Source: Thermoplasmatota archaeon
GTDB taxonomy: Archaea; Thermoplasmatota; Thermoplasmata; RBG-16-68-12; JAGMCJ01
Assembly: GCA_022848865.1 (NCBI GenBank)
Contig: JAJISE010000005.1
Location: 2,930-66,929 of the forward strand
Direction: 5' to 3'
Length of the DNA: 64,000 nt
How positions within the stretch are numbered: the first letter of the stretch is position 1; each line of letters starts with the position of its first letter. Positions 1-64,000 of this stretch are shown here, one piece after another. Made by a program: the position numbers and the translations under genes. Below the pieces are notes generated by a model. The model did not search any database, was not told where the DNA came from, and worked only from the letters and a program-made list of their open reading frames with translations.

Positions 1-489
1 GAGGAGGTCGGTCCCGACTCTGAGGCCTGCCCCAAGTGTGGAGCTGGAATATGGGCCGGTGAGGAGGGCGTGAAGGAGTCCGCCGCGGCGGCGATTGACA
101 GTGCGTCGACGAGCATTGCGGAGGAGAGGTCGAATGTGCCATCGAACCTCGCCCGAGCTGAGATCGTCCTCGTCAGCGCAAAGGAGGCGTTCGACAGCGG
201 CGATTACCTGGCCGCGAACCGGGCGGCGAACCTGAGCGCCGAGATCGCGAAGACGACAGTCCTCCAGACGAAGATCTTCCAGGAGGCCGTCCGCAGGGCT
301 CAGTCCAGGATCATCCACCTCGAGGAGAAGGGCGGAGACGCTTCCGACGCCATCGATCTGCTCAGGAGGGCTGTGAAGGTGAAGCGGACCGGCAATATCC
401 GCGGCGCCGTCAGACTCGCGATAAAGTCGAGGATAATGGCCGAGGAGGCCGTCCCTGCCCCGAGGCTTTCTGAGATCGATCTCGGGTAA
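1..489 (+). CDS. Hypothetical protein, 5' partial (enters from upstream of the window). A CPKCG half zinc-ribbon lies at the window edge. The rest is predicted alpha-helical.
   Basis: Frame is open from nt 1 with no upstream stop. CxxC motif. GC3-rich codons. Confidence 0.45.
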   Translation, partial: EEVGPDSEACPKCGAGIWAGEEGVKESAAAAIDSASTSIAEERSNVPSNLARAEIVLVSAKEAFDSGDYLAANRAANLSAEIAKTTVLQTKIFQEAVRRAQSRIIHLEEKGGDASDAIDLLRRAVKVKRTGNIRGAVRLAIKSRIMAEEAVPAPRLSEIDLG

Positions 490-595
490 TCGCTGCGCCC
501 TTGCGCGTTGCGCCCTTGCGTGACCGCTAGGTCGATATGTCCATCCCAGCACAACAGTCTTTTTATTCCCTCCGCGGATTCCAGAGAGGGATAGG

Positions 596-1045
596 ATGAG
601 GGCGATTGTGCCGCATTTGGAGCTCTGCACTGGCTGCAGGATGTGTGAGATGGCGTGTTCGCTCCACCACGAGGGACTCGTGAACAGGGAATGGGGCAGG
701 ATCAGGATCCACAGGAAGGGCATCGAGCACTACGTCCCGGTTGCCTGCAACCAGGGAGCGTCCTGCGACAAGGAGTGCGTGAAGGTGTGCCCGGTCGACT
801 GCATTAGGGACGTGAACGGGCACGCGATCGAGGTCGTCAGGGAGGAGTGCATAGGCTGCGGGGAGTGCGTGGAGGCGTGTCCGTACAACGCAATTCACAT
901 GAGGGGCGATGTCGCGTTCAAATGCAATCTCTGCGACGGCGACCCGACGTGCGTCAAGTTCTGCTCGCTGAAGGCGATAACGTTCGAGGAAGGGGTTCCA
1001 GAGGAGTTCGACAGGGCCAAGGACGCCGCGGAGGCGATGAGATGA
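596..1045 (+). CDS. 4Fe-4S ferredoxin-domain protein, likely the electron-transfer partner of the downstream AOR
   Basis: Two CxxCxxCxxxCP-type clusters (CIGCGECVEACP, CVKVCPVDC). The stop overlaps the AOR start (ATGA...ATG). Confidence 0.8.
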   Translation: MRAIVPHLELCTGCRMCEMACSLHHEGLVNREWGRIRIHRKGIEHYVPVACNQGASCDKECVKVCPVDCIRDVNGHAIEVVREECIGCGECVEACPYNAIHMRGDVAFKCNLCDGDPTCVKFCSLKAITFEEGVPEEFDRAKDAAEAMR

Positions 1046-2868
1046 ATGGCTTCGCGGGAAGGATCCTGAAGATCGACCTGACAACGGGGGCAGTTGAGAA
1101 ATCGCCGCTGCCCGAGGCCTTCATCAGGACGTACCTGGGCGGGACCGGCTTCGCCGCGAGGTTTCTGTACGACAACGTGCCCCCGAACGCGGACGCGCTG
1201 GGCCCCTCCAACGTCCTGATCCTGGCTCCCGGGCTCCTCAACGGCTTTCCGGTACCCACAGGAGGCAAGGTGCTCTTCTGCGCCAAGTCCCCGCTGACCG
1301 GAACGATCGCAGAGAGCGTCATGGGGGCGAGGTTGGGAAGCGAGCTCAAGCGGGCGGGATACGATCTTCTGCTCGTCTCCGGGGTGTCGGGCTCTCCCTG
1401 CTACATCTACATAGACGACGAGGATGTCGAGATTAAAGATGCGGGGGGCCTCTGGGGGAAGGACACCCGAGCCACCGCAGAGGATATCAGGAGGACCGAA
1501 GGCGATGCTGTCGTTGCCTGCATCGGGATCGCCGGGGAGAACCTCGTCAGATACGCGAACATCGACTGTGAGGACAGGCAGTCAGGGAGGGGTGGGCTCG
1601 GAGCGGTCATGGGCTCAAAGCGGCTCAAGGCCATCGCGGTGAAGGGAACGGGGAATCTCAGACCACATGACGCGGACAAGCTCATGGACCTCTGTCTCCG
1701 ATACACCGAGAGGATGATCGAGAGCACGGCCTTCAACGATGACACCAAGTACGGGACTGGCGAGTTCCTTGAATGGATGAACTCCGAGAAGGGGACATTC
1801 CCCACGAGGAACTGGCGAGAGGGTGTCTTTGACGATAGGGAGAAGATAGACCCGTACCACTGGGCTCCGCTGTACACGAAAAGGAACAACGCGTGCTTGG
1901 CGTGCCCGAAACCCTGCGGGAGGATATTTGGCATCGACGAAGGCAAATACGCAGGACTCAGGATAGATGGCATTGAGTACGAACTGCTCTACTCGCTCGG
2001 CGGCCTGTGCGGGATGGGGGACATCGAGGAGCTGGCGAGGGCGAACGAGCTGTGCGATCTCCATGGGCTCGACGGCATTTCGGCGGGCGCCGCAGTGGCC
2101 TTCGCCATGGACCTGTTCCAGGATGGGATTCTCACGAGGGAGGACACTGGCGGGCTGGATCTCGAGTTCGGGGACCCCGAGGCCGAACTGAAGCTCATCG
2201 AGATGATCGCAAGAAGGGAAGGCCTCGGTGATGTTCTCGCGGAGGGCGTGAAAAGAGCGAGCGAGAGGATAGGGAAGGGTTCCGAGGATTATGCCGTTCA
2301 TGTGAAGGGCATGGAGCCGCCCGCCTACGACGTCAGGGGGATAAAGGGCATGGCCCTGGCCTTCATGACGTCCTCGCGCGGGGCCTGCCATCTTCGGAGC
2401 TGCGCCTACGCACTGGAGCTGACTGGTAAGTTCTGGAAGTTCGAGGGGGTGGACAGGTTCTCAACGAAAGGGAAGGGCGTGGAGATCAAGGAGCTCGAGG
2501 ACATGATGACTGTATACGATGTCCTGGGCGTCTGCAAGTTCTCGCGGGGATTCTTCCTGGCCGAGGGGTTCGTCGACATACTGCGAACCGTGACCGGGCT
2601 GGAATTCTCGGAATCGGAGATACTGGGACTGGGCGAGAGGATTAACAACCTGAAGCACATGTTCAACCTGAGAGAGGGGTTGACGAGGGACGATTTCCGT
2701 TTGCCGAAAAGGCTCCTGACGCTTCCCATACCCGAAGGGGTGTCCAAAGGTCACGTCGTCACGGAAGAAGAGATGAACAAGATGCTGGACGACTATTTCG
2801 AGGCGAGAGGGTGGAGCAAGGAAGGACTTCCCACGGAAGAGAAAATCAGTGGTCTGGATCTGGTCTAG
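1042..2868 (+). CDS. aor: Aldehyde:ferredoxin oxidoreductase (tungsten/molybdopterin AOR family)
   Basis: N-terminus MNGFAGRILKIDLTTG..YLGGTGFAARFLYD. AOR N- and C-domain architecture. About 608 aa after trimming the track ORF to the ATG at 1042. Confidence 0.9.
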   Translation: MNGFAGRILKIDLTTGAVEKSPLPEAFIRTYLGGTGFAARFLYDNVPPNADALGPSNVLILAPGLLNGFPVPTGGKVLFCAKSPLTGTIAESVMGARLGSELKRAGYDLLLVSGVSGSPCYIYIDDEDVEIKDAGGLWGKDTRATAEDIRRTEGDAVVACIGIAGENLVRYANIDCEDRQSGRGGLGAVMGSKRLKAIAVKGTGNLRPHDADKLMDLCLRYTERMIESTAFNDDTKYGTGEFLEWMNSEKGTFPTRNWREGVFDDREKIDPYHWAPLYTKRNNACLACPKPCGRIFGIDEGKYAGLRIDGIEYELLYSLGGLCGMGDIEELARANELCDLHGLDGISAGAAVAFAMDLFQDGILTREDTGGLDLEFGDPEAELKLIEMIARREGLGDVLAEGVKRASERIGKGSEDYAVHVKGMEPPAYDVRGIKGMALAFMTSSRGACHLRSCAYALELTGKFWKFEGVDRFSTKGKGVEIKELEDMMTVYDVLGVCKFSRGFFLAEGFVDILRTVTGLEFSESEILGLGERINNLKHMFNLREGLTRDDFRLPKRLLTLPIPEGVSKGHVVTEEEMNKMLDDYFEARGWSKEGLPTEEKISGLDLV

Positions 2869-3206
2869 ATCTCCTTTGCTTTGGCCAAGATGTCCTGGAC
2901 GGCCTTGTCGATATCTTCCATGGTCCTGTCCCGGGGCACGGCGACTACGAGCAGGGCCCGCTTTCCGGCATTGTAGATTATCATGTTCAGGTCCCCGGCC
3001 TCCACCACGATTCTTGAGGGTTCGTCCTTTCCGAGTTCCGTCGCTGCCGTAATGCTGGCTCCAACGATCGTGGCGCTCATGATTCCGAAGGTGTCCAGCG
3101 CCACCTCGTCAGGAACATCGTGATGCATCATCAGTCCGTCCTTTCCAACGACTGCAGATGCAACCGCCCCGCACGTCTCTCTCAACTTCTTGAGATTCTC
3201 GTCCAT
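2865..3206 (-). CDS. Roadblock/LC7 (MglB-like) domain protein
   Basis: About 113 aa starting MDENLKKLRE. The longer track ORF would overlap the upstream gene. It lies 5 nt downstream of the V4R gene. Confidence 0.6.
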   Translation of the reverse strand: MDENLKKLRETCGAVASAVVGKDGLMMHHDVPDEVALDTFGIMSATIVGASITAATELGKDEPSRIVVEAGDLNMIIYNAGKRALLVVAVPRDRTMEDIDKAVQDILAKAKEI

Positions 3207-3211
3207 ATCCG

Positions 3212-3625
3212 TCACTCCATCGTTTCGGGCTCTATTATGAACACGCAACTGCTCTTCCCAGTGCTCTCGCAACTTGTCTCCATGCACCGCACATTCCTGC
3301 CGAGATGCTCTTCGTAGATCGTGGTTATGATTCCCCGTATCCTATGGCAGGTCTCCGTGTCGCCGTTCGGCTTCATCTCGACGGACCCCTTCACGATCAC
3401 TTCGTTCTCCCTGAAGTCTATCGAGTCGGCCCAACCTCTGGCTTCCATTATGTTGGCCGCGACATCGAAGTAGCCGTCCGAGTTGTTCTTCGCAATTCTG
3501 ACAATCTCCGCCCCATAGAGGATTCCCTCGCGGAAGAAGAGTCCATGGCAGGCATAGGACATGATGCTCTCATAGAGCTGTCTTACTTTGGCCAGTTCAT
3601 CCTGAGAAATCTTAACGAACTTCAT
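3212..3625 (-). CDS. V4R (4-vinyl reductase-like) domain protein
   Basis: Start trimmed to MKFVKISQDELAKV, which has an AT-rich promoter upstream. C-terminal conserved Cys (CMETSCESTGKSSC). In an operon with the Roadblock gene. Confidence 0.55.
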   Translation of the reverse strand: MKFVKISQDELAKVRQLYESIMSYACHGLFFREGILYGAEIVRIAKNNSDGYFDVAANIMEARGWADSIDFRENEVIVKGSVEMKPNGDTETCHRIRGIITTIYEEHLGRNVRCMETSCESTGKSSCVFIIEPETME

Positions 3626-3674
3626 CCTTAGTAGCGTGAACCTACTGAGGACAATAATAAAGGTTTTGTTGTGG

Positions 3675-4223
3675 TTATCTTTCGCGACAATCCCTGCAGA
3701 CAAGCTGGCCCTGGATTTCCTGGAGGTTATATGCGAAGGCCCTGCACAGCTCGCAGTAGCCCCGCACCCCTGAGGCATCAGGTCTCTCGGAGGATATCAT
3801 GGAGATCTCCCTGGTCAGCTCGATCAGGTTCGGCCATATCTTGATGATGTCGTTCTCCGTGACTATCCCGAGCAGACCTTCCTTCTCCAGCACAACGAGC
3901 CTCCTTATCCTGTTCTTGGCCATGAGCCTGGCGGCGTCCTCGATTGACTCGTGCGGGTGGATCGTCTTCACGGGGCTGCTCATTATCTGCTTCACCGTGA
4001 CGGCGGACGGCTTGGCATCCTCGGCCACGACCTTCGCCACGATATCCTTCTCGGTGACAATGCCCACGGGCTTCCCACCCTTCACGACGATTAGGCTCCC
4101 GATCTCCCTGTCCTTCATGAGTTTGGAGGCCATATCGACCGTCTCCTTCGGCTGCACTGTGACTAGATTACGCGACATCACTTCCATGACTGGAACCTGG
4201 AGATCTGCCTTGTCTAGCACCAA
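3675..4223 (-). CDS. CBS-domain pair protein with C-terminal zinc ribbon
   Basis: Two CBS repeats (GIVTEKDIV, GIVTENDII). C-terminal CELC...CRDC. Confidence 0.75.
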   Translation of the reverse strand: MVLDKADLQVPVMEVMSRNLVTVQPKETVDMASKLMKDREIGSLIVVKGGKPVGIVTEKDIVAKVVAEDAKPSAVTVKQIMSSPVKTIHPHESIEDAARLMAKNRIRRLVVLEKEGLLGIVTENDIIKIWPNLIELTREISMISSERPDASGVRGYCELCRAFAYNLQEIQGQLVCRDCRER

Positions 4224-4302
4224 TTCTCCCTAACGTGATGTTTCCATTTAAGGATTGTGAATATCCAAGAGTTTAAGTCGTGCATCTCGATATTGTGCTC
4301 TG

Positions 4303-4914
4303 ATGTATTCGGTGGAGGAGGGGGAACGCGCTGTTCTGGCGGCGCGGAAGGTTGTTGAGAGCTACGTTCGTGGAGAGGTGCAGTACGACCTCGATCTCCC
4401 CGATGGTTTCGAGGAGAAGTCGGGCGTCTTCGTCACCATCGACACATTCCCCGCGAGGGACCTCCGGGGGTGCATCGGCTATCCGGAGCCCTTCTTCCCG
4501 TTGGGGGAGGCGCTCGTCAAGGCGTCGCAGGAGGCAACTAGGGACCCGAGGTTTCCGCCTTTGAGGGAGGCCGAGCTGGACGATATCGTCATCGAGGTCA
4601 GCCTGCTCACGCCACCCGAAGAGATCCTCGTAAGGAAGCCCAGGGAGTACTTGAAGAGCATCGAGGTGGGCAGGGATGGACTTATCGCCAGGAAGGGCGT
4701 CTTCAGAGGTCTTCTCCTGCCACAGGTCGCCATCGACTGGGAATGGAGTTCCGAGGAGTTCATATCGCAAACGTGCATGAAGGCAGGGCTGAGGTCGGAC
4801 GAATGGCTGAAAGGCGACGCGCGGATATACAGGTTCTCCGCGGAGATATTCGGCGAGAAGACGCCCAGAGGGGAGATAGAGAAACGCGTCCTGGGTGGAA
4901 AGGATGATCATTGA
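4303..4914 (+). CDS. AMMECR1-domain protein
   Basis: CIGYPEP motif and AMMECR1 fold signature. Confidence 0.8.
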   Translation: MYSVEEGERAVLAARKVVESYVRGEVQYDLDLPDGFEEKSGVFVTIDTFPARDLRGCIGYPEPFFPLGEALVKASQEATRDPRFPPLREAELDDIVIEVSLLTPPEEILVRKPREYLKSIEVGRDGLIARKGVFRGLLLPQVAIDWEWSSEEFISQTCMKAGLRSDEWLKGDARIYRFSAEIFGEKTPRGEIEKRVLGGKDDH

Positions 4915-6151
4915 GGGGCGCGCATATGTCCGCGGAAGCCTGCAGGACTGCTGCATCGGCGTGGAGAATGGGAGAATAGCGGAGATCAAGCGGACCCTGA
5001 AGGGCGACGAGAAGCTGCGCTTCGGCGGCATCATTCTTCCGGCCGGCATCGATCTCCACGTGCACTTCCGGGAACCTGGACTAACACGCAAGGAGGATTT
5101 CCTGTCGGGGACCACGGCCGCCGCCTGCGGCGGGATAACTTGTGCGTTCGACATGCCCAACACGCTCCCTCCAGCGACCACTCCCGAGAGGATGGAGGAA
5201 AAGGTCGCGGCGGTCGAAAGGAGGGCGTTCGTGGACTTCGGGCTGTACGCGGGACTGACGGAGGAGAGCGACATCGATGGCCTCGCCGAGACCGCAACGG
5301 CGTTCAAGATATACCTGACCGTATCGGAAGGCGATTTGGCGGTTGGCGATTTCAGCAAACTGCTCGGGCTGAAGGAGGAGCTTTCCGCGGCGGGGAAGTT
5401 CATCTCGGTCCATTGCGAGGACCCGGGACACATCAGGGACGGAGAGGCCAAGAGGCTCGAGGACCACCTGGCATCGAGACCAGACAGCGCTGAGGTCGGC
5501 GGGATAGAGATGGCGGAGCGGCTCAAGGGATTGAGAGTCCACGTGGCCCACCTCTCATCCGAGAGGGGATTGACGTCCCTTGCTGGCACGGGCTTCACGA
5601 GCGAAGTCACACCCCATCACCTGTTCCTCAATGTGAACTGCGACCTGGGCGCCTTTGCGAAGGTGAATCCCCCGCTCAGGCACAAGCATGACCAGAACGC
5701 GCTGTGGCAGGCCTTCACCGATGGAGGGATAGACGTCGTGTCATCCGACCACGCGCCCCACACCGTGGATGAGAAGGAGGCGGGCTTCGATTCCGCGCCC
5801 GCCGGAATGCCAGGGGTGGAGACCACGATCCCTCTTCTGTTGGAGAGGGTCAGGCTGGGGAGCCTGCCTCTTGAGAGGTTCGTCAACGTCGTATGCGAGA
5901 GGCCCGCCGAGATGCTCTCCCTGAAGAAGGGGAGGATCGAGGTGGGATACGATGCCGACATGATAGCCGTCGACCTCAAGCGCCCGCGAAGGATCAGGGC
6001 GGACGACCTGCACTCCAAGTGTGGCTGGACGCCCTTCGAGGGCATGAGCGGCGTCTTCCCGCAGGCGACCATCTTCCGGGGCGAGCAGATCGTGCGAGAC
6101 GGGGCTGTGATAGGCAAGCCGTCCGGAAGATACGTGGGAGCAAAGCATTAA
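4895..6151 (+). CDS. pyrC: Dihydroorotase-like cyclic amidohydrolase
   Basis: DLHVHFREPG metal-binding HxH motif. Amidohydrolase length and motifs. 20-nt overlap with the AMMECR1 gene. Confidence 0.7.
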   Translation: MERMIIEGRAYVRGSLQDCCIGVENGRIAEIKRTLKGDEKLRFGGIILPAGIDLHVHFREPGLTRKEDFLSGTTAAACGGITCAFDMPNTLPPATTPERMEEKVAAVERRAFVDFGLYAGLTEESDIDGLAETATAFKIYLTVSEGDLAVGDFSKLLGLKEELSAAGKFISVHCEDPGHIRDGEAKRLEDHLASRPDSAEVGGIEMAERLKGLRVHVAHLSSERGLTSLAGTGFTSEVTPHHLFLNVNCDLGAFAKVNPPLRHKHDQNALWQAFTDGGIDVVSSDHAPHTVDEKEAGFDSAPAGMPGVETTIPLLLERVRLGSLPLERFVNVVCERPAEMLSLKKGRIEVGYDADMIAVDLKRPRRIRADDLHSKCGWTPFEGMSGVFPQATIFRGEQIVRDGAVIGKPSGRYVGAKH

Positions 6152-6181
6152 CTACGGATTACGATTCATAGTGACAGCCAT

Positions 6182-6799
6182 ATGTCCTCGTTCGTAGCAG
6201 AGATTGTGGGTTTCGTGAGGGACCTCGTTCTTGTTCTGGGTTACCCGGGAATCTTCTTGGCGATGTTCGTGGAGGGGATAATCACGCCCATTCCCAGCGA
6301 GGCGATCCTTCCATTGGCAGGCTCCTTGGCCTATGAGGGCAGGTTCGAGGTCTGGGCGGTCATAGTCGTTGCGACTGTCGGTGCAACGTTGGGCTCCACG
6401 GTCGCGTACTTCATCGGAGACTACTTCGGCCGGGGCTTCGTGCACAGGTTCGGGAAGTACTTCAGGCTGACCGAAGAGCACCTCGAGCGGACCGAGCGGT
6501 GGTTCGAGAAGTACGGCAGGGCCTCCATCTTCATCGGGCACTGCCTACCGGGGACGAGGTCGTTCATCTCCTTCCCCGCCGGAATCGCGAAGATGGACCT
6601 GCGCAACTTCGTGATCTCGACGTTCTTTGGAGCCCTTGTATGGAACACCGTGCTGACGCTCACGGGCTACTTCCTCAGCAGCCAGCTGGACACCCTGGAA
6701 GGGTTCTTCGAGTATCTGGACATCATCGCGCTGATTGCAGTTCTGTCGGTCATAATCGTCTACTTCATCTGGACAAGGAAGCGCCCCGCTCAGGTGTAG
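6182..6799 (+). CDS. DedA/VTT-family membrane protein
   Basis: GYPGIFLAMFVEGIITPIPSE signature. Multiple TM helices. Confidence 0.8.
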   Translation: MSSFVAEIVGFVRDLVLVLGYPGIFLAMFVEGIITPIPSEAILPLAGSLAYEGRFEVWAVIVVATVGATLGSTVAYFIGDYFGRGFVHRFGKYFRLTEEHLERTERWFEKYGRASIFIGHCLPGTRSFISFPAGIAKMDLRNFVISTFFGALVWNTVLTLTGYFLSSQLDTLEGFFEYLDIIALIAVLSVIIVYFIWTRKRPAQV

Positions 6800-8556
6800 T
6801 AGTACTCGCCCGCCGCCTTCTGCTCGCGGTCCAGGCGGGAGTCGGGGTTATTGATCCGGGGTCTGTTCGTCTCGTTGTCCCGCCTGAACGTGATCGAGAC
6901 CTCCTTGAGGAACTTGTTCATGCCCTCGCGCATCCCGAACGGCCCCTCGCCGATCCCCTTCTTGGAGGGTTCGCCGTGGAAGACCATGAGCGCGTCGGAG
7001 ACGAGGTCGATGAAGTAGATGTCGTGGTCCACGATCATCCCGCTCATTCCCTTGCTCTCCATCGCCCTCCTTATGGCCCTGGCGGCCTCCATCCTCTGGT
7101 TCGAGTCGAGGTATGCAGATGGCTCGTCGATGAGGTAGATGTCCGCTTCCCTTGCGAGGCACAGGCCGATAGCGACGCCCTGGAGTTCCCCTCCAGAGAG
7201 CGTCGGGATAGACCGTTCCATGAGCGATTCCAGATTCAGCGGCCCTGCGATTTCGGTCGTGAAGTGGCTCGTCTCGAACTCCTCTCCCGCCTCATTGAGG
7301 AAGGCCTCGCGGACGGTGCCCTTGAACTTCGGCTCGATGTACTGGGGCTTATAACTCACCTTGAGGTCTGCCTCGACGTTGCCCTTCGTGGGGTTCAGAA
7401 CTCCCGCCAGCATCTTCACGAACGTGGTCTTGCCCGTGGCGTTTGGTCCGACGACCCCGACAACCTCTCCCTGTCGGATGACGCCCTCGCTCGTCTTGAG
7501 CGTGAACCCCTTGAACCTCTTGTAGAGCGGCTCGAACTGAACCAGCGGCTGCCCGCCCCACTCCTTCCTGGGTGCGTGGGCCTCGAACCTGATCTCCCTC
7601 TCCCGGAACCTTATGTTCTCCTCCTTCAGGAAGCCTTGGAGATAGGTGTTGATGGCGGCGCGAACGCCCCGCGGCTGCGCGACGACGCCGAATGCCCCCT
7701 TCTCGCCGAACATCAGGTGGACACTGTCGGCAAGGAAGTCCAGTACGGCGAGGTCGTGCTCTATGACGACGACCTGCTTCGTCTGCGACAGGGCCTGAAT
7801 GGACTCCGCGACCTTAAGTCTCTGATGTATGTCCAAGTAGGAGGACGGCTCGTCGAAGAAGTAGATGTCGGCGTCCTTGAGGAAGGTTGCCGCTATGGCC
7901 ACGCGCTGAAGCTCCCCGCCGGAGAGTTTGGACAGATCGCGGTCGATGGTGTGGCTGATGCCGAACTCGCTCGAGACGTCCTCGAGGTTTCCCGACTCGT
8001 CCACCCTCTCGAGAAGCTCCCCTGCCTTTCCCTTGTGAACGCCAGTAAGCTTGTCCACGTACTGCGGCTTGAAGGATGTGCGGAGGTCCTCCCCGGCGAT
8101 CCTGCTCAGGTAGTTGTGCATCTCCGTTCCCGCGTACGTCTCCAGAGCCAGTTCCCACGAGGGCTTACGGCGCAGATTGCCCATGTTCGGGACGGTCTCG
8201 CCGGAGAGGATGCTAATGACTGTGGTCTTTCCAATCCCGTTGGGCCCGAGCATTCCCATCACCTCCCCCTGATGCGGCGTGGGGAGCCTGTAGAGCCTGA
8301 ACCCGTTGACGCCATACTGGTGGACGATCTCCTTCGAGAGCTCCTTCGGAAGACCGACGATGCGGATCGCGTCGAACGGGCATTTGTGAATGCAAATGCC
8401 GCAGCCGACGCAGAGCTCCTCCGATATGACCGGCCTGCCCTCCTCGCCCATCACTATCGTCTCGGTGCCCGTTCTCACGGGAGGACAGTAGCTCATGCAC
8501 TCCACGTTGCACCGCCTGGGCTGGCACCTGTCGCGAAGAAGGACCGCGATTCGCAT
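6790..8556 (-). CDS. abce1: ABCE1 / RNase L inhibitor (ribosome recycling ATPase)
   Basis: N-terminal FeS domain (CxxCxxC...C), twin ABC cassettes with Walker A and signature motifs, 588 aa. Confidence 0.9.
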   Translation of the reverse strand: MRIAVLLRDRCQPRRCNVECMSYCPPVRTGTETIVMGEEGRPVISEELCVGCGICIHKCPFDAIRIVGLPKELSKEIVHQYGVNGFRLYRLPTPHQGEVMGMLGPNGIGKTTVISILSGETVPNMGNLRRKPSWELALETYAGTEMHNYLSRIAGEDLRTSFKPQYVDKLTGVHKGKAGELLERVDESGNLEDVSSEFGISHTIDRDLSKLSGGELQRVAIAATFLKDADIYFFDEPSSYLDIHQRLKVAESIQALSQTKQVVVIEHDLAVLDFLADSVHLMFGEKGAFGVVAQPRGVRAAINTYLQGFLKEENIRFREREIRFEAHAPRKEWGGQPLVQFEPLYKRFKGFTLKTSEGVIRQGEVVGVVGPNATGKTTFVKMLAGVLNPTKGNVEADLKVSYKPQYIEPKFKGTVREAFLNEAGEEFETSHFTTEIAGPLNLESLMERSIPTLSGGELQGVAIGLCLAREADIYLIDEPSAYLDSNQRMEAARAIRRAMESKGMSGMIVDHDIYFIDLVSDALMVFHGEPSKKGIGEGPFGMREGMNKFLKEVSITFRRDNETNRPRINNPDSRLDREQKAAGEYYYT

Positions 8557-8640
8557 CCTCTGATTGGAAGGTTCGGCCGATATTTAAGAGCGATGTAGGA
8601 GCGATGCAACAGGTTTTAATGTTCGACCACCTTGCGGTTC

Positions 8641-9000
8641 ATGATGATACCTGGAGGAAGGATGAGTCCCAAGCAGATGCAGGCAGCCATGAAGCGGTTG
8701 GGAATCAAGACGGAAGAGCTGGAGAACGTGGAGGAGGTCGTCATCAGGACAGCGGACAAGGAATACATCATCCCGAGGGCCGCCGTCACGAAGATGGAGG
8801 TCCAGGGCCAGACCACATATCAGATAGTGGGGGAAGCGGAGGAGTTCGCCAAGTCAGAAGAGGGCCCGCGGGTCCCTGAGGAGGATGTCAGACTCGTTGC
8901 AGAGAAGGCGAACGTCAGTGAAGAGAGGGCCCGCCAGGCCCTGATTGACTGCGACGGCGAGCTCGCGGAGGCCATCGTGAAGCTGATGGGCGAGGGATAG
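8641..9000 (+). CDS. nac: Nascent polypeptide-associated complex alpha subunit (NAC with UBA domain)
   Basis: MMIPGG...QMQAAMKRLGI N-terminus and C-terminal UBA-like domain. The alternative start is the ATG at 8662, which is preceded by a GGAGG. Confidence 0.8.
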   Translation: MMIPGGRMSPKQMQAAMKRLGIKTEELENVEEVVIRTADKEYIIPRAAVTKMEVQGQTTYQIVGEAEEFAKSEEGPRVPEEDVRLVAEKANVSEERARQALIDCDGELAEAIVKLMGEG

Positions 9001-9017
9001 CTCCGGGGAGGAGTCCT

Positions 9018-9404
9018 ATGAAGATTGCTCATACATCCATCCGCGCGAAGAACATGAACGAGGCCATTGCGTTCTACGAGGGCATCGGGCTGAAGTTGGT
9101 GAGCCGGAGGGAGATCCCGCAGAACGAGGCGGAGATAGCATTCTTGGAGGCGCCGGGCGGCGGGGCGAAGCTGGAGCTCACGCACTACAACGGGCAGGAG
9201 AGCTACTCTCAGGCGGAGTACGAGGACAGGGTCTTCGACCACATCGCCCTGGAGACTGACGATATGGACGGCGTCCTTCAGAAGGTCAAGGAATCCGGCG
9301 GGAACGTGACGGACGAGCCCTTTCATCTCAATCCTGGCGGGCCGAGGATCGCCTTCTTCGAGGATCCAAACGAGGTCCTCATAGAGCTCATCGAGAGGTC
9401 ATGA
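9018..9404 (+). CDS. Glyoxalase/VOC-family protein
   Basis: VOC fold motifs (HIALETDDMDG..., EDPNEVLIEL). Confidence 0.75.
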   Translation: MKIAHTSIRAKNMNEAIAFYEGIGLKLVSRREIPQNEAEIAFLEAPGGGAKLELTHYNGQESYSQAEYEDRVFDHIALETDDMDGVLQKVKESGGNVTDEPFHLNPGGPRIAFFEDPNEVLIELIERS

Positions 9405-9446
9405 CGGAACCGCTCGCTTGACCGTTCCTGCGCTCCGCTGTCAAAG

Positions 9447-9454
9447 TATATATA
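9447..9454 (+). promoter_or_regulatory. TATA box (tatatata) about 27 nt upstream of the inferred SRP RNA 5' end
   Basis: AT-rich octamer in an otherwise GC-rich region. The spacing to the start of the terminal helix fits an archaeal BRE/TATA promoter. Confidence 0.5.
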
Positions 9455-9476
9455 CCTACGAGAACTTTGAACGCTT

Positions 9477-9784
9477 GCTAGGCTTGACCGGAGGGCTCGG
9501 CGTCCTCTTGTACACCGAAACCGTCGTTAGCGGGGGTGACAGTCGAGGGCGGCGTCACCAGCTTGATGTTGACCCTCTGGCCAACTATGAGGTCCTGTCC
9601 TGTGGGGCAGGAGGCGGTGAGAAGTCGATCGGAGGATCGAAACTATCACCCTGATCGTGGATATCGGGTCAGGCACGGAAGTGAGCAGCCTTACCACGAA
9701 CTACCGGCGCTCGCGGGGTCGCGGGACCGAGGCGGCCTGAGGACAACCGGCATCGAGTCTGAGCGTCCACCTCGGCGGCCTAGC
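9477..9784 (+). ncRNA. ffs: Signal recognition particle RNA (7S / SRP RNA), about 300 nt
   Basis: Conserved domain-IV / helix-8 motif GGUCAGG-CACGGAAG-UGAGCAGCC at about 9663-9688. The 5' end (GCUAGGCU) and 3' end (GGCCUAGC) pair as a terminal helix. There is no credible ORF here and a TATA box lies upstream. Confidence 0.6.
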
Positions 9785-10439
9785 TCAGATCCGGCAGCTT
9801 CATCTGTCTTGTATCCACCCTGAGATGGTTTATATCGAACTTCTCTAGAACAAGGTCTCTGAGGACAAGTATGGCGGGCTCCTCGAAGGCCCCGCTGGAT
9901 GTGTACGCGGGGTCGTTTCCAGGTATCTCTATCCCGCTCCTCAGAAGGAGCTTCCTGGCCTCGGACCTCTCCTCCCCCTTGACGCTCATCGCGGTGACCT
10001 CGTCAAAGCCGCACTCCCTCAGCTCCTGGAGGAAGACCGGTCTCCGGAAGAGCTCCTCCAACACAGACACTGCCAGAGCTGGCTTCTCCTTGTCGGAGAT
10101 CTCTGCCAACTTGCACTTATCCCCAACCGTCTCATAGATGTTCCTCTCTCGGTTCGCGGACGTCGCGTAGACCTTCGAAGGCGGTATCTGCTTCTCCCTG
10201 ACGACGCCCATGTCCGCCATCGCCCGCAGATAGCCTGTAAGAAAGAGACGATGAATCGCATGCCCGTCCTTGTTGAGCCGCCTCGCCAGACCGCTTATCG
10301 ATCTCTCCTCCTCCTTGACATACGAGATGATCAGATTCTTCAAAGTTCTCTCGGGGACAAACAACTGCTCACCGACCGGGTAACATACTTGGTAACAAAT
10401 AAGTCTTTTCATCCCCACAATGCCCTCAGACCTGGTCAC
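9780..10439 (-). CDS. Hypothetical protein, possibly a winged-helix regulator. It has a GTG start with a TATA box about 26 nt upstream, so it is likely leaderless.
   Basis: 219-aa ORF. TTTATA at about 10461-10466 on the minus strand. The alternative start is Met10 (MKRLICY). Confidence 0.5.
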   Translation of the reverse strand: MTRSEGIVGMKRLICYQVCYPVGEQLFVPERTLKNLIISYVKEEERSISGLARRLNKDGHAIHRLFLTGYLRAMADMGVVREKQIPPSKVYATSANRERNIYETVGDKCKLAEISDKEKPALAVSVLEELFRRPVFLQELRECGFDEVTAMSVKGEERSEARKLLLRSGIEIPGNDPAYTSSGAFEEPAILVLRDLVLEKFDINHLRVDTRQMKLPDLS

Positions 10440-10625
10440 AAAGCCAGTTCAAAAACCTCTATAAATCCCGTTCGCTCTCTACCCGACGGGCCGGCGTCTA
10501 CTTGTTCGTTTCACACATTACGATAACTCCCCCTTTTATTTTTTGACTGGTTGAGTTGATATTACGCTTATTGATATTCAGAAGAGAACCTATATACCGA
10601 TTCAAATGGCTCTCAACAATCGCTG

Positions 10626-11336
10626 ATGCAGGAGAATGGAAGGTTCAAGAGCTATGTCCTTGGCTTTGATGACAAGCTGGACGGCGGAATCCCGGAAGGC
10701 CACATCGTTCTCGTTTGTGGAGAACCGGGCACGATGAAGTCCAGCTTGGCCTTCAGCATGCTGTACAACAACGCGCTGAAGGAGGACAGGGTCGCGGCCT
10801 ATCTCTCGCTCGAGCAGGGGAGGGACAGCCTGCTCAAGCAGATGAAGGGGATGGGGATGGACCCGCAGAACGTCGAGGACAAGCTCAGCATAGTCGACCT
10901 GAGCCTGATCAGGCGGAACCTGGAAACGCTCAAGGACCAGAGTTGGGTGGAAATCTTCAAGATGTACGCCTCCAATCTGAAGAAGAACACGGATTTCGAC
11001 CTCTTCTGCCTCGACTCGCTCTCGATCCTGGAGACGCTCGCCCGTTTCGAGTATCCCAGGGAGGAGCTCTTTCAGCTCTTCGAGTGGCTCAAGGACCTTG
11101 GTACGACGTGCCTGATCATCAGCGAGATGAACATCGGTGAGAAGCCGTTCGGCAGGTACGGGGAGGACTTCGTGGCAGACGGCATCATCCACGTGAAGAT
11201 GGAGAACGTGGACGAGGTCAACGTCCAGAGGCGCATAAGATGCGTGAAGATGAGGGGCACGAGTCACAGCCCGAACTACTACACGCTCCTTTTCGAAGAT
11301 GGCGTGTTCCAGGCGACGAGGGTCATCAGCGAATAG
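10626..11336 (+). CDS. KaiC-like / RecA-superfamily ATPase (single KaiC domain, FlaH/ArlH-like size) with a degenerate Walker A
   Basis: DGGIPEGHIVLVCGEPGTMKSSLAF. The P-loop reads GEPGTMKS, with Met in place of the conserved Gly. Walker B-like LFCLDSL. 236 aa. Confidence 0.75.
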   Translation: MQENGRFKSYVLGFDDKLDGGIPEGHIVLVCGEPGTMKSSLAFSMLYNNALKEDRVAAYLSLEQGRDSLLKQMKGMGMDPQNVEDKLSIVDLSLIRRNLETLKDQSWVEIFKMYASNLKKNTDFDLFCLDSLSILETLARFEYPREELFQLFEWLKDLGTTCLIISEMNIGEKPFGRYGEDFVADGIIHVKMENVDEVNVQRRIRCVKMRGTSHSPNYYTLLFEDGVFQATRVISE

Positions 11337-11470
11337 GCGGTCCATTTTCTTGGTGGCCAGCCAGCTTCGGAACCTTTTTATAACCTTTGCGTAATAGGTT
11401 CAACTAGCCACGGTGGTGTGGGCAGCACCATAATGAATGCCTAGGCTGATAAATGAGAGGAGGCTTCGAA

Positions 11471-14400
11471 ATGAAGTTAACGGAAGGGGAATCCTTCGCC
11501 AGGGTTTTGGCAATCGCGGTAGGACTTCTGATGGTTGTGCCGGCGACATACATCGCCGGATTTAGCACGCCTCTGGAGATGGTTACCGCGGAGACCACAT
11601 TTGTGTATTTCGGCAGCGAGAACGACCGCGACGCTCTGATGGAGTCGGGCGTTGAGATACTGGAGATCTACGACTCGTTTGCACTCGTGAGGACGACGAC
11701 CGCGCAGAACGACATGTTCCAGTCCCAAGGGATGATAGTGGACATGCCGTACGACCTGCACGCCATCCACGTGAACGGCATGATCATCGACACGCGCGTG
11801 GGGGAGTCGGAGATACCCGCCAACCTCAGGTTGGAGGCGTACAGGAGCGACGTGGACGGCCACTACCTCGTGCAGTTCCATGGACCTGTGAAGGAAGAGT
11901 GGAAGCAGGACATCGAGAGACTGGGAGGCAGGGTACTCAACTACATCCCGAATGACGCCTTCATCGTCCAGCTCGATGCGGAGCTCCTCGACGACGTGCG
12001 GTCCTTGACGGAGGTCCAGTGGCTGGGCGTGTTCCAGCCGGCGTACAAAGTCAGACCCGCCCTGTTCGAGATGAGCGGGAGGGTCTCCGTGAAGATAATC
12101 ACGTTCGCAGACGAGGGTCTTGGCCAGGTGGTAAGCTCGCTGCACAGGGACCAGATCAACTCGTACTTCGAGACCGATGACTTCGGCGTGGTCAAGGCCG
12201 AGGTCGACGTGACCGACATCCCGAGCTTCGCCAAGCTCAACTCGGTGCAATACATCGAGCCCATCTATGAGATGGAGCCGACGAACGCCAACATGCAGTG
12301 GATCATGCAGACCGACATACCAGACAACAGAAGGCTGTGGGACATGGGCCTCCACGGTGAGGGGCAGATCATAGCGGTCGCGGACACCGGGCTCGACTTC
12401 GACCACAGGTTCTTCCGCGAGGACGGTGGCACGGTCCAGACAGGTGACATCTACAACGTCACGGACCTCAACAGGAGGAAGGTCGTGAGATACCAGACCA
12501 TGAGTCACTGGATCGGCATCGACAGGATGACCGACCCGTGGGCCTGGAAGGACAGCGCGTACATGTGGGTAGCCGGGAACATCACGTCGGGCCACGGGAC
12601 CATGGTCTCGGGGACACTAACGGGGAACGATGACCCGCTTGGGGCAAGCCTGAATGACGGCATCGCCAAGGGCGCCAAGATATACTTCCAGGACATCGGG
12701 ACGCTCTACAAGAACCCGGAATGGAGCGACTGGTGGGACGACTCGCTGCGGTTCATTCCCGATGATTATCACGACCTGTTCTGGGACCCGTACAATGACA
12801 CTGCGAGGATCCACAGCAACAGCTGGGGCGCGAAGAACTCCGACTACGACCTCGAAGCCATGATGGTTGACAAGTTCATGTGGGAATACCCGGAGATGCT
12901 TGTCGTCTTCTCCACAGGTAACGATGGGCTCAACGGTCCGGGCAGCCCCGCGACAGCGAAGAACACCATTGCGGTGGGGTGGCATGGCAATTTCCCGAAC
13001 CAGGACAAGGTGGACTCCTCAAGTTCGGTCGGTCCAACAGACGATGGTAGGCGCACGCCCACGGTCATGGCTGTGGGGCAAGGCGTCTCCTCGCGGTCAA
13101 GCGGAAACAACTGGGACAACTCGAACATCGGGAACGAGCTCGGTTGGCAGGGAACGAGCTATTCCGGTCCCGTCGTCTCAGGTCTCGCCGCGATCACCCG
13201 CCAGTACTACACGGAAGGCTGGTACCCGACGGGCAACGCGGTCCCCGCGAACGGGTTCACACCCAGCGGGGCCCTTCTGAAGTCCACGATAGCCGTCGCC
13301 GGACAGCAGATGCAGGGGGCAAGGGCGGACAGGATGTTCGAGGGGACATGGCCCAACAGGGCACAGGGCTGGGGAAGAGTGGTCCTGGACAACGCACTCT
13401 ACTTCCCGGGTGATGCCAGCAGACTTCACATCGTCGACCACACTGAGGGCCTCGCGACAGGAGAGAGCGTGGAGTACACCTACTACGCCTCGAGCGGCGC
13501 AATCCCGTTCAAGGTCGCGATGGCGTACAGCGACTATCCCGGAGCGACGCCGACGACCAAGGCGCTCGTGAACAATCTGGATCTTCTTGTCACATCCCCT
13601 ACGGGGGAGACCTTCAAGGGGAACGTGTTCACCTCGGGAAACGTCTACGTCGATTACATGGAGTCCAGGCCCGACTTCGGGTCCTACGACATCGACAACC
13701 CGCTGGAGACTGTTCTCGACCTGTCCCCGAGCATCGGCTTCTGGAAGGTGAGGGTGACGGGGACGAACGTTCCCTCCGGGCCTCAGCCCTTCGCGCTGTC
13801 GATAATCGGTGCGACGGACCCGGGCTACGGACAGCTGTTCCTCGACAGGACTCTGTACGGAGACTCGGACACTATCACCATAACGGTGGAAGACGCGGAT
13901 GCGGTCGGCCCTCTGATCGTTCCGGTGTACAGCGACACGGAGACCGGCGGTGAGAATGTCACACTCCTCGAGATCGGAGCAGGTGTGTTCGAGGGGGCGA
14001 TCAATACCGCCTTCGGCACACCAACCGCCGACGGAGCCCTCCAGGTGAGCGAGGACGACACGGTCACGGTCGAGTACGCGGACACGACGGTCCCAATTAG
14101 GACCCTCCAGCAGACGGCGCTCATAGACGGCGCACCTCCGATGATAACGGGCGTGAAGGCGACGAGGATAACCAACGCGGCCGCCACGATAGTGTGGAAC
14201 ACGGACGAGTCGGCGACCTCGACGGTCTTCTACGACACCAGCCCTGTGTCTCTGACTAATACTGCGGTCAAGACGCCTGCTGGTCTCTTCGTCTCCCATT
14301 CCATTGATGTTATCGGCCTGCAGACAGGCTTGAGGTACTACTTCGACGTCGAGTCGACGGACAGATTCGGACACACGACTCTGGATGATAACCAGGGACA

Positions 14401-16612
14401 GCACTACAGCTTCGTTACGACCGAGAAGGCGGAGCTTCTCCTCGTCATCGGCGACGACACGTTCCCGCCGGAGAGTGTCGATAGGTACAAGAACGCGTTC
14501 GAGAGCTTCGGGTGGTCCTACAACGAGTGGTATGTGGACAGAAGCGGCGTTCCGACGCTAATGCTGCTCCAGGGATACAAGGTCGTGCTCTGGCAGACCG
14601 GCCTGGAGGAGTATCCACCGTTCGAGCCTGAGGAAAGGGTCCTGATAACGAACTACATAGACGAGGGAGGACGGTTCTTCGTCTCCTCGCACGACGTCGC
14701 ATGGGCGCTTGCCAAGGACTCCGGTTCCGAATACGCGTCAGTAGAGTCCGGACAGTGGGTCAATTCCACACTGAAGGCGGACTGGGACATAGACCCCAGC
14801 CTCTGGACGGCCAACGAGGGGTCCATCGGAGACCCGATCAGCAATGAGTACGTTGGATTCAACCGGGTAAATTACGAGCCCCACAGGTCAGGTGGTTCTG
14901 GGGATGAGGTTAAGGCTCAGAGCTACGGTGGATCCGCCTCGACCGTCTGGATGAACTACGGGATCGATGCTTCCCCGGGGGATATCGGGCTCAAGTGGGT
15001 CTCCTCGGCTGCGAACGGGACCGCGGGGCCTGGGAAGGTCTGGGGAGGTCAACCATCTAAGCTGGCCTTGTACTTCTTCGAGGTCTCCCGAATCAACTTC
15101 GCGGACGTGAACGACCTGGACAGAGGCTCGATAATCAACAAGACGGTCGTGTGGCTGATTGGCCACGACCATCCAGATGTCCAGGTGATCTCTCCCAACG
15201 GCGGAGAGGTCTTCGTCGGGAACACCGTACAGATCGACTGGAGCCGCCAGGTGTACTCGTCAGGCGTAAACAGCCAGGCGCTCTTCTACAGCCCGGACGA
15301 CGGTCAGTCATGGGTGAGGATAACGCCCGACCCGCTGCCGGGAGACACGACCTACAACTGGAACGTGATCGGCCTGCAGAACGGGATACACTACCGCGTG
15401 AAGGTCGTTGTCGAGGACGACGGCGTCCCCTACCCGATGCTCAACGGCACGGACATATCGGACGACACGTTCACGATCCTGAAGCCCGGGGGAGACAATG
15501 TTGGCCCCATAACCGTCCCGGGAAGCATAAACGCAGTCCCGAACCCGGGCGAGAGGTACACGAGCATCGCATTCACGGCGACCGTCGACGATACGAACTA
15601 CGGGAACTCGATGATACAGGCCGTGGAGTTCTACATGGACGCTCCTGGACCCGACGGCGGAGGAACGCCGATGAGCCCTGTGGACATCTTCGACACCGCC
15701 CTGGAGCAGGCCACTTGGACCGGCTCGGCGGACTGGCCGCCCGGAGTGCACTGCATCTTCATCCACGGGCAGGACGCCGCGAACAACTGGGGCGAGTGGG
15801 AGTCCAGGTGCTTCACCATGCTCGGCAAGGTAGTGCAGGCCGCATCCAACTTCATGGCGGGAATCACTGGATTCGCCTACGCGGATGTGACCCTCGCATG
15901 GACATTGTCACCTGACGACCCGCTTGACGTGACCAACTATGCCATCTACTACGGAACGAGCTATGACCCGACGGCTACAAGCTACTCGTTCCTCGCCAGC
16001 GTCCCGAACCAGACGGGAATGTACGTTCACGCAGGAGCTGGTTCGGCCATCAGCAATTACTACTACGCGATATACTCCAACAGCTCGGGCGGCGATTCCA
16101 CCATGGCCTCGCAGCAGGCGGCGAAGTACTGGATACTTCTTATTGGGGGCGTGAACTTCATCTCGGTGCCGATCACGCCATCCGACCCGTTCCCGGCAAC
16201 GGTGTTCAAGATGATGGACACCGACTTCAGGGTCTGGACCTACGACCCGCTGGCGGGCGGTTGGGACAGTTTCAATTCGGTCAAGCCCTACGGCGGAGGA
16301 TTGTCCACGATTATGCCTGGCAAGGGCTACTGGTTGGACGTTCCCGCAGCGGACGATCTCCACGTCGCTGGATACGTGCAGACCCAGGTCTCGATCGAGC
16401 TGATCTCGCCCTGGACGCTTGTCGGATACCCATCGCTCACGGGCTCGATGACGGTCGGTGACCTGAAGGCGACGACCGGGGCGACGAAGGTCGAGGGATA
16501 CTCGGCGGCAGCGCCCTACCACCTGCAGGAGCTTGCGGACGTGTACGTCCTTGCACCCGGAGAGGCCTACTGGGTCGGCGGCGCCGACTACATCTGGCTG
16601 GTCTACATCTGA
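11471..16612 (+). CDS. Giant secreted subtilisin-like serine protease (peptidase S8), 1713 aa. Domain order: N-terminal hydrophobic signal or anchor, propeptide-like region, S8 catalytic domain, beta-sandwich, Fn3-like domain, an insert of about 520 aa, and a conserved C-terminal module.
   Basis: Catalytic Asp in DTGLDFDH, His in HGTMVSGT, Asn in NDGLNGPGSPATAKN, Ser in GTSYSGPVVSG. GGAGG lies 9 nt before the ATG at 11471 (the track ORF starts at 11453). TTTTTATAA promoter at about 11379. Confidence 0.85.
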   Translation: MKLTEGESFARVLAIAVGLLMVVPATYIAGFSTPLEMVTAETTFVYFGSENDRDALMESGVEILEIYDSFALVRTTTAQNDMFQSQGMIVDMPYDLHAIHVNGMIIDTRVGESEIPANLRLEAYRSDVDGHYLVQFHGPVKEEWKQDIERLGGRVLNYIPNDAFIVQLDAELLDDVRSLTEVQWLGVFQPAYKVRPALFEMSGRVSVKIITFADEGLGQVVSSLHRDQINSYFETDDFGVVKAEVDVTDIPSFAKLNSVQYIEPIYEMEPTNANMQWIMQTDIPDNRRLWDMGLHGEGQIIAVADTGLDFDHRFFREDGGTVQTGDIYNVTDLNRRKVVRYQTMSHWIGIDRMTDPWAWKDSAYMWVAGNITSGHGTMVSGTLTGNDDPLGASLNDGIAKGAKIYFQDIGTLYKNPEWSDWWDDSLRFIPDDYHDLFWDPYNDTARIHSNSWGAKNSDYDLEAMMVDKFMWEYPEMLVVFSTGNDGLNGPGSPATAKNTIAVGWHGNFPNQDKVDSSSSVGPTDDGRRTPTVMAVGQGVSSRSSGNNWDNSNIGNELGWQGTSYSGPVVSGLAAITRQYYTEGWYPTGNAVPANGFTPSGALLKSTIAVAGQQMQGARADRMFEGTWPNRAQGWGRVVLDNALYFPGDASRLHIVDHTEGLATGESVEYTYYASSGAIPFKVAMAYSDYPGATPTTKALVNNLDLLVTSPTGETFKGNVFTSGNVYVDYMESRPDFGSYDIDNPLETVLDLSPSIGFWKVRVTGTNVPSGPQPFALSIIGATDPGYGQLFLDRTLYGDSDTITITVEDADAVGPLIVPVYSDTETGGENVTLLEIGAGVFEGAINTAFGTPTADGALQVSEDDTVTVEYADTTVPIRTLQQTALIDGAPPMITGVKATRITNAAATIVWNTDESATSTVFYDTSPVSLTNTAVKTPAGLFVSHSIDVIGLQTGLRYYFDVESTDRFGHTTLDDNQGQHYSFVTTEKAELLLVIGDDTFPPESVDRYKNAFESFGWSYNEWYVDRSGVPTLMLLQGYKVVLWQTGLEEYPPFEPEERVLITNYIDEGGRFFVSSHDVAWALAKDSGSEYASVESGQWVNSTLKADWDIDPSLWTANEGSIGDPISNEYVGFNRVNYEPHRSGGSGDEVKAQSYGGSASTVWMNYGIDASPGDIGLKWVSSAANGTAGPGKVWGGQPSKLALYFFEVSRINFADVNDLDRGSIINKTVVWLIGHDHPDVQVISPNGGEVFVGNTVQIDWSRQVYSSGVNSQALFYSPDDGQSWVRITPDPLPGDTTYNWNVIGLQNGIHYRVKVVVEDDGVPYPMLNGTDISDDTFTILKPGGDNVGPITVPGSINAVPNPGERYTSIAFTATVDDTNYGNSMIQAVEFYMDAPGPDGGGTPMSPVDIFDTALEQATWTGSADWPPGVHCIFIHGQDAANNWGEWESRCFTMLGKVVQAASNFMAGITGFAYADVTLAWTLSPDDPLDVTNYAIYYGTSYDPTATSYSFLASVPNQTGMYVHAGAGSAISNYYYAIYSNSSGGDSTMASQQAAKYWILLIGGVNFISVPITPSDPFPATVFKMMDTDFRVWTYDPLAGGWDSFNSVKPYGGGLSTIMPGKGYWLDVPAADDLHVAGYVQTQVSIELISPWTLVGYPSLTGSMTVGDLKATTGATKVEGYSAAAPYHLQELADVYVLAPGEAYWVGGADYIWLVYI

Positions 16613-16655
16613 GCAGGCTCATATAGGCGGCTTGACTAAAGCAAAGTGAACCCCC

Positions 16656-19600
16656 ATGACGAGCAGAAGCGTCATCGCAGTAATGCTATCCCTCGCGTTC
16701 ATCCTGACAATCGGTCCAGTTGACCTCGCCTCGACGAAAGGAGAGGTGTACGACGCGCGGGTGGGCGATCCGCACTACCTCGGAATCTATGGATTCGCTT
16801 TCGATACCAGGAACGGGGAGCCGCTGATTCCCGCCGCTCTGAGAGTGACAGACTATCCCACTGGAGGCGATGGTTACTACATCGTGCAGTTCAGCGGTCC
16901 CGTCACGGAGGAGTACAAGGAGTCGCTGACGCGAGCGGGCGGGGAGATCGTGAACTACGTTCCTTCGAATGCTTTCCTCGTGAGGATGGCCCCCGGACTG
17001 CGCACGAACCTGGAGAAGGTCCAGGCAGTCCAGTGGACGGGCGTCTTCCAGCCCGCGTACAAGATAGTGCCCGAGCTCACGTTCGAGGCGGGGATAGTCG
17101 AGGCCCAGATCATCACGTTCAATCCGGATGGCGTCAACGCCGTTCTCGAGCTGCTCCCGGAGCGCAGGGTCATCTACACGTACGAGGGCAAGGACTTCGG
17201 CAGAGTGGACGCCCGCGTGACCTACGAGCAGGTCGTCGAAATCGCCCGCCTCGCCGACGTCAACTTCATACAGCCGCGAGAGGTTCCGGAGGTCCAGAAC
17301 AGGCGGATGCAGTGGATAATGCAGACGAACGTCCAAAACGACAGGCGCATCTGGGACATGGGGATATCAGGCGAGGGACAGCTCGTCGGGTTCTCCGACA
17401 CGGGGATAGATTTCGACCACAACTTCTTCCGCGAGAACGCGACGACGATACAGAAGGGCGACATCTATAACGTCACGGACACGACCCGAAGGAAGCTCGT
17501 GCGGTACTGGGTGCACGGCGGCGCAAACCAGGAGTGGGCATGGAAGGACAGCCCCAACCGCTGGGACCCCGGCGCTGGATGGGCGACCATAGGACACGGG
17601 ACCATGGTGACGGGGACGTTCGGCGGCAATGACGATTCGATCGGCTCGAGCACCAATGACGGAGGCGCCAAAGGCGCCAAGGTGTTCTTCCAGGACATAG
17701 GAGACGTGCAGCAATGGGGAGGATACTGGCGGGATGCCTTGGCCTGGGTACCCTCTGACTACGACAATCTCTTCGGTCCCGCCTACAACGCGGGCGCGAG
17801 GGTGCACTCAGGTTCCTGGGGCTCCTCCACGACCGCCTACACGCAGGGCGCGCAGATGCTGGACGAATTCATGTGGAACAATCCTGATATGCTGATCATA
17901 TTCTCGAACGGGAACGGAGGCGGGGGCTGGTACGACGTCGTTAGCCCCGCCACTGCCAAGAACGTGCTGTCATCGGGATCGAGCGCGACGTCTCCGAACC
18001 AGAACAGCGTCGCCGACTACAGCAGCCCCGGACCGACCTCCGACGGTAGGAGAAAGCCCACCGTCATTGCGGTCGGAGAAGGCACCTCATCCATGTCTAC
18101 GGGGAACCCGAGGGACGATACGAACACGGCCTGGGAGGCGGGCTGGGGCGGAACGAGCTACTCGGCACCCGACCACGCATCGCTCGCGGCCATGACCCGC
18201 CAGTACTTCATGGAGGGTTGGTGGCCGACTGGGACGAAGAACCCCGCGGATGGTTTCGAGCCCTCCGCAGCATTGGTGAAGGGCGTGCTGGCGGCAAGCG
18301 CCCAGCAGATGACCGGCTCGTACACGGACAGGGAGAACGAGAACACCTGGCCCAACAACGCACAAGGCTGGGGGCGGGTCCTCCTGGACGACGCACTCTG
18401 CTTCGCCGGGGACACGAGGCGCATGGAGATCGTTGACGACACGTCCAGCCTGAGCACGGGAGAATCAAGGATCGAGTCCTACTACGTTCTCGATTCCGCA
18501 GAGCCGCTGAGGGTGATGCTCACGTGGACCGATTATCCCGGGGTCGCGTGGACCACACCGAACATCGTGAACGACCTCGACCTTCTTGTGACGGACCCGC
18601 TCGGAACCACGTACAAGGGCAATGTCATGGGGACCTTCGCTCAGGGAGAGTCGCAACCCGACACAGGCAGCTACGACAGGCTGAACGTGCAGGAGGGCGT
18701 CCACATCAAGAGCCCCATGGTGGGCGCGTGGACGATAGAAGTGATAGGGTACAACGTCCCGAGCGGCCCGCAGCCCTACGCCCTGGTGGCGCTCGGCGAC
18801 CTCGGCACGGGCTGGGGGCAGGTGTACCTGGACCGGAGCGTCTACGGGGACAGCGACACGATAGGGATAACTGTCCGGGACACGGGACCGACGGCCGTGA
18901 ACGTGACCATCTGGAGCACGACGGAACCCACTCCCGAGACGGTCTCGCTGAACGAGTCCGCGCCCGGCTCAGGGAGATGGACGGGGACGATCAACACTAC
19001 TACCGGTGCGCCAACGACTGACGGAGAGTTGCAGGTCTCGGAGGGCGATCTGGTGACCGTTCAGTACGACGACATGAACCCGATACACACTTCCACGGAC
19101 ACGGCGACGATAGACGCCTCGGCCCCGCTGATATTCAACCTCATGGTAACCAACATCACGTCCACGACCGCGAACGTCATATGGAGGACGAACGAGCCCG
19201 CGGACTCGAGAGTGTACTACAACACGAGCGACCCGCTCGACGCGGAGGAATACATGAGCGGGTACCGCATCCAGCACGACGTGCTACTGACGGGACTGCA
19301 GCCCGAGACGACGTACATGTTCGACGTGGAGTCCTCGGACCCGTACGATCACACGACCACTGACACGAATGGAGGGCTGCACTACAACTTCACGACGCTG
19401 AAGCTCTCGCCCGAGCCCCCGACGAACCTCAGAGCATGGCTGTTCGGACCCAACTACATCCATGTCCATATCGAGTGGGACCTCTCGGCAGACGACGCGA
19501 CGATGATCGACCACTACACGGTGTACTTCAACACAGGCGCATACGATCCAGACGGGACGGGATACCAGTTCCTGGCGACGGTCCTGCAGGGCTTCAACTT

Positions 19601-20189
19601 CTACAACCACTACAACATGGGGCACCTGAACTGGATGAACATCTTCTACTACGTGGAGGCGAACTACAGCGCTGGACTTCCGGCCAGGACCGAGGACCAG
19701 GCGGCCAAGTTCACAAGATGGACGCCACCGGGCAACGTGCTTCTTTCCTTCCCGCTCAAGATGGTCAACGAGACCATAGAGTACGCGCTGCAGACGGTCA
19801 GCTGGGACATGGCGAGGTTCTACGATCCGTGGACGGAGGAGTGGAGGGAGAACCACATCTGGAAGAGCTGGAACGACCTTCTGACGGTGAACCAGTCCAT
19901 GGCGATCTGGGTCAATGTGACTTCGGCCGAGCCTGTGACGAGCGCGGGGGTCGTGCCCAAGAGCGCGGAGATCTTCCTGAAGGAAGGGTGGAACCTGGTC
20001 GGGTTCCCGCACCTGTACTGGGACTACACAGCTGGCGATCTGATGGCGCAGACCGGGGCCGAGAAGGCGGAGAGCTTCAACGCCGTCGCACCGCCGTACT
20101 ACCTGTACCGCCTCACTGGACCGATGTACATGGCCCCGGGCGAAGGATACTGGATAAAGGTCCCCGCCGACACCATGTGGATGCTGTAG
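16656..20189 (+). CDS. Secreted subtilisin-like serine protease (peptidase S8), 1177 aa. It is a paralog of the upstream gene with the same domain order but lacks the 520-aa insert.
   Basis: Sec-type signal MTSRSVIAVMLSLAFILTIGPVDLA. DTGIDFDH, HGTMVTGT and GTSYSAPDH catalytic motifs. Fn3-like domain. C-terminal module homologous to protease 1 (GWNLVGFP...APGEGYW). Own TATA (catatagg) about 26 nt upstream. Confidence 0.85.
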   Translation: MTSRSVIAVMLSLAFILTIGPVDLASTKGEVYDARVGDPHYLGIYGFAFDTRNGEPLIPAALRVTDYPTGGDGYYIVQFSGPVTEEYKESLTRAGGEIVNYVPSNAFLVRMAPGLRTNLEKVQAVQWTGVFQPAYKIVPELTFEAGIVEAQIITFNPDGVNAVLELLPERRVIYTYEGKDFGRVDARVTYEQVVEIARLADVNFIQPREVPEVQNRRMQWIMQTNVQNDRRIWDMGISGEGQLVGFSDTGIDFDHNFFRENATTIQKGDIYNVTDTTRRKLVRYWVHGGANQEWAWKDSPNRWDPGAGWATIGHGTMVTGTFGGNDDSIGSSTNDGGAKGAKVFFQDIGDVQQWGGYWRDALAWVPSDYDNLFGPAYNAGARVHSGSWGSSTTAYTQGAQMLDEFMWNNPDMLIIFSNGNGGGGWYDVVSPATAKNVLSSGSSATSPNQNSVADYSSPGPTSDGRRKPTVIAVGEGTSSMSTGNPRDDTNTAWEAGWGGTSYSAPDHASLAAMTRQYFMEGWWPTGTKNPADGFEPSAALVKGVLAASAQQMTGSYTDRENENTWPNNAQGWGRVLLDDALCFAGDTRRMEIVDDTSSLSTGESRIESYYVLDSAEPLRVMLTWTDYPGVAWTTPNIVNDLDLLVTDPLGTTYKGNVMGTFAQGESQPDTGSYDRLNVQEGVHIKSPMVGAWTIEVIGYNVPSGPQPYALVALGDLGTGWGQVYLDRSVYGDSDTIGITVRDTGPTAVNVTIWSTTEPTPETVSLNESAPGSGRWTGTINTTTGAPTTDGELQVSEGDLVTVQYDDMNPIHTSTDTATIDASAPLIFNLMVTNITSTTANVIWRTNEPADSRVYYNTSDPLDAEEYMSGYRIQHDVLLTGLQPETTYMFDVESSDPYDHTTTDTNGGLHYNFTTLKLSPEPPTNLRAWLFGPNYIHVHIEWDLSADDATMIDHYTVYFNTGAYDPDGTGYQFLATVLQGFNFYNHYNMGHLNWMNIFYYVEANYSAGLPARTEDQAAKFTRWTPPGNVLLSFPLKMVNETIEYALQTVSWDMARFYDPWTEEWRENHIWKSWNDLLTVNQSMAIWVNVTSAEPVTSAGVVPKSAEIFLKEGWNLVGFPHLYWDYTAGDLMAQTGAEKAESFNAVAPPYYLYRLTGPMYMAPGEGYWIKVPADTMWML

Positions 20190-20216
20190 GCTGCTTTTCT
20201 TGAGCTTCCGCGACCC

Positions 20217-22055
20217 TCAGAGGACGCCAAAGAAGTACGAAGCGCACAGGAACGAGAGCGAGTACAGTGGTATCGACACGATGAGCCCCTTCCCGATTCT
20301 TGAGAGAGTCGTGGTGATGTCGCCTCCCTGAAGGCCTTCCGTGAAGTAGCTCGCCACCGCCAGGTTGCAACACAGGAGAGCTCCCAGGATCAGCACGAGA
20401 GCGGACGGTGTCATCCCTCCGGAGCCCGAGAAGTGAGCTTCCATGAGCAGGGACATCGAGGCCGTGACCCCGAGCACCAGGGGCGAGAAGAACGTGAGGG
20501 TGCTGTTCACCGTCTGGACTATCGGGCTCATCTCGTCCCTTGCATCTGCCTCGATCCTCGAGGTGTCCCTGAGGTCGGATGCGATCAGCTTGGCCACCGT
20601 TCCCGCCAGAATCCCGTCCTTCTGCGTGATGTCCACGACCGCCTTGAGATTCGATCCCAGAATGGGTTCATCCCGAATCACGCTTTCGCATGTCAGCGTC
20701 TCCCCGGCCGTGGTCGTGCCCCTCGACATGAGGAAGATGTCCCTGGTGATCCTCCCCGCCAGTTCCGTCCCTTCCATCCGTTCCGCGGTCTTCAGAAGCG
20801 CCTCCTCCAGGGGCTTTTCCGCCAGAAGGAAGTCGCCAAGAGACTCGAGCCCCTCCGAGACATCCTCGCGGGATACTTGCGGCATCGTGCCTTTCATCAT
20901 CCTGCCCGTGAAGAGCATTGCGAGAGCTATCATCGAGGATGCGGACACAAGAACCACGAGGGACGAGACCGGCGTGGGCTCGAGAAGCCAGGCAGTCGCC
21001 ACACCCAGGACGATCGTGATGGATGCGGCAGCAAGGAGGGCGGACATACCACGGAGGCCGAGCTGGAGACGGCCAGGGGAGGAGAACGGCCGCCTGGACA
21101 GAACCTCCCTGCAGTACAGGAGCATGCCCAATGGGAAGACTATGTCGAGAATCACTGCAATCGCGGCGGGGCTGAGAGCGCTTTCCCCGCTCATTCCTTC
21201 GCCAGCAATGCCCACGGGAGCCGCGACGGTGAGCGAGGACATGGGCAGCAGCGAGGCGATCATGACGGGAAGCACGATACCCAGAGCGAAGACAACGTTT
21301 ATCGGCGCTTTGAGGGATGCGAGATATCCTTTGAGCTTCCTTCTCGTGTGCAGGTGGACAGGGGACATCAGGGAGCCGAGGTTGTCCCTGCGGCCCAGTC
21401 TCACGGCATCCGAGAACCGCCGTAGAGCCTCCTCGAGACCATCGTTTCTTCCCCTCCATTTCCGCACGTACTCGCCGAAATCCTCTGGGAGACTTCTTCC
21501 CTTCATGTGAACGTTCCAGATCATCCGCTGGAAGCCACCCTTCAGCATCCCCCTGGAGTTCTTCGCGGAGGAAAGGACCGCGTTCTCATAGGTCAGCGCC
21601 CCTCCCGCGCCGCCGATCAGATAGCTCATCACCTCTGGAGCCTCCCTGAGGGACGATTTCTCGATCCTCGCGGCGAGCGTTGCCGGATACGACAGGAACG
21701 TTCTCTGGAGAAGCAATGGGAGGATGAGAGCGAGAACGATGTAGATGGAGTGCGGGTGAAGCACCGCGAGGACCGGGACCGCCAGAAGAGAGCAGAGGAG
21801 GACCAGTCGTCCACCGGAGACCACCTCTCCAGGCCTCAGCCCTAGCCCCACGAAGGCGATGTCGTCCTCGATCGATCTCATGTCATAATCCAGCATCGAC
21901 TTCAGCTTCGAAAGGGCCGGGACAAGCCGCTTCTTGGCGCCTGACCGAGCCGTCCGGGCCGGGGCCGGGCTTGGCTTCGTCCTGCACCGCAGAGGTCCGA
22001 GCGTGCGGTGTGCAAGCCTGCAGAGCCTCGTGAATGCTACCCCGGGCCTAGACAT
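20217..22055 (-). CDS. Type IV pilus / archaellum assembly platform protein (TadC/FlaJ/GspF-like polytopic membrane protein)
   Basis: 612 aa. Two internally repeated halves, each with a cytoplasmic helical domain and TM helices. 8-nt overlap with the upstream ATPase gene. Confidence 0.75.
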   Translation of the reverse strand: MSRPGVAFTRLCRLAHRTLGPLRCRTKPSPAPARTARSGAKKRLVPALSKLKSMLDYDMRSIEDDIAFVGLGLRPGEVVSGGRLVLLCSLLAVPVLAVLHPHSIYIVLALILPLLLQRTFLSYPATLAARIEKSSLREAPEVMSYLIGGAGGALTYENAVLSSAKNSRGMLKGGFQRMIWNVHMKGRSLPEDFGEYVRKWRGRNDGLEEALRRFSDAVRLGRRDNLGSLMSPVHLHTRRKLKGYLASLKAPINVVFALGIVLPVMIASLLPMSSLTVAAPVGIAGEGMSGESALSPAAIAVILDIVFPLGMLLYCREVLSRRPFSSPGRLQLGLRGMSALLAAASITIVLGVATAWLLEPTPVSSLVVLVSASSMIALAMLFTGRMMKGTMPQVSREDVSEGLESLGDFLLAEKPLEEALLKTAERMEGTELAGRITRDIFLMSRGTTTAGETLTCESVIRDEPILGSNLKAVVDITQKDGILAGTVAKLIASDLRDTSRIEADARDEMSPIVQTVNSTLTFFSPLVLGVTASMSLLMEAHFSGSGGMTPSALVLILGALLCCNLAVASYFTEGLQGGDITTTLSRIGKGLIVSIPLYSLSFLCASYFFGVL

Positions 22056-23817
22056 ACACGGCCCTCACATCCATCCATTCCTTCCACTGCGCAACCAGGT
22101 CGCTGCCGGAGTAGCCCTCCTCGATGAGGGATGAGAAGACCGAGTTCGCCAGTGAGACGAGCTTCGCGGAGAGCAGCTTCGTCCCCAGCCTGCGGGCGAG
22201 CTCGACGACGTGGAGCTTACACTCAGCCCTAGCGTGGATGTTAGCAAGAGCTTCACCGTAGCTCATCCCCCAGGAGTTCGCAATCTCTCGAATCTTGTTG
22301 GAACCTTGAAGGAAGACATCGGTCTCGACAAGAGAGTCCTGCGAGATGCTGAACCTCATCAGGGGGAGGAACCTGCCATCATAGGATTCCTTGCAGAGCT
22401 CGGAGATCTCGATCACCCTGCGTCTGGAGTTCTGCGTTCCCCTCGGCCGGAACAGTCCCGCGACGATGACGATATCAGTGGCCGAGAAGGACTGCGGAGG
22501 AATGCCCAGGTCGTGGACAACTCGCTCGAACACGCTCCTGGATGAGCTTCCGTGGATCGTTCCGAGGACTGCCGAGCCCGCGGTTCCCACCCGCATCGCC
22601 TCGTAGAGCGTCTTGGCTTCCTCCCCCCTGACCTCCCCGAGGACCAGGGCCGATTCGCCCAAGCGGAGAGAGACCCTTAGCGCCTTCTCCGCTGTCATCC
22701 GGTTCGACGACTGCCCGGAACCGACATACAGGCCCTGGATCTTGTACCCGAGGCGGCGGAGCTCCGCGCACGGGAGCTCCAGTGTGTCCTCGATCGTGAG
22801 AACGCGCTGGCTGGTCGGGAACTCGAACATCATCGCTCCCAAGAGGGAGGACTTCCCCGCCCCGCGACTGCCCGTGACGAGTATCGTGGCATTCCCGTCG
22901 ATGAGGAACGAGATGAGACCGGCGGCTAGCGGCGTCAGACTCCTGTGATAGACCAACTTCGTGAGCGTCCAGGGGTCCGTGGAGTGCCTGCGAACGGCGA
23001 GGGCTATCCCGTCTGGGCTGAGCGGTGGTGCGACGGCCGTCAACCTGGCGTTCATGTCACCGAGGTCCGTCTCAAGGATCGGGCTCCTCTCCGAGAACGG
23101 CTTCCCGCTCATGATGAGGAGCTTGGAGATGATGTTACGCAGGCCCGTTTCGCACATGAGGATGTTCGACCTGCATCTCTGATGCGATCTTCCTCCCCCG
23201 GCGTCGGCAACCGTGAGATGGAGCGGCACCTTTTCGCAGGGTGCGTCGAGAAAGATGTCCTGAACGTTGGAATCGGCAAGGAGGATCTCGAGGATTCCCA
23301 GCCCGGCGGTGTTCCTCTCCAGAAGGACCGCCAGAAAGCGAGACCGACGCAATCGCTCGGCCTTCCCCAGGGTTCTGGGCAGATGGAGCGCGATCAGGTG
23401 TTCCGCCCGATTCCTGATGTAGCGTCTCACCTGGGCGGCGTTGCCGAGATCGAGATTCGAGGGCAGGACGGACCAGATCTCATCCACGACGTTCCAGAGG
23501 ATCGAGAGCTCATCCTCGGGTACTTCGAATGAGGGCGGAGAGAGCCAGTAGAGGAAATCGGGGGAATTCTCCAGACGGAAGATCTGGATGCGAGACTCTT
23601 CGACGGCATAGCTGCTGGTCACCTCGAGATGCTCAGGAGGGTCGCCGAGGACCCAGAAGGAGACGAAGAAGGGCTTCCACTTCTGGTCCCTGGCAAGGAG
23701 CCGGCCGATTGACCGTTGGATGGCACTTGTGTCTATCCTTCTGATCCTGAGAGCCGCGTGGGCGTAGGGGTCTCGCAGCGCGGTGGAGGTTCTCGAAGTC
23801 CTTTCGGCCGAGGTCAC
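22048..23817 (-). CDS. Type IV filament assembly ATPase (FlaI/TadA/GspE/VirB11 superfamily)
   Basis: Walker A VTGSRGAGKSSLLGAM. GEVRGEEA box typical of FlaI/TadA. 589 aa with an N-terminal domain. Confidence 0.85.
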   Translation of the reverse strand: MTSAERTSRTSTALRDPYAHAALRIRRIDTSAIQRSIGRLLARDQKWKPFFVSFWVLGDPPEHLEVTSSYAVEESRIQIFRLENSPDFLYWLSPPSFEVPEDELSILWNVVDEIWSVLPSNLDLGNAAQVRRYIRNRAEHLIALHLPRTLGKAERLRRSRFLAVLLERNTAGLGILEILLADSNVQDIFLDAPCEKVPLHLTVADAGGGRSHQRCRSNILMCETGLRNIISKLLIMSGKPFSERSPILETDLGDMNARLTAVAPPLSPDGIALAVRRHSTDPWTLTKLVYHRSLTPLAAGLISFLIDGNATILVTGSRGAGKSSLLGAMMFEFPTSQRVLTIEDTLELPCAELRRLGYKIQGLYVGSGQSSNRMTAEKALRVSLRLGESALVLGEVRGEEAKTLYEAMRVGTAGSAVLGTIHGSSSRSVFERVVHDLGIPPQSFSATDIVIVAGLFRPRGTQNSRRRVIEISELCKESYDGRFLPLMRFSISQDSLVETDVFLQGSNKIREIANSWGMSYGEALANIHARAECKLHVVELARRLGTKLLSAKLVSLANSVFSSLIEEGYSGSDLVAQWKEWMDVRAVYV

Positions 23818-24173
23818 CCCTCCACGATTCCAAGGCCTACCCTGAGAGCGAACCGTCTGAGGAGCATCGCCTCGTCAAGGATGATGAGGGCATCCGTCTT
23901 CGTCTGGAAAAGGCACAATTCGCACCTGGGTCCGCCATCCTCCTTAGCGATCTCAAGCATCTTCCTCAGCGTCGAGAAGAAATCGGTGAGCCCGCTAAGG
24001 AACGCGGCCTCCAATTCGACAAACAGCCTCCTCGGGTCCAGCTGACATCCGCGGCATTGCTTCAACTCCTTCTTCGGCCGGCAGCGCTGGTTCAGCTCCG
24101 CCCTGATCGCTGAGAGGGCGTCCAACAGGCTCCTCATCCTGGACAGGAGCTCCACGCTCAGCGTCGTGTACAT
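23814..24173 (-). CDS. Small zinc-ribbon protein, hypothetical. This is the conservative trimming of a 345-aa track ORF.
   Basis: CRPKKELKQCRGC ... CELC (Cx9CxxC ... CxxC). 4-nt overlap with the ATPase start. A longer version would run through the pilin promoter and gene on the opposite strand. Confidence 0.3.
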   Translation of the reverse strand: MYTTLSVELLSRMRSLLDALSAIRAELNQRCRPKKELKQCRGCQLDPRRLFVELEAAFLSGLTDFFSTLRKMLEIAKEDGGPRCELCLFQTKTDALIILDEAMLLRRFALRVGLGIVEG

Positions 24174-24335
24174 CTTCACAATGGTTCCGGAGAGAACCAC
24201 TCTCTCGATCCTCAGCCTGGAGTCGAAGGCCAATAACGAACCTGTGAAGCACCTCTGCTTCCTCAGATCGGGCCGGGCGTCGCATCCCGTGCAGTCGATC
24301 TCGAGAAGGTTCCTCTCTTTTGAATACTCCGCCCT

Positions 24336-24373
24336 GCATATGTCCAGGCCGACATCCCTCCGAACGCATATGC
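24336..24373 (+). promoter_or_regulatory. Two copies of the palindrome GCATATG(C), 30 nt apart, upstream of the pilin-like gene. Candidate regulator binding sites.
   Basis: ctGCATATGtcc at 24336-42 and cGCATATGCaac at 24366-73. They are followed by a TATA-like gatattta at 24407-14, then the ATG at 24438. Confidence 0.35.
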
Positions 24374-24437
24374 AACTTCCGTGAGGGTTAAAAACCTTCT
24401 TGGCAAGATATTTACCCAGTCCCCCGTTAGTAATAGC

Positions 24438-24887
24438 ATGTGGAGGGACGAGAGAGCAATTTCGCACATTCTGGAGGAGCTCGTGGCACTGGTGGTAATC
24501 CTCACGGCGCTGGGCCTGCTCCTGGTGAGCCTGCAGGGGAGATACGTGAACGAGATCGACACGCTGAAGGCACTGGAAATGAAGGAGGATGCAAGGGGTC
24601 TCCTTGAGAAGATCGTTTCCCACCCTCGGCTGACCAAGGACGGGGAATACCTCCTGCTGGACCAATGCTCTCTGATCAACGTGTCCGTTGAGCGGTTGGG
24701 AGAGATCCTCCAGACGCCGTACGAGTTCCGATTGGCGATATATGACGTGACGAACTCGACGGGCAGGTCCTTCCAGACTTCCGCGCCGTTCGGGAATGTC
24801 ATCGGATCGACGACTAGCTGCAACGTCTGGATCCGACAGGGGGAGGTCCACGCCGCTCGGGTGTCGATCCTCATTTGGAGAGGGTGA
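24438..24887 (+). CDS. Putative type IV pilin-like protein (class III signal-peptide-like N-terminus)
   Basis: MWRDERA|ISHILEELVALVVILTALGLLLV. The short polar N-region ends in R-A, followed by a hydrophobic helix of about 22 aa with acidic residues at +5/+6. TATA about 28 nt upstream. Confidence 0.45.
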   Translation: MWRDERAISHILEELVALVVILTALGLLLVSLQGRYVNEIDTLKALEMKEDARGLLEKIVSHPRLTKDGEYLLLDQCSLINVSVERLGEILQTPYEFRLAIYDVTNSTGRSFQTSAPFGNVIGSTTSCNVWIRQGEVHAARVSILIWRG

Positions 24888-24888
24888 G

Positions 24889-25407
24889 ATGAACAGTACG
24901 GGTCAGCTGGCCGTCACGGATGCGCTTATCTTCCTGCTGATCGCGAGCCTGATCGTGTCCTTCTCGCTGATGGGCATGTCCGGGCATCTGGAGATCTCGG
25001 AAATCCACTCCGCGGCGGACATGAAGGACTACGCGGAGGACACGTTCATCGTCCTGATGCGCAGCACGCTAGACCTGGAACGTTGCGGGGCGAACCACAC
25101 GCAGGCGGTCGACAGATACATCCTGCTCAGGACCAGCTCGCAAGACAGTGGGGAGTCGACGGAGCCACTGATTGAATGCAATCTGCTCGTGCACGAACTC
25201 GCGAGGAATCTGATACTGGAAAGGTACTGCTTCCTCCTCTCTTCCAGCTACATCAACGAATCCTCGGGAGGGCTCACGAAGATCGTGTTCGCCCCGGAAG
25301 AGAGTGACCCGCCGAGCGAGCACTTCCGGCTGAGCTGGGCCTACCCGATGATTGGTTTCGGGAAGTCAGGCGAAGCTATCGTCAGTCTTGATCTCTGGCG
25401 AAGGTAG
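24889..25407 (+). CDS. Putative type IV pilin-like protein, second of the tandem pair
   Basis: MNSTG|QLAVTDALIFLLIASLIVSFSL. The start is 1 nt after the stop of the previous gene (the track ORF is trimmed to this Met). Confidence 0.45.
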   Translation: MNSTGQLAVTDALIFLLIASLIVSFSLMGMSGHLEISEIHSAADMKDYAEDTFIVLMRSTLDLERCGANHTQAVDRYILLRTSSQDSGESTEPLIECNLLVHELARNLILERYCFLLSSSYINESSGGLTKIVFAPEESDPPSEHFRLSWAYPMIGFGKSGEAIVSLDLWRR

Positions 25408-25549
25408 CGGGGAAACCGGCAGGCCTCATGAACGATCCCGGGATCCAGATGGAACTCTGCATGATAGGCACGGGCGCCTTCGGTCGTTACGGGCGCACCT
25501 CGGCAACATTATTACTCCGGTATGCATGTGGTTCCTCAGAGGAGAAACC

Positions 25550-26509
25550 ATGCCAACAAGGGTAGGATTCCAATTTGGGGAAGGGTCGATGGGCAAGCGG
25601 CTATTCGGTAGGAAGGATGGAGGAGTGTCGATGGGCAAGCTCATCATCACTGGCTTGATTGTCGTAGTCTTCGTCTTCTTGCTCGTGGGAGGCTTTGTGA
25701 ACGTTCCCGCTGGTCACAAGGGCGTCATCGTGGCCGCGCCGGCAGGACCGGACGAGGTCGAGATAAGCGAGGGATGGCACTGGAACCCGTACTATGCCCT
25801 GTCCAGCATCGAGATCATCCGCTACAACACGCAGACCAGGGACATGAGCGCGTCACAGGGAAGCACGCTGACAGTGAGATCATCCGACAACCTGGACATA
25901 CGAATGGACGTCTCTCTCATCTGGAGGATGGAGCCCGACAAGGTCGCCGACGTCAGGATCGAGAGAGGTGACATTCTCGACCTCGTCGACAGGTACCTCA
26001 GGACCGTGCCCAGGAACGTGGCGAGCAACTACACGGGAGAGTACATCGGCGGAGAGGGAAGGATGGTCGTCGAGGAAGAGACGCGAGTGGTGATCAAGCA
26101 GGAGCTGGATGCATACGACGTGGTCGTGGAGGACTTCCTGATAAGATCGATAGACCTTCCCACGACGCTCGACGTGGCCATCGAGGAGAAGAAAGCGGCG
26201 GAGCAGAAGGTGATCACGGCAGAGTTCAACAGGAACGTCACCATCATAAACGCGGACGCGGAGAGGCTACAGGCCATTCTCGAGGCGGAAGGCATCAGGA
26301 ACGCGACGATAATAATGGCGAACGGAACCGCCGAGGCCGTGAGGATGGTCATGGAACAGCTGCAGATCTCGGACCCCAGTCTGGCCAATGTGACCGAGGC
26401 CTACCTTACGCTCCTCTACATCCAGGCGCTGACGAACCCGGACAGCAACATCCAGTACATCATAATCACGGACGGCGGGACCCCGATAATCATCCAGCCG
26501 CGGCCTTAG
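25550..26509 (+). CDS. SPFH/band-7 (stomatin/HflK/C-like) membrane protein
   Basis: N-terminal TM helix, then PAGHKGVIV... SPFH domain and a C-terminal coiled region. gaggag lies 5 nt before the ATG at 25550. Confidence 0.8.
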   Translation: MPTRVGFQFGEGSMGKRLFGRKDGGVSMGKLIITGLIVVVFVFLLVGGFVNVPAGHKGVIVAAPAGPDEVEISEGWHWNPYYALSSIEIIRYNTQTRDMSASQGSTLTVRSSDNLDIRMDVSLIWRMEPDKVADVRIERGDILDLVDRYLRTVPRNVASNYTGEYIGGEGRMVVEEETRVVIKQELDAYDVVVEDFLIRSIDLPTTLDVAIEEKKAAEQKVITAEFNRNVTIINADAERLQAILEAEGIRNATIIMANGTAEAVRMVMEQLQISDPSLANVTEAYLTLLYIQALTNPDSNIQYIIITDGGTPIIIQPRP

Positions 26510-26537
26510 GCGGGCACGGGCGGACCTGCGCAGAGCG

Positions 26538-27050
26538 CTACGTATACCAGTCCTCGCCTCCAACCTTGCTGCTTGAGGCTCTCCATAGGATGACGAGTTC
26601 GTAGTGGCTTCCTGGCTTGCACGTAATCGTGAAGAAATCACCGACGGACAGGCTATACCCACCGTCCACGTCGGTGAAGGACAGGGGAGGGGGCGTCCCT
26701 TCATCTAGCGGGGCGATTCTGTCCAACCAAGTGCCGTTCTCCAGGAGTATCGCCTCGAAGTCATCCAGAAGCTCAAAGGACGAGACCCCTGCAACGGCCA
26801 CGCTCCATTGATTACCGGCCGATAGTTCCGGGACGTCCAGTATTACGACTGGCTCATATGATCCGTCATAACCAATCAATCCGCTGACCATGACGTACAG
26901 GACGGCACTCATGACAACGGACGCGATGATGAAAACCGCCACGACCACAACGATGATTGTCAGGGCCGTCTTGTCATCACGCTTCTGGGGCACCCACGGT
27001 CCAGGGTAAGGGTAGGTCTGCAAGGCGCACAGAATCGTTCGTATCGACAT
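26538..27050 (-). CDS. Single-pass membrane protein with a beta-rich ectodomain of about 110 aa, paralog A. Candidate minor pilin or filament-associated protein.
   Basis: PQKRDDKTA-LTIIVVVVAVFIIASVVMSAVLYV TM segment. TATA (cttatatt) and GGAGG lie upstream of the ATG at 27050. Homologous to the next gene (F[TI]D.DG...D.F..TC....Y...L). Confidence 0.5.
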   Translation of the reverse strand: MSIRTILCALQTYPYPGPWVPQKRDDKTALTIIVVVVAVFIIASVVMSAVLYVMVSGLIGYDGSYEPVVILDVPELSAGNQWSVAVAGVSSFELLDDFEAILLENGTWLDRIAPLDEGTPPPLSFTDVDGGYSLSVGDFFTITCKPGSHYELVILWRASSSKVGGEDWYT

Positions 27051-27157
27051 CCCTCCGAACCTCCGTAGGGTCCACGCGAGTTGCAGAATATAAGTGTTTA
27101 CCTTCAGGCGCGTCCAGCATCTTCACAGGTGAAAGAAGCTCGGGCGGACGTCATGGC

Positions 27158-27628
27158 CTACGTCTGCCACTCCACGGAGTCCAGTATCTCCATGTCGGTC
27201 CGATGGACGAGCGTGAAGGAATAGCCGCTCTTGGATTCGCAGGTCAGCCTGAAGTAGTCATCGGACGACAGACGCCAATCTCCATCGTGGTCGATGAACG
27301 TGATTCCGGGAGATGAGCCGGTCAACGGCTCCAGCGTGATCGTGTAGGAGTCGTCTTCGTCCAGTGTCGCCACATAGTAGTACAGGCTCCGGGTTGGATT
27401 GGCCGACTCGACCATGACCTCCCAAACGTTGCCACCGATTGCCCTGGCCTTCGAGAGCCGCGTTTCGGAAACCTCGCCCGAGCCAGGCAACAGGATATAG
27501 AAGTAGAACATGGCCGCTGAGACCATGATAACGATGACAATGAGGATGCCGACGATCCCCGATGCGGACGCACGGGCTCCAGTCGAGTTAGGGACTCTAC
27601 GGCATGCTTGTCCGGTCAACCGCGTCAA
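27158..27628 (-). CDS. Single-pass membrane protein, paralog B. The start is uncertain: it is either the TTG at about 27628 or the ATG at 27526.
   Basis: GIVGILIVIVIMVSAAMFYFYILLPG TM segment. The C-terminal domain is homologous to paralog A. The N-terminal 95 aa of the track ORF look like noncoding GC-rich translation. Confidence 0.4.
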   Translation of the reverse strand: MTRLTGQACRRVPNSTGARASASGIVGILIVIVIMVSAAMFYFYILLPGSGEVSETRLSKARAIGGNVWEVMVESANPTRSLYYYVATLDEDDSYTITLEPLTGSSPGITFIDHDGDWRLSSDDYFRLTCESKSGYSFTLVHRTDMEILDSVEWQT

Positions 27629-27766
27629 TCGCAAAAGTATCCCTCTTAACTTCGATATGAGAGTCGACTTGTGGCAATATAACAGTTCTCTTCTAAATAT
27701 CACATTCACACACCTCCCGCTCGAAGCCTTATACGCTCCGCCCGCGTCGTCAGGTGCAGTGATAGC

Positions 27767-37739: not shown

Positions 37740-38510
37740 CTATCTCCTCGATATCTGGGTCCCGGGAGCGCCGTGTCCCATGAGGAACTTCATGAGCCTG
37801 CCGTCCACTCCGCCGTTGATGACCCACGTCTCCACTCCCATGTCAGCGATGTCGAACATGAGCCTGAGCTTCCTGAATATGCCGCCGGTCACGTCGGCCC
37901 GTGCCGTCTCGCCCTCGATCGTCTTGAACGTGTCCCAGTCAAGCTGCTCGATGGCCTTCTCGCCCTCCGCGGGCGGATAGCTCGAGTACACGCCATCGGT
38001 ATCGGTCGCGAACACCGCCTTCTCCGGCTTGAACTCCCGCGATAGCCACAGCATCAGGTCATCGCCCGAGCATATGGCGAACTTCTTCTCCGTGTCGAGA
38101 ACGACGTCGCCGAAGGTCACCGGCATCAGGTCCAGGCGGACGTATTCTTTGAAGGGCTTGTAGTCGATCGACTCCAGTGCACCGTCGTTGAGGCGGACGA
38201 TCGAGCTCGGCGCCAGGGACACGGGCTTGAGCCCCTCCGCGATTAGGGCGTCCATCACCATGAGGTTCAGCGTCTTCACGTCCCTCTGGACGTGCGATAC
38301 TCCTGGGAGCTGCTTATCGTTCAGGTATCCGTCCTCCAGCTTGTGTTCCTTCGCGAGGATGTGCCCGAACGAGCCCGCACCGTGGACGAGGATCATCTCC
38401 ACGCCCGACAAGCCTATCTCCTGTGCAAGGACCCTCATCCTGTCCGCCCGGAAGGTCTTCAGTCGCGCCTTGTCGGTTATCAGGCTCCCACCGAGTTTGA
38501 CCAGCATCAT
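37740..38510 (-). CDS. ipk: Isopentenyl phosphate kinase
   Basis: Amino-acid-kinase fold. MMLVKLGGSLITDK...HGAGSFGH N-terminal motif. Confidence 0.85.
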   Translation of the reverse strand: MMLVKLGGSLITDKARLKTFRADRMRVLAQEIGLSGVEMILVHGAGSFGHILAKEHKLEDGYLNDKQLPGVSHVQRDVKTLNLMVMDALIAEGLKPVSLAPSSIVRLNDGALESIDYKPFKEYVRLDLMPVTFGDVVLDTEKKFAICSGDDLMLWLSREFKPEKAVFATDTDGVYSSYPPAEGEKAIEQLDWDTFKTIEGETARADVTGGIFRKLRLMFDIADMGVETWVINGGVDGRLMKFLMGHGAPGTQISRR

Positions 38511-38598
38511 TGAACGTACCCTGCCTGCGGTGAAAACATCTCATCCATTAATAACCCTTTGGAGCTTCCCGTCCGAAGCTGCGCGGTCCATACGCATG

Positions 38599-39063
38599 CT
38601 ACTTGCTGAGCTCTTCTGCCACCCTCTTGGGCATCTCGTCAAAACGGTCATCCATATGTCTGAATCCCTTCGAGATCGTCTCCGCGAAATCCTTTCCCGC
38701 TTGTGCTATTGCTGTCCCGAGATTCTTTCCGAGAGATTCCACAGCACCCACACCCTTGGCCAATTGCTCGGTATGCAGGAAGTGGATATAGTCGATGACT
38801 TCCATTATGTCACCTCCGTAGTCCTCGACATCAATTATGAATCGCTCTGGGTCATTGCCCATCTTCTTCACGGTCTCGATGTACTCATCAACATTCTTTG
38901 ACTTGCCGCCGACCAGAGCCTCAACTGTTTTCTTGTCCGGAAGATTCTCTGCGAAGAAATGAGTTATGGACTGCTTCTGAGCCTCTTTCAGAAGACAGAG
39001 CCTGAATCCAGCATCTTGGATTGGCCTATCCCCTTCACGAATCACTAGTCTGATCTTCTTCAC
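38599..39063 (-). CDS. Hypothetical protein (154 aa) in a low-GC segment. GTG start with a TATA about 27 nt upstream.
   Basis: Continuous ORF with amphipathic helical composition. Local GC of about 50% against about 62% background. Confidence 0.5.
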   Translation of the reverse strand: MKKIRLVIREGDRPIQDAGFRLCLLKEAQKQSITHFFAENLPDKKTVEALVGGKSKNVDEYIETVKKMGNDPERFIIDVEDYGGDIMEVIDYIHFLHTEQLAKGVGAVESLGKNLGTAIAQAGKDFAETISKGFRHMDDRFDEMPKRVAEELSK

Positions 39064-39203
39064 TGATTGATTACAAATGGCTTTGGCTATTTATATCTGC
39101 CATCGCTTTTGTCGATCATTCGCGATCCACGACAGCCAACGACCTCCGCAGAGGGCCGCGCTTCGAAGCAGTTATATATCCTTCGCATCTATTGATGGAG
39201 GCT

Positions 39204-39719
39204 ATGCCCAGGAAACCCGCGAGGATGTACACGCCCATACGGGGTCAGTCCTACACCCGCAAGAAGTATATGGGCGGCGTCCCCGCCCTAAGGATCACCC
39301 AGTTCGACGCAGGCAGCAGGGACAAGCACTTCCCGGTTTCCGTGACCCTCCATGCGAAGGAGGCGTGCCAAATAAGGCATATCGCCCTGGAGGCCGCCCG
39401 TGTCACGGCGAACAGGTACATCCAAAAGCAGGCGGGAAGGGACTACCACCTCAAGATCAGGATATACCCGCACAACGTGCTCAGGGAGAACAAGATTGCC
39501 CAGGGCGCCGGCGCGGACAGGATATCCGAGGGAATGCGCCACGCGTTCGGGAAGGCCGTCGGGACCGCGGCCAGGATCAAGAGAGGTCAGGCCCTCATAA
39601 CGCTCAGGGTCAATCACTCGAACATCGCCGATGCGAAAGAGGCCCTGAGAAAGGCAGGCGCGAAGATCCCGACACCGATAAGGATTCGGATCACTGAGAA
39701 CGAGAAGAAGTGGATCTGA
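39204..39719 (+). CDS. rpl10e: Ribosomal protein L10e (uL16)
   Basis: MPRKPARMYT... N-terminus. uL16 fold motifs. Confidence 0.85.
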   Translation: MPRKPARMYTPIRGQSYTRKKYMGGVPALRITQFDAGSRDKHFPVSVTLHAKEACQIRHIALEAARVTANRYIQKQAGRDYHLKIRIYPHNVLRENKIAQGAGADRISEGMRHAFGKAVGTAARIKRGQALITLRVNHSNIADAKEALRKAGAKIPTPIRIRITENEKKWI

Positions 39720-39760
39720 TTCCAGCAAGCTTTTTTACAGAAGAGCACCTACCTGAGCAT

Positions 39761-41248
39761 ATGCCGTCCCGAAGGATCGCCTTGCTTGAGGATCTGTCGG
39801 AAAAGGAACTGGCGCGGTCCGGTGTCACAATATCCACCCTCGCGAGGATTGGGCGAATCGCGACCATTCCCAAGGCCTTTGTTGTCTCCCGTCAGGTCTT
39901 CGACGAGTTCCGGTCCATGAAGGAGGGTGCCTCCGAGCGGCTTATCCCGTGGTCCGTCGAGCTGGAGGTCGCGAGGGCGTTCGACCGCCTCGGTTCGAGC
40001 GTCGTCAACGTCATGCCCAGCCCTTCATATCCATCGGAGATTTCGGGCTCGTACGTGTCCGACAAGGCGTCCCTGGTGACGGAGATCAGGAAGACGATGG
40101 TGGAGTTCCTCTCCGAGGAAGAGGAGGACTTCAGGAAAGGGGAAGAGGTGGCCGCCTACAGGCTCGCGTTCCTTGTCCAGGAGATCCCCCCGCACAGCGT
40201 TTCAGGCTCCGTCGAGGGGGCGGGCGAGGGGAAGTACGACGTCAAGGCCCTGCTCGGGCTCCCCGTTGACCTCAGCTCATCGGACACCATGACGATCGAC
40301 GAGGAGGGTTCATCGGTCGACATGACAATCCTCTCGCAGGAGAGGAAGTGGGTCGCGGAGGAGGCGGGAATGGAGGAGGTCGACGTCGAGAAGGAGCTCA
40401 GGCGGGAGTCGAAGGTCCCGCCGGACATGATGAAGAAGCTCTCCGCGCTCGGCGAAAGACTGACCAGGAAGATAGGACCCGGCGCGTTCCACTGGTACCT
40501 GAAGGACCGGATCTTCATCGTGTGGAACGTCTCCCTTGTCGAGGAGCTGCCTGAGCCCACTCCGGAGCCGAGGGAGGATACGATCGAGGTGAGGAGGCGG
40601 GTCCCCTCCAGTGAGACGAGCATATTCCTCATGTCCAAGTCCCCGCCCGAGAGCGTGGAAGGGGCGGAGATCCAAGGGCTGTTCCTCGTCCCGTCCGAGG
40701 GTGCCCAGCCCGTCGCGGATGAGCTCCTCAGGCTCTCCGAGGACCTGAGGCCAAGGCCGATCGTCGTCCTAGCGGGCGGCAAGGGCATAGAGTCTTTGGC
40801 GGGCGCTCGAAAGGAGGGAGGCAAGAACATATGGCCGATGTTCGATGCCAGCGCTTCGCATTCCGAGGAGATCACGAAGTCCGCGGCGGAAAAGGGGCTC
40901 AAGCGGTCGAAGGAGCTTCCGTTCTGGCTGGAGGTCGGTTCACCAACGTCGCTCCTTCTCCTCAAGGATGCGGCGGGGAGGTTCGACGGCGTGTTCATCC
41001 CGATCGACAAGATCGTGAACAAGATGGACGCCCCGGAGGACAAGCGGTTCGGCATGGCACTCTCGGCCGTCGGTGCGACCGTGGACGAGACCCACGAGCG
41101 CGGTCTGGTCGTGGCGATAGGGACCTCCAACCGCGAGCGGCTCGGAGAGCTGTGGAAGTACTGCGCGGAAAGGGGGATCGACATACTCGCCGTCGATGAC
41201 AGACTTATAGATGATACGCTGTCCCTGTGGCGGGCAGAGGAGGTGTGA
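39761..41248 (+). CDS. PEP-utilising-enzyme-like protein with the PPDK/PEP-synthase N-terminal nucleotide-binding domain. It appears to lack a recognisable phospho-histidine swivel domain.
   Basis: The N-terminal region resembles the pyruvate phosphate dikinase PEP/pyruvate-binding domain. Start chosen at MPSRRIALLED. Confidence 0.5.
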   Translation: MPSRRIALLEDLSEKELARSGVTISTLARIGRIATIPKAFVVSRQVFDEFRSMKEGASERLIPWSVELEVARAFDRLGSSVVNVMPSPSYPSEISGSYVSDKASLVTEIRKTMVEFLSEEEEDFRKGEEVAAYRLAFLVQEIPPHSVSGSVEGAGEGKYDVKALLGLPVDLSSSDTMTIDEEGSSVDMTILSQERKWVAEEAGMEEVDVEKELRRESKVPPDMMKKLSALGERLTRKIGPGAFHWYLKDRIFIVWNVSLVEELPEPTPEPREDTIEVRRRVPSSETSIFLMSKSPPESVEGAEIQGLFLVPSEGAQPVADELLRLSEDLRPRPIVVLAGGKGIESLAGARKEGGKNIWPMFDASASHSEEITKSAAEKGLKRSKELPFWLEVGSPTSLLLLKDAAGRFDGVFIPIDKIVNKMDAPEDKRFGMALSAVGATVDETHERGLVVAIGTSNRERLGELWKYCAERGIDILAVDDRLIDDTLSLWRAEEV

Positions 41249-42387
41249 TGATGCTGCAGAAGGGATTGGAATACGATGACGTGATATCCGAAGTCGAGAA
41301 GGCCCTCTCGGAGGACTTCCACTTCGAGGATGGAAAGATACTAGGATCGATGTGCACCCAGCCGTTGGACGTGGCAATCGACACGCACGGCATGTTCATC
41401 GAGAGCAACCTGGGGAACCCGGGACTCTATCCAGGGACGAGGAGGCTGGAGGGCAAGATCGTTGAGATGATGGGCGAGCTGCTGAACGGAAAGGGTGTGA
41501 CGGGGCGCGTCCTGGAGGGCGGGACCGAGGCGAACCTCACCGCCCTGTGGATCGCGCGCAACCTCACGGGAAGGAAGGAGGTCATACTCGGCAGCAACGC
41601 GCACTTCTCGATCAGAAAGGCGTGCGACATACTGAAGATGATGCCCAGAGAGGTCGACGTGGACGAGAACCACGTGATGGACGTCGGCGAGGTGGAGAAG
41701 CACATCGGTGATGACACGGCCGCCGTGGTCGCGACAGCCGGCACGACCGAGTTCGGTCTTGTGGACCCGATAGACAAGCTGTCCGAGGTCTGCAAGGAGC
41801 GGACGTGGTTCCATGTCGACGCCGCGTGGGGGGGCTTCATCCTCCCGTTCCTGGACGACGCGCCCGCCTTCGACTTCAGTAATGCTGGGCTCAGCTCCAT
41901 GAACGCTGACGGACACAAGATGGGGATGTCCACGATCCCATCCGCCGTGTTCCTGCTGAGGAAGGAGGAGGACCTGCAGAACATCGCCTTCGAGTCGCCC
42001 TACCTCACCAGTGTGTTCCAGACCACGGTGCTGGGCACGAGGGCCAGCGCGGGCGTACCCTCCCTGTACGCGACGATGATGTCGATGGGAAGGGATGGCT
42101 ACAGGGAGAACGTGGAGAACTGCATGTCGCGAACCAGGCAACTGACGAGAGCGGTCAAGGACATGGGGCTCAGCCTCGTCACCGAGCCGGTCACGAACAT
42201 CCTGGCGGTTAAGCTCAGGGACCCGGTCGGCGTGAAGGAGCACCTCGAAAGGAGGGGGTGGCACCTCTCCCTGACGAAGCACCCGGAGGCACTGAGGCTG
42301 GTCGTCATGCCGCACGCGACGGAGGAGACCCTCAACGTCCTCATCGAAGACATGATCAGCGCGTGCCGAGAAATGGGTGAGATATGA
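41248..42387 (+). CDS. mfnA: PLP-dependent L-tyrosine/L-aspartate decarboxylase (MfnA family)
   Basis: Group II decarboxylase motifs. Lys in SMNADGHKMG. About 380 aa. Confidence 0.8.
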   Translation: MMLQKGLEYDDVISEVEKALSEDFHFEDGKILGSMCTQPLDVAIDTHGMFIESNLGNPGLYPGTRRLEGKIVEMMGELLNGKGVTGRVLEGGTEANLTALWIARNLTGRKEVILGSNAHFSIRKACDILKMMPREVDVDENHVMDVGEVEKHIGDDTAAVVATAGTTEFGLVDPIDKLSEVCKERTWFHVDAAWGGFILPFLDDAPAFDFSNAGLSSMNADGHKMGMSTIPSAVFLLRKEEDLQNIAFESPYLTSVFQTTVLGTRASAGVPSLYATMMSMGRDGYRENVENCMSRTRQLTRAVKDMGLSLVTEPVTNILAVKLRDPVGVKEHLERRGWHLSLTKHPEALRLVVMPHATEETLNVLIEDMISACREMGEI

Positions 42388-43382
42388 TCGGGGACTGGGA
42401 AATCCAGAAGATGGCGGACGAGATCGTCCGTTTGAAGGCCAAGAGCGTCGCCATCCAGTTCCCCGACGGCCTGAGGAAGAGGATGGTCGATGTCGTCCTC
42501 GAGCTCAAGGGGAAGATCGACGCGAGCATCTATCTCTGGGGTGACCCCTGCTACGGCGCCTGCGACGTTGCTGATGCGCCCGTGGACCTGATCTTCCACA
42601 TGGGTCACGCTCCGATTGGGAACATCGAGTCGAAGAACGTCGTGTACATGGAGCTGCAGAAGGAGCTGCCGGACACGGACCTTCTCGAGAGGGCCATCCC
42701 GTCCCTGGGGGAGAAGACAGGGCTCATCTCCAGCGTCCAGTACGTCCCGGAACTCCTGCGGGTGAGGCAATCCCTCGCCGCGAAGGGCGTGGAGGCGGTC
42801 ATCGGAGAGGGAGACTCCAGACTGTCCTACCCGGGCCAGGTGCTCGGATGCAATTTCTCCTCGGCCAGATCGGTGGCGGGTGATGTGGACTCGTTCCTAT
42901 ATCTGGGGGAAGGGAACTTCCACCCGATAGGGGTCGCTCTGGCAACGGGAAAGAAGGTCGTCGTCCTCGACCCGGAGCGGGACGAGGTGCGGGACATCGA
43001 TGACGCCGTCGATGAGATGAAGCGGTTGAGGTTCGCGGCGATGGAGATCGCGCGGCCCGCCGAGACCTTCGGGATAATCGTCTCAAAGAAGGTCGGCCAG
43101 AACAGGCTGGAGCTAGCAAACTCGCTCGAGGAGCTCCTCCGGGAGAAGGGCAAGAGGTCGGTCACGATACTGCTTGACTACGTCACCCCTGAGAATCTCA
43201 TGGGCCTCGGGGTCGACGCATTCGTCTCCACCGCCTGCCCGAGGGTGGCGGTCGACGAGCAGGCGAGGTTCGACAAGCCCATTCTGACACCGACGGAGCT
43301 GAGGATTCTGCTGGGCGATATGGAGTGGGAAGACTACACGCTGGACGAGATCCTCGGCGGTGATAGTTTTAATAGCGCCTGA
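42384..43382 (+). CDS. dph2: 2-(3-amino-3-carboxypropyl)histidine synthase (diphthamide biosynthesis, Dph2)
   Basis: WGDPCYGACD motif. Three-domain Dph2 architecture. Confidence 0.8.
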   Translation: MIGDWEIQKMADEIVRLKAKSVAIQFPDGLRKRMVDVVLELKGKIDASIYLWGDPCYGACDVADAPVDLIFHMGHAPIGNIESKNVVYMELQKELPDTDLLERAIPSLGEKTGLISSVQYVPELLRVRQSLAAKGVEAVIGEGDSRLSYPGQVLGCNFSSARSVAGDVDSFLYLGEGNFHPIGVALATGKKVVVLDPERDEVRDIDDAVDEMKRLRFAAMEIARPAETFGIIVSKKVGQNRLELANSLEELLREKGKRSVTILLDYVTPENLMGLGVDAFVSTACPRVAVDEQARFDKPILTPTELRILLGDMEWEDYTLDEILGGDSFNSA

Positions 43383-43396
43383 CACATGGTGAGGAC

Positions 43397-43876
43397 ATGA
43401 AACTCGAGATCGACGGATGGAAGTCCCGGATCAGGTTCTCCGCATCACACATCGTCCCGACCTCCGAGAAGTGCGAGAGGCTTCACGGTCACGATTACGC
43501 TGTCCACATCAAGGTCAAGGGGGAGCCGGATTCCACCGGGATGATAATGGACTTCACGATCCTCAAGAGGGCGCTCAGGGAGGTGGTCGAGGAGCTGGAC
43601 CACAGGGTCCTGCTTCCCGCCAAGAGTCCGCACATGAAGATCGAAGAGGGAGAGTCCATACGCGTCACCGTCGGAGAGAAGAACTACAGCCTCCCGCCGG
43701 AGGACGTAAGGATCCTGGACATGGTCGCCACGAGCGCCGAGCACATCGCTCAGTACATCCTGAAGAGACTGACCGAGGAGATCGAGGTCCCGGCCAACGT
43801 GAGCAAGATCAAGATCGGTGTGGACGAAGGACCTGGGCAGGGCGCATGGGCATCCATGAACTGCAAACCCGCCTGA
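43397..43876 (+). CDS. queD: 6-carboxy-5,6,7,8-tetrahydropterin synthase (QueD/PTPS family)
   Basis: SASH...CERLHGHDY zinc/catalytic motif. Confidence 0.8.
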   Translation: MKLEIDGWKSRIRFSASHIVPTSEKCERLHGHDYAVHIKVKGEPDSTGMIMDFTILKRALREVVEELDHRVLLPAKSPHMKIEEGESIRVTVGEKNYSLPPEDVRILDMVATSAEHIAQYILKRLTEEIEVPANVSKIKIGVDEGPGQGAWASMNCKPA

Positions 43877-43929
43877 ATCGGGCCCGAAACGAAGAAAAGT
43901 TTATGCGTACACACCGAGTTCACAGTGCG

Positions 43930-44610
43930 ATGAGCAAGTCCATAGTTCTACTTTCGGGGGGATTGGATTCGGCGACGACCCTCGCCATCGCGAAGCAGGA
44001 GAGCGACGAGGTCTACGCCCTGACGTTCGACTACGGTCAGAGGCACCGCAAGGAAGTGGAGAGGGCGAAGGCCATCGCGGACCAGCTGGGAGTGAAGGAG
44101 CACAAGATATTGGAGATCGGGCTAGACGAGCTGGGCGGCTCCGCCCTGACGGATGCGTCCGAGCCCATACCCGACTACCGCGACTTCGAGACCATGAAGG
44201 AGGAGATACCTTCGACCTACGTGCCAGCAAGGAACCTCGTTCTGCTCAGCTGCGCTCTGGCCTGGTCAGAGGCCCTGGGGGCGGGAGCCATCTACATAGG
44301 TGCGAACGCCCGCGACTACAGCGGCTACCCGGACTGCAGGCCCAGCTTCTACAAGGCGTTCCAGAGAGCGGCCGAACTGGGCACGAGATCGGGAGTCGAG
44401 AACCACGCGGCGGAGATCCGCCACCCGCTGATCAACATGAGAAAGGCGGACATAATCAAGAAGGGCACGGACCTGGGCGTCCCGTTCGAGCTCACGTGGA
44501 GCTGCTACAGGGGCGGGGAGATGCCCTGCGGGAAGTGCGACTCCTGCCGGATCAGGATGAAGGGGTTCGTCGAGGCCGGACTGGACGACCCGCTGAGCTA
44601 CGATGGGTAG
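43930..44610 (+). CDS. queC: 7-cyano-7-deazaguanine synthase
   Basis: SGGLDS PP-loop. C-terminal CxxC...CxxC zinc site. The track ORF is trimmed to MSKSIVLLSGGLDS. Confidence 0.85.
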   Translation: MSKSIVLLSGGLDSATTLAIAKQESDEVYALTFDYGQRHRKEVERAKAIADQLGVKEHKILEIGLDELGGSALTDASEPIPDYRDFETMKEEIPSTYVPARNLVLLSCALAWSEALGAGAIYIGANARDYSGYPDCRPSFYKAFQRAAELGTRSGVENHAAEIRHPLINMRKADIIKKGTDLGVPFELTWSCYRGGEMPCGKCDSCRIRMKGFVEAGLDDPLSYDG

Positions 44611-44638
44611 AGGGCAACGATAACCTGGGCGTTGAAGG

Positions 44639-45268
44639 ATGATAATCAACGAGATCTTCAAGTCCCTCCAGGGAGAGGGGATAGAGATGGGCGTGCCCAC
44701 GGTATTCGTCAGGCTGACTGGCTGCCCGCTCAGGTGCAGGTGGTGCGACCAGGAGGACGCCTGGACGAGCGGGAAGTCAATGGCCATCGAGGAGGTCCTG
44801 GACGCCGTGGGGAGCTACGACTGCTCCTACGTCTGCGTCACGGGCGGGGAGCCGCTGGCGCAGGACGAGGCCATCGGCCTGATCACGCGACTGCTGGACT
44901 CGGGGCACATGGTCTCCGTCGAGACAGGCGGCTCCGAGCCCCTGCAAGAACTGCCCTGCTCGAATGCCCTCATGATCAGCCTGGACATCAAGTGCCCGTC
45001 GTCGGGAATGCACGAGAAGATGGACTTCACGAACATCGAGCTGCTCTCGCCCTCGGACCAGCTGAAGCTCGTCGTCGCCGACAAGGAGGACTACGCCTAC
45101 GCGAAATCGATCATCGAGAAGTACAAGCCTCAGTGCGCCATCGTGATGCAGCCCGTCGGCGGAAGGGATCTGAGATGGCTCGCCGAGAGCGTGCTCGAGG
45201 ACAACCTCCGAGCGAGGGTCCTGCCCCAGCTCCACAAAATCATATGGGGAGACAAGAGCGGCGTCTAG
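44639..45268 (+). CDS. queE: 7-carboxy-7-deazaguanine synthase (radical SAM)
   Basis: CPLRCRWCD radical-SAM cluster motif. Confidence 0.85.
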   Translation: MIINEIFKSLQGEGIEMGVPTVFVRLTGCPLRCRWCDQEDAWTSGKSMAIEEVLDAVGSYDCSYVCVTGGEPLAQDEAIGLITRLLDSGHMVSVETGGSEPLQELPCSNALMISLDIKCPSSGMHEKMDFTNIELLSPSDQLKLVVADKEDYAYAKSIIEKYKPQCAIVMQPVGGRDLRWLAESVLEDNLRARVLPQLHKIIWGDKSGV

Positions 45269-46074
45269 GCCCCGACCCAGACGTTCTCCTTGGCCTTCTT
45301 CACGGCGGATATCGCGGACAGTGCCGCGAGCAGGCTCGTCTTCGGGTTCGACGGGGAGGGCAGATTCCTGCAGCTCACTTCGATCTCGCCGATGTCCCCC
45401 TTCACGATGAGCCTGTGGGTGTTCATCTTCGCGCTCGGATCGGCCACGAGCCTGACCTTGGTCTTCTCGAACCCGATGCCCGCGAGGCTCACGGTCGCTG
45501 CGACGTTTATGTTCCTGGGGAAGTAGCGGACCGCGTCCCGCGCGTGGCCCTCGAAGATTATCGTCGCCCTCTCGAGGGAATCGAGGTCGACCCGCCTGTC
45601 CTCCAAGTACCTCACTCCCTTGAACGCCTCGGGGGGCTTGTAGCTGATGAGGAGGACCTCGTTGATCTTCCCGCAGGACGCGGCGGCGAGACCGTCGATC
45701 CCCGCCAAAGCGCCGGAGGGGATGTACACCCTGCACTTGTTCTTCTTGGCCATCAGCCTGCACTTCGCCCTGAACTCGTCGTCGACCAGCGCACCGACGC
45801 TCATCACGAGGACGTCCTTTCCCTTCTCCAGGGCCATTGGAACGTATTTGCGGGCCGCGTCCTGGGAGGCCGCCTCGATGACCATGTCGACCCTCTCCAT
45901 CACGGCCTTCGGCTCCCTCTGGTATCGGACCTTCGTGGACGATTTGACGAGCTCTTCGACCTTCTCCTTCCTCTTGTCGGAGATGTATATGATGTCGATG
46001 TCGCCCATCTTCTCCAGTGCCCTGGCGAGCTCCGTTCCGATGGACCCGCAACCGATGATGTTGACCTTCATCAA
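45265..46074 (-). CDS. nadX: L-aspartate dehydrogenase
   Basis: N-terminal Rossmann motif GCGSIG. Asp-DH C-terminal domain. Confidence 0.8.
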   Translation of the reverse strand: MMKVNIIGCGSIGTELARALEKMGDIDIIYISDKRKEKVEELVKSSTKVRYQREPKAVMERVDMVIEAASQDAARKYVPMALEKGKDVLVMSVGALVDDEFRAKCRLMAKKNKCRVYIPSGALAGIDGLAAASCGKINEVLLISYKPPEAFKGVRYLEDRRVDLDSLERATIIFEGHARDAVRYFPRNINVAATVSLAGIGFEKTKVRLVADPSAKMNTHRLIVKGDIGEIEVSCRNLPSPSNPKTSLLAALSAISAVKKAKENVWVGA

Positions 46075-46186
46075 TATCCCGCCTGAACCATAAGTGCCCC
46101 GATAATAAAGCTAACGGAGCGGCTATCAGGCGAAGGAAAGCCTCAATAACCCATTCGCGGATACTCCGCCAACGAAGTGAGCGGGA

Positions 46187-46606
46187 ATGAGCGACGAGAA
46201 GCCGGCATACGAGCTGATCGAGCACACGGCCGACGTGGCGGTGAAGGGCTACGGCAGGGACCTGAACGAGATGTTCGCCAACGCGGCCTTGGGCATGTTC
46301 AACGTCATGACGGACACGTCCGCGGTGAAGAGCGTCGGGGAGTACAGGGTCGAAGTGGAATCCACCGACCTGGAGGGCCTGCTGGTCGACTGGCTGACAG
46401 AGCTGTTGTACCTCTTCGACACGCAGGACGTCCTGCTGAGGGAATTCGACGTCGGCATCGATGGCAACAAGCTCACCGCCACGGTGAGAGGCGAGAACCT
46501 GGACAGGGAGAGACACCCGCTGAAATCCGACGTGAAGGCGGCGACGTACCACATGCTCGAGATCAATGAGGAAGAGGGATACGTCATTGTGCTCTTGGAC
46601 ATATGA
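46187..46606 (+). CDS. Archease (RtcB tRNA ligase cofactor)
   Basis: About 140 aa with a YELIEHTADV N-terminus typical of archease. Confidence 0.8.
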   Translation: MSDEKPAYELIEHTADVAVKGYGRDLNEMFANAALGMFNVMTDTSAVKSVGEYRVEVESTDLEGLLVDWLTELLYLFDTQDVLLREFDVGIDGNKLTATVRGENLDRERHPLKSDVKAATYHMLEINEEEGYVIVLLDI

Positions 46607-47361
46607 GTGAAATGATGATCAAGGCAATCACTTTCGATCTTTGGCACACGGTCCTCGAGGAACCGATGGAGAACTTCGCCGAGTTCCTCAGGGAGAACAG
46701 AACGAAGGCGATGGAGCAGGTCTTCGAGGCGCACGGTCTCCCGCAGCCATTGGAGGATATCGAGCGGGCCTACGACGTCCAAGGCCAGAAGCTATGGGAC
46801 ATATGGAGCAGAGGAGTGGACATCGCCGAGGAAGCCCAGATGGGCATCGTTCTCTCCGAGCTGGGAATCTCTGCGGACATTGCCAACGACGGTCTCGAGG
46901 AGAATCTGCTGGATGTCTACCACGAGGTCCTGGCGCGCGTCCCTCCCGTCCCTTTCGACGGAGCGGAGCAGCTCCTCGGCGGGCTGAGGGACAGGGGCAT
47001 TTCCCTGGCGATCATCTCGAACACTGGACGCACCGGTGGGGCGTTCTTCCGGGAGCTGATGGAAGGGTACGGCCTGGCGAGGTTCTTCGACGTGATGGTG
47101 TTCTCGAACGAGGCTCGGATAAGGAAGCCGAACAAGGAGATCTTCCTCGGAACGCTCGAGAGGTTGCGTGTGAGTCCCGAAGAGGCCATGCACGTGGGCG
47201 ATGATTCCGACAGCGATGTCGTTGGAGCGAAGAATGCGGGGATGAAAGGCATCCTCCTGCTCATCCCGGGAAGGGACCCGGAGAGGGGGGACCCTGACTT
47301 CGTCGTGACAAAGCTCTCGGAGATACTGGACATACTCAAAGAGCTGGAGGGGGCGGATTGA
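46603..47361 (+). CDS. HAD-superfamily hydrolase (subfamily IA)
   Basis: Motif I FDLWHT (DxD-type variant). Motif IV GDDSDSD. Confidence 0.75.
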   Translation: MSEMMIKAITFDLWHTVLEEPMENFAEFLRENRTKAMEQVFEAHGLPQPLEDIERAYDVQGQKLWDIWSRGVDIAEEAQMGIVLSELGISADIANDGLEENLLDVYHEVLARVPPVPFDGAEQLLGGLRDRGISLAIISNTGRTGGAFFRELMEGYGLARFFDVMVFSNEARIRKPNKEIFLGTLERLRVSPEEAMHVGDDSDSDVVGAKNAGMKGILLLIPGRDPERGDPDFVVTKLSEILDILKELEGAD

Positions 47362-48317
47362 AGGCCTCGGCTGTCGCACATCCGATCCAGGGCCTGATAA
47401 AGTACCACGGCCTCGAGGACGAGAGGCTCCGCCTCCCGTTCCATGACTCCATAAGCGTGTGCACGGCGCCTCTCGCCACCCGCACAACGATCGAGTTCGG
47501 GGAGGGGGAGACGAGCAGCGCCACGATAGGCGAGGAGCCGGCCACCGGAAGGGAGTTCGAGAGGATCGCAGACGTCGTCGGCCCCGTCCTTCGGCTGGCT
47601 GGCGCTGACCTGAAGTTCAAGATGATGTCCGAGAACAACTTCTCCTCGAACATTGGCCTGGGCGCGTCTTCGTCCGGCTTCGCAGCGCTCGCCCTGGCAA
47701 GCTGCAGAGCGCTCGGACTGGAGCTCGGCGACAAGGAGGTCTCGCGAATCGCCAGAATGGGTGCTGCCTCCGCCGCCCGGTCCGTGACCGGCGCATTCTC
47801 CCGCCTGAGAAGGGGCATCGGTGACGAGGACACATACTCCCAACAGATAGCTTCAGAGGACCTTGAGATGGGGATCATAGTCGCCCTCGTTCCCGCCTTC
47901 AAGCGGACGGAGGACGCCCACAGGGACGCCCCGTCCTCCCCGTTCTTCCGCTCGAGACTGGCGGAGATGCCCATTATGATCGACAAGATGGAGCTCGCCA
48001 TCAGGCAGAGGGAAGTGGGCAGGATCTGCGAGCTTGCCGAGAGGGACACGCTGATGCTTCACGGGATCACGATGACAGGGGCAACGGAGATGCTCCTCTG
48101 GCGACCGGAGACGATGAGCGTGATCCTGAAGGTCAGGAACATGCGGGAGAGGGGGATAACCGCCTTCTTCTCGATCGACACCGGCGCGACGGTCTACGTC
48201 AACACGTTCCCAAACAGGGTGAAGGAGGTCAGGGCTGAGATCGAGGACCTGGGCGTTGACACCATAGAGTGCACGGTTGGCGGAGAGGCCAGAGAGGTCA
48301 AGGACCACCTTTTCTGA
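47358..48317 (+). CDS. GHMP-kinase-fold mevalonate (phospho/diphospho) decarboxylase family protein
   Basis: N-terminal IKYHGLEDE...SISV and GLGASSSG motifs that match MVD/PMD-type decarboxylases. Confidence 0.7.
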   Translation: MKASAVAHPIQGLIKYHGLEDERLRLPFHDSISVCTAPLATRTTIEFGEGETSSATIGEEPATGREFERIADVVGPVLRLAGADLKFKMMSENNFSSNIGLGASSSGFAALALASCRALGLELGDKEVSRIARMGAASAARSVTGAFSRLRRGIGDEDTYSQQIASEDLEMGIIVALVPAFKRTEDAHRDAPSSPFFRSRLAEMPIMIDKMELAIRQREVGRICELAERDTLMLHGITMTGATEMLLWRPETMSVILKVRNMRERGITAFFSIDTGATVYVNTFPNRVKEVRAEIEDLGVDTIECTVGGEAREVKDHLF

Positions 48318-48356
48318 GAAGTCGGTCCAACGTCAGAGGTAGGCGGTAAGAATATA

Positions 48357-49019
48357 GTGCAAAGCGCGTTTCCCGTACGCGTGAGGATAATCATTCTCGG
48401 CCCGCCAAGTTCTGGCAAAGGTACCCAGGCCTCGGTGCTTGCGAAGGAACACGGTGTCCCGCACATCTCCACCGGGGACATCCTCAGGGGCGAGGTCGAC
48501 AGGAAGACGGAGCTCGGACAGAAGGCCGCGTCCTACATGTCCGAGGGGAGGCTCGTCCCGGACGGTCTCGTAATCAGGAAGATAGAGAGCAGACTCTCCC
48601 AGGAGGACTGCGCGCGAGGTTTCATCCTCGACGGCTACCCAAGGACTGTGGAGCAGGCGGTAGCACTGGACAAGATTGCTGCACCGGATGTCGTCCTTCA
48701 CATCGACGTGACTGAGGAAGAGATAATCAGGCGGGCGACCGGGAGGAGGGTCTGCAAGACCTGCGGGGCGATATTCCACGTGGAGTTCAGCCCACCAAAG
48801 ACCGCCGAGGTCTGCGACATCTGCGGCTCGAAGCTGGTCATCCGAGAGGACGACGCCGAGCCCACGGTCAGAAAGAGACTGGGGGTCTATCGGGAATTGA
48901 CCGCGCCTCTGATCGAGAGGTACGGCGATATGCTCGTCTCGATCGACGGGAACGGCACTCCGGACGAGACGCTCGAGCGGGCTCGGAGCGCTTTGAGAGA
49001 CGTTGGCAGAAACGCATAA
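48357..49019 (+). CDS. adk: Adenylate kinase with a zinc-lid
   Basis: GPPSSGKGTQ P-loop. CKTCG...CDICG lid. Confidence 0.85.
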   Translation: MQSAFPVRVRIIILGPPSSGKGTQASVLAKEHGVPHISTGDILRGEVDRKTELGQKAASYMSEGRLVPDGLVIRKIESRLSQEDCARGFILDGYPRTVEQAVALDKIAAPDVVLHIDVTEEEIIRRATGRRVCKTCGAIFHVEFSPPKTAEVCDICGSKLVIREDDAEPTVRKRLGVYRELTAPLIERYGDMLVSIDGNGTPDETLERARSALRDVGRNA

Positions 49020-49058
49020 ATATCCACTAACCGTTGATGAGTACAGTGGTGGATTGCC

Positions 49059-49445
49059 GTGGATGATTTTCAGTGGCAGGTCCTGAACACGGCGGCTAAG
49101 AGAGGATACTACGGGGCCTCCAGGGAAGACCTCTTCTCAGACATAAGAGGTGTCAGATACAAGCAGCTTGAGGAAGCCGTCAGGGCTCTGGAGGAGGACG
49201 GTTGTGTGGAGGTCGAGTGGACCGGACCCAACAAGTTCGTCGTCAACATCACGGAGAAGGGCACCGAGACTGTCAAGACCGAGTACAAGGAGCGTCTGGC
49301 CGAGTACGAGAAGAGGATCGAGGAGCAGAAGGCCGCCGCAGCCGACAAGGAGCCCGAGGCCCTCTTCCAGTGCGGCAACTGCAATGCGCTGGTCAGTCAG
49401 GACTCGAAAGAGTGTCCCGAGTGCGGGGCCAAGTTCGAGGGTTAG
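49059..49445 (+). CDS. Hypothetical protein with a winged-helix-like N-terminal half and a C-terminal zinc ribbon
   Basis: CGNC...CPECG at the C-terminus. 128 aa. Confidence 0.5.
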   Translation: MDDFQWQVLNTAAKRGYYGASREDLFSDIRGVRYKQLEEAVRALEEDGCVEVEWTGPNKFVVNITEKGTETVKTEYKERLAEYEKRIEEQKAAAADKEPEALFQCGNCNALVSQDSKECPECGAKFEG

Positions 49446-50335
49446 CTGTACGCCTCAGCGAGTGCCTGGTCCTTTCTCCACTTCTCCTCAGCATACTTCT
49501 GAAGGGTAGCTAGGTTCTCTTTCGTCAGGTGCCTGAACCTGCCCTGGAGCTTGGTGTACTCCTCCACGGGAGTCATCTTCGGCTTCTTGTTGATGGTCAT
49601 CTTCCCGTCCTCGAACTCGTAGAGGGTCCAGAGACCGGTGTTGACGACCATCTTGGAGATCTTCGCTCCCAAGCTGGAGTCCATCCGCCAGCCAGGTGGG
49701 CATGGCGAGTATATCTGGATATACCGGAAGCAGCCCTTCTTGTTCTTCGCGTTTTCCAGCTTCTTCAGAAGGTCGGGAATGAATCCAAGAGTGGCGGTCG
49801 CGACGTAAGGCGCATCGTGGGCGATCATGATTCGCGGGATGTCCTTCTTGTACTCGCCCTTGCCTGCCTCGACGCTCCCAACTGGAGTGGTGGTCGTCCA
49901 AGCACCGAAGGGTGTTGCCCCGCTCCGCTGAATGCCAGTGTTCATGTAGGCCTCGTTGTCGTAGCAGACGTAGATGATGTCCTCGTTCCTCTCCGCGGCT
50001 CCGGAAAGAGCCTGTATCCCGATGTCTGCGGTCCCACCGTCGCCCGCGAAGGCAACGACACTTGTGTCCGTCTTCCCCAGCCTCTTGAGCGCCCTGCTTA
50101 TCCCGGCGGCGCATATCGCGGAGTTCTCGAAGAGAACGTGAAGGTATGGAACCTTGAACGAGTTGAGCGGGTAGGTCCCGCCAAAGACCAGCAGACAGTT
50201 CGCCGGGAAGTAGGTTATCGTGTCAGGCCCGAAGACCTTCATCGCGATCTTCGCGACCGTCGCACCGCCACAGCCTGGGCAGGCCGTGTGTCCGTTAACA
50301 AACCAATCCTCTTCAGGCAGATCCTTCATCTTCAT
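49442..50335 (-). CDS. porB: Pyruvate/2-oxoacid:ferredoxin oxidoreductase beta subunit (TPP-binding)
   Basis: CPGCG motif. TPP-binding GDG...N region. Start trimmed to MKMKDLPEE. Confidence 0.85.
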   Translation of the reverse strand: MKMKDLPEEDWFVNGHTACPGCGGATVAKIAMKVFGPDTITYFPANCLLVFGGTYPLNSFKVPYLHVLFENSAICAAGISRALKRLGKTDTSVVAFAGDGGTADIGIQALSGAAERNEDIIYVCYDNEAYMNTGIQRSGATPFGAWTTTTPVGSVEAGKGEYKKDIPRIMIAHDAPYVATATLGFIPDLLKKLENAKNKKGCFRYIQIYSPCPPGWRMDSSLGAKISKMVVNTGLWTLYEFEDGKMTINKKPKMTPVEEYTKLQGRFRHLTKENLATLQKYAEEKWRKDQALAEAYS

Positions 50336-51519
50336 GGCTGCACCCCCCTGGTGCCTATCCAAGTGACCTCTTTCTCGACCCGGTCATTCTTGGCCGCCTC
50401 GAGCGTCCTTTCGAACATAAGCCTGATGTCCTTCACCATCACGTCCCTGCCGCCGAGGCCCGCCAGGAACCCCAGGACGGGAATCGTGGAGTGCCCGTAC
50501 AATGCGCTCTTCGTGTCCATGTAGTTCGGTCCTCCAGTGCCGAAGGACATCGCCCTGTCGTAGACGCCGAGCGCCTTCACCCGCGAGGCTATGTCCCTGA
50601 TGATCTCCGTCGGATATGGACGGAACCATCTCATCTTCACCAGTCCAACGCTCTTGCCCTCGTCTCTCAGCTCATCCACGACATCCCTGGTCGTCGCGGA
50701 CACCGTTCCAAGCGTGATGAGTCCGACCTCGGCATCGTCCATGCGGTATTCCTCTACCGCCCCGCCGTAGTCGCGACCGAACTTCTTTGCGAACTCGTCG
50801 TTCACTTGCTTAATCACTTCCTTCGCGTTCTGGGTGCTCTCCTCGGTCTGGTATCTGAACTCCTGGATGTATTCCGGGGAGGCGAACGAACCCACGACCA
50901 TCGGGTCCTTGGGCCTGAGGTACGCGTGCTTCGGATCGTAGCGGGGAAGGAACTCGTCCACGTCCTTCTGGTCGGGGAACTCGACCGGCTCGACCGTGTG
51001 AGAGAGAATGAATGCATCGAGGTTCACCATCACCGGCAGGAGGACCTTGGTGTTCTCCGCGACCTTGTATGCCTGGACCACCATGTCCAGAACCTCCTGG
51101 TTGTTCTCGCAGAAGCACTGCAGCCAGCCGCTGTCCCTCTCCGCCATCGTGTCGTTGTGCTCGCACCAGATGCCAATGGGAGCTGCGATCGTCCTGTTGA
51201 CGACGGGCATGACTATCGGCAGGTGAAGCCCCGCCGCCACGTAGAGGACCTCGTGCATGAGCGCGAGACCCTGCGAGGATGTCGCCGTGTAGGACCTCAC
51301 GCCGGTCGCGGTCGCAGCAACGCACGCGCTCATGGCGCTATGCTCGCTCTCGACGGGCATGTACTCAGCGTCGAGCTTGCCGTCGTTCACGAACTCGGAG
51401 ACGTGCTCCACGATGAACGTCTGGGGTGTTATCGGGTAGGCAGCTATCACCTCGACCCGCGAGAGCAGCGCTCCGTAGGCGGCGGCATAGTTACCTGTGA
51501 CGATTCTTTTCTCGACCAT
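50332..51519 (-). CDS. porA: Pyruvate/2-oxoacid:ferredoxin oxidoreductase alpha subunit
   Basis: MVEKRIVTGNYAAAYGA... alpha-subunit N-terminus. TAATG overlap with porGD. Confidence 0.85.
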   Translation of the reverse strand: MVEKRIVTGNYAAAYGALLSRVEVIAAYPITPQTFIVEHVSEFVNDGKLDAEYMPVESEHSAMSACVAATATGVRSYTATSSQGLALMHEVLYVAAGLHLPIVMPVVNRTIAAPIGIWCEHNDTMAERDSGWLQCFCENNQEVLDMVVQAYKVAENTKVLLPVMVNLDAFILSHTVEPVEFPDQKDVDEFLPRYDPKHAYLRPKDPMVVGSFASPEYIQEFRYQTEESTQNAKEVIKQVNDEFAKKFGRDYGGAVEEYRMDDAEVGLITLGTVSATTRDVVDELRDEGKSVGLVKMRWFRPYPTEIIRDIASRVKALGVYDRAMSFGTGGPNYMDTKSALYGHSTIPVLGFLAGLGGRDVMVKDIRLMFERTLEAAKNDRVEKEVTWIGTRGVQP

Positions 51520-52409
51520 TATCTCACCATCTCTATCGCATCGGCGGGACAGACCTCTTCGCATATCCCGCATCCCTTGCAGTAGTCCATATCAAAGCCC
51601 ACCTTCTTGGGCGGCTCGAGCCGCTTGATCGCCGCATCGGGACAGTAGAACCAGCACATGAGGCAGTTGTTGCAGGCCTCCTCGTCGTACTTCGGTGTGA
51701 AGGTCCTCCAGCTGCCCGTCTTGTTCTCTACAGAGCTGCCGGGTCCGACGAGGCCGGAATCCGTCTTCGTCGGCTTGGTCGCGAGGCTCAGAGGCATCTC
51801 CTGGTAGGTCGGAAGCCACTTCTTCGCCTCCGGGTACTTCCTTTCGGCCTTGCACTTCCCGATCTTGATTCTGTCGTGCGCCGCGGCGGCTGCGCGTGCG
51901 TTCTTCTCCGCCAGCTTGTCTCCGATCCTGGGTCCGAATATGTCCAGTATCCCCTGCTTCACCGAGTCGATTGAGACAAGGCCCGTGGCGGCCGCGAAAG
52001 CGCCCAGTATGGCGCTGTTGGTTATGGGCGCTCCCAGAACCTCGAGCGCGACCGTTGTGGCGTCCACCGTCGCGGTCTTCACCGACATCCCCAGATCGAC
52101 CTCCTCCGGGTCGAGCGGGGAGTTCAGGATGGCCATCCCATCTGGAGAGAGCCCCTCCGCGACATTGACAAAGTCCATGAGCTTTTCGTCAAGGACGACG
52201 ATGTAATCTGGGTTGTAGACCCTCGTCTTGATGTTTATCTTGTTCTCATCCACTCGCGTGAACGCGAGCACAGGTGCGCCTCTCCTCTCGGCACCGAACC
52301 ATGGAAAAGCCACCGCGTAGTTGCCTTCCACGAAGGCAGCGGCGGCGAGCGCCTGAGCGGCCATGACGGCTCCCTGTCCTCCTCTTCCGTGAAATCTGAC
52401 TTCGTACAC
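51519..52409 (-). CDS. porGD: Fused gamma-delta subunit of pyruvate/2-oxoacid:ferredoxin oxidoreductase
   Basis: N-terminal gamma (VYEVRFHGRGGQGA) and C-terminal delta with two 4Fe-4S motifs (CNNCLMCWFYCP, CKGCGICEEVCP). GTG start with GGAGG 8 nt upstream. Confidence 0.8.
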   Translation of the reverse strand: MYEVRFHGRGGQGAVMAAQALAAAAFVEGNYAVAFPWFGAERRGAPVLAFTRVDENKINIKTRVYNPDYIVVLDEKLMDFVNVAEGLSPDGMAILNSPLDPEEVDLGMSVKTATVDATTVALEVLGAPITNSAILGAFAAATGLVSIDSVKQGILDIFGPRIGDKLAEKNARAAAAAHDRIKIGKCKAERKYPEAKKWLPTYQEMPLSLATKPTKTDSGLVGPGSSVENKTGSWRTFTPKYDEEACNNCLMCWFYCPDAAIKRLEPPKKVGFDMDYCKGCGICEEVCPADAIEMVR

Positions 52410-52599
52410 ACTCCCAACCTCCGGGGAACAAAGCCAATACAAGTGTTGAACATAAACCTTGCGTGTCAAGTCGTACCGCTGGAGGTTCTCTCACCCGCGA
52501 CGACAGATTCCACCGATGTCCCTGCGTGTCTCCTGATTCAGGTCTGACCGCGTTCCGAGGGCGAAAGGAATTAAAGGCGTGGGATTATGATGAGGGCGG

Positions 52600-52673
52600 G
52601 CCCGAGTGGGGTAGCTTGGACATCCTAGAAGCCTGCGGAGCTTCGGACCCGGATTCAAATTCCGGCTCGGGCA
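52600..52673 (+). tRNA. tRNA-Arg (anticodon GCG)
   Basis: Acceptor stem GCCCGAG/CTCGGGC (7 bp). U8. D-arm. Anticodon stem GAAGC/GCTTC with loop CUGCGGA. T-arm CCGGA-TTCAAAT-TCCGG. Discriminator A. No encoded CCA. TTAAAGG about 25 nt upstream. Confidence 0.8.
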
Positions 52674-52720
52674 CTACATCTTTGCAGGGCTAACAAGAAT
52701 TCATCTATCTGAGTGCATTA

Positions 52721-53344
52721 GTGATTCGTATGCGAAGTCCCGCGAGGTTGGGCGGCATCTTTGGACTGGTTCTCATAGCATGCTTCCTGGCGGGATACAT
52801 CACGGCATGGGCGTTGAGTCCGTGGTATGGTTTTGGCGGGGACTACCTGAGCGATCTGGGTATCGGCGAGGGAGCGTTCGCCTTCAACATCGGCGTGATG
52901 TCAGCGGGGCTCATCACGATTCCATTCGCTTGGGGGCTATGGAACGCTCTGCGGGAACACATCCTTGGGAAGCTGGGCAGCCTCGTGTGCGCCTTGGCGG
53001 GGATCTTCCTGTTCCTCGTTGGTGTCTTCCCGGAGGACCAGGTGCCGACCCACTACATCGTCAGCGTATCCTTCTTCGCATCGCTCGGGGTGGCACTGAT
53101 CATCCTGGCTCTTCCGATGATCCGCTCTCCCGTTTTCCGGCGGGTGGCGGCGCCGCTCACGGTCGTCATCATCGTCCTATCGATCGTGCTGGCAATATCG
53201 ATCTTCCTGGTCATCCCGATGGAGGCGGGCCCGCTGATGGAGACCATTGCGGTGCTTGAGGCCCTCGTGTGGGTGTTCGTCGCATCCGTGCAGATGATCC
53301 TCTTCGCCCGCTCAGAGCAAGAAGAGATCCAGGCGCAAGAATGA
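52721..53344 (+). CDS. Polytopic membrane protein, hypothetical
   Basis: Six or more predicted TM helices. No recognisable catalytic motif. Confidence 0.6.
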   Translation: MIRMRSPARLGGIFGLVLIACFLAGYITAWALSPWYGFGGDYLSDLGIGEGAFAFNIGVMSAGLITIPFAWGLWNALREHILGKLGSLVCALAGIFLFLVGVFPEDQVPTHYIVSVSFFASLGVALIILALPMIRSPVFRRVAAPLTVVIIVLSIVLAISIFLVIPMEAGPLMETIAVLEALVWVFVASVQMILFARSEQEEIQAQE

Positions 53345-53345
53345 A

Positions 53346-54221
53346 TCACTCGAAGAGCTTGGCGGAGCTCCGGTCGAGCGGGACGCCCATGCTCTCCGCA
53401 ATCGGCATGCATTTCGCCCGAGCAAGATAGGCGATCGGCCTGTAGTCCTGATCGGAGAAGGACTCCCAGTTCGCCATGCCCTTGCAGATTATCAGGTTGC
53501 CTCCCTCCAGCTTCCCCTTCAGGGTGCTGCCCAGGCGATCGAAGTCCACGCCCACCGCGAACGCGTTCGTGGTCAGGACCTCGTCCGCCAGCTCGTCCAG
53601 GTGGAACTCCCGCGCGTCCTCCATGGTCGCATCCGTGAGGATTGGCTCGCCCCTCACGACGTAGGAGACCCTCCCGCCGAACTTCTTCAGTTCCTTGATC
53701 AGGAGCCTGTCGAAGACTATCTCACCGGCGTTGTCCCCGAAAAGCAGGACCTCCTCCGATCCGGAGAGCATCTCCTTGATCCTGGGAGTGTCGTCATGCC
53801 CCAAGCCCTCCAAGCAGAGGTCCTCGAAGACCGACTCCAGTTCCTCCGGCCCGCCGATCTTCGATGCGATGCCGAAATCCAGAACGTTCCCCGCGATCGA
53901 ACATATCACCGCCGCCTTGAAGGGGTCCTCAGACCCGCGGACGAGCTCCTCCGCGCGGGGATAGAGCTTCAGCGCGATGTCGTTGCATCTCTTCTTGATG
54001 TCCTTGTACGGGTCGTCCGTGCCCAGCAGATCGTACACAGCCCGATGAACCTTGGTCGCCACTTCCGCCGAGTTCGAGTTCTCGCCGAACTCGCAGAGAA
54101 GGACGTCCGCGGCGGCCTTCATCGCTTCGTAGCCGAGTTCCGGATTCACGAGGTTCGTCTCGTAGAGCGACCGCCGAAGCAGGCAGGGAAAGCACTCTGG
54201 CGTGATCTTCATCGTCCGCAA
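53346..54221 (-). CDS. DUF89-family (ARMT1-like damage-control phosphatase) protein
   Basis: N-terminal ECFPC motif. DUF89 length and conserved acidic metal-binding residues. Confidence 0.7.
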   Translation of the reverse strand: MRTMKITPECFPCLLRRSLYETNLVNPELGYEAMKAAADVLLCEFGENSNSAEVATKVHRAVYDLLGTDDPYKDIKKRCNDIALKLYPRAEELVRGSEDPFKAAVICSIAGNVLDFGIASKIGGPEELESVFEDLCLEGLGHDDTPRIKEMLSGSEEVLLFGDNAGEIVFDRLLIKELKKFGGRVSYVVRGEPILTDATMEDAREFHLDELADEVLTTNAFAVGVDFDRLGSTLKGKLEGGNLIICKGMANWESFSDQDYRPIAYLARAKCMPIAESMGVPLDRSSAKLFE

Positions 54222-54261
54222 TAAGACAGAAATCTCTTATAAGGATGCGCCCACAACACGC

Positions 54262-55359
54262 CTACTTCAGCAGGCCCAGCTGGGTCAGCTTCTCCGGCAG
54301 GTACGTGTCCGTCGCGAAGTCCAGCCCGTACTTCGCCAGCGCCTGCTGCTCCGCCTTCTTCTTGATCTTCAGCATCAGCTCGATCTCGTCCTTCCAGAAC
54401 CTGTCCTTGAACCTCGGGTCCGTGAGCTCCGACTCGAGCGCCTTGACGTCCACCCCGCTCAGCTTGTCCGTGGGGAGGTCGTAGTTCAGTATGTCCGTGG
54501 CGGTTATCCCCAGGTACACGGCCGTCGGGGTCGCCAGGTACTCGGAGATGTGAGCGGTCTTGATCGCCCCGTACGCAACGGACGCGAATATCCTGAAGGA
54601 CCACGGGTCGCAATCCGTGAACACGATTAGCGGGACGCCCATCTCCTCGTTCAGCCGCTTCATGAACCTGCGCGTCGAGCGGGCGGGCTGACCCTTCAGG
54701 TGGATCAGGAAGCACCTCGAGTCCTCGTCGAAGCCGTTCTCCACGAGCCTGTCGAACATGCCGCCGGTCTCTATCGCAATGGCGAAGTCAACATCGGAGT
54801 CGATGAAGCGTATCTTGTCCTTCTCGACGTTGTACGGGATCCCGTACCCTGAGTCGCCGACATCGTCGCGGCAGTTGATCTTCTTCTTGACTCCCTTCCT
54901 GTTCGTCTCCTCGATCGTGACGTTGCCCATCACCCTGGCACCGTCCTCCTCGGGCCTGAGCTTGAAGTCCTCGCGCATGCATCCCGTGATTATCTCCATG
55001 TCCTCCGCGAGGTGGTTGGACTCGTTCTGCGACCCGAACTTCGCCAGCCCCCAGCCCTCCGAGATGTAGTACATCTCCCTCAGCGTCGAGGACTTGGACT
55101 GCTCGATCATCTCCCTTATGAAGTCGAGCATGTACATCGTGCGGAGGAGCATGTACGCCCCGCGGAGCTTCTTGGCGGTCCTCGAGCCCTTGGCCTTGCC
55201 GTACTTCCAGACGCCCTTCCGGGGCATGAAGTTGATGTTGCTCTTCGTCCTCAGCGGGATGCTCATCCCCGGGATGTCGCCGGACTCGAGCTGGTCGTAG
55301 ATGCTCTCGGCGATGTGATAGAGCTCCTCAATGGGTTTCTGATTCCTGTTGTTCTCCAT
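54262..55359 (-). CDS. top6A: DNA topoisomerase VI subunit A (Spo11-like)
   Basis: Winged-helix domain with catalytic Tyr and a Toprim domain. The start is uncertain (Met at 55359 or 55392) and overlaps the top6B 3' end. Confidence 0.85.
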
Positions 55360-57367
55360 ACGAATCCTCCTCGAGTTCCTCGTCAACCTCATCGTAATCG
55401 ACTTCTTCCGCGGGCGTCTCGGGCGCCTCGTCCGCCTCTGGCTCCTCGTCCGTCTCGAGCCGCTTGAACTCCCTGACCTCGATGTCCCAGTCACCGGGCA
55501 GGGGTTCGGCCCCGATGATGAACTTCGGATTGATCCCGCTCACGTACAGCTCGGTCTCGTCGTAGTCGTCCGAGTCGAGACCCGAGAGGGTGAAGGAGAT
55601 CTCCTCCTTCTTGGACGAGGGGATCCTCTTCAGCGTCCACGTAACCTTCCCGCTGTCCTTCACCTCGCTGGGCTTGGGGTTCACGGAATCCATGTCCAGG
55701 TTCCCGTTCGGAATGATGGCATGGAGCGTGAGCTTCTTCGCAGAAGGTGTGTAGTTGTAGATGTCTATCGTCACCTTATGCCTCTTCTTCGAGAACTCCA
55801 CGCTCTCGTCTATCCAGATGACGTCCATTATCTTCGTTATGGTCCTGTCCAGGTTCGGGATCTCCCTGTGGATTATGCCCGCGCTCTTCGTCGCGATCTC
55901 GGGCAGTATCTTCTGGACTATCTCGAACTTCTCCTGCGTCTTCGCCCTCTTCTTCTTCTTGTTGAGGTGTGTCCTCAGCTTCCTCCCGCAGGCCATCAAC
56001 CCGCGCTTGATCTCCTCGGTGATCAGGGCGATGTTGGCGACCGCGTCCTTCGCCTCCGATGTGAACGGCACCTTCGTCGAGGCCAGGTGGACGAGGATTA
56101 TGGCGGGTCCGAAGGGCAGTCCCCTCCCGCCGCGCTGCTCCAGCCCGTACCTTCTCCAGTCAACCTGCTCCAGCCCCACCGTGAGGGCGCATCCTCCCTG
56201 ATGGTAGAGCAGCGGCACCCTGTTCGCGTACCTCAGGACCTCGACCTGCTGGTCCGCGGGGATATCGCCCCCGTAGACGATGCCGACCTCCACTGCGAAG
56301 GGGTTGCCGGCGAACACGGACGCCTCGCGCGTCACGGGCGGGCAGTAGAACTCCGGCTTCAGGTCCCCGAGCACGTTCTTGAGTCCCTTCCTGATGAGCC
56401 TCTCGCCGATCGGGGACAGGCAGTCCGTCGGCGGGGACATTATCTTGACCTTCTTTATGGCCTTCAGTATCGCCCTGCCCTGCTCGAGGTTCAGCCTCTT
56501 CGGCTTCATGTCCTGGGCGATTTCCGCCTTCTCGCAGATCTCCCTCGCAACCCTGTAGCTTATCCTCTCGAACTCGGTCTTGAGGAAGGAGACCATCTTG
56601 ATGTTCTTGGTGTACTTGGCCATCTTCATCAGCATTCCGAGCTCGATCCCGTACGGGTGCGGCCTGATCTCCTTCGTGGGCGTCGGGAGCTCATCCGTCG
56701 CCCGCTCGAAGATCACGTGCTCCCCGTTGGGTGACTTGTACTCGATCCTGGCGTGCGGGTTCACGATCGCAGTTGCCCGCAGGTACTCGTACACGGACTG
56801 CTTCCCGCTGACGTACCTGCCGCGGACGATGGCCTCGAACCGCGTCCCGTGCTCCTTGTCCCAGACGACGAAGTCGTCCCTCACCTTCTGGGGCTTGTTC
56901 TTCTTCGTGTCGAGCATTAGCTCGATCTCGTAGGCGACGTCCTGCTCCTTCACCTTCGTCCGGATCTTGGCGGGCCTGCCGGTCGTGAGCTGCGCGTACA
57001 TGACGACCGCTGAGATCCCGATTCCCTGGGCCCCCCTCGCCTGCCGCAGGCTGTGGAATCTCGACCCGTAGAGCAGCTTGCCGAATATCTTCGGGACCAC
57101 CCGCTTGATTATGCCGGGTCCGTTGTCCTCGATTATCACCTTGTACTCGTTCCTGGAGAGCTTCTCCAGCTCGACGTAGAGGTCGGGAAGTATGCCCGCC
57201 TCCTCCGCTGCATCGAGACTGTTCTCCACTCCCTCCTTCACCGACGTGATGAGCGCTCTCGTGAGCGAGTCGAAACCGAGTATGTGCTTGTTCCTCTCGA
57301 AGAACTCCGATACGGATATCTCCCTCTGTTTCTGAGCCAGCCTCTCGGCTATAGATTTCACTGCCAA
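55328..57367 (-). CDS. top6B: DNA topoisomerase VI subunit B (GHKL ATPase) with a long acidic C-terminal tail
   Basis: Bergerat-fold motifs (ENSLDA, GPGI, GxxGxG) and transducer domain. 679 aa. Confidence 0.9.
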
Positions 57368-57506
57368 ACTCTCACCAACCCGGGGTGCATCCCATGAACT
57401 CCCTCATTGTCTATATCGAGAGTGAGATATTTAAGTTTGATGACTGGACAGGGAAGTGTTCCCGCCGAGAACAAGTCCGAAAGAGCCGCTTGCGCCGCTG
57501 AGGACC

Positions 57507-58469
57507 TCACTCCTCCGGCTCGGGCTCCTCCTCCGTCTCCTCTTCTTCGCCCTCCTCGAAAATCGCTCCGCAGTGCGGACAGCGAACGGCGTCGTCGTGG
57601 ACCGCCCGCCCGCAGTTCGTGCACTCGAAGTCCGGGATCTTGGCATCGGCGGCCTCGAGCTCTCCGGCCTCGCGCAGCCTCGTATCCCACTTCGTCTTCT
57701 CGATCCTCGACTTGCCGACCCACCAGTACATCATGACGAAGATGAAGTAGAGTATCGTCGTGAAGATCATGAAGGTGAGGATCAGCTGGAAGTTCCAGGC
57801 GTATATCGTCCAGTAGTCTGCGTTGTACGGACCTGGAACCTTGAAATAGGCATCGGAGAGGGTATCGTAGTAGAGCGTGTCATACGATGTGCCGTTGATT
57901 TCCGCTGAGAAATGGGTGGCGTACAGCCCTTCAGGCAGAACGATCGAAAGGTGGTAATCCTTGCCATCACTCGCATCGGAAACTGAACCGTCCGTTTCAA
58001 TCATTTCGTAGGTCACACCGGAGCCTTCCTTGTATTCCAGGGCCTTCGAGAGATGGGCAAAGACCTGGATCGTGCCCATATTGGTCTCGTTCGAAGTAAT
58101 CGTCAAGGTGAAGTAGAATACTGTATCAGCGGAGCCAACGGTCGGGGTGAATATCCCGTTTGTGATGGTCTTGTTCTCGTCTGAGCTGTTCTGTTTCTTT
58201 ACCGTATAGTTCATCACATCCTCGGAGTAGAGCAGCCCGACAATGGCTGAATTCGCGAATATGACGATTACGCCAAGGAGCAGAAAGAACCTGAACCTCT
58301 TCTCTCCCATGTAATAGGGAATCGCGAACATGCTGATGGGGATGAGAATCGTCGCGAGACACTGGTTCAGGAATACCAGTCCTACGTTGACCACGATGAC
58401 CAGGACGATGTACGCGGGGACGACCCACTTCGTTTCCTTGAACTTCTCGAACGACTCCCGGAAATCCAT
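57507..58469 (-). CDS. Membrane protein with an extracytoplasmic N/S/T-rich domain and a C-terminal cytoplasmic zinc ribbon plus acidic tail. Hypothetical, in a low-GC segment.
   Basis: TM helices at the N-terminus and around residue 220. CTNCG...CPHCG. Local GC of about 50%. Confidence 0.55.
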   Translation of the reverse strand: MDFRESFEKFKETKWVVPAYIVLVIVVNVGLVFLNQCLATILIPISMFAIPYYMGEKRFRFFLLLGVIVIFANSAIVGLLYSEDVMNYTVKKQNSSDENKTITNGIFTPTVGSADTVFYFTLTITSNETNMGTIQVFAHLSKALEYKEGSGVTYEMIETDGSVSDASDGKDYHLSIVLPEGLYATHFSAEINGTSYDTLYYDTLSDAYFKVPGPYNADYWTIYAWNFQLILTFMIFTTILYFIFVMMYWWVGKSRIEKTKWDTRLREAGELEAADAKIPDFECTNCGRAVHDDAVRCPHCGAIFEEGEEEETEEEPEPEE

Positions 58470-58549
58470 TAGCGGCGTTAAGAATATCCCGCATATATAA
58501 CGTTGCTGAAACCTTTATATGATAGTGTGTCGATAATTCAGGTTCCCTG

Positions 58550-59503
58550 GTGAGACCATTGCCCAGAATAGTGATAGCGGTGGGAGGGAACGCGATCCTT
58601 CCCCCTGGTGACAACGCCGTCGAGGAGCAGGCGTCCAACGTGCGGAAGATCACTCCTCACATCGTCAGCCTCGCGAAGCTGGGATACGACATCATACTGA
58701 CGCACGGCAACGGACCGCAGGTGGGCAACATCCTGCTCCAGAACGAGTGCGCGAGGGAGGTCGTCACCGCCAATCCCATGGACGTCTGCGTGGCCGAGTC
58801 GCAGGGGCAGATCGGGTACTTCCTGCAGCAGAGCATCATCAACGATCTGAGGAAGGAGAACGAGTCCAGGCCCGTCTTCGCGCTGGTGTCGGAGGTGCTG
58901 GTGGACCCCCAGGACGATGCTTTCAGGAACCCGACGAAACCTATCGGGCCGTACTACAAGAGGCGCCGGGCCGCGCACCTGATGAAGAAAAAGGGATGGG
59001 TCATGAAGGAGGACGAGATGCGCGGTGGCTTTCGCCGGCTCGTCCCGTCACCGCTGCCGCTCGAGGTCCTCGAGATGGAGGGGATCAGGGAGTACTTGAG
59101 AATGAAACCCCGGGGAAAGGTCATCATCGTGTGCGGCGGGGGAGGGATCCCCGTCGTCAAGGATGGCAGGAGATACGAGGGCGTGGATGCGGTGATAGAC
59201 AAGGACCGCACCGCCAGCCTGCTGGCCAGGGAGCTGATGGCGGAGACGCTCGTCCTCATCACGGACGTGGAGAAGGTCTCGCTGAACTGGGGGACGAAGG
59301 AGCAGGTGGACCTGGAGACGATCACTCTCGCGGACGCCAAGAGGTATCTCCAGGAGGGCCAGTTCCCGCCCGGAAGCATGGGACCGAAGGTCCGTGCGGC
59401 TGTCGAGTTCATCGAGGCGGGCGGCAAGAGGGCGATCGTATGCTCCCTGGACGGTTTCCCCGAGGCCATGGAGGGGCGCGCGGGAACGACCATGGCCCCC
59501 TGA
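58550..59503 (+). CDS. arcC: Carbamate kinase
   Basis: VIAVGGNAI...LTHGNGPQVG motifs. GTG start with a TATA about 30 nt upstream. Confidence 0.85.
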   Translation: MRPLPRIVIAVGGNAILPPGDNAVEEQASNVRKITPHIVSLAKLGYDIILTHGNGPQVGNILLQNECAREVVTANPMDVCVAESQGQIGYFLQQSIINDLRKENESRPVFALVSEVLVDPQDDAFRNPTKPIGPYYKRRRAAHLMKKKGWVMKEDEMRGGFRRLVPSPLPLEVLEMEGIREYLRMKPRGKVIIVCGGGGIPVVKDGRRYEGVDAVIDKDRTASLLARELMAETLVLITDVEKVSLNWGTKEQVDLETITLADAKRYLQEGQFPPGSMGPKVRAAVEFIEAGGKRAIVCSLDGFPEAMEGRAGTTMAP

Positions 59504-59545
59504 TCGGACGAAACCGTTTTCAACCACGAGGAGGTTCTCCAGTCG

Positions 59546-60643
59546 ATGGGCAAGATCGAGGATCAGATGCAGGACATCGAGGAGGAGATCCAGAAGACCC
59601 CATACAACAAGGCGACGCAACACCACATCGGGAAGCTGAAGGCCAGGCTCGCGAAGCTCAGGGAGAGGCTGGAGAGGGGGCCTGGAACGGGTGCCGCCGT
59701 GGGCTTCGGCATCCGGAAGTCCGGGAACGCGACCGTGGGGATCGTCGGACTCCCGAACGTGGGGAAGAGCACGCTCATCAACCAGTTCACGGACGCTGAG
59801 AGCGAGGTCGGCGACTATGACTTCACCACGATCAACGTGATACCGGGGGTCATGCTGTACAGGGGAGCGAAGTTCCAGCTGTTCGACATGCCAGGCCTCA
59901 TCGACGGCGCCGCCAGAGGGCGAGGGCGCGGCCGCGAGGTCCTCTCCGTCGCGAGGTCCTCTGACCTGATCCTCCTGGTCGTCGATGTCCGCGATTGGGA
60001 CATTGGCGTGCTCGTCAGCGAGCTCGAGGCGGGCGGCATACGGCTCAATCAGAGGATGCCGGAGATCACGATCAAGCGCAAGGAAAGGGGCGGCCTCACC
60101 ATCAACTCCACGAAGAAGCTGACGCACGTGGAGGAGGGCGTGATGGAGGGAATGCTCCGCGAATGGGGACACGTCAACGCCGATATTCTTGTCAAGGAGG
60201 ACATCACGGAGGCGAGGCTCATCGACTTCCTGGCGGGGAACGTGGCCTACATCCCCGGGTTCGTCGTGCTCAACAAGACCGACCTCGTGCCCAAGAAGGA
60301 GATCAGCCGCATCACGAAGAAGCTGAAGCCGTGGAAGGCCGTTCCGATCTCTGCGCTCAACGGCAACGGCCTGGACGGGCTCAGGGAGAGCATATTCAGC
60401 GAGCTGGAGTTCATCCGGATCTACATGAAGCCGCAGGGAGGGGATGTGGACCGCTCCGAGCCGCTGGTCGTGAAGGACGGCTCGACGGTCGGCATGGTCT
60501 GCGACGCCATCCACCGCGACTTCCGTGAGAAGTTCAGATACGCGAACGTCTGGGGCGGGAGCGCAAAGTTCCCTGGACAGACGGTCGGGATCAACCACGT
60601 GCTCCGGGACGAGGACATCATCACGATCGTCGTTCAAAGGTGA
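59546..60643 (+). CDS. drg: Developmentally regulated GTP-binding protein (DRG/Rbg1-type Obg-family GTPase with TGS domain)
   Basis: G1 GLPNVGKST. G3 DMPG. NKTD. C-terminal TGS domain. Confidence 0.85.
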   Translation: MGKIEDQMQDIEEEIQKTPYNKATQHHIGKLKARLAKLRERLERGPGTGAAVGFGIRKSGNATVGIVGLPNVGKSTLINQFTDAESEVGDYDFTTINVIPGVMLYRGAKFQLFDMPGLIDGAARGRGRGREVLSVARSSDLILLVVDVRDWDIGVLVSELEAGGIRLNQRMPEITIKRKERGGLTINSTKKLTHVEEGVMEGMLREWGHVNADILVKEDITEARLIDFLAGNVAYIPGFVVLNKTDLVPKKEISRITKKLKPWKAVPISALNGNGLDGLRESIFSELEFIRIYMKPQGGDVDRSEPLVVKDGSTVGMVCDAIHRDFREKFRYANVWGGSAKFPGQTVGINHVLRDEDIITIVVQR

Positions 60644-60694
60644 GCCAATCTTTATGTAAGGTGAAAGGTATTCTTCCATCTGGAGGGGAGAATA

Positions 60695-61678
60695 GTGAAT
60701 ATCGCAGCATTGATGGCTGTTGTGGGCCTGTCATTGACCGCCTTCGGTGGGATACCTCATCCGCCCGTCTGGTCGGACGGGGTGACGACCATCTGGCAGA
60801 TCGGTGACGTCGAGGAGATAGATCCCGCCACTGGACATTACACCAGCTATGCGGACGAGTTCAACTGGCAGGGCTTTGGAAACCCGTTCCCGCCGTTCAC
60901 GGACCCCTTCGTCGTCGGAACGACGCCGGACGGTGAGTTCGCTTGGGGTCCCGATGCCAACGACGGATACGCGACAGACCTCACGATCCGGTGGTACGGC
61001 GAGATGTCCCTCGGCGGCCAGCTTACCATATCGTGGTCGGCCGGCAAGAGCGGCTACGAGACGAAGACTGTCACGTTCGTCGATACCGGCGACACGGCGA
61101 CGTTCACGGAACCAGGCGGATACGACTACCAGAAGGGTTGGGAGAACTACCCGCTCGTGGAGGACTCCATGACCCTGAGCCCGGTGGGGCTGGGCTGGCA
61201 CGAGCTCCGCCTTCTGCACACGACCGGCGACGGGACGTTCCACGACTGGATCAGGCTGGAATCGGTCGAGGTACCGGACGAGGTCGAGATAGACATCAAG
61301 CCCGGGAGCGACCCGAACTGCTTCAACAACAACGGACACGGAGTGATACCAGTGGCGATACTGGGCAGCGGGACGATGGATGTCACGAACATCGACCCTG
61401 CGACCGTGGAGCTGGAGGGGCTCGCAGTCAAGAGGGTGGGCAGGTGGAACAAGCTGCTCGCGCACATCGAAGACGCGGATCAGGATGGCTTCGACGACAT
61501 GGTGGTTCAGATACAGGACGAGGCCGGTGCCTTCCCGATCGGCCACAGCACCGCGACCCTCACATGGGAGTTCTATGACGGGACGCAGTTCTCGGCGGAG
61601 GATGACATCTGCGTCGTTCCTGCGGTGCATGGCGGAAAGGGGCACGGAGGAATGGGCGCACCCCTGATGTGCGGCTAG
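60695..61678 (+). CDS. Secreted hypothetical protein. The C-terminal region carries an IDIKPGSDPN...GVIPVAILGS motif.
   Basis: Signal peptide MNIAALMAVVGLSLTAFGG. GGAGGGG lies 7 nt before the GTG. Confidence 0.6.
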   Translation: MNIAALMAVVGLSLTAFGGIPHPPVWSDGVTTIWQIGDVEEIDPATGHYTSYADEFNWQGFGNPFPPFTDPFVVGTTPDGEFAWGPDANDGYATDLTIRWYGEMSLGGQLTISWSAGKSGYETKTVTFVDTGDTATFTEPGGYDYQKGWENYPLVEDSMTLSPVGLGWHELRLLHTTGDGTFHDWIRLESVEVPDEVEIDIKPGSDPNCFNNNGHGVIPVAILGSGTMDVTNIDPATVELEGLAVKRVGRWNKLLAHIEDADQDGFDDMVVQIQDEAGAFPIGHSTATLTWEFYDGTQFSAEDDICVVPAVHGGKGHGGMGAPLMCG

Positions 61679-61757
61679 GAATCGCTCTGAACGGGCAGGA
61701 CGTATCGTGACGTAGGTTGCGACTTGCTGGCTCGGCCTGCCAGGACCAAGACGCTGG

Positions 61758-61997
61758 CTACTTCCCCGTCTCCTCCAAGGTGGAGATCCTACCCTCGAGT
61801 CCTTCCATCCTCTTGCGGAGTTCTGCAATGGCCTTCTTCATGTTGTCGAACTCGTCCTTCATGTCCGCCCAGAGCGGCGAGGGCGGCTCCCCGGTCGTGG
61901 GCAGTTTCCTTCTATCGGGCGGTTGGGGGATTTCCCCCTGCGGTTTTTTCGGTATCATCCTATATGCTTCGGAGTTTCGAGTTATGAATGTTTGCAT
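61758..61997 (-). CDS. Small hypothetical protein (79 aa) with a C-terminal coiled coil
   Basis: More protein-like composition than the overlapping plus-strand ORF. No RBS. Confidence 0.35.
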   Translation of the reverse strand: MQTFITRNSEAYRMIPKKPQGEIPQPPDRRKLPTTGEPPSPLWADMKDEFDNMKKAIAELRKRMEGLEGRISTLEETGK

Positions 61998-62027
61998 TTG
62001 TCATCAAGATGTCGTTACATGCCCCAG

Positions 62028-62106
62028 GCAGAATCGGAGGAGTGGTAGAATGAGAAGAGAGGATTGCACGTGGAGGAAGCACTGCGCCTCGCACGAGTGC
62101 GGTGAC
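62028..62106 (+). repeat. Direct repeat copy 1 (about 80 nt), shared with 63019-63113
   Basis: AATCGGAGGAGTGGTAGAATGAGAAGAGAGG...GCCTCGCACGAGTGCGG. It contains the hairpin CGCAC-GA-GTGCG. Confidence 0.6.
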
Positions 62107-62171
62107 TAGAGACCTCTCTTGAGAGTTACATTCATATAGTATCGTAACGATATATTTGTAACGGTGAGGGT

Positions 62172-62465
62172 ATGAAGGTTATCACCACGAGGATTTCGGA
62201 GGACTACTTCAAGGATCTGCAAATGATAGAGAAGGAGGAGCATACCGATAGAGCCGAGGTCATAAGGAAGCTGCTGGCGAAGGGCATCAAGGAGTGGAAG
62301 GTGAAGAGGGCCTTGGAGTTGCTGAGAGCGCACAAGCTCACTCTGAGGAGGGCCGCTTCCATCGCCTCCATATCATATGTTGAGATGCTGGATTTGGCCT
62401 CGAAACATGGCATAGACATCGGGTATTCCTCAAAGGACTTGGAAAGGGATATTAGGAGTCTCTGA
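62172..62465 (+). CDS. UPF0175-family antitoxin
   Basis: KLTLRRAASIASISYVEMLDLASKHGIDIGY matches the UPF0175 HTH core. Lies immediately upstream of its PIN partner. Confidence 0.7.
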   Translation: MKVITTRISEDYFKDLQMIEKEEHTDRAEVIRKLLAKGIKEWKVKRALELLRAHKLTLRRAASIASISYVEMLDLASKHGIDIGYSSKDLERDIRSL

Positions 62466-62474
62466 GGGCAATGG

Positions 62475-62969
62475 ATGATAGTTGATTCCTCGGTCTTGAT
62501 CCACCTTTCCAGGATAGGCGAACTGAGCCTCTTGAAGGAATTCCTTGGCAAGGTGACGATCACAGAGGATGTCTACAGAGAGACTGTGGAGGAGTCGGCG
62601 GGCAGAGCCGGATCGAGCGCGATAGAGCAGGCCTGCGGGGATTGGATCGATGTGCGCGAACCGAAGGACAAGAAGGTCCTCGACTCTATCGTGGGATTGG
62701 AGGGAATAGAGCGCGCGGACGCATCGCTCATACTCATGGCCGAGGAGAAAGGCGACGCGTTGATCTCCAACGACCTTGCGCTGATCAGAGTCGCGAGGAG
62801 CAGGGGAGTCGAGTCGTGGTGGTTGACGACGCTCATCCTCAAGATGACCGCGAAGGGTAAGATGAGCAAGGAGGAGGCGAAGGCGGTCCTGATTGAACTC
62901 GTTGAAACCGGCCTTAGGTTGTCCCCCGAGGTCTATACATCCGTCCTCGGTAGAATTGATGAGATGTGA
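62475..62969 (+). CDS. PIN-domain (DUF3368-type) toxin
   Basis: MIVDSSVLIHL... N-terminal PIN acidic residue. Conserved D in NDLALI. The UPF0175/DUF3368 pairing is a known TA arrangement. Confidence 0.7.
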   Translation: MIVDSSVLIHLSRIGELSLLKEFLGKVTITEDVYRETVEESAGRAGSSAIEQACGDWIDVREPKDKKVLDSIVGLEGIERADASLILMAEEKGDALISNDLALIRVARSRGVESWWLTTLILKMTAKGKMSKEEAKAVLIELVETGLRLSPEVYTSVLGRIDEM

Positions 62970-63018
62970 GATCCGGCAAGAGATTCTCGAGAATGACTTC
63001 GGCACTGGAGTTACCCGG

Positions 63019-63113
63019 GCAATCGGATGAATGTGGTCAAGAAAGAGGACTGAGATTGAAGAGGGGAGAATGAGAAGAGAAGGCTCCGGGCCTCGCACGA
63101 GTGCGGGGAGTGG
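63019..63113 (+). repeat. Direct repeat copy 2
   Basis: AATCGGATGAATGTGG...GAATGAGAAGAGAAGG...GCCTCGCACGAGTGCGG. It has an insertion of about 20 nt relative to copy 1. Confidence 0.6.
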
Positions 63114-63221
63114 GAGGAGGGCTTGAGGTTCAGGATAGCTGTGCGGGCACGCACATCCTGCAATCCGGGACGGTTTTTATCCCAGTAATACATATCTACC
63201 CTCGCAGAACGAGGTAAAAGA

Positions 63222-63443
63222 ATGCAGGTGAAAGTAGGTTCAAAGGGACGGATAGTCATTCCGCACAAAATAAGGCGCAAGTACTCGATCCTGCCAGGAA
63301 AGGAACTTCAGATAGAGGAGGAGGAAGGCGTAATCAGGCTACTCGTCCCCGCAAAGCTGGCCGATCTGTGTGGGACTTGGGATATGGATCTGAATGAAGT
63401 GAGGAGAGCAATAGAGGATTTGAGAGAACACTGGCGGGAATGA
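63222..63443 (+). CDS. AbrB/MazE/SpoVT-family antitoxin-like DNA-binding protein
   Basis: GSKGRIVIPHKIRRKYSI swapped-hairpin motif. Confidence 0.6.
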   Translation: MQVKVGSKGRIVIPHKIRRKYSILPGKELQIEEEEGVIRLLVPAKLADLCGTWDMDLNEVRRAIEDLREHWRE

Positions 63444-63686
63444 GAGGGATTCGTTTTGAGGGTGTCCATAGGCACCACGTACACTGCCCCCCTCCTCGCG
63501 GATGAAGAGCTCAAAAGGCTGGCTATCGATGATGAAGAAAAATGGATGTACCCTCTCGAGCACAAGGGTTGTTAGCCTATTGCACAATAAGCTCATTGGT
63601 TAACAAGATGGATGATGGGTTCGTGCCGCAGGATATTCTAGCTATATGCCGATAGACTTATACTATAGGAAAGTATAGTAGATACC

Positions 63687-64000
63687 GTGATCGACGAGAA
63701 GGCCGCCAAGCTGCTGCTGGCTCTTGAGAGGGGCACACAGAGGTTTGGAGCACTCCAGGAGGACGTTCCGAACCCAAGGACCTTGAGTTCGAAGCTGAAA
63801 GCCCTGATCCGATTGGGCCTCGTGGAGAAAAAAGGAGGGCTCTACCGCCTCAATGATAGAGGTGAGAAGGCCCTCTTTCATGTCAGGGAGCTCCAAGAAA
63901 TCGTCAGCCCGCTACCGCCGATATCCGTGGAGAAGATTCCCCATCAAGCCTTCAGACCCTACATCAGGCGATTCTGCGAGAAGCTCCTTGAAAGGTATGG
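63687..64000 (+). CDS. Putative winged-helix transcription regulator, 3' partial (runs off the window). Not in the ORF track.
   Basis: GTG start after a stop codon. Translation VIDEKAAKLLLALERGTQRFGALQ...LIRLGLVEKKGGLYRLNDRGEKAL. AT-rich promoter upstream. Confidence 0.4.
   Translation, partial: MIDEKAAKLLLALERGTQRFGALQEDVPNPRTLSSKLKALIRLGLVEKKGGLYRLNDRGEKALFHVRELQEIVSPLPPISVEKIPHQAFRPYIRRFCEKLLERY

Follow-up and report, generated by a model that had tools for sequence, protein, structure and literature searches.

A predicted SRP (7S) RNA gene of canonical archaeal architecture in a protein-gene gap of an uncultured Thermoplasmata archaeon

Introduction

In a 64-kb stretch of DNA from an uncultured Thermoplasmata archaeon, here called the window, the stop codon of a glyoxalase gene (9404) and that of a convergent gene (9780) enclose a gap over which only short overlapping reading frames can be drawn. 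What does this gap encode? An earlier note, made from the letters of the DNA, had proposed an unannotated SRP (7S) RNA gene. It gave the length of the gap as 360 nt, while the measured length is 375 nt (9405-9779). As it had described, short overlapping ORFs are all that cover the gap, and we found three of them: 9418..9654 (+, 78 aa), 9536..9823 (+, 95 aa) and 9527..9697 (-, 56 aa). Its description of the gap as GC-rich stands in direction only, since the GC content of the gap (61.3%) exceeds that of the whole window (59.7%) by a small margin; that of the RNA is 63.2%.

The upstream flank is a glyoxalase/VOC-family gene (9018..9404, +; Pfam PF00903, E = 4e-17), which lies outside the RNA and, among the loci compared, adjoins the SRP RNA in the closest clade alone. 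The downstream flank is a convergent gene for a winged-helix-like protein of 194 aa (9780..10364, -), with an ORF readable back to 10439 (219 aa). Positions 8000-11500 of the window are 100% identical to the public contig JAZHCG010748875.1 (assembly GCA_044240345.1; our locus L121), on which the gap corresponds to positions 3388-3762 and no protein gene was called within it.

Identification of an SRP RNA in the gap

The whole 64-kb window was compared with Rfam 15 using cmscan at gathering thresholds, with only the best member of each clan kept. Exactly one Rfam match was obtained, to RF01857 (Archaea_SRP) at 9476..9785 on the plus strand, scoring 197.9 bits (gathering score 96.5) with E = 4.1e-47. 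The match covers model positions 1-317 of 317, i.e. the model from end to end. A scan with the Rfam covariance model was the check that the earlier note had proposed, and this full-length match at twice the gathering score bears out its assignment of the gap to SRP (7S) RNA. The last 6 nt of the match are shared with the convergent gene, whose TAG stop codon (9780-9782) also lies across the 3' strand of helix 1.

The domain IV sequence on which the note had relied is indeed present, as gggtcaggcacggaagtgagcagcc at 9666-9690. The segment GGUCAGGCACGGAAGUGAGCAGCC was aligned to the helix 8 consensus of RF01857 with the posterior probability symbol '*' throughout, and a degenerate form of the domain IV motif, CAGGNNCGGAAGNNAGCAGC with at most one mismatch, occurs once in the 64-kb window against 0.01 occurrences expected from dinucleotide shuffles. 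When the structure of the model is projected onto the window sequence, 106 of its 126 pairs are canonical. The energy of this Rfam structure (-140 kcal/mol) comes within 4 kcal/mol of the unconstrained minimum free energy (-143.8), and the fold has a z-score of -2.77 relative to shuffles.

Taking these results together with those described below, we regard it as nearly certain that 9476..9785 (+) is the presumably single-copy SRP (7S) RNA gene, of about 308-310 nt, of an uncultured Thermoplasmata archaeon, with a putative BRE/TATA promoter of its own and the canonical archaeal fold; the coordinates are the RF01857 boundaries and the probable start is G9477. The SRP RNA described here is an ordinary orthologue of a universal and well-described RNA, and is in this sense already known. 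Its value is one of annotation: the gap is explained by a housekeeping RNA, and the three short ORFs are not to be called genes.

Secondary structure and its conservation among relatives

Relatives were collected by scanning GTDB species genomes with the 21-mer CAGGCACGGAAGTGAGCAGCC, which yielded at least 120 loci. Those listed are mostly from Thermoplasmata/Thermoplasmatota metagenome-assembled genomes (MAGs), with some Halobacteria and two Heimdallarchaeia. Among the matches listed by blastn, the SRP RNAs most similar to that of the window have identities of 99.0% (L117, L094), 97.1%, 94.5%, 92.6% and 91.3%, and below 91.3% there is a gap in identity, the next relatives standing at about 76-71%. 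All 20 of the relatives tested with cmscan matched RF01857 over its full length, with 115-198 bits and with the same boundaries as those derived from blastn.

For the analysis of covariation, the window and 44 full-length homologues (45 sequences, 42 of them distinct) were aligned with MAFFT without structure fitting, and the observed values were compared with those obtained when pairing partners were slid by 1-3 columns. Standard pairs are formed in 81.5% of the cells (39-49% with slid partners), 48 of the 126 pairs show changes on both sides (18-26), 320 cells carry a change on both sides (38-83), and the covariation score reaches 0.247 (0.09 or less). In 500 column shuffles, four of the five measures never attained the values seen here; the fifth, the number of further standard pair types, did so in 4 shuffles. 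This covariation supports helices 2-6 of the SRP RNA, and together with the covariance-model match it establishes the canonical archaeal architecture of the molecule.

The two ends of the RNA are joined by helix 1, in which GCUAGGCU (9477-9484) pairs with GGCCUAGC (9777-9784) through seven Watson-Crick pairs and one G-U pair. This is the terminal helix that the earlier note had recognized, and it is identical to helix 1 of the Rfam model. All eight pairs are standard in 42 of 42 distinct sequences and seven of them are invariant, so that helix 1 shows conservation and not covariation, its pairs barely varying. At the outermost pair of the model (positions 1/317, U9476-U9785), 38 of the 42 sequences do not pair.

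The small (Alu) domain (9485..9539, +) consists of helices 2, 3 and 4 and the motif at the UGUNR position. Helix 2 (9485-9489/9535-9539) has two pairs with compensatory changes (A-U/G-C and C-G/G-C), helix 3 (9490-9496/9502-9508, closed by the loop UCGGC) has two (G-C/A-U), and helix 4 (9513-9520/9529-9534) also has two (G-C/C-G). The motif at the UGUNR position (9509-9513) reads UGUAC and does not strictly agree with UGUNR, having C in place of R. Some of the closest relatives have UAUAC at this position, and most of the other Thermoplasmata sampled have UGUAG, UUUAG or UAUAG. The residue at the R position, C9513, forms the first pair of helix 4, which is G-C in 27 sequences and C-G in 12; because this pair switches from G-C to C-G among relatives, the deviation to UGUAC is structurally compensated. 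The loop residues G24 and G25 and the residues C47 and C50 (RNA numbering) either never vary or are conserved in over 90% of the sequences, without covariation. In SRP RNA the loops capping helices 3 and 4 make a loop-loop contact, and the conservation of G24/G25 and C47/C50 would fit such a contact.

Helix 5 (9542-9613/9701-9776) is the long helix of the molecule and comprises 67 pairs, 31 of which show changes on both sides among relatives. It carries the 5e motif, GUCC with GG[GUC]GC (9597-9600/9716-9722), as defined in the archaeal literature, where it is described as 11 nt forming four pairs broken by a 3-nt loop (PMC2905702). Here the four pairs are G9597-C9722, U9598-G9721, C9599-G9717 and C9600-G9716, and the loop consists of G9718, U9719 and C9720; the GUCC strand is invariant in 45 of 45 sequences.

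The large domain contains helices 6 and 8. Helix 6 (9614..9652, +) ends in a GGAG tetraloop (9631-9634) of the GNAR type and shows compensatory changes in 11 of its 17 pairs; its loop in relatives is GGAG, GGAA or GUAG, each of which fits GNAR. By analogy with known SRP RNAs this hairpin is the predicted binding site of SRP19. Helix 8, or domain IV (9655..9699, +), has a GGAA tetraloop (9677-9680) flanked by conserved internal loops, the domain IV motif spanning 9666-9690, and is the predicted binding site of the SRP54 M domain. The invariance of the helix 8 apex in our sample follows from the use of that 21-mer to collect the relatives. At the base of helix 8 the pair is U-G, C-G or U-A across relatives, so that pairing is kept with no two-sided change relative to the commonest pair. 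A lack of covariation support in helices 5, 6 and 8 was the second outcome that, according to the earlier note, would have spoken against an SRP RNA, and it did not occur: helices 5 and 6 display the compensatory changes looked for, and helix 8 stays paired although it lacks them.

The exact helix 8 apex CAGGCACGGAAGTGAGCAGCC, including its A-U closing pair, is common to Thermoplasmata, several haloarchaeal genera and the two Heimdallarchaeia. The latter are Candidatus Heimdallarchaeum loci (L001 and L087), the first of which scores 114.8 bits on RF01857.

Putative promoter and transcript ends

The tatatata sequence noted earlier is found at 9447-9454 (TATATATA), and its centre lies 26.5 nt 5' of G9477, in agreement with the 27 nt that had been claimed. 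We examined its conservation in upstream sequences anchored at the RNA 5' end, using the window and the 43 relatives having 45 nt upstream. Positions -28 to -22 are 86-100% A/T, reading TATATATA or TTAAATA, in a background of about 60-65% GC, and A makes up 82-86% at positions -33/-32, resembling a BRE. The A/T box occurs at this distance in every one of the 43 relatives, and the AA doublet is likewise conserved in position. From these conserved upstream positions we infer that the A/T box is a TATA box and that the AA doublet (9443-9444) is part of a BRE, which together would make up a promoter at 9443..9454 (+). With the TATA box centred at about -26.5, which is standard archaeal promoter geometry, transcription is predicted to start at about G9477. 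Closer to the RNA, T occurs at -10/-9 in 82-95% of the sequences and A at -5 in 86%; the corresponding conserved element in the window, TTTGAAC (9466..9472, +; TTGAGAAC in relatives), may function as a proximal or initiator-flanking element.

A scan of 9300-10000 for bacterial promoters returned no sites, which is uninformative for an archaeon, and the accompanying terminator scan of this interval found no hairpin followed by oligo-T after the SRP RNA gene. In relatives a short C/T-rich tract separates the 3' end of the RNA from the stop of the convergent gene.

Genomic context and alternative interpretations

The SRP RNA gene lies within a conserved series of genes (6790..11336 of the window) in the order ABCE1 (-), NAC (+), SRP RNA (+), the 194-aa protein (-) and a KaiC-like ATPase (+). 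The neighbours NAC, ABCE1 and the KaiC-like ATPase are archaeal genes. The same order is found in more than 40 Thermoplasmata loci (among them L038, L094, L091, L082, L057, L027, L093, L113 and L111), with proteins 45-64% identical to those of the window. Since the strands alternate, the block from ABCE1 to the KaiC-like gene is not one operon.

One alternative is that the sequence in the gap is a decayed or redundant copy of SRP RNA, i.e. a pseudogene, with the functional gene located elsewhere in the genome. The visible sequence amounts to 64 kb of the genome, and the terminal pair U9476-U9785 and 19 internal pairs are non-canonical, both of which leave some room for this reading. However, at 198 bits the RNA scores as high as or higher than the orthologues in the 20 relatives tested (115-198 bits), its place in the gene order is that of the SRP RNA in over 40 further Thermoplasmata, it retains the conserved putative promoter, and its compensatory substitutions indicate purifying selection on structure. 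We consider a pseudogene very improbable, and a functional SRP RNA gene remains by far the better reading of the gap. Weaker still is the notion that the gap is protein-coding, with at least one of the ORFs 9418..9654, 9536..9823 or 9527..9697 giving a small protein, and that the RNA-like features are incidental, to which we give practically no credence: the three ORFs exist in the window and stay open in relatives 94-99% identical, but relatives 91-93% identical (L082, L038) have in-frame stops in both plus-strand ORFs, near 75% identity each of the three ORFs is disrupted by length changes of +1/+2 while compensatory changes keep the RNA paired, and public gene calls on the identical contig place no gene in the gap. 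The coding reading of the three overlapping ORFs was rejected on account of these broken frames.

Two MAGs carry the SRP 21-mer on two contigs each, DASWGO01 (L011/L081) and CAYPUK01 (L050/L106). In DASWGO01 the contig that ends in the SRP RNA carries NAC and ABCE1 to one side of it; the 194-aa protein and the KaiC-like gene are on the second contig. This pair looks less like a true duplication than like an assembly break inside or beside the SRP RNA gene.

Comparison with known SRP RNAs

Features reported for archaeal SRP RNAs are helix 1, the small-domain helices, UGUNR, the 5e motif, the GNAR loop and the GGAA loop (Zwieb and Bhuiyan, PMC2905702). Compared with the members of RF01857, e.g. 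those of Archaeoglobus fulgidus and Methanocaldococcus jannaschii, the RNA of the window has the same helices 1, 2, 3, 4, 5, 6 and 8, the same 5e motif, the same GNAR loop in helix 6 and GGAA loop in helix 8, and the same internal loops for SRP54 binding. It differs in two respects. UGUNR is replaced by UGUAC, whose last base forms a C-G pair at a position occupied by G-C in most of the relatives sampled, and the closing stem of helix 8 (C-A-C/G-U-G) contains A-U in place of the C-G of the Rfam consensus. Both differences from RF01857 are trivial and of lineage level. UGUNR is missing or altered in a number of archaeal orders, Thermoplasmatales and Halobacteriales among them (PMC2905702), and is therefore not obligatory for membership in the archaeal SRP RNAs.

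The cultured Thermoplasmatales (Thermoplasma acidophilum group) have an SRP RNA of the same class and architecture, with the same GGAA loop in helix 8 and a likewise non-strict UGUNR. The loop of helix 6 sets them apart, being AAAG in cultured Thermoplasmatales (PMC2905702) and of the GNAR type (GGAG, GGAA or GUAG) in the window and its relatives. The AAAG loop is thus not class-wide in Thermoplasmata, since the uncultured lineage studied here retains GNAR. The AAAG deviation of helix 6 has been taken as a possible sign that SRP19 can be dispensed with.

RF01857 forms one clan (CL00003) with the bacterial large SRP RNA (RF01854, Bacillus/Clostridium) and the eukaryotic 7SL RNA (RF00017), and the best member for the window is the archaeal model. 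An Alu-like small domain and helices 5 and 8 are shared with both of these RNAs. The bacterial large SRP RNA is not known to contain helix 6. Helix 1 is also formed by the Bacillus-type RNAs (PMC2905702). Helix 7 has been reported only in eukaryal SRP RNAs, and binding of SRP72 at the conserved 5e adenosine is likewise a eukaryotic feature (PMC2905702).

Predicted function

The RNA would be transcribed from its own archaeal BRE/TATA promoter, starting at about G9477. In the folded molecule helix 1 would close both ends, helices 2-4 would form the small Alu-like domain, and the long helix 5 with its 5e hinge motif would lead to the large domain, made up of helix 6 with its GGAG loop and helix 8 with its GGAA loop and internal loops. 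By homology with the archaeal SRPs studied so far, helix 8 is expected to bind the M domain of SRP54, and SRP19 may clamp the tetraloops of helices 6 and 8 (PMC2905702). As in other members of the family, the assembled particle would bind signal sequences at the ribosomal exit and dock on FtsY, and the docked SRP would hand nascent proteins destined for the membrane or for secretion over to the translocon.

The partners SRP54 and FtsY were sought by six-frame motif scans of the 64-kb window, in which their signature DT[AS]GR is absent and the sole match to G.GKTT lies in ABCE1. We assume that the SRP partner proteins are encoded outside the window.

The convergent 194-aa protein and other neighbouring genes

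The gene for the 194-aa protein is always convergent to the 3' end of the SRP RNA, at a distance of 0-25 nt. The family to which the protein belongs comprises at least 642 clusters, in which nearly all of the members listed are 194 aa long and nearly all of those named are called 'hypothetical'; the organism names among the members listed are Thermoplasmata or Methanobacteriota archaeon. The 194-aa protein has no match in Pfam or NCBIfam, and a profile search of PDB sequences returned nothing at E <= 1. A scan of 25 family members gave faint winged-helix matches (HTH_5, SoFic-like_C and HVO_A0114), all below threshold. The single-sequence AF2 model (pLDDT 41) was unusable, and no full-length structural match to the protein was found.

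It could be speculated that this family, if restricted to Thermoplasmata, is functionally coupled to the SRP RNA, either as a lineage-specific factor that binds the SRP RNA or defines its 3' end or as a regulator of the block, but we think this unlikely. If the protein were a regulator of the block, the series ABCE1 - NAC - SRP RNA - winged-helix protein - KaiC-like ATPase would represent a co-translational 'ribosome exit' neighbourhood. The conserved order could equally be explained by slow rearrangement around essential genes. A literature search for linkage of NAC and SRP RNA genes in archaea found no relevant report.

Three of the five genes of the block (ABCE1, NAC and SRP RNA) act on the ribosome. 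Just 3' of the KaiC-like gene lies an ORF of 1719 aa (11453..16612, +), which is called as a Peptidase_S8 (subtilase) protein of 1713 aa on the identical public contig and is presumably a secreted or surface protease. The sole tRNA gene in the window is that of tRNA-Arg(GCG) at 52600..52674 (+).

Follow-up and report, generated by a model that had tools for sequence, protein, structure and literature searches.

Two giant subtilases are encoded head-on against a type IV filament machine in the genome (MAG) of an uncultured archaeon of the Thermoplasmata, and the question raised by this locus is whether the machine exports or displays the proteases, or whether two surface systems lie side by side. 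The original prediction favoured a dedicated T2SS-like export or display route and named an adhesion pilus co-localised with proteases as the alternative. In the window, which is the whole stretch of 64,000 nucleotides analysed, the gene set is packed into 10.6-27.6 kb and the remainder consists of housekeeping genes. Every gene predicted for 10626-27700 was found where it had been placed. The features, with the 194-aa neighbour, are:

9780-10364, minus strand: 194-aa protein of unknown family (gene call), divergent from the KaiC gene
10626-11336, plus strand: single-domain KaiC-like ATPase (Pfam KaiC, 9.5e-42)
11471-16612, plus strand: subtilase A, 1713 aa (Pfam Peptidase_S8, 9.5e-30)
16118-16609, plus strand: C-terminal domain (CTD) of subtilase A, 163 aa (profile built here)
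16656-20189, plus strand: subtilase B, 1177 aa (Peptidase_S8, 1.3e-28)
19701-20186, plus strand: CTD of subtilase B, 163 aa
20217-22055, minus strand: diverged, polytopic TadC/FlaJ (T2SSF-family) platform, 612 aa (homologs match T2SSF)
22048-23817, minus strand: TadA/CpaF/FlaI-family secretion ATPase, 589 aa (Pfam T2SSE, 9.6e-18)
23814-24233, minus strand: Cys-rich accessory protein, 139 aa as called (three CxxC motifs)
24438-24887, plus strand: prepilin-like protein 1, 149 aa (N-terminal motif)
24889-25407, plus strand: prepilin-like protein 2, 172 aa (N-terminal motif)
25352-26509, plus strand: SPFH/Band-7 membrane protein, start codon uncertain (Band_7, 7.5e-22)
26538-27050, minus strand: TM1, single-pass membrane protein, 170 aa (paralogous to TM2)
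about 27158-27619, minus strand: TM2, about 153 aa, probable TTG start (TM1 paralog, 3e-10)

A PilB/VirB11-family ATPase and a polytopic platform beside it, both expected of the type IV filament superfamily, are present. The ATPase carries the Walker A motif GSRGAGKSS and has relatives at 358 loci in reference genomes. Its NCBIfam matches were the TadA-type model TIGR03819 (3.7e-36) and FlaI (3e-25), both under the equivalog cut-offs, and the structures matched in the PDB were CpaF (2.5e-26), 2oap (A. fulgidus GspE, 1.3e-25) and FlaI (7e-18). The platform gene overlaps that of the ATPase by 8 nt, and in nearly all of 80 genome loci the gene directly downstream of the ATPase codes for a platform homolog. 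No direct Pfam T2SSF match was obtained with the window protein; however, homologs from related loci align with it at 1e-21 to 1e-52 (phmmer), and nine of ten homologs match T2SSF, the best with 38 bits where the cut-off is 25.2; five of the nine exceed the gathering score. Its membership in the GspF/TadC/FlaJ family is thus one of transitive homology, since the homologs and not the window protein match the model. Most loci keep the Cys-rich protein upstream of the ATPase, and L038, L042, L043, L045 and L046 have the two fused; in the lineage of the window, the conserved N-terminal part of the protein is found without a canonical start codon. The "small Zn-ribbon ORF" of the original prediction has three CxxC motifs and no HMM match.

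An archaellum was rejected: no archaellin or FlaF/FlaG gene is present at the locus, the FlaI model gave 89 bits against a cut-off of 550, and the ArlH model gave 50 bits against 215, by which the KaiC protein was also ruled out as an ArlH/FlaH equivalog. The description of the locus as a pilus-type module, not an archaellum, is thus upheld. No gene scanned at the locus or elsewhere in the window matched a secretin, outer-membrane or GspC/L/M-type family. No prepilin peptidase (PibD/FlaK/EppA) was found among the scanned or publicly called genes of the window, about fifteen smaller predicted genes at 30-64 kb lying outside the scan.

The N-termini of the prepilin-like family follow the motif [KR]-[AG]|Q-[LVS]-A-[ILV]-[TF]-D-A, after which comes a hydrophobic stretch, and judged by this motif they are class-III-like across the family. 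The two genes are in tandem as predicted; neither protein matched Pfam or a pilin model. The labels "Zn-ribbon" and "pilin-like" come from motifs, gene context and one AlphaFold model, and family models support neither. TM1 and TM2, correctly predicted to be paralogous, are conserved within the closest clade only, and tandem TM1 paralogs occur in L005 and L012. In TM1 a cytoplasmic, Pro-rich N-terminus is followed by a signal anchor and a beta-rich ectodomain; the protein is not class-III-like because neither G nor A occupies position -1. The N-terminus of TM2 (…GARA|SASGIVGILIVIVIMV), which has no Pfam match, is class-III-like, and TM2 is possibly a further pilin. The SPFH gene is found at this position only in relatives with an ATPase identity of about 89% or higher, L003 having a different gene there, and the SPFH protein probably stands outside the pilus module.

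The subtilases, of which A is identical in the public gene call, are paralogs with 48% identity across about 930 aa (936 aligned residues). Both contain the DTG, HGT, GN and GTS motifs, that is, the Asp-His-Ser triad and oxyanion Asn of family S8. Subtilase A consists of a Sec-type signal peptide, a propeptide-like region, the S8 catalytic domain, a KP-43-like beta domain and fn3-like domains, followed by an insert of about 460 aa of unknown family, one fn3-like domain and the CTD. Subtilase B has the signal peptide, S8 domain, fn3-like domains and CTD without the insert, and its closest solved structures are KP-43 (1wmd) and SubHal (5fax), at about 4e-47. In every ortholog the N-terminus combines a basic n-region with a hydrophobic core some 15 residues long, together with a Pro and, at the cleavage site, small residues; none has a conserved [KR][GA] directly before the core. 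On these features, assigned by eye without a trained predictor, the signal peptides are of the classical Sec type and not class III. Substrates of the Sulfolobus bindosome carry class III signal peptides. Display of the bindosome type was therefore rejected, the subtilases being Sec-type in all orthologs; the BasE model gave 57 bits against a cut-off of 1000.

A Sec-type signal peptide is also what T2SS substrates have, and it is compatible with a role of the pilus machine after Sec export and folding. In such a scheme, by analogy with T2SS or with type IV pilus secretion in C. perfringens, the ATPase and platform would build a short pseudopilus from the two prepilin-like proteins, and this would push the giant CTD proteins through the outer envelope layer or position them in it. 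The conservation of two prepilin-like proteins with the machine and the lack of an obvious major pilin gene in the operon agree with this, as do a precedent in a monoderm (PMC11580942) and, with poor data, the outer membrane that the relative Methanomassiliicoccus luminyensis may have (PMC4243693). Against it stands the lack of secretin, GspC/L/M and outer-membrane genes noted above. The transcription signals also argue against it: subtilase A is preceded by a TATA box (TTTATAA at 11377) and by a ribosome-binding site (GGAGG) just 5' of its ATG at 11471, T-runs lie 3' of the KaiC and subtilase B stop codons, and the stop codons of subtilase B and of the platform face each other across 27 nt. 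The subtilases and the pilus operon are, as read from these signals, separate and convergent transcription units with their own promoters.

The subtilase-platform abutment was retained in 13 of 14 assessable loci from two neighbouring ATPase clades, with ATPase identities as low as about 48%: it is present in every assessable close relative and in the second clade, the exception being L020, in which a 374-aa membrane protein faces the platform. The tight linkage is therefore more than an accident of one genome, and convergent abutment conserved within one clade speaks for assisted export. About 80 species-level loci conserve the ATPase-platform pair; among the 56 with at least 5 kb of flank beyond the platform, an S8 gene lies downstream in only 8, leaving 48 module loci without the protease, and a CTD protein is missing nearby in 44. 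An orthologous subtilase without the module exists in L142 and L143, where the HTH-KaiC-subtilase unit adjoins MCM with no ATPase or platform between. MCM is itself syntenic with the module in L014, L018, L020, L038, L043 and L079, a range the same as or wider than that of the subtilase, and since MCM is unconnected to secretion, adjacency in this region cannot be read as a sign of shared function. In the ATPase tree, the loci linked to S8 genes fall into two basal clades that are neighbours, and the genes of the block have diverged in parallel (KaiC 56-61%, ATPase 48-49%, S8 40-46%, MCM 57-66%); a single origin of the linkage followed by vertical descent fits this pattern.

The CTD, for which no Pfam model exists and which is thus far unannotated, was found in 11,523 cluster representatives by profile search, almost always at the extreme C-terminus of its bearer, and is common to thousands of other secreted Thermoplasmatota proteins. 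Its bearers include NosD/beta-helix (27 of 55), CARDB, BNR, Ig, PQQ and VWA proteins. A platform or ATPase was near the CTD in only 6 of 80 metagenomic CTD loci, these being S8A-type wherever the gene is intact (in L088 and L112 it is cut off by the contig end), and 74 had no module nearby. One protein labelled Cloacimonadota contains five internal copies of a domain of this family. In a different clade (L038, L042, L079), NosD/beta-helix proteins with a CTD fill the convergent position facing the platform, and in L035 an unrelated S8 protein with a CTD and a NosD protein with a CTD lie upstream of the ATPase. CTD proteins with differing cargo domains adjoin the pilus module in at least three lineages, and the CTDs of platform-adjacent proteins cluster partially in a neighbour-joining tree. 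This recurrence could reflect selection for co-localisation. The retained abutment, the NosD proteins at the same position elsewhere and the partial CTD clustering were all counted against a reading of two separate systems.

The NosD proteins in the convergent position and the S8 and NosD genes at L035 also speak for assisted export, in which the CTD would act as a sorting or docking signal by which a TadA/TadC-type pseudopilus moves or positions Sec-exported exoproteins. If true, the machine would be an archaeal functional analogue of T2SS, with subtilases and NosD/beta-helix proteins as cargo. The 74 CTD loci without a module, the internal copies in the Cloacimonadota-labelled protein, the modules lacking protease or CTD protein, the subtilase ortholog beside MCM and the weight that MCM synteny takes from adjacency all tell against it, and we regard both assisted export and the proposed role of the CTD as very unlikely. 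The dedicated T2SS-like route first proposed is accordingly disfavoured: the signal peptides are Sec-type, the promoters separate, no secretin was found among the genes scanned, 48 of 56 module loci lack an S8 gene and MCM shares the synteny.

A second possibility is that the fn3-like domains and CTD bind the filament or TM1/TM2, so that the subtilases would decorate the filament or its base as a proteolytic adhesion organelle. Proteases co-localised with pilin-like and single-pass membrane proteins, the terminal position of the CTD, as expected of an attachment module, and its partial clustering are in keeping with this. The binding is putative, however, CTD bearers are mostly unlinked to pilus genes, and TM1 and TM2 are kept only in the closest clade, so that this arrangement is also judged highly improbable.

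The KaiC-like ATPase, in which Pfam confirmed a KaiC/RecA-superfamily domain and which scored about 100 bits with archaeal KaiC models, under their equivalog cut-offs, offers a third explanation. Together with the 194-aa protein it may control both proteases and pilus, for example upon surface contact or starvation, the two sharing a regulon and not machinery. Archaeal T4P loci recurrently have KaiC-family ATPases linked to them (PMC4858521), and the unit lies next to the proteases at their pilus-distal end, the 194-aa gene being conserved together with KaiC and subtilase A in distant relatives (L015, L016, L018, L095, L118, L142). Against this, the 194-aa protein has no Pfam match and no DNA-binding domain recognisable in the Pfam scan. 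In L142, moreover, which lacks the pilus module, the subtilase is still accompanied by the KaiC unit, and this ties KaiC to the protease and not to the pilus. Co-regulation is accordingly considered unlikely.

The reading we prefer, and hold to be probable, is that of two functionally separate cell-surface systems side by side, an adhesion-type pilus and Sec-exported proteases that are probably retained at the surface; of the two options in the original prediction, its alternative is the better supported. The Cys-rich protein, the TadA/FlaI-family ATPase and the TadC/FlaJ platform would form one operon of a type IV pilus module widespread in Thermoplasmata, with two prepilin-like genes read divergently from it and TM2 perhaps as a further pilin. 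From prepilins processed by a prepilin peptidase that is encoded elsewhere, the machine would build an adhesion-type filament. The KP-43-like subtilases would cross the membrane unfolded via Sec by their cleavable signal peptides and be activated by removal of the N-terminal propeptide, and the fn3-like and CTD module would probably hold them at the cell envelope. The abutment may have arisen in the ancestor of one clade and then been inherited vertically as part of a stable core block (194-aa regulator-like gene, KaiC, subtilase, pilus module, MCM). If pilus and protease are coupled at all, the link would be physiological, as in attaching to protein-rich particles and digesting them, and not mechanistic.

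Among known systems, the locus resembles the archaeal adhesion-type T4P (Aap of Sulfolobus, CdiP of Cuniculiplasma and the euryarchaeal loci in the 2016 catalogue of Makarova et al.) in its ATPase-platform gene pair, its prepilin-like proteins with class-III-like N-termini and its Cys-rich module on the ATPase or encoded just before it (PMC4858521). In subclade 4F of that catalogue the ATPase bears a Cys-rich N-terminal domain. Large secreted proteins are often encoded near archaeal T4P genes and have earlier been interpreted as adhesins or S-layer proteins (PMC4858521). Adhesive type IV pili are made by Thermoplasmatales (PMC12448462). The present locus differs in a platform too diverged for a direct Pfam match, in pilin-like proteins that match no pilin model and in having no prepilin peptidase among the scanned or publicly called window genes. 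It shares with the bacterial Tad/Flp pilus an ATPase closest to CpaF structures (2.5e-26) and to the TadA-type NCBIfam model, and a T2SSF-family platform, whereas the ATPase reaches only 125 bits against the equivalog cut-off of 373, one fused platform gene replaces TadB/TadC, and secretin (RcpA), TadZ, TadD and a Flp-type pilin are lacking. Bacterial T2SS likewise places a PilB/GspE-superfamily ATPase, a GspF-family platform and pilin-like proteins beside Sec-dependent hydrolases; here, however, secretin, GspC/L/M and a known outer membrane are missing, the hydrolases are transcribed separately from the machine and convergently to it, and the GspE model gives 39 bits against a cut-off of 630 for the ATPase. 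The Sulfolobus bindosome (Bas) is comparable as a type-IV-filament-like machine of archaea through which non-pilin proteins reach the surface, and differs in the class III signal peptides of its substrates and in the BasE score given above. In the T4P-dependent secretion of Clostridium perfringens, a pilin-dependent step assists the large folded protein BsaC across a wall layer in a single-membrane cell (PMC11580942); that case is bacterial, has a peptidoglycan barrier and was demonstrated genetically. The proteases themselves align with KP-43 and SubHal (1wmd, 5fax) over about 400 residues (about 4e-47), covering the catalytic and the following beta-barrel domain, but are three to four times longer, the archaeal additions being fn3-like domains, the 460-aa insert of subtilase A and the novel CTD.

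All genes that the original prediction had named in the protease and pilus region were confirmed by ORF listing, translation and family scans, and they are arranged as follows (window coordinates).

10626-11336, KaiC-like ATPase
11471-16612, subtilase A, S8 protease of 1713 aa
16656-20189, subtilase B, S8 protease of 1177 aa
20217-22055, minus strand, platform, a 612-aa polytopic protein
22048-23817, minus strand, ATPase of the T2SSE family, its gene overlapping the platform gene by 8 nt
23814-24233, minus strand, Cys-rich ORF
24438-24887 and 24889-25407, plus strand, two small pilin-like genes
25352-26509, SPFH/Band-7 gene
26538-27050 and ~27158-27619, minus strand, paralogous membrane proteins TM1 and TM2
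27959, MCM, next after the membrane-protein genes

The remaining genes of the window, which has a G+C content of about 60%, are housekeeping genes (AFOR, RLI, NAC, NMD3, fumarase, RadB, mevalonate-pathway genes, POR and topoisomerase VI B), and part of the window is identical to contigs of two MAGs labelled 'Thermoplasmata archaeon' (GCA_044240345.1 and GCA_036478905.1). Pfam and NCBIfam, even at E<=5, gave no match for the platform, pilin-like, Cys-rich, TM1 and TM2 proteins or for the product of a 194-aa gene adjacent to the KaiC gene, and no prepilin peptidase was found among the window genes scanned, a set that leaves out about fifteen smaller predicted genes at 30-64 kb. The SPFH gene was rejected as a component of the module because only the closest relatives have it at this place. 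The pilin-like, Cys-rich, TM1 and TM2 genes (24000-28000) have a G+C content of 0.574-0.578 versus about 0.61 in their neighbours, and their third-position G+C is also lower, below 0.72-0.76 versus 0.80-0.86.

The solved structures closest to the ATPase are CpaF, the A. fulgidus GspE (2oap) and FlaI, and the protein falls below every NCBIfam equivalog cut-off, scoring 125 bits against 373 for the TadA-type model, 89 against 550 for FlaI, 57 against 1000 for BasE and 39 against 630 for GspE. Archaellum or bindosome membership was ruled out by these model scores and by the type of signal peptide. The platform has no direct Pfam match and was assigned to a family through its homologs alone; nine of ten homologs from related loci match T2SSF (five with scores that exceed the gathering cut-off), so it is a diverged TadC/FlaJ protein.

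A scan of the ATPase alignment against one genome per species gave 358 related loci, of which 80 were kept. The platform gene lies directly downstream of the ATPase gene in nearly all of the 80, and the Cys-rich gene, whose product in the window has three CxxC motifs, directly upstream in most. In five loci (L038, L042, L043, L045 and L046) the Cys-rich protein forms the N-terminal part of a single ATPase ORF of 769-807 aa, and such fusions in several lineages support a direct physical partnership of the two proteins. For the conserved N-terminal part of the Cys-rich partner (23814-24380, minus strand), which includes a CTGC…C motif, the window offers neither ATG, GTG nor TTG upstream of the TTG at 24233. 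In relatives at 47-59% identity an ATG stands at that place (…YMKDRELLQIDCTGC); the window's lineage either uses a non-canonical start codon or has lost the first Cys motif. Of the two membrane proteins, TM2 carries a class-III-like site (GARA|SASGIVG…) and TM1 does not.

Subtilases A and B are paralogs with 48% identity across about 930 residues; both retain the catalytic motifs and end in a common fn3-like plus C-terminal module (32% identity). An insert of about 460 aa in subtilase A (residues ~992-1453, window 14444-15830), with no Pfam family match, is also found in distant A orthologs and is missing from B. The N-termini of all subtilase orthologs are of the Sec type, with a basic n-region, a hydrophobic core, Pro and small residues (e.g. 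…GPVDLAS|TKGE), and no class III site is conserved across them. A class III pattern match in subtilase A (EG|ESFAR…) was discounted, since orthologs do not conserve it and it has a charged residue at +1 and Arg at +5. Upstream of subtilase A lie a TATA box of its own (TTTATAA at 11377) and a GGAGG just ahead of the ATG at 11471, and T-runs follow the stop codons of KaiC and subtilase B. This gives four transcription units: KaiC alone; subtilase A and, probably in the same unit, B; an operon of Cys-rich gene, ATPase and platform that converges on the subtilases; and the pair of pilin-like genes, which diverges from that operon. The proteases are thus predicted to be Sec substrates with a promoter of their own.

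The linkage of subtilases and module is conserved within a clade but not generally. In a neighbour-joining tree of the ATPase, subtilase-linked loci all fall within two neighbouring basal clades, where a subtilase is present in 13 of 14 assessable loci; where the sequence past the platform extends for at least 5 kb (56 loci), an S8 catalytic domain follows it in eight and a protein with the C-terminal domain in 12. In the sole exception of the 14, L020, the platform is faced by a 374-aa membrane protein. In L020 (13664-14788, minus strand) the stretch from the platform to the contig end, and in L142 (7281-8390, plus strand) that from the subtilase to MCM, encodes a conserved membrane protein of some 370 aa whose C-terminal domain is soluble and which matches no Pfam family; it may be an ancestral member of the block lost from the window's lineage. 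The block genes all diverge in parallel. MCM is syntenic with the module in the two subtilase-linked clades and in the L038/L043/L079 clade, and therefore synteny here reaches functionally unrelated genes. Vertical synteny is the best explanation of the clade-limited linkage.

The reverse test started from 80 metagenomic loci fetched with a profile of the 163-aa C-terminal domain, built from a closer set of domain sequences, so that the sample is biased to subtilase-B-like domains. Platform or ATPase is present in only six of these, which encode S8A-type proteins where the gene is complete and have KaiC and the 194-aa gene preceding in two cases. In L142 and L143, which lack both ATPase and platform, the 194-aa gene and KaiC occur with a full-length ortholog of subtilase A; after it come an FmdE-like gene, a membrane protein of 369 aa and MCM. 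Thus, the orthologous subtilase usually but not always adjoins the module, and the module is usually without a subtilase; the proteases and their C-terminal domain are not generally tied to it. That the enzymes are anchored on the pilus itself is considered improbable. The MCM ORF of L143 (6445-10224) encodes 1259 aa versus 696 aa in the window, so that an intein or some other insertion seems likely in L143's lineage.

The 194-aa gene and KaiC accompany the subtilase A ortholog even at a locus that has no pilus module (L142 1-1383 and 1432-6765), and their unit with the subtilase also occurs in L015, L016, L018, L095, L118 and the window (9780-11336). The conserved unit is therefore 194-aa gene, KaiC and subtilase, not KaiC and pilus, and co-regulation by the KaiC unit appears unlikely, if slightly less so than pilus anchoring.

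The C-terminal domain occurs twice in the window (16118-16609 and 19701-20186), in L038, L042, L043, L079 and L035, and in the metagenome loci L087-L166. It is usually preceded by an fn3-like domain and has the motifs G-x-N-L-[IV]-S-x-P, GWNL[VI]G[FY]P and G-x-GYW[VI]; no Pfam model or PDB fold relative was found. A word-index homolog search gave only four matches; in its place, 1.84 billion representatives were scanned in full with HMMER, yielding 11,523 proteins at E<=1e-3, of which 5,084 reach E<=1e-10. The bearers are large secreted proteins (NosD/beta-helix, CARDB, BNR, S8 and others), and its near-constant position at their extreme C-terminus makes the domain a general terminal module, its function being most plausibly envelope attachment. 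The profile also matches five internal stretches of P0126 (MCF7912336.1), a 'PKD domain-containing protein' of 3424 aa that bears the label Candidatus Cloacimonadota; either the domain is also bacterial or the contig is mis-binned.

The originally predicted T2SS-like export or display of the subtilases by the pilus machine gains some support from other proteins near the module. NosD/beta-helix proteins with the domain occupy the convergent post-platform position in the L038/L042/L079 clade, an unrelated S8 protein and a NosD protein, both with the domain, lie upstream of the ATPase in L035, large Ig-like surface proteins or a C11 clostripain (L067) are nearby in other lineages, and a neighbour-joining tree partly groups the C-terminal domains found on platform-adjacent proteins. 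By rough expectation, this recurrence would fit chance if a genome carried about 10-25 such proteins. Pilus-assisted export or display is judged quite unlikely. The likeliest mechanism, held with somewhat better than even confidence, would be an adhesion-type type IV pilus adjoining independently exported, probably surface-retained subtilases. The L067 peptidase (16161-18323, plus strand) is a secreted clostripain-family protein that carries a CARDB domain and, at its C-terminus, a membrane anchor; it is encoded 2.3 kb downstream of the platform on the pilus-operon strand in a distant lineage; the sister locus L017 lacks it.

If the reading of an adhesion pilus beside independent proteases holds, the locus adds a well-delimited, widely conserved and unstudied type IV pilus variant of Thermoplasmata, in which the platform is diverged, the ATPase has a Cys-rich partner and the two prepilin families are unclassified, together with a giant surface subtilase pair that bears on how these sediment and soil archaea degrade protein. 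Of more use, as a by-product, is the C-terminal domain, an unannotated module in more than 11,000 protein clusters that marks much of the group's large-protein secretome and is a candidate for a new envelope-anchoring or sorting domain of Thermoplasmatota. Were the pilus machine to handle these proteins, this would be the first protein-export role of an archaeal type IV filament beyond the bindosome. Type IV pilus-dependent secretion is described in a monoderm bacterium (PMC11580942), and Methanomassiliicoccus luminyensis has been discussed as possibly having an outer membrane (PMC4243693). Across the catalytic domain and the beta domain after it, both subtilases are similar to KP-43 and SubHal. 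Adhesin-like and S-layer-like proteins have already been noted in archaeal type IV pilus loci, and the Cys-rich ATPase partner of the window matches the Cys-rich N-terminal domains of the ATPases of archaeal subclade 4F (Makarova et al., PMC4858521).

Follow-up and report, generated by a model that had tools for sequence, protein, structure and literature searches.

A KaiC-like clade with methionine in its P-loop and a conserved subtilase neighborhood in Thermoplasmatota

Few residues in biology are as conserved as the final glycine of Walker A, which is near-invariant across P-loop NTPases, and a P-loop that lacks it is routinely called 'dead'. What is to be made, then, of a KaiC-like gene in a Thermoplasmatota archaeon that carries methionine at this position and lies upstream of large proteases and a type-IV-pilus-like block? 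The window that we analyzed, a stretch of 64,000 nucleotides, holds this gene with the following elements of its nucleotide site.

10626..11336, plus strand: KaiC-M gene, ATG start, intact ORF for a 236-aa single-domain KaiC-like (RecA-superfamily) protein
10719..10742, plus strand: variant Walker A (P-loop) GEPGTMKS (G32-E-P-G-T-M37-K-S39), codons gga gaa ccg ggc acg atg aag tcc
10734-10736, plus strand: Met37 codon ATG, as read from the sequence
10812..10817, plus strand: E63-Q64, aligned with the KaiC CI catalytic pair E77-E78, the second Glu replaced by Gln
11001..11015, plus strand: Walker B strand LFCLD, D130 followed by S131, aligned with KaiC CI D145
11247..11255, plus strand: K208-M-R210, aligned with KaiC CI K224/R226 ('LKLRGTSH')

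The protein and its nucleotide site

We use KaiC-M as a label for the clade of single-domain KaiC-like proteins with a methionine P-loop. The original prediction described a single-domain KaiC-like protein of about 230 residues, and this description holds: over residues 8-222 the 236-aa product scores 143.4 bits on Pfam KaiC (PF06745; cutoff 26.6, E 9.5e-42). Its AF2 model (pLDDT 94.7, pTM 0.92) is KaiC-CI-like in fold. The top Foldseek match is PH0186 (2zts; E 3e-20, TMq 0.81, 28% identity) and KaiC CI matches with TMq 0.80-0.84, the E-values for these two lying at about 1e-19 to 1e-20. By sequence, a PDB search gave KaiC CI at 1e-30, PH0186, PH0284 and SSO2452 at 1e-18 to 1e-14, and FlaH at 2e-4. 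All that a plasmid database returned were KaiC and KaiC-like proteins, most of them under the name kaiC, with identities no higher than 34% and none near the clade; no kaiA or kaiB was found near the gene, and DUF7125 gave only weak precomputed matches under the Pfam cutoff.

HMM scores were used to place KaiC-M relative to ArlH, RadA and RadB. On the circadian KaiC equivalogs this single-domain protein reaches 105.4 of the 408 bits required by NF006799 and 66.8 of the 546 required by TIGR02655. The curated archaeal KaiC-domain families TIGR03880, TIGR03881, TIGR03877 and TIGR03878 also stay below their cutoffs (101.6/249, 83.4/248, 90.2/307 and 24.4/232), the first three of these scores being those for KaiC_arch_3, KaiC_arch_4 and thermo_KaiC_1. 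The same pattern extends to the 66 clade members tested, which score best on KaiC-type models and fall under every cutoff, their best E-values implying scores well short of those of the archaeal KaiC-domain families, so that no curated equivalog captures the clade. A RadA/RadB recombinase was rejected, with bacterial RadA (sms) at 30.6/403 and RadB at 16.2/172.

In alignment, LVCGEPGTMKS of KaiC-M pairs with LVSGTSGTGKT of KaiC, and the strand (27-32), loop and helix (from 38) are spaced in the AF2 model as they are in KaiC, which puts M37 in the place of the last Walker A glycine. The predicted replacement of the invariant glycine by methionine was therefore confirmed at exactly this position, and GEPGTMKS departs from the canonical GxxxxGK[ST] of the KaiC superfamily. 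Across about 390 pooled homologs (the top 120 close homologs, 149 motif-bearing representatives of 50%-identity clusters reaching down to 34% identity, and 115 further matches), P-loop position 6 is M in 334, L in 40, F in 7, Y in 6, R in 3 and G in 0; Ala and Ser likewise occur in none of the 390. The avoidance of glycine, with 0 of 390, is far beyond chance. A sequencing error had been named as an alternative, to be recognized by orthologs with an intact GxxxxGKS; their absence among the 390 homologs excludes it, and a pseudogene is rejected along with it, the ORF being intact and glycine missing from all homologs examined.

The rest of the site is strongly conserved, as counted over 133 clade sequences that are only 34-60% identical. 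G32, G35 and K38 are present in 133/133. E63 is kept in 124/133 (93%), and the neighboring position 64 is Q in 104/133 (78%) and E in 23/133; a '[STL]-hydrophobic-E-Q' string was matched in 115/115 further homologs. On the Walker B strand D130 is found in 133/133 and S131 in 123/133, an Asp-Ser that is common to KaiC generally. K208 (133/133) and R210 (131/133, 98%) occupy the places of K224/R226, which in KaiC CI are the trans-acting phosphate sensors, or Arg finger, of the ring interface. D185 (132/133), R145 (130/133) and E167 (126/133) are similarly constrained. E180 is retained by 114/133 sequences, and an acidic residue, D or E, stands at 181 in 84/133, so the positions of the KaiC CII phospho-sites are acidic in KaiC-M (E180, D181), as they are in CI.

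KaiC-M thus has the Walker B Asp, the catalytic Glu and the trans-acting Lys/Arg that characterize the KaiC superfamily, and, the glycine apart, all residues expected to contact Mg-nucleotide or to sense the gamma-phosphate from across a ring interface (K38, S/T39, E63, D130, K208, R210) are invariant or nearly so. With K38, D130 and K208 invariant and E63 and R210 near-invariant, this is the pattern of a working nucleotide site and not of a decayed one. The word 'degenerate', which the original prediction applied to this P-loop, does not fit a deep family in which M, L, F or Y is strictly kept and the remainder of the site conserved. Nor does the clade resemble iKaiC domains, defined by divergence and loss of catalytic residues: here K38, D130 and K208 never vary, and conservation of E63 and R210 reaches 93-98%. 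Annotations such as 'circadian clock protein KaiC', 'degenerate' or FlaH are best avoided for these proteins.

Read from sequence, the clade signature is GxxG[TS]-[M>L>F/Y]-K[ST] at Walker A, usually joined by Glu-Gln where KaiC has its catalytic Glu-Glu pair. The clade is large (at least 150 clusters at 50% identity) and previously uncharacterized. It is apparently confined to Thermoplasmatota, all named members being Thermoplasmatota MAGs, although few clusters carry names. Literature searches for motifs of the GTMKS, GTMKT, GSMKS or GTLKS type returned nothing relevant, and a search joining KaiC, Thermoplasmata and subtilisin returned nothing specific.

A conserved three-gene neighborhood

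The surroundings of the gene comprise a divergent upstream partner, a structured intergenic region, two proteases and the pilus-like block.

9780..10364, minus strand: u194, 194 aa, a winged-helix-like domain and, C-terminal to it, a conserved domain without an assigned fold; likely start TTG at 10364
10365..10625, no strand: u194/KaiC-M intergenic region between divergent starts, with conserved non-coding blocks
10379-10402: intergenic block GGTAACA-N5-GGTAACAAATAA, from comparison of 64 unique intergenic regions
10527-10544: intergenic block CTCCCCCTTTTATTTTTT, from the same comparison
10591-10596: intergenic block TATATA, about 30 nt before the KaiC-M ATG
11453..16612, plus strand: giant secreted S8 subtilase, 1,719 aa (Pfam Peptidase_S8 E 9.5e-30), N-terminal hydrophobic signal/anchor at residues 12-39
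16656..20189, plus strand: second S8 subtilase, 1,177 aa (Pfam Peptidase_S8 E 1.3e-28)
20217..24851, minus strand: type-IV-pilus-like block of three genes, convergent; context only, outside the conserved module
20217-22055, minus strand: polytopic membrane protein, 612 aa, eight hydrophobic segments
22048-23817, minus strand: T2SSE/TadA/FlaI-superfamily ATPase, 589 aa (Pfam T2SSE 9.6e-18)
23814-24851, minus strand: protein without an assigned family, 345 aa, within the pilus-like block

The subtilase ORF starts 116 nt downstream of KaiC-M, in keeping with the claim that the KaiC-like gene lies immediately upstream of it. The second subtilase is a paralog of the first that shares its C-terminal domain and occurs only in the close relatives of the window (L002, L003, L006). 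Neither Pfam nor NCBIfam gave a match for u194. Synteny was counted in a metagenome scan with a 14-sequence alignment, which returned only orthologs 56-65% identical and not the diversity of the clade. Within this sample, u194 lies divergently upstream of KaiC-M at 77 of 90 testable loci, and a subtilase follows on the same strand at 65 of 78. Where both sides could be tested (43 unique loci), u194 and the subtilase are present together in 31, absent together in 12 and found singly in 0. The triad is kept at 56-60% KaiC-M identity, where the subtilase is merely 36-40% identical, and a sister group at 62-65% identity is without u194 and without subtilase. We conclude that u194, KaiC-M and the roughly 1,700-aa secreted S8 subtilase form a conserved three-gene unit in this lineage, the link to the subtilase being drawn from gene order. 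ABCE1, NAC and, further on, MCM are syntenic over the orthologous loci as well, so part of this conservation may be inherited gene order; the presence of a glyoxalase, the second subtilase and the pilus-like block is variable.

The intergenic region between u194 and KaiC-M is better conserved than the flanking proteins. CTCCCCC with a T-run is present in 64/64 unique intergenic regions and a pair of GRTAACA repeats in 55/64. Between the last TWATA and the KaiC-M ATG the median distance is 33 nt, and repeated GRTAAC boxes stand near both TATA-like elements. Rfam found no RNA family in 10365..10625, and the blocks would represent promoter and operator elements. On the other side of KaiC-M, the gap to the subtilase has a median of about 128 nt and often its own TATA-like box, so that the two genes may not be co-transcribed; the subtilase probably has its own promoter.

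Paralogs of KaiC-M occur in other settings, which point to signaling. Some are fused to TPR repeats or a zinc ribbon, and others stand in tandem arrays with V4R and DUF835 membrane proteins. In one case a STAND-TPR ATPase adjoins the gene, and in another an Arf/Ras-like GTPase begins 4 nt downstream. Another wHTH-like protein of 194 aa pairs with a different KaiC-like gene. The Walker A of a different KaiC-like gene in L111 reads GPTGSAKT.

A candidate switch and its rivals

The best explanation overall, to which we give about an even chance, is that KaiC-M would be a nucleotide-bound ring switch with slowed hydrolysis, belonging to a triad that controls subtilase expression. Conservation suggests a hexameric ring in which ATP would still be bound where the subunits meet. 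Beside the P-loop lysine, the large hydrophobic residue could slow or gate hydrolysis in combination with the Glu-to-Gln change, and KaiC-M would then act as a long-lived nucleotide-state switch, not as a motor or autokinase. Its most likely role would be to control, with the winged-helix protein u194, the expression of the subtilase from their shared conserved intergenic region. Signaling pairs of a KaiC-like ATPase and a wHTH protein have been proposed for archaea, and this regulatory reading of KaiC-M and u194 fits them. Reduced hydrolysis is plausible; the bulky side chain might also block nucleotide binding outright.

A bolder version is offered tentatively, and we think it somewhat more apt to be wrong than right. 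It holds that GxxG[TS]MK[ST] may be an unrecognized P-loop class in which the bulky residue is required and which, with the Glu-to-Gln change, would yield a very slow, long-lived nucleotide-state switch coupling the cell's energy or signal state to protease production. In this lineage such a switch would come with a dedicated winged-helix protein and a giant extracellular protease in uncultured protein-degrading archaea.

The regulatory role has to be weighed against inherited synteny without functional coupling, in which KaiC-M has its targets elsewhere and u194 and the subtilase are mere neighbors in a slowly rearranging region. The synteny of ABCE1, NAC and MCM at the same loci speaks for this, as do the probable separate promoter of the subtilase and the quite different neighbors of the paralogs. 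We nevertheless consider it rather unlikely, given the strict all-or-none pattern (31 both, 12 neither, 0 one) amid a glyoxalase, second subtilase and pilus-like block that vary, and given an intergenic region conserved beyond the proteins on either side.

Two further alternatives concern the chemistry of the site itself. KaiC-M could be an ordinary active KaiC-like ATPase in which methionine is tolerated without a special kinetic role, much as Ala and Ser are in eukaryotic MCM and in MoxR. All other catalytic residues are kept, and non-glycine residues at the last Walker A position do exist in active AAA+ ATPases, namely MCM2-7 (GDPxx(A/S)KS) and MoxR (GxPGxAK(T/S)); the KaiC-like gene of L111, with GPTGSAKT, also has a non-glycine residue there. 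The archaeal MCM in the window is no precedent, since its own Walker A is canonical (GDPGTGKS). A neutral change should revert or vary, yet Gly, Ala and Ser are found in 0 of 390 homologs, and in most members the methionine is coupled with the Glu-to-Gln change at the second catalytic position; this explanation is therefore unlikely in our judgment.

At the opposite extreme, methionine could fill or distort the phosphate pocket so that no nucleotide is bound, leaving a pseudo-ATPase of the 'iKaiC' type that serves only as scaffold or adaptor. The near-invariance of the last Walker A glycine in P-loop NTPases favors such a loss, and the second catalytic Glu is replaced too. Inactivated KaiC-like domains have also been recognized in archaea (PMC5847659). 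Against it, at only 34-60% identity K38, D130 and K208 do not vary at all, and S/T39, E63 and R210 hardly do, which would be unexpected without nucleotide binding, and the substitution does not drift freely but is limited to the large hydrophobics M, L, F and Y. On balance we regard a pseudo-ATPase as distinctly unlikely.

The original prediction went in another direction, toward an accessory subunit like FlaH/ArlH that binds or regulates the nearby FlaI-like secretion ATPase. Such an ATPase does lie close to the predicted 11 kb away, at 10.7 kb downstream, but on the minus strand, opposite to KaiC-M, with two subtilase genes between. It scores 125 bits on the TadA-family and 89 bits on the FlaI model of NCBIfam, both under cutoff, and its 612-aa and 345-aa neighbors have no match in Pfam or NCBIfam. 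Together with the polytopic membrane protein and pilin-like ORFs, all 9-16 kb downstream of KaiC-M, it makes a filament partner conceivable, and the membrane-protein/ATPase block recurs behind the subtilase in close relatives (L002, L003, L006) and in the more distant L036, L041 and L102. Those six are the only loci with the block, though; in most orthologous loci with enough flank the ATPase is missing, and FmdE and MCM follow the subtilase instead. The co-occurrence check thus went against a partnership with the filament ATPase, the linkage being found in a minority of orthologous loci, and clade paralogs stand in many non-pilus contexts.

Family scores agree. KaiC-M reaches 49.9/215 on ArlH, 49.7/194 on FlaH PRK06067 and 25.4/215 on PRK08533, compared with 105 bits for KaiC and 101.6 for KaiC_arch_3, and over the 66 clade members the KaiC models always outrank those for ArlH and FlaH; the PDB search likewise gave FlaH 2e-4 against 1e-30 for KaiC. 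Two points favor the idea: ArlH too consists of one KaiC-like domain, which binds ATP but does not hydrolyze it (PMC5019145), and the KaiC-like CirA regulates motility in Haloferax (PMC10983859). Non-canonical motifs had been cited as the parallel to FlaH, yet in FlaH the Walker A is of the canonical type and the departure is found at Walker B, where Glu becomes Ser/Thr (PMC5019145); in KaiC-M the Walker A is non-canonical. ArlH genes, moreover, sit in a filament operon beside an ArlI-type ATPase and an ArlJ-type membrane protein, and KaiC-M does not. FlaH/ArlH membership was rejected on HMM scores and gene context, and an accessory role of this kind is very improbable.

Comparison with known systems

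KaiC CI has the same fold (TMq 0.80-0.84) and is the best sequence match (E 1e-30). KaiC-M has in common with it the Asp of Walker B, the first Glu of the catalytic pair, the K-x-R phosphate sensors, acidic residues where CII has its phospho-sites, and the conserved 'RGTSH' segment. Unlike KaiC, a CI-CII tandem, KaiC-M is a single domain (NCBIfam KaiC 105 bits, cutoff 408), and unlike CI it has Met for the Walker A Gly and Gln for the second catalytic Glu. Pyrococcus PH0186 and PH0284, and SSO2452, are of the same size and fold, and their function is likewise uncharacterized. They are at most 28% identical to KaiC-M and presumably have canonical P-loops. Both PH0284 and PH0186 form hexameric rings (PMC5019145).

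FlaH binds ATP, has undetectable ATPase activity and acts through nucleotide-dependent protein binding, with a canonical Walker A and a deviation in Walker B (PMC5019145). By analogy KaiC-M may work similarly as a nucleotide-state switch, although ArlH/FlaH is encoded in the arl operon beside arlI and arlJ, whereas KaiC-M shows no conserved linkage to a secretion ATPase. The KaiC-like ATPases of archaea reportedly described as a 'signal transduction hub' by Makarova, Galperin and Koonin in 2017, CirA and GvpD included, resemble the clade in being stand-alone or fused domains with the same partner types: wHTH regulators, V4R, DUF835, small GTPases and TPR. CirA illustrates that KaiC-like proteins can regulate surface structures; its Walker A is conserved, and a G33E substitution disrupts function (PMC10983859). 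The iKaiC forms among them are portrayed as divergent domains that may be inactive (PMC5847659), unlike the KaiC-M clade, in which the Gly and the second Glu are the only catalytic residues given up.

The testable triad of a winged-helix protein, KaiC-M and a giant S8 subtilase may control extracellular proteolysis in abundant uncultured archaea of soils and sediments, and the clade, if its members bind or hydrolyze ATP, would be a natural experiment in tuning the hydrolysis rate of KaiC-type timers and switches. MCM2-7 and MoxR offer a parallel at the glycine position, as working ATPases in which the last Walker A Gly is replaced. They are, however, AAA+ proteins and not of the RecA/KaiC fold, and their replacements are the small Ala and Ser, not Met, Leu, Phe or Tyr. 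In KaiC-M a whole clade has a large hydrophobic residue at this position while the remaining site is under strong constraint, and if its members bind or hydrolyze ATP, the range of sequences known to make a functional P-loop becomes wider.

The conserved triad and its probable promoter region

KaiC-M, the KaiC-like protein with a methionine in its P-loop, is encoded by an intact 236-aa ORF with an ATG start. We set its gene neighborhood in the window against those of 21 genome loci and 80 metagenome loci, plus several more found by exact protein look-up. The genes concerned are:

6790–8556, − strand: ABCE1-like gene, a syntenic anchor across the clade
8632–9000, + strand: NAC gene, a syntenic anchor
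9476–9785, + strand: gene for the archaeal SRP RNA (Rfam RF01857, 197.9 bits, E 1.5e-48), adjoining u194 at the latter's 3′ end
9780–10364, − strand: u194, a 194-aa winged-helix-like protein
10626–11336, + strand: KaiC-M
11453–16612, + strand: giant secreted S8 subtilase
27959–30049, + strand: MCM gene, a syntenic anchor

The 219-aa ORF originally listed for u194 is over-extended, because homologs begin at MFVPE; ORFs 9418–9654 and 9536–9823 are spurious because they lie inside the SRP RNA gene.

A divergent gene for a ~194-aa protein stands upstream of KaiC-M at 77 of the 90 loci with sufficient flank, and a ~1,700-aa subtilase lies downstream on the same strand at 65 of 78. Where both sides could be tested (43 unique loci), both neighbors are present at 31, neither at 12 and one only at none. 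Unlike the glyoxalase, the second subtilase and the pilus block, which vary across loci, the arrangement is kept at 56–60% KaiC-M identity, with the subtilases 36–40% identical. Such gene orders show a conserved triad of winged-helix-like protein, KaiC-M and giant secreted subtilase. The subtilase block noted beside KaiC-M is indeed there: a 1,719-aa S8 subtilase 116 nt downstream, then a 1,177-aa paralog. Because the gap between KaiC-M and the subtilase (median ~128 nt) often has its own TATA-like box, the two genes are neighbors for which an operon is not demonstrable. We hold a specific link between KaiC-M and the subtilase tentatively, at somewhat less than an even chance; on the question of target, inherited synteny with no functional coupling is a rival that we consider rather unlikely.

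A C-terminal domain of ~150–260 aa is common to the two subtilases (15800–16612 and 19390–20189) and also ends a 3,212-aa surface protein at locus L113 (1471–1935); related sequence occurs at L111 (4282–4776, − strand, a 172-aa ORF) and L018 (19347–19586, − strand). One possibility is that this lineage-specific domain serves in surface anchoring or sorting. Among the anchors, an ABCE1-like ortholog carries Fer4 and two ABC domains, and the MCM of the 58%-identity lineage contains an intein (Intein_splicing and LAGLIDADG matches); the window's MCM (696 aa) is apparently intein-free, judged by length alone.

The divergent intergenic region (10365–10625) holds non-coding blocks that, across 64 unique regions, are better kept than the proteins. 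A GGTAACA-N5-G(G/A)TAACAAATAA repeat lies ~40 nt from the u194 start in 55 of them; in the window, direct repeats GGTAACA-N5-GGTAACAAATAA at 10379–10402 overlap the likely TATA box of a leaderless u194 gene (55/64 loci). On the other side, TTGATATT occurs twice, near 10556–10578, ahead of the KaiC-M TATA box (TWATA, ~33 nt before the ATG), and other lineages have GATAAC boxes at that place. Both repeat types may serve the winged-helix protein as operator sites. Between them, at 10527–10544 (+ strand), ACTCCCCC runs into a stretch of T (CTCCCCCTTTTATTTTTT), ~103 nt ahead of the KaiC-M ATG; this CTCCCCC-T-run element is present in 64 of 64 unique regions and in every lineage examined, with flanking proteins merely 50–60% identical. 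It could serve as a promoter element, be bound by a protein or end a tiny transcript as an oligo-T terminator; the intergenic region, this element included, has no Rfam match.

Methionine in the P-loop

KaiC-M is unambiguously a KaiC-family member (Pfam PF06745, E 9.5e-42). Its closest solved structures by sequence are KaiC via the CI domain (E 1e-30 to 1e-25); next come PH0186, PH0284 and SSO2452, which are archaeal single-domain proteins. An AlphaFold2 model built from 66 homologs (pLDDT 94.7, pTM 0.92; mean 98 over residues 31–40) superposes best on PH0186 and KaiC CI (TMq 0.81–0.84), predicting a KaiC-CI-like fold. Nucleotides 10701–10745 encode H-I-V-L-V-C-G-E-P-G-T-M-K-S-S, with the Met codon ATG at 10734–10736, which bears out the noted replacement of Gly by Met in the Walker A motif (GEPGTMKS). 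Because strand, loop and helix are spaced equally in KaiC (LVSGTSGTGKT) and KaiC-M (LVCGEPGTMKS), M37 occupies the position of the last Walker A glycine.

Among the best 120 homologs (57–99% identity) from a 5.8-billion-protein collection, this residue is Met in 100, Leu in 18 and Phe in 2; none has Gly. When 1.84 billion representatives of 50%-identity clusters were scanned exhaustively with HMMER, 168 clusters came out at E <= 1e-30; of the best 150 representatives, 149 bear the motif, and all of these, to as low as 34% identity, read GxxG[TSAC]-[M/L/Y/F/R]-K[ST]. A profile from the 29 most distant members brought in another 115 proteins (112 Met, 3 Leu). In the pooled 390 sequences the position is Met in 334, Leu in 40, Phe in 7, Tyr in 6 and Arg in 3, and Gly, Ala or Ser in none, so the orthologs with intact GxxxxGKS sought as a sign of sequencing error are absent from this set. 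From these alignments, the Met is a family signature and not the degeneration first proposed: a non-Gly residue stands in 390 of 390 sequences, and the remaining site is very strongly constrained. An ordinary ATPase with a tolerated substitution has a precedent in the Walker A motifs of MCM2-7 and MoxR, which tolerate Ala or Ser for the last Gly; with neither residue found in this family, we regard it as improbable.

That constraint was scored in a 133-sequence alignment of the clade. G32, G35, K38, D130 (Walker B) and K208 are invariant, and D185 (132/133), R210 (131), R145 (130), E167 (126) and E63 (124) are nearly so. K208 and R210 align with KaiC CI K224 and R226, which contact the nucleotide of the neighboring subunit, and their conservation favors a ring that carries nucleotide at its interfaces. 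The acidic E180 and D181, aligned with the CII phospho-sites, resemble CI, placing KaiC-M closer to the slow-ATPase CI half of KaiC than to its autokinase half. The nucleotide and interface site is thus otherwise intact. The Met is paired with another change specific to the clade: where KaiC has the catalytic pair E77-E78, KaiC-M has E63-Q64, with Q at position 64 in 104 of 133 sequences and E in 23, and a looser '[STL]-hydrophobic-E-Q' string matches in 115 of 115 further homologs. Both changes touch the catalytic site, as a true pseudo-ATPase might show; set beside the retained lysines, Walker B aspartate and interface residues, that reading seems more improbable still. KaiC-M is probably functional and binds nucleotide as part of a conserved Met-P-loop clade; joined to the subtilase link, the whole reading is an even call.

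All members from named organisms come from MAGs labeled Thermoplasmata, Thermoplasmatota, Methanomassiliicoccales or merely Euryarchaeota or Methanobacteriota. No curated NCBIfam or TIGRFAM model captures the clade, Pfam assigns it to the generic KaiC family only, and no paper in the literature searched contains its motif strings. Archaeal single-domain KaiC-like signaling ATPases are an already known kind of protein; what appears undescribed so far is that a bulky residue is strictly conserved in place of the canonical P-loop glycine, that Glu-to-Gln is paired with it, and that the gene forms a triad with a giant subtilase.

The pilus-like block and FlaH

The FlaI-like ATPase noted ~11 kb away is present as a T2SSE/TadA/FlaI-superfamily ATPase 10.7 kb downstream on the opposite strand. 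Its surroundings are:

20217–24851, − strand: block resembling a type-IV-pilus-like unit, convergent to the subtilases
24796–25407, + strand: small ORF
25352–26509: SPFH/Band-7 gene
26538–27050, − strand: small ORF
27158–27910, − strand: small ORF

The block encodes a 612-aa membrane protein with eight hydrophobic segments and the 589-aa ATPase, with a canonical Walker A (GSRGAGKS). Each small ORF has a single N-terminal hydrophobic segment, one reading ...ALTIIVVVVAVFIIASVVMSAVLYVMVSGL..., and by eye the three may be archaeal type IV pilin-like proteins.

At the orthologous locus with the fullest annotation (58% identity), FmdE and MCM come after the subtilase, and no secretion ATPase lies within 10 kb; given the position of the window's MCM, the second subtilase, pilus block and SPFH gene lie between anchors that are adjacent elsewhere. 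The membrane-protein/ATPase block does come after the subtilase in close relatives of the window and at the three more distant loci L036, L041 and L102, a recurrence that makes a loose association between block and subtilase possible, yet a minority pattern. We rejected an ArlH identity for KaiC-M, which scores 49.9 bits on the ArlH model (cutoff 215) versus 105 on KaiC and matches FlaH in the PDB at E 2e-4; all 66 clade members tested behave alike. FlaH has a canonical Walker A and deviates in Walker B (PMC5019145), whereas KaiC-M deviates in Walker A. With the block convergent and in a minority of loci, the original prediction of a FlaH-like partner for the pilus ATPase is mostly unsupported and very improbable.

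A proposed switch and the wider clade

We propose that KaiC-M binds ATP within a hexameric ring, where the Met and the Glu-to-Gln change at the second catalytic position would slow or gate hydrolysis and yield a long-lived nucleotide-state switch. Together with the winged-helix protein, this switch may control transcription that starts in the shared conserved promoter region, as well as that of the subtilase next to it.

Some clade members are fused to long TPR arrays or an N-terminal zinc ribbon; one adjoins a STAND-TPR ATPase, and another adjoins a second Met-type paralog beside Pst/PhoU genes. At locus L027 (4135–12498), four Met-type genes form a tandem array, and one of them is a fusion to TPR repeats and a zinc ribbon. 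The array also includes a divergent KaiC-like gene (GPPGVGKF) and genes for two membrane proteins, one with a V4R domain and the other with DUF835; upstream of the same array, the overlapping contig L028 has Arf/Ras-like GTPase genes. At L113 (6001–7260), a Met-type gene is followed 4 nt later by one for a 179-aa Arf/Ras/Roc-type small GTPase, which suggests a signaling pair. A complete 2.5-Mb Thermoplasmata MAG (CP070726.1; L111, 1–1177, − strand) encodes a different KaiC-like protein with Walker A GPTGSAKT (Ala) and the canonical Glu-Glu pair; the gene ahead of it overlaps and encodes a 194-aa wHTH-like protein. More than one KaiC-like lineage of the phylum has thus replaced the last Walker A Gly.

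Functional analogies for the proposed switch are FlaH, in which ATP is bound and not hydrolysed, and KaiC CI, in which hydrolysis is very slow. The partner types of the Met-type clade are the same as those of the archaeal KaiC-like 'signal transduction hubs', which PMC5847659 and PMC10983859 cite.

Follow-up and report, generated by a model that had tools for sequence, protein, structure and literature searches.

The window, as we call the whole 64-kb stretch of DNA analysed here, contains a tandem pair of genes coding for secreted subtilases of the S8 family, P1 and P2 (Table 1). P2 is a paralogue of P1, encoded 44 bp downstream, and the two proteins share 48% identity over 930 aa. P1 has an N-terminal hydrophobic signal segment; its S8 domain covers residues 302-605 (239-573 in P2, by Pfam), and in the alignment of the two proteins P1 carries an insert of about 460 aa that is missing from P2. 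Scans of both full-length proteins against Pfam and NCBIfam returned only Peptidase_S8 and one fn3/Pur_ac_phosph_N match in P2 (residues 823-892), a separate domain, N-terminal to the Fn3-like domain described below. A T2SSE-family ATPase and a polytopic membrane protein adjoin the protease pair in the window.

A preliminary description of this DNA had proposed that the last 160 residues or so of the two proteases are homologous, and this is confirmed by phmmer (E ~1e-18 for the last 170 residues), by BLASTP (32% identity and E 5e-36 over the last ~268 residues, well past chance) and by a family HMM, which places the module at essentially the same coordinates and residue ranges as proposed. 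The ~160-aa module is real, but the common tail reaches about 100 aa further upstream than had been described; it is about 265 aa long and is formed by an Fn3-like domain and, behind it, the module, after which P1 has two more residues and P2 one more before the stop codon. The earlier consensus was skewed to P2, where GWNLVGFP and APPYY stand for PWTLVGYP and AAPYH in P1. The two motif blocks listed at the time are two copies of one repeat: the halves of the module are tandem copies of a ~78-aa unit (hhalign probability 98.7%, E 3.5e-16) with the motif GWNL(I/V)(S/G)xP ... W ... PGxGYW and the strand order beta-beta-alpha-beta-beta-beta-beta. Searches of the 64-kb window by sequence and with the family HMM found no module copies besides those of P1 and P2. 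Because P1 and P2 are tandem paralogues, the conservation of the tail between them proves nothing by itself.

Table 1. Features of the tandem subtilase genes and their common tail (positions in the window)
Feature	Position	Strand	Description	Evidence
Protease 1 (P1)	11453..16612	+	secreted S8 subtilase, 1719 aa	ORF list; Pfam Peptidase_S8 E 9.5e-30
P1 Fn3-like beta-sandwich	15845..16105	+	seven strands, tail residues 16-102; directly before module	AF2
P1 C-terminal module	16121..16603	+	residues 1557-1717	family HMM E 1.4e-41
P1 module repeats	A ~16124-16378, B ~16382-16603	+		half-unit HMMs 5e-16, 2e-23; AF2
Protease 2 (P2)	16656..20189	+	secreted S8 subtilase, 1177 aa	Pfam Peptidase_S8 E 1.3e-28
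P2 Fn3-like domain	19422..19682	+		coordinates carried over from P1 model via pairwise alignment
P2 C-terminal module	19704..20183	+	residues 1017-1176	family HMM E 9.5e-50
P2 module repeats	A ~19710-19958, B ~19962-20183	+		half-unit HMMs 7.5e-24, 1.3e-24

Structure prediction with AF2, one of the checks put forward in the preliminary description, gave confident models for the P2 module (pLDDT 95.3, pTM 0.88) and for the P1 tail comprising the Fn3-like domain and the module (window positions 15800-16609; pLDDT 95.1, pTM 0.90). Pfam fn3 does not match the Fn3-like domain of P1. Conserved Trp, Tyr and Gly residues abound in the module family. It is well supported that the module is an autonomous, extracellular all-beta domain of about 160 residues that arose by tandem duplication of the ~78-aa unit, and that in P1 and P2 it is fused rigidly to the Fn3-like domain that precedes it.

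The comparison with Pfam and the PDB, also put forward at that stage, identified no known domain. No Pfam or NCBIfam family covers the module in either tail in scans to E<=1, and no Pfam family covers it in 107 + 67 relatives; a PDB search with the single sequence or with a trimmed 19-sequence profile found no match, nor did Foldseek searches of the module against the PDB at E<=1e-3. Its best structural neighbours, RCK_C/TrkA_C domains (4ys2_A, 4xtt_B, 6i8v_A), are not meaningful fold matches. A fold search of BFVD gave a single match, to a 'putative hemin binding protein [uncultured marine phage]' (E 8.5e-4, TMq 0.58); module copies were found neither in a scan of IMG/VR nor by tblastn against INPHARED phages. 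A match of P2 to DUF1737 (PF08410) extends over 22 residues and scores 12.7 bits (E 0.12) where the gathering score is 24 bits, and among the 107 relatives the best E value is 0.0012, with matches in four members; we rejected membership in DUF1737, as the match is sub-threshold and at the level of a motif. The preliminary description had not recognised the module as a PGF-CTERM signal, a T9SS C-terminal domain (CTD), a PKD domain or a transmembrane (TM) anchor, and this view is borne out by Pfam, by NCBIfam and by the lack of a TM helix. The T9SS sorting domain (PF18962/TIGR04183) has no HMM match on either tail or on the 107 relatives, and the ends of P1 (...GEAYWVGGADYIWLVYI) and P2 (...GEGYWIKVPADTMWML) lack the TM segment of a PGF-CTERM/archaeosortase signal and have no NCBIfam match. 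A PPC or CARDB domain, either of which would have made the module ordinary, was looked for with Pfam and the module matches neither: PPC (PF04151) is absent from tails and relatives alike, and the matches to CARDB (PF07705) and PKD (PF00801, PF18911) are confined to the passenger regions of some relatives and never fall on the module. GW (PF13457), SLH (PF00395), LysM and dockerin (PF00404) domains were likewise rejected (no Pfam match at E<=1 and no fold match), as was membership among carbohydrate-binding modules (CBMs) or lectins, to which the module shows no similarity by sequence or fold. A literature search found no description of the domain, and an exact-sequence look-up of P2 in public assemblies returned no record. 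The module is a new, unannotated domain family with no solved structural relative and of a familiar functional kind.

The search for the module at other C-termini in related genomes, which had also been suggested, found it on many unrelated secreted proteins. A word-indexed search returned 474 module clusters, and an exhaustive search 2,689 representatives at 50% identity with E<=1e-30 (19,596 with E<=1e-3). A single peptide pattern led to 361 confirmed genomic loci; the best 80 of the 361 come without exception from MAGs of Thermoplasmata or Thermoplasmatota, and individual MAGs hold at least 14, at least 10, at least 10 and at least 9 loci. That the family is very large and expanded in sediment Thermoplasmata is well supported. 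The module forms the extreme C-terminus in 89 of 96 genomic ORFs and in 116 of 131 representatives, typically 0-3 residues from the end of the protein, and consists of two, three or four repeat units; tandem modules also occur. The passengers are unrelated to one another and include NosD-like beta-helix proteins (about 46%), BNR, DUF11, LTD, FG-GAP, PKD and Big_5 proteins and peptidases of families M14, C1 and S8. An N-terminal hydrophobic signal segment is present in 71 of 82 complete module ORFs, and N-glycosylation sequons are two-fold enriched in the modules (756, against 385+/-18 in shuffles).

Module and C-terminal TM anchor are nearly mutually exclusive in secreted proteins. As judged by crude hydropathy calls, and in an ascertainment-biased set of loci picked for their module content, a C-terminal TM segment is found in 2 of 64 secreted ORFs bearing the module and in 12 of 21 module-less secreted neighbours (Fisher p 1.6e-7). 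Behind the module, about 5% of members have a linker, then a TM helix and a basic tail; there the module is not needed for anchoring. Some members have the module in an internal position or in several copies. One TM-wHTH protein carries two modules at its membrane-distal N-terminus, and a PKD/Laminin_G/dockerin protein of 3424 aa, assigned at NCBI to a Cloacimonetes bacterium MAG, carries five internal ones; a search seeded with one of the latter gave only 12 matches, without Pfam coverage. These variants, placed before a TM anchor, internally, N-terminally or in a bacterial protein, indicate that the module is an autonomous domain of the binding type and not an obligate C-terminal secretion tag. 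Clustering of the genes around 79 module loci revealed no recurrent partner or machinery gene: the only recurrent neighbours are syntenic housekeeping genes and genes for other secreted proteins. A tie to the type IV pilus-like genes beside the protease pair was dropped, as this neighbourhood does not recur in related loci.

The reading that we favour, with a probability of roughly 0.4, is that the module is a candidate non-covalent surface-retention or docking module. The subtilases, which have no membrane anchor, would be exported through Sec by virtue of their signal peptides; the C-terminal cassette would then bind non-covalently to a common component of the cell's own envelope, for which a glycan, a protein of the surface layer and an anchored scaffold protein are candidates. 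Docking of this kind would keep the proteases cell-associated instead of being lost to the sediment, and the same may hold for the other beta-helix, BNR, PKD and peptidase proteins that bear the module, of which there are dozens. The predicted function would be akin to that of SLH domains, GW modules or dockerins. Portability at the C-termini of unrelated secreted proteins, which the data support, is what one would look for in an anchoring or sorting domain, and the variable number of repeats and the tandem modules recall, by analogy, avidity-based wall-binding repeats. An anchoring role is plausible. Against docking, no ligand or partner was found, the 79 loci share no recurrent neighbour gene, and the members with a TM helix behind the module do not need it for anchoring; moreover, the TM-wHTH and Cloacimonetes proteins are as compatible with a generic ligand-binding domain as with an anchor to the producer's own envelope.

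The main rival is a CBM- or lectin-like role, in which the tail directs the released enzymes to particulate organic matter or to some other extracellular ligand and not to the cell that made them. We consider it rather unlikely, even though the varied positions and copy numbers of the module, with five internal copies in the bacterial giant, the sensor-like layout of the TM-wHTH protein, the coexistence of module and TM anchor in some members and a richness in Trp, Tyr and Gly like that of many glycan-binding beta domains all speak for it. The passengers of the module, however, are mostly not polymer hydrolases, the searches for CBM and lectin relatives were negative, and the complementarity with TM anchors is what an anchor substitute should show and is not required of a substrate binder. 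A structural or oligomerising role, with the rigid cassette of Fn3-like domain and double repeat serving as a stalk, as a cap that lends stability or as a domain whose homotypic contacts build arrays of secreted proteins, seems improbable to us. It would accord with the rigid unit that the model of the P1 tail suggests and with the pseudo-dimeric nature of the internally duplicated module, and, since TM-anchored and unanchored proteins both carry the module, the anchored could tether the unanchored through module-module contacts; a pure spacer, however, is not expected at the extreme C-terminus of some 90% of the proteins.

The preliminary description had expected a sorting, anchoring or secretion-recognition domain, an expectation that stands as far as the portability of the C-terminal module and its near-exclusion of TM anchors are concerned, but is weakened for secretion recognition by the internal, N-terminal, pre-TM and bacterial cases. 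A signal domain that a dedicated machinery for export or attachment recognises and perhaps removes, in the manner of T9SS CTDs or sortase-type signals, is in our estimate very improbable: the C-terminal position in about 90% of proteins, the many paralogues per genome on unrelated passengers and the T2SSE-family ATPase and polytopic membrane protein beside the protease pair would suit it, but tandem occurrences add to the variants just listed, no machinery gene is conserved near the 79 loci (where the T2SSE neighbour is non-recurrent), HMMs of T9SS CTD, PGF-CTERM and the other NCBIfam sorting signals do not match, and the members already possess N-terminal signal segments. That the tail was kept merely through recent duplication of the proteases, as the tandem arrangement and the similarity of P1 and P2 might suggest, is refuted, since the module also occurs on proteins, hundreds to thousands of them, whose N-terminal domains are unrelated.

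It is conceivable, albeit doubtful, that the cassette of Fn3-like domain and double GWNL repeat serves as address tag in a surface-display system of archaea that has yet to be described, in which dozens of exo-enzymes and adhesin-like beta-helix proteins dock non-covalently on a common envelope receptor or scaffold. Such a display system would belong to sediment Thermoplasmata, protein-degrading Proteinoplasmatales-type lineages included, and would be what SLH/S-layer or cohesin-dockerin display is elsewhere, in an archaeal form and with a fold that has no solved relative. Extracellular degradation of proteins is attributed to uncultured sediment Thermoplasmata; S8A and further extracellular peptidases, for example, have been reported in Ca. 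Proteinoplasmatales (PMC9123169). The module, very abundant and unannotated, is carried by a large part of the secreted proteome in place of membrane anchors, and offers a concrete, testable candidate for how cells without a conventional wall retain secreted enzymes. At a minimum, it represents a new domain family that has thousands of members and has been modelled with confidence, and its addition to the domain databases would improve the annotation of archaeal secretomes.

Several known systems bear comparison with the module. PGF-CTERM/archaeosortase signals and plain C-terminal TM anchors are found at the same place as the module and in proteins of the same class, but the module is a folded domain of 160 aa without a hydrophobic helix or basic tail. 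The T9SS CTD is also a C-terminal, beta-rich domain that a genome encodes dozens of times, on secreted proteins unrelated to one another; it is about 80-100 aa long, whereas the module, a double repeat, has ~160 aa and is sometimes internal, N-terminal or pre-TM, with no HMM match to it, and to our knowledge T9SS is absent from archaea. Dockerins, too, are internally duplicated C-terminal modules of many different secreted proteins, and one family member carries the module together with a true dockerin; their fold is small, Ca-binding, helical and EF-hand-like, in contrast to the all-beta module, for which no cohesin-like partner was identified. SLH, GW and LysM domains are repeats of bacterial surface proteins that bind the cell envelope non-covalently, the GW fold being SH3-like and those of SLH and dockerin helical. 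The module, whose binding is putative, differs from them in having no sequence match (Pfam E<=1) or fold match, and its hosts are, as far as we know, archaea without peptidoglycan or teichoic acids. Nevertheless, like SLH domains, Listeria GW modules and LysM, it is built of short repeated units (~78 aa, twice and sometimes three or four times) and is terminal on many unrelated secreted passengers per genome, in place of a covalent or TM anchor; and, as in GW modules, each of its repeats has a conserved Gly-Trp dipeptide.

The two adjacent secreted subtilases in the window, protease 1 (P1) and protease 2 (P2), begin with hydrophobic signal-like segments (MRGGFEMKLTEGESFARVLAIAVGLLMVVPATYIAGF... 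in P1, MTSRSVIAVMLSLAFILTIGPVDLAS... in P2) and are tandem paralogues, with 48% identity in an alignment across their first ~930 residues. The preliminary description, made by inspection of the sequence, held that both end in a common C-terminal module of ~160 aa. The similarity lies far past chance (the final 170 residues match each other in phmmer with E ~1e-18, and a six-frame translation search of the window found no further copy), and the family HMM places the module at residues 1557-1717 of P1 and 1017-1176 of P2, which bears out the positions first assigned. What the two proteins have in common is, however, longer than that description stated, as a domain of ~90-100 aa precedes the module in both; the C-terminal ~268 residues align with 32% identity (E 5e-36). 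P1 also contains an insert of ~460 aa, absent from P2, in which no Pfam family was found at E<=0.1; a 53-aa stretch of it (LQGYKVVLWQTGLEEYPP...GGRFFVSS) bears a weak likeness to the region downstream of the module in the relative P0138 (BLASTP E 5e-5). Two ENA metagenome fragments, P0005 (93% identity to the P1 tail) and P0001 (80% identity to the second half of the P2 tail), indicate that public metagenomes contain close relatives of the source organism; no public record of the exact P2 protein was found. The window also carries MCM and aldehyde:ferredoxin oxidoreductase genes, which confirm its archaeal origin.

Features of the protease pair, its C-terminal modules and the flanking genes
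Feature	Position in window	Strand	Remarks
KaiC-like ATPase	10626-11336	+	flanks the protease pair
P1	11453-16612	+	1719 aa; Pfam Peptidase_S8, E 9.5e-30
P1 insert	14426-15811	+	residues ~992-1453
P1 module	16121-16603		family HMM
P2	16656-20189	+	1177 aa; Pfam Peptidase_S8, E 1.3e-28
P2 tail	19380-20186
P2 module	19704-20183		family HMM
DUF1737 resemblance	19980-20045		P2 tail residues 200-221
Polytopic membrane protein	20217-22055	-	flanks the protease pair
T2SSE-family ATPase	22048-23817	-	beyond the polytopic membrane protein
Several small pilin-like ORFs			N-terminally hydrophobic; nearby
Type IV pilus-like locus, forward parts	10626-11336, 24796-25407	+
Type IV pilus-like locus, reverse parts	20217-24851, 26538-27050, 27158-27910	-

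The module arose by internal duplication and consists of two tandem copies of one unit. Profiles of its halves, built from 107 relatives, align with an hhalign probability of 98.7% (E 3.5e-16), and each ~78-aa unit (repeats A and B) follows the consensus x-I-x-L-x-x-G-W-N-L-(I/V)-(S/G)-x-P ... (Y)D ... W ... L/M-x-(P)G-x-G-Y-W-(V/I)-x-V ... W-x-V. AlphaFold2, supplied with the 107-sequence alignment, predicts a beta-beta-alpha-beta-beta-beta-beta order in each repeat of the P2 module (pLDDT 95.3, pTM 0.88) and, in the 270-aa tail of P1 (pLDDT 95.1, pTM 0.90), a seven-strand Fn3-like sandwich followed by the two repeats; as the pTM of 0.90 is for the entire P1 tail, the model indicates that the Fn3-like domain and the module form a rigid cassette. 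A hydrophobic helix is absent from both tails, and P1 and P2 terminate 1-2 residues beyond the last strand of the module.

The module defines a new domain family. No Pfam-A or NCBIfam entry matched either tail at E<=1, except for a sub-threshold DUF1737 resemblance at the start of repeat B in P2 (12.7 bits, 22 residues), probably a motif-level coincidence, of which weak instances also occur in 4 of the 107 relatives (best E 0.0012). When these relatives and 67 full-length representatives were scanned, Pfam families were confined to the N-terminal passenger regions. PDB sequence searches gave no match with a single sequence or a trimmed profile, and Foldseek against the PDB gave none at E<=1e-3 (best E 0.045, TM 0.16). 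The modelled module folds confidently and has no solved structural relative, and its fold is probably unclassified. The only significant structural neighbour among the searches made was BFVD A0A8D9C8P8 (587 aa; Foldseek E 8.5e-4, TMq 0.58), which bears the name 'putative hemin binding protein [uncultured marine phage]'; no viral copies of the module were found in IMG/VR or INPHARED, nor was a description of the motif or of such a domain found in the literature searched.

Searching with a single sequence returned four relatives only, all Thermoplasmata, and a five-sequence profile returned 474 clusters; those with a named source were nearly all from Thermoplasmata/Thermoplasmatota MAGs (including Ca. 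Proteinoplasmatales SG8-5), with one from Methanosarcinales. When 1.84 billion representatives at 50% identity were searched exhaustively with HMMER, 19,596 matched at E<=1e-3, 8,277 at <=1e-10 and 2,689 at <=1e-30, the profile including ~100 upstream positions, so that the weakest tier may contain passenger-only matches. One peptide pattern, run against the GTDB species representatives, led to 361 confirmed loci, the best 80 of which are all from Thermoplasmata, 'Methanomassiliicoccales' or Thermoplasmatota MAGs, and single MAGs hold many (at least 14 in RS_5_45, at least 10 in each of E29_bin30 and RS_14_3, at least nine in CSMAG_404). At least one carrier is bacterial: P0125 (NCBI MCF7912336.1, 3424 aa, 'PKD domain-containing protein'), from a Candidatus Cloacimonetes bacterium MAG, has five internal modules, eight PKD domains, Laminin_G_3 and a C-terminal type I dockerin, and the family is therefore limited neither to archaea nor to C-termini. 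The family is a genuine and very large one that has no entry in Pfam-A, NCBIfam or the PDB.

In 79 genomic loci, 14 of which have two or three module genes as the window does, the module ends within six residues of the stop codon in 89 of 96 module ORFs; it is likewise at the extreme C-terminus of 116 of 131 new representatives. An N-terminal hydrophobic signal segment was present in 71 of the 82 5'-complete ORFs, most of which have the same Fn3-like domain upstream of the module (junction motif QAAKFTRP). N-x-S/T sequons are enriched about twofold (756 observed in 241 modules against 385+/-18 in composition-matched shuffles) and recur at the end of repeat A, e.g. as W(V/I)N(V/I)T, a pattern consistent with an extracellular, glycosylated domain; the P2 module has three such sites and the P1 module none. 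The passengers are mutually unrelated: NosD/right-handed beta-helix domains in ~46% of 67 full-length members, peptidases (M14, C1, and S8 in P1 and P2), and BNR, DUF11, lamin-tail, FG-GAP, PKD, Big_5, Kelch, PQQ and Laminin_G_3 domains. Simple paralogy of the two proteases is excluded as an explanation of the tail. Among complete signal-bearing ORFs of >=300 aa in the 79 loci, a sample skewed toward module genes and scored by simple hydropathy, a C-terminal transmembrane helix was called in 2 of 64 with the module vs 12 of 21 lacking it (Fisher p 1.6e-7). The module is extracellular and mostly C-terminal, is carried by unrelated passengers, occurs many times in a genome, and tends not to be found together with transmembrane anchors. 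The genes flanking the protease pair look like an archaeal type IV pilus-like assembly locus; neighbour clustering over the 79 related loci found no recurrent partner beside module genes, pilus-like or other, so we treat this adjacency as incidental and reject a functional tie to it.

Some architectures depart from this plan. In ~5% of members the sequence runs on past the module into a Ser/Thr/Pro/Asp-rich linker of 60-90 aa, a single transmembrane helix and a basic Arg/Lys tail (versions of this tail occur in P0179, P0217, P0225, P0027, P0040 and P0045); others carry the repeat unit three or four times or the module twice in tandem, and P0182, P0222, P0250 and P0123 have 75-140 aa between repeats A and B, resembling a domain insertion between module halves. 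The metagenomic P0124 (862 aa) combines a signal peptide, two tandem modules, PKD, a transmembrane helix and a cytoplasmic winged-helix domain (HVO_0163-type/MarR-like), an arrangement in which the module resembles the sensing end of a DNA-binding protein that spans the membrane. These variants show the module to be an autonomous folding, binding-type unit rather than an obligatorily C-terminal signal; that it is a cleaved secretion signal we consider very improbable.

We infer that the module binds something common to all module-bearing proteins, for which the most economical candidate would be some constituent of the envelope of the producing cell itself. Our preferred reading, held tentatively at a probability of roughly 0.4, is that it may serve as a non-covalent retention or docking device on that envelope, and the anti-correlation with transmembrane anchors is the pattern expected if it were an alternative means of cell retention. 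Its main rival, substrate or ligand binding, is favoured by modules in distal or internal positions or in a bacterial protein, and by the members in which the module accompanies a transmembrane anchor, but fits poorly with the range of passengers and with transmembrane-anchor complementarity, and we regard it as rather unlikely; a structural or homotypic assembly role seems less likely again. The size of the family, its missing annotation and its lack of a structural relative make it worth following up, and retention on the envelope, though inferential, would bear on how uncultured protein-degrading archaea keep their exo-enzymes. Serving surface or secreted proteins as an accessory module at one terminus is a role of a familiar kind. 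The negative outcome of every HMM and fold test places the module outside the SLH, GW and dockerin families, but the mode of action proposed for it would be similar to theirs.

Follow-up and report, generated by a model that had tools for sequence, protein, structure and literature searches.

The toxin-antitoxin island and its genes

The window (the whole stretch of 64,000 nucleotides analysed here) ends in an island of toxin-antitoxin (TA) genes, whose left border is a conserved minus-strand open reading frame (61758..61997). This gene encodes a 79-aa coiled-coil protein (66 aa from an internal start) with no Pfam match above threshold. It adjoins the first copy of a repeat, here called R, in the window as well as in the related contigs L018, L055, L057, L059, L061, L065, L074 and L076, and it is kept in L019-L021, relatives of 81% identity in which no island follows it. 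A conserved 160-aa membrane-protein gene marks the other limit, after the end of the array.

The first cassette is composed of two plus-strand genes. The gene at 62172..62465 encodes a 97-aa UPF0175-family antitoxin (PF03683, E=7.9e-9, above the cutoff), and that at 62475..62969 a 164-aa PIN-like toxin with a DUF3368 C-terminal region. The toxin has matches to PF20698 at E=3.8e-5 and to PF11848 at E=6.8e-5, each narrowly short of the curated cutoff, and PF11848 is recorded for all 47 of its homologues at E<=1e-10. By their adjacency and family domains, the two genes (62172-62969) are predicted to form a type II TA pair, UPF0175/PIN-DUF3368, and the cassette holds only these genes and no integrase. 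The plus-strand segment 62125..62171 may, judging from its motifs, serve as the cassette's own promoter/operator region. It is distinct from R and includes GTTAC (62125-62129), two GTAAC motifs (62144-62148 and 62158-62162) and A/T-rich, TATA-like boxes, while GGTGAGG precedes the ATG of the UPF0175 gene. Homology between L056 and the window begins at 62125, and the L056 cassette keeps this TATA/GTTAC-GTAAC operator region without R upstream.

Further downstream on the plus strand, a 73-aa AbrB/MazE-type antitoxin gene (63222..63443; PF04014, E=6.8e-9) is followed by the remnant of its cognate VapC (PIN) toxin gene (63456..63575). The Pfam matches agree with an earlier note on this DNA, which had recognized the UPF0175/DUF3368 pair and the AbrB antitoxin from their translations. 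That note had also taken the AbrB partner to be degraded, as would fit TA locus turnover, and L018 bears this out. Of the toxin gene only the first ~30 codons remain; their product is 60% identical, over 30 aa, to the VapC of L018, which is intact at 135 aa, and positions 4227-4570 of L018 are replaced in the window by 63540-63641. At the site of the lost VapC body lies a second junction-associated repeat, the S motif ATTGCACAATAAGCTCATTGGTTAACAAG (63579..63607, plus strand), of which the window has one copy, with 0 expected by chance. It stands upstream of an HTH-nucleotidyltransferase gene and recurs in L055 (twice), L056, L057, L058, L059, L061 and L009. This gene (63687..64000, plus strand; weak wHTH Pfam matches), the start of the next cassette, probably encodes an MNT-type antitoxin and is cut by the window end. 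In relatives its product has 248 aa and HEPN follows; the full MNT gene, with PF01909/PF18765 and a HEPN partner, is present in L001, L018, L055, L057, L061 and L065.

A direct repeat at the cassette junctions

R occurs at the junctions as two copies of ~100 nt, and pattern and profile searches of the 64-kb window gave no others. Both copies contain three collinear blocks: block 1 (AATCGGAGGAGTG at 62032-62044 in copy 1, AATCGGATGAATG at 63021-63033 in copy 2), block 2 (GAATGAGAAGAGA at both 62048-62060 and 63068-63080) and block 3 (GCCTCGCACGAGTGCGG, an exact match at 62086-62102 and 63090-63106), which is the core of R. The block 1 copies are a 2-nt indel apart (GAGTGGT vs GAATGTGGT). Copy 2 has ~20 additional nt between blocks 1 and 2, and lacks ~16 nt (ATTGCACGTGGAGGAAGCAC) between blocks 2 and 3, a segment present in copy 1 and in most relatives. 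In a local alignment of the intergenic regions 61998-62171 and 62970-63221, 62023-62105 matched 63014-63109 with gaps, and 68 of the 79 aligned columns were identical, plus indels. The alignment scored 50, whereas 500 dinucleotide shuffles averaged 18.7 (sd 2.8, maximum 31), which confirmed the two imperfect direct repeats where they had first been noticed.

A profile of 18 copies from relatives (nhmmer) matched 62012-62126 (E=6e-28) and 63016-63130 (E=5e-19; E=1.5e-21 in another profile search), which indicates that R is somewhat longer than first drawn. The original limits, 62028-62106 and 63019-63113, were rightly placed but too short. Copy 1 is now delimited at 62012..62128 from the nhmmer match, the blocks and the local alignment, and copy 2 at 63004..63135 from nhmmer, both on the plus strand. 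Copy 1 combines a left-type La with a right-type Ra. In copy 2, left-type Lb is the tail of the UPF0175/PIN cassette and right-type Rb is the head of the AbrB cassette. About 55 nt are common to all copies of R, which are ~70-90% alike.

The distribution of R was followed in MAGs or contigs throughout. Strong matches in ten or more related contigs lay in the island only, in one orientation. No further R was found in the ~10-kb flanks of ten or more relatives, and the window gave one additional, chance-level match (E=2.9). Among 241 M metagenome records, true R homologues were on two contigs, both of them the same island. The possibility that R is a widespread intergenic element, raised with its discovery, is thereby answered for the window and its relatives: R is restricted to the TA island and not dispersed. 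A MITE or REP-like dispersed repeat was likewise rejected, there being two island copies in 64 kb and no terminal inverted repeats in R. The two-block pattern had 0 matches in the genome collection; this exact pattern also missed L018, because of a 3-nt deletion in the core of its R. Two R patterns gave only pattern-length chance matches in viral contigs and no match in plasmids. R was absent near distant UPF0175/PIN homologues (59-69% identity), whose gene pairs are solitary. An att site derived from a tRNA fragment was discarded too, the sole tRNA gene of the window being tRNA-Arg at 52600-52674. No description of such an array was found in the literature on archaeal integrons and on repeat-flanked TA cassettes in archaea.

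The internal features of R were also analysed. The hairpin CGCAC-GA-GTGCG pointed out earlier is present in the window but is not conserved, as the relatives carry the variants GCCTCGCGTGAGTG, GCCCCGCAAGAGTG and GCCTCGCATGAGTGGGA without compensatory changes. The consensus fold of 14 copies (RNAalifold) reached -1.95 kcal/mol with 6 pairs and 0 compensatory changes, and single copies folded no better than their shuffles (z = +0.73, -0.48, +0.62 and -0.21). With no structure and no Rfam match even at E<=10, a structured RNA or C/D-box sRNA was rejected. The same holds for the small ORF MRREDCTWRKHCASHECGD of copy 1, whose frame is broken in copy 2, whose starts and stops are not conserved and whose Cys/His codons are freely substituted among relatives (TGC to TAC, CAC to CGT/CAA). 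No attC cores of the form RYYYAAC...GTTRRRY, 40-140 nt apart, were found in seven island variants (regular expression, both strands); without core sites and a conserved hairpin, R is not an attC site. Nor is it a dif-like or generic tyrosine-recombinase site: the best 11-N(4-10)-11 inverted repeats had 7-9 of 11 matches, a symmetry not above that of dinucleotide shuffles in 17 of the 18 copies. GCAC recurs within R at 12-13-nt spacing (GCAC-N9-GCAC-N8-GCAC). The first copy has a diversity of 0.10-0.15 per site vs 0.00-0.05 in the adjacent genes, R being 3-5 times more polymorphic, and the core itself varies among copies.

Cassette content and order among relatives

The earlier note had proposed a comparison of synteny in related strains, and in these relatives the cassette region is hypervariable and not conserved throughout. 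R lies at the seams of unrelated TA cassettes of either strand: UPF0175/PIN (U), HEPN/MNT (H), Zn-ribbon-AbrB/DUF4258 (110-aa/DUF4258, Z) and AbrB/VapC (AbrB, A). The island has at most three strong R copies besides several degenerate ones, all on one strand, and at least seven cassette types. Copy 2 is the point at which conspecific strains carry extra, differing cassettes: L055 has a 1.18-kb HEPN(-)/MNT(-) cassette directly right of the copy 2 core, and this position is taken by a 110-aa/DUF4258(-) cassette in L061 and L065. The order of cassettes also differs, being U-H-Z-A in L059 and U-Z-H-A in L061. R adjoins the 3' ends of the minus-strand cassettes, HEPN(-) and 110-aa(-).

Every cassette has a constant head and a constant tail, and the tails (La, Lb, Lc) and heads (Ra, Rb, Rc, Rd) combine freely at the R core. 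Immediately beyond GCCTCGC, the Lb tail continues into any of three different heads, and in several comparisons (copy 2 of the window vs that of L061/L065) the switch from tail to head could be narrowed to these 7 nt. Copy 2 is itself mosaic: L055 and L059 have a La/Lc-type middle segment, and the window, L061 and L065 have GAGAAGGCTCCGG. Crossovers were also seen left of the core, so that exchange points are not at one position only. Two junctions are without R, one between PIN and HEPN(-) in L057 and the other upstream of UPF0175 in L056, and not every rearrangement therefore used R. Nested AbrB head fragments are present at several junctions. Both ends of the Logan contig L003 fall in R, one in each copy (62109 and 63096, the latter exactly after GCCTCGC); assembly branching between co-existing variants would produce such ends.

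An empty site for the UPF0175/PIN cassette is present in L018, a sister species whose GTPase is 92% identical. Here the minus-strand 79-aa gene is followed by a single R and AbrB-VapC, with no UPF0175/PIN cassette. This R is chimeric, its left part matching window 62019-62099 (copy 1) and its right part 63081-63539 (copy 2). Independent assemblies from two other samples (L074 and L075, 99.96% identity) have the same arrangement and are empty sites as well. The difference between the window and L018 reflects either an insertion of the UPF0175/PIN cassette in the window lineage or a deletion in L018. L009 was rejected as a second empty site, since its R is the tail of a 110-aa/DUF4258 cassette (Lc type) and is not informative.

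One suggestion of the earlier note was that the repeats are att-like boundaries of an inserted TA cassette. As to anatomy this is correct: direct repeats bracket the insert as attL and attR would, and the flanks of the empty site match the outer flanks (L018, L074, L075). A strictly site-specific att site is less certain, since there is no integrase and no recombinase-type symmetry. The identical att core within R is limited to 17 nt.

Origin of the array and comparison with known systems

Taken together, the observed array anatomy, one-R empty site, permuted cassette orders and mosaic R copies suggest, with a probability of about 60%, that R is a locus-specific spacer repeat at the junctions of a chromosomal TA cassette array that varies among strains and recombines between R copies, in one clade of uncultured Thermoplasmata. 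Neighbouring cassettes would be joined as tail, R core and head, with every R pointing one way, and the two window copies would mark the junctions on either side of the UPF0175/PIN cassette. Recombination between R copies could then lead to the gain, loss and re-ordering of cassettes. Two direct copies would recombine to excise a cassette with one R, and the resulting circle, or incoming DNA with one R, might re-enter at any other R by a Campbell-type event. R would thus be the location of the crossovers, and we favour ordinary homologous recombination or gene conversion, not a dedicated recombinase, as the probable agent. Some observations count against homologous recombination: it leaves the first arrival of four unrelated TA families between R copies unexplained, R is a poor substrate, being short (~55 nt in common) and ~70-90% alike, and the 7-nt precision at GCCTCGC looks more like site-specific exchange.

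That precision leads to the strongest alternative, which we nevertheless regard as unlikely, namely that R serves as the recombination site for a dedicated cassette-capture system other than an integron, with its recombinase encoded elsewhere and exchange within the core (about GCCTCGC). Functionally it would resemble attC x attC/attI recombination in a sedentary chromosomal integron or CALIN. Each cassette consists of genes plus one R in constant orientation regardless of gene strand, heads and tails are swapped at one short interval (Lb with its three heads after GCCTCGC), the cassette order is permuted, R resembles the attC sites of sedentary integrons in being lineage-specific and fairly homogeneous, and TA cassettes are the classic cargo of such arrays. 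Integrons, mostly CALINs, do exist in archaea, and among the annotated functions of their cassettes TA proteins rank first (10.5%; PMC9668308). However, Thermoplasmat* is absent from the main text of that survey (PMC9668308). No RYYYAAC...GTTRRRY pair occurs in the seven islands, no conserved hairpin or covariation is seen in 14 copies (z = +0.73 and -0.48 for single folds), dif/lox-type inverted arms are not above chance, the R core is variable and crossovers also fall to its left. Eight island variants (L001, L055, L057-L061 and L065) had no recombinase or Phage_integrase-type gene within 10 kb, and no recombinase was found among 20 scanned window ORFs of 250-420 aa. It is improbable, at much the same level, that the locus represents a previously undescribed archaeal cassette-shuffling system that acts on a linear, unstructured, double-stranded site of ~55 nt by exchange in or next to GCCTCGC, with a recombinase encoded elsewhere, and keeps a private, strain-variable TA/defence library.

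Less probable still, the R copies could be passive scars of old tandem intergenic duplications, with TA genes that later displaced each other and no role of R in the rearrangements. Such an origin would fit the lack of any sign of purifying selection on R, the rearrangement junctions without R and the nested AbrB head fragments. It fits poorly with an empty site that is an exact one-R chimera of both flanking copies and with the same cassettes in differing orders with R at the seams; moreover, paralogous R copies stay recognisable and swap segments, which needs ongoing recombination. The least likely reading, close to the earlier proposal of duplicated promoter/operator (autoregulation) sites, is that R is a cis-regulatory element (an insulator, or an operator or upstream activating site bound by a shared regulator), one per TA cassette; in the window a TA operon does start 66-109 nt downstream of each copy and the GCAC-N9-GCAC-N8-GCAC spacing could suit a multimeric DNA-binding protein, but R is common to four unrelated TA families on both strands, adjoins minus-strand cassettes at their 3' ends, which require no promoter, is missing from the L056 UPF0175 cassette that keeps its promoter/operator and from the distant UPF0175/PIN pairs, and is 3-5 times more polymorphic than its neighbour genes, with a palindrome that is not kept.

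Most known arrays of gene cassettes delimited by repeats are integrons, with folded attC hairpins as their sites. Here, an archaeal chromosome carries a TA cassette array whose content and order differ between near-identical strains and whose repeat is without attC or dif hallmarks. Should host homologous recombination be the agent, a short portable repeat would make a self-organising site of cassette exchange out of an intergenic region, and rapid TA turnover in uncultured Thermoplasmata would be explained; if a dedicated enzyme is involved, the locus would represent a new cassette-capture system. Either way, it is a testable locus with defined empty and filled alleles and defined heads and tails.

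With sedentary integrons and CALINs, including those of archaea (PMC9668308), the R array shares small interchangeable cassettes with one repeat each in a single orientation, repeats that are homogeneous within the lineage and absent outside it, TA cargo, a strain-variable order and, as in CALINs, an integrase that need not adjoin. It differs in that R is without R''/R' core sites, a conserved folded hairpin and a nearby IntI, the cassettes come with promoters of their own and on either strand, and the exchange points are not at one position. The pdif modules of Acinetobacter plasmids, often TA pairs, are bounded by XerC/D sites, which are 28 bp long with 11-6-11 inverted arms and alternating orientation. 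There too, short sites bound small modules that move between replicons or strains and among which TA modules are frequent, whereas R is 55-115 nt long, direct and without 11-6-11 symmetry, the architecture of Xer/dif sites (PMC2958812), above chance. Tandem accretion at one att site, for instance at tRNA gene 3' ends, similarly gives direct repeats that bracket the units, a one-copy empty site in a relative and chimeric, attL/attR-like flanking copies. In the R array, however, the units are of ~1 kb and without integrase, the target is not a tRNA gene, the identical core is 17 nt within a diverged 100-nt repeat, and no matching attP occurs in the viral or plasmid collections. Finally, in the minimal mobile elements of Neisseria, cassettes are exchanged by homologous recombination between conserved flanks. 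Both systems have alternative cassettes between conserved sequences, with strain-level presence or absence, and would rely on host homologous recombination and no dedicated enzymes. The homology in the R array is a short internal repeat between cassettes and not just flanking core genes; as R recurs between every cassette, re-ordering within one array becomes possible.

Repeat R and its surroundings

The earlier note described two imperfect direct repeats around a UPF0175/PIN toxin-antitoxin (TA) pair, and direct inspection of the sequence found its three blocks in both copies, collinear, at 62028-62106 and 63019-63113. Block 1, AATCGGAKGARTG, lies at 62032 in copy 1 (R1) and at 63021 in copy 2 (R2); block 2, GAATGAGAAGAGA, at 62048 and 63068; and block 3, the exact 17-mer GCCTCGCACGAGTGCGG that forms the core, at 62086 and 63090. 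Local alignment of both entire intergenic regions paired 62023-62105 with 63014-63109 (68 identities in 79 aligned columns, plus indels), with a score of 50 vs 18.7 ± 2.8 and a maximum of 31 for 500 dinucleotide shuffles. The repeat (R) is real and somewhat longer than first given; a profile from relatives sets it at 62012-62126 and 63016-63130. Neither block searches nor the profile search found a third copy within the 64-kb window.

The gene calls agree with the earlier description of the flanking genes, namely UPF0175 (62172-62465), PIN/DUF3368 (62475-62969) and an AbrB/MazE antitoxin (63222-63443). The partner of the last is indeed degraded: the window retains about 30 initial codons of a VapC (63456-63575) whose intact form in relatives has 135 aa. 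Inside this remnant, 63498-63551 (+), reading GGATGAAGA...GATGATGAAGA, gave sub-threshold matches to the archaeal C/D-box sRNA families sR41 and sR30 (18.3 and 17 bits, E ~0.2; gathering scores 54 and 38), probably by chance. In the window, which comes from a MAG of an uncultured Thermoplasmata, just two RNA genes were detected: a tRNA-Arg (GCG) at 52600-52674 and an archaeal SRP RNA at 9476-9785 (197.9 bits); the latter identifies the window as archaeal.

Upstream of the TA island lie housekeeping genes for topoisomerase VI, an amino-acid kinase and a DRG-type GTPase, and from 61900 the G+C content drops from about 0.62 to about 0.50. Across the island (61900-64000) it is 0.47-0.58 (vs about 0.62 before), the GC skew turns strongly positive and the plus strand is purine-rich. 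Between the GTPase and a 79-aa gene, a 327-aa gene (60695-61678, +) encodes a protein that belongs to no Pfam family and has an N-terminus resembling a signal peptide. The gene is variable among the related contigs and genomes (L-numbers): it is missing from L018/L074 and L019-L021, two glycosyltransferase genes separate it from a 67-aa gene in L076, and a VWA/PKD protein, not the GTPase, precedes it in L059/L060. In L016, whose GTPase is 99% identical to the window's, homology ends directly after the GTPase stop codon (window 60647). Past the GTPase lie 4.7 kb of contig (5913-10649), in which an apparent long gene runs off the end; this gene may encode a surface protein akin to the 1633-aa protein of L019. 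The 327-aa gene, the 79-aa gene and the TA island are all missing from these 4.7 kb. The region following the GTPase is, over its whole length, a hotspot of variation.

Empty site and cassette array in relatives

Related genomes were retrieved with the conserved GTPase as anchor. In the sister species L018 (GTPase 92% identical to the window's), the order is GTPase, 79-aa gene (-), one R, and AbrB with intact VapC. On its left, this R matches window 62019-62099 (copy 1 with the flank to its left), and from the core onward the match is to 63081-63539 (the right flank of copy 2); L074 and L075, assembled independently from two other sequencing runs, have the same arrangement at 99.96% identity. 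The window is therefore left flank-R1-(UPF0175-PIN)-R2-right flank, vs left flank-R-right flank in the sister species, an anatomy that supports the earlier suggestion of att-like boundaries around an inserted cassette. This difference would follow if the window lineage had gained the cassette by insertion or if L018 had lost it by an R1 × R2 deletion. In more distant relatives (81%), the island is absent after the counterpart of the 79-aa gene (66 aa).

Eight more variants of the island, from the same species and about 95% identical in nucleotide sequence, were found through exact or near-exact copies of the PIN protein. They share the left end (79-aa gene, R1, UPF0175-PIN) and the right end (a conserved 160/161-aa membrane-protein gene), and the interior differs. 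With U for UPF0175/PIN, A for AbrB/VapC, H for HEPN(-)/HTH-NTase(-), Z for 110-aa Zn-ribbon-AbrB(-)/DUF4258(-) and M for HTH-NTase/HEPN(+), the cassette order is U-A(ΔVapC)-M in the window, U-H-A(Δ)-M in L055, U-H-Z-A in L059/L060, U-Z-H-A(Δ)-M in L061, U-Z(ΔDUF4258)-A-M, then PIN137(-)/AbrB95(-) and a 77-aa ORF in L065, and U-H, PIN133(-)/VapB(-), Z-A(Δ)-M, a second MNT/HEPN pair and more in L057. L018 has A-M, then PIN137(-)/AbrB95(-), and the more divergent contig L056 has A-Zn-ribbon(-)-U, then PIN137(-)/AbrB(-). H and Z swap order between L059 (H-Z) and L061 (Z-H).

The PIN/DUF3368 toxin gene of L055 (4083-4577) is split into 56-aa and 105-aa ORFs, a case of toxin decay inside a cassette that is intact in the window. 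In L013, the place of the 79-aa gene upstream of R1 is occupied by an overlapping, frameshifted pair of transposase-like ORFs (163 and 305 aa, 151-1211), which appears IS630-like by eye.

R at the cassette seams

In the profile search, no island had more than three strong R copies; degenerate ones occurred as well. All lie on the same strand irrespective of the strand of the intervening genes, and none lies outside the island in related contigs. All copies have about 55 nt in common (GAGAAGAGAGGATTGCACGTGGAGGAAGCACTGC plus GCCTCGCACGAGTGCGG). When they were anchored on the core, each cassette had a constant tail left of it and a constant head right of it. The tails are La (after the 79-aa gene), Lb (after the PIN stop codon), Lc (after the DUF4258(-) start) and, after the MNT(-) start, a motif S with a truncated R; the heads are Ra (UPF0175 promoter region), Rb (AbrB promoter region), Rc (3' end of HEPN(-)) and Rd (3' end of the 110-aa(-) gene). 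Block 1 (AATCGG…) is common to La and Lb, with weaker echoes in other copies. Lb is joined to Rb in the window, to Rc in L055 and L059 and to Rd in L061 and L065, and Lc to Rb (L059, L065, L057, L009) or Rc (L061). Tails and heads combine freely, and by this anatomy R is the place of cassette joining. Not all rearrangements used R, since R2 is missing in L057 and the junction of U with the Zn-ribbon gene in L056 has no R.

Truncated fragments of the AbrB-cassette head (GGAGGGCTCGA..TTCAGGA.AGCCGT.CGGG) lie upstream of the 110-aa/DUF4258 cassette in L057 (12470-12520) and L059 (7590-7640), broken at the identical nucleotide, suggesting that insertions were nested in the AbrB head and subsequently travelled together as one unit. 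Motif S (ATTrCryAATAAGCTyATygGyTAACAAG, window 63579-63607) is partly palindromic (CTTATTA...TAATAAG / ATTACGTAAT) and also occurs in L055 (5826-5847, 6389-6410), L056 (2031-2047), L057 (11643, 13857), L059 (7509) and L061 (5852, 6415). It adjoins HTH-nucleotidyltransferase (MNT) genes of both strands at their start, occupies the position of the deleted VapC body in the window, and may be an HTH-MNT antitoxin operator or another junction scar.

Searching 241 M metagenome records for the core 19-mer returned 11 matches, two of them homologous beyond the pattern (L009 and L013, both pieces of the same island as the window's), and scans of viral contigs and plasmids gave no match beyond chance. 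In other Thermoplasmata, UPF0175/PIN homologues with 59-69% identity occur as solitary pairs, lacking R and flanking repeats. R is thus neither a dispersed repeat nor intrinsic to the UPF0175/PIN family; it is a property of this TA array in this clade. As to other identities, Rfam gave no match on R even at E ≤ 10, single-copy folds were not better than shuffles, and the consensus fold of 14 copies reached -1.95 kcal/mol with zero compensatory pairs; the hairpin CGCAC-GA-GTGCG is disrupted in several relatives without compensation. A mini-ORF (MRREDCTWRKHCASHECGD) was rejected, being out of frame in copy 2 and having Cys/His codons that mutate freely.

Cassette exchange and comparison with known systems

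Homologous recombination is favoured, at a probability of about 0.6 that also covers the general reading of R as a junction. R bears no structural hallmarks of known recombinase sites. The attC core-site pair (RYYYAAC…GTTRRRY) was absent from all seven island variants scanned, and R contained no dif-/lox-like 11-N(4-10)-11 inverted repeat above chance (dif/Xer architecture from PMC2958812). R copies are mosaic, a La/Lc-type middle being present in R2 of L055 and L059 and absent in R2 of the window, L061 and L065; compared by sequence, L055 and L061 would require more than one exchange. The unusual polymorphism of R also fits conversion between diverged copies. Direct repeats would permit Campbell-type excision of a cassette carrying one R, which could re-enter at any other R, and such events would explain why orders are permuted, why cassettes are present in some strains and absent in others, and why an empty site exists.

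A dedicated recombinase acting in trans on R is an unlikely alternative that would fit the constant orientation of R and the change of tail Lb to three different heads directly after GCCTCGC, exactly where the independent contig L003 terminates (63096); the first acquisition of R by unrelated cassettes is also left unexplained by homologous recombination. No recombinase was found within 10 kb of the island in any variant examined, nor among 20 scanned window ORFs of 250-420 aa. L003 is a Logan contig of 1007 bp (window 62109-63096) that stops in the R2 core, and, like it, other short contigs from other samples (L062-L064) start or terminate inside R copies; these ends are consistent with assembly-graph branching from island variants co-existing in those samples. 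The earlier proposal that R is a cis-regulatory promoter/operator of TA cassettes is not supported: R adjoins the 3' ends of minus-strand cassettes and accompanies four unrelated TA families, the UPF0175 cassette has its own putative promoter/operator outside R (62125-62171, GTTAC-N14-GTAAC-N9-GTAAC around TATA-like boxes), which L056 keeps without R, and differences per site among six conspecific strains are 0.10-0.15 in R1 vs 0.00-0.05 in the UPF0175/PIN genes.

The R array is a repeat-delimited cassette array; searches of the literature on archaeal integrons and on repeat-flanked archaeal TA cassettes turned up no account of one like it. There is a small chance that the locus is a new cassette-recombination system; it offers a clean, testable case of TA-cassette turnover in an uncultured archaeon. 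Archaea are known to have integrons and CALINs, whose commonest annotated cargo is TA cassettes (PMC9668308). The sedentary chromosomal integron or CALIN is the array's nearest functional analogue; R, which does not pass the tests that define attC, is not a member. Tandem accretion at an att site resembles the R array in the empty site and the chimeric flanking repeats, but the array has no integrase, and scans of viral contigs and plasmids gave no matching attP. In pdif modules, shuffled modules, often TA, are bounded by Xer-type sites; the R array is alike in its shuffled TA modules and differs in having direct repeats and no Xer-type site.
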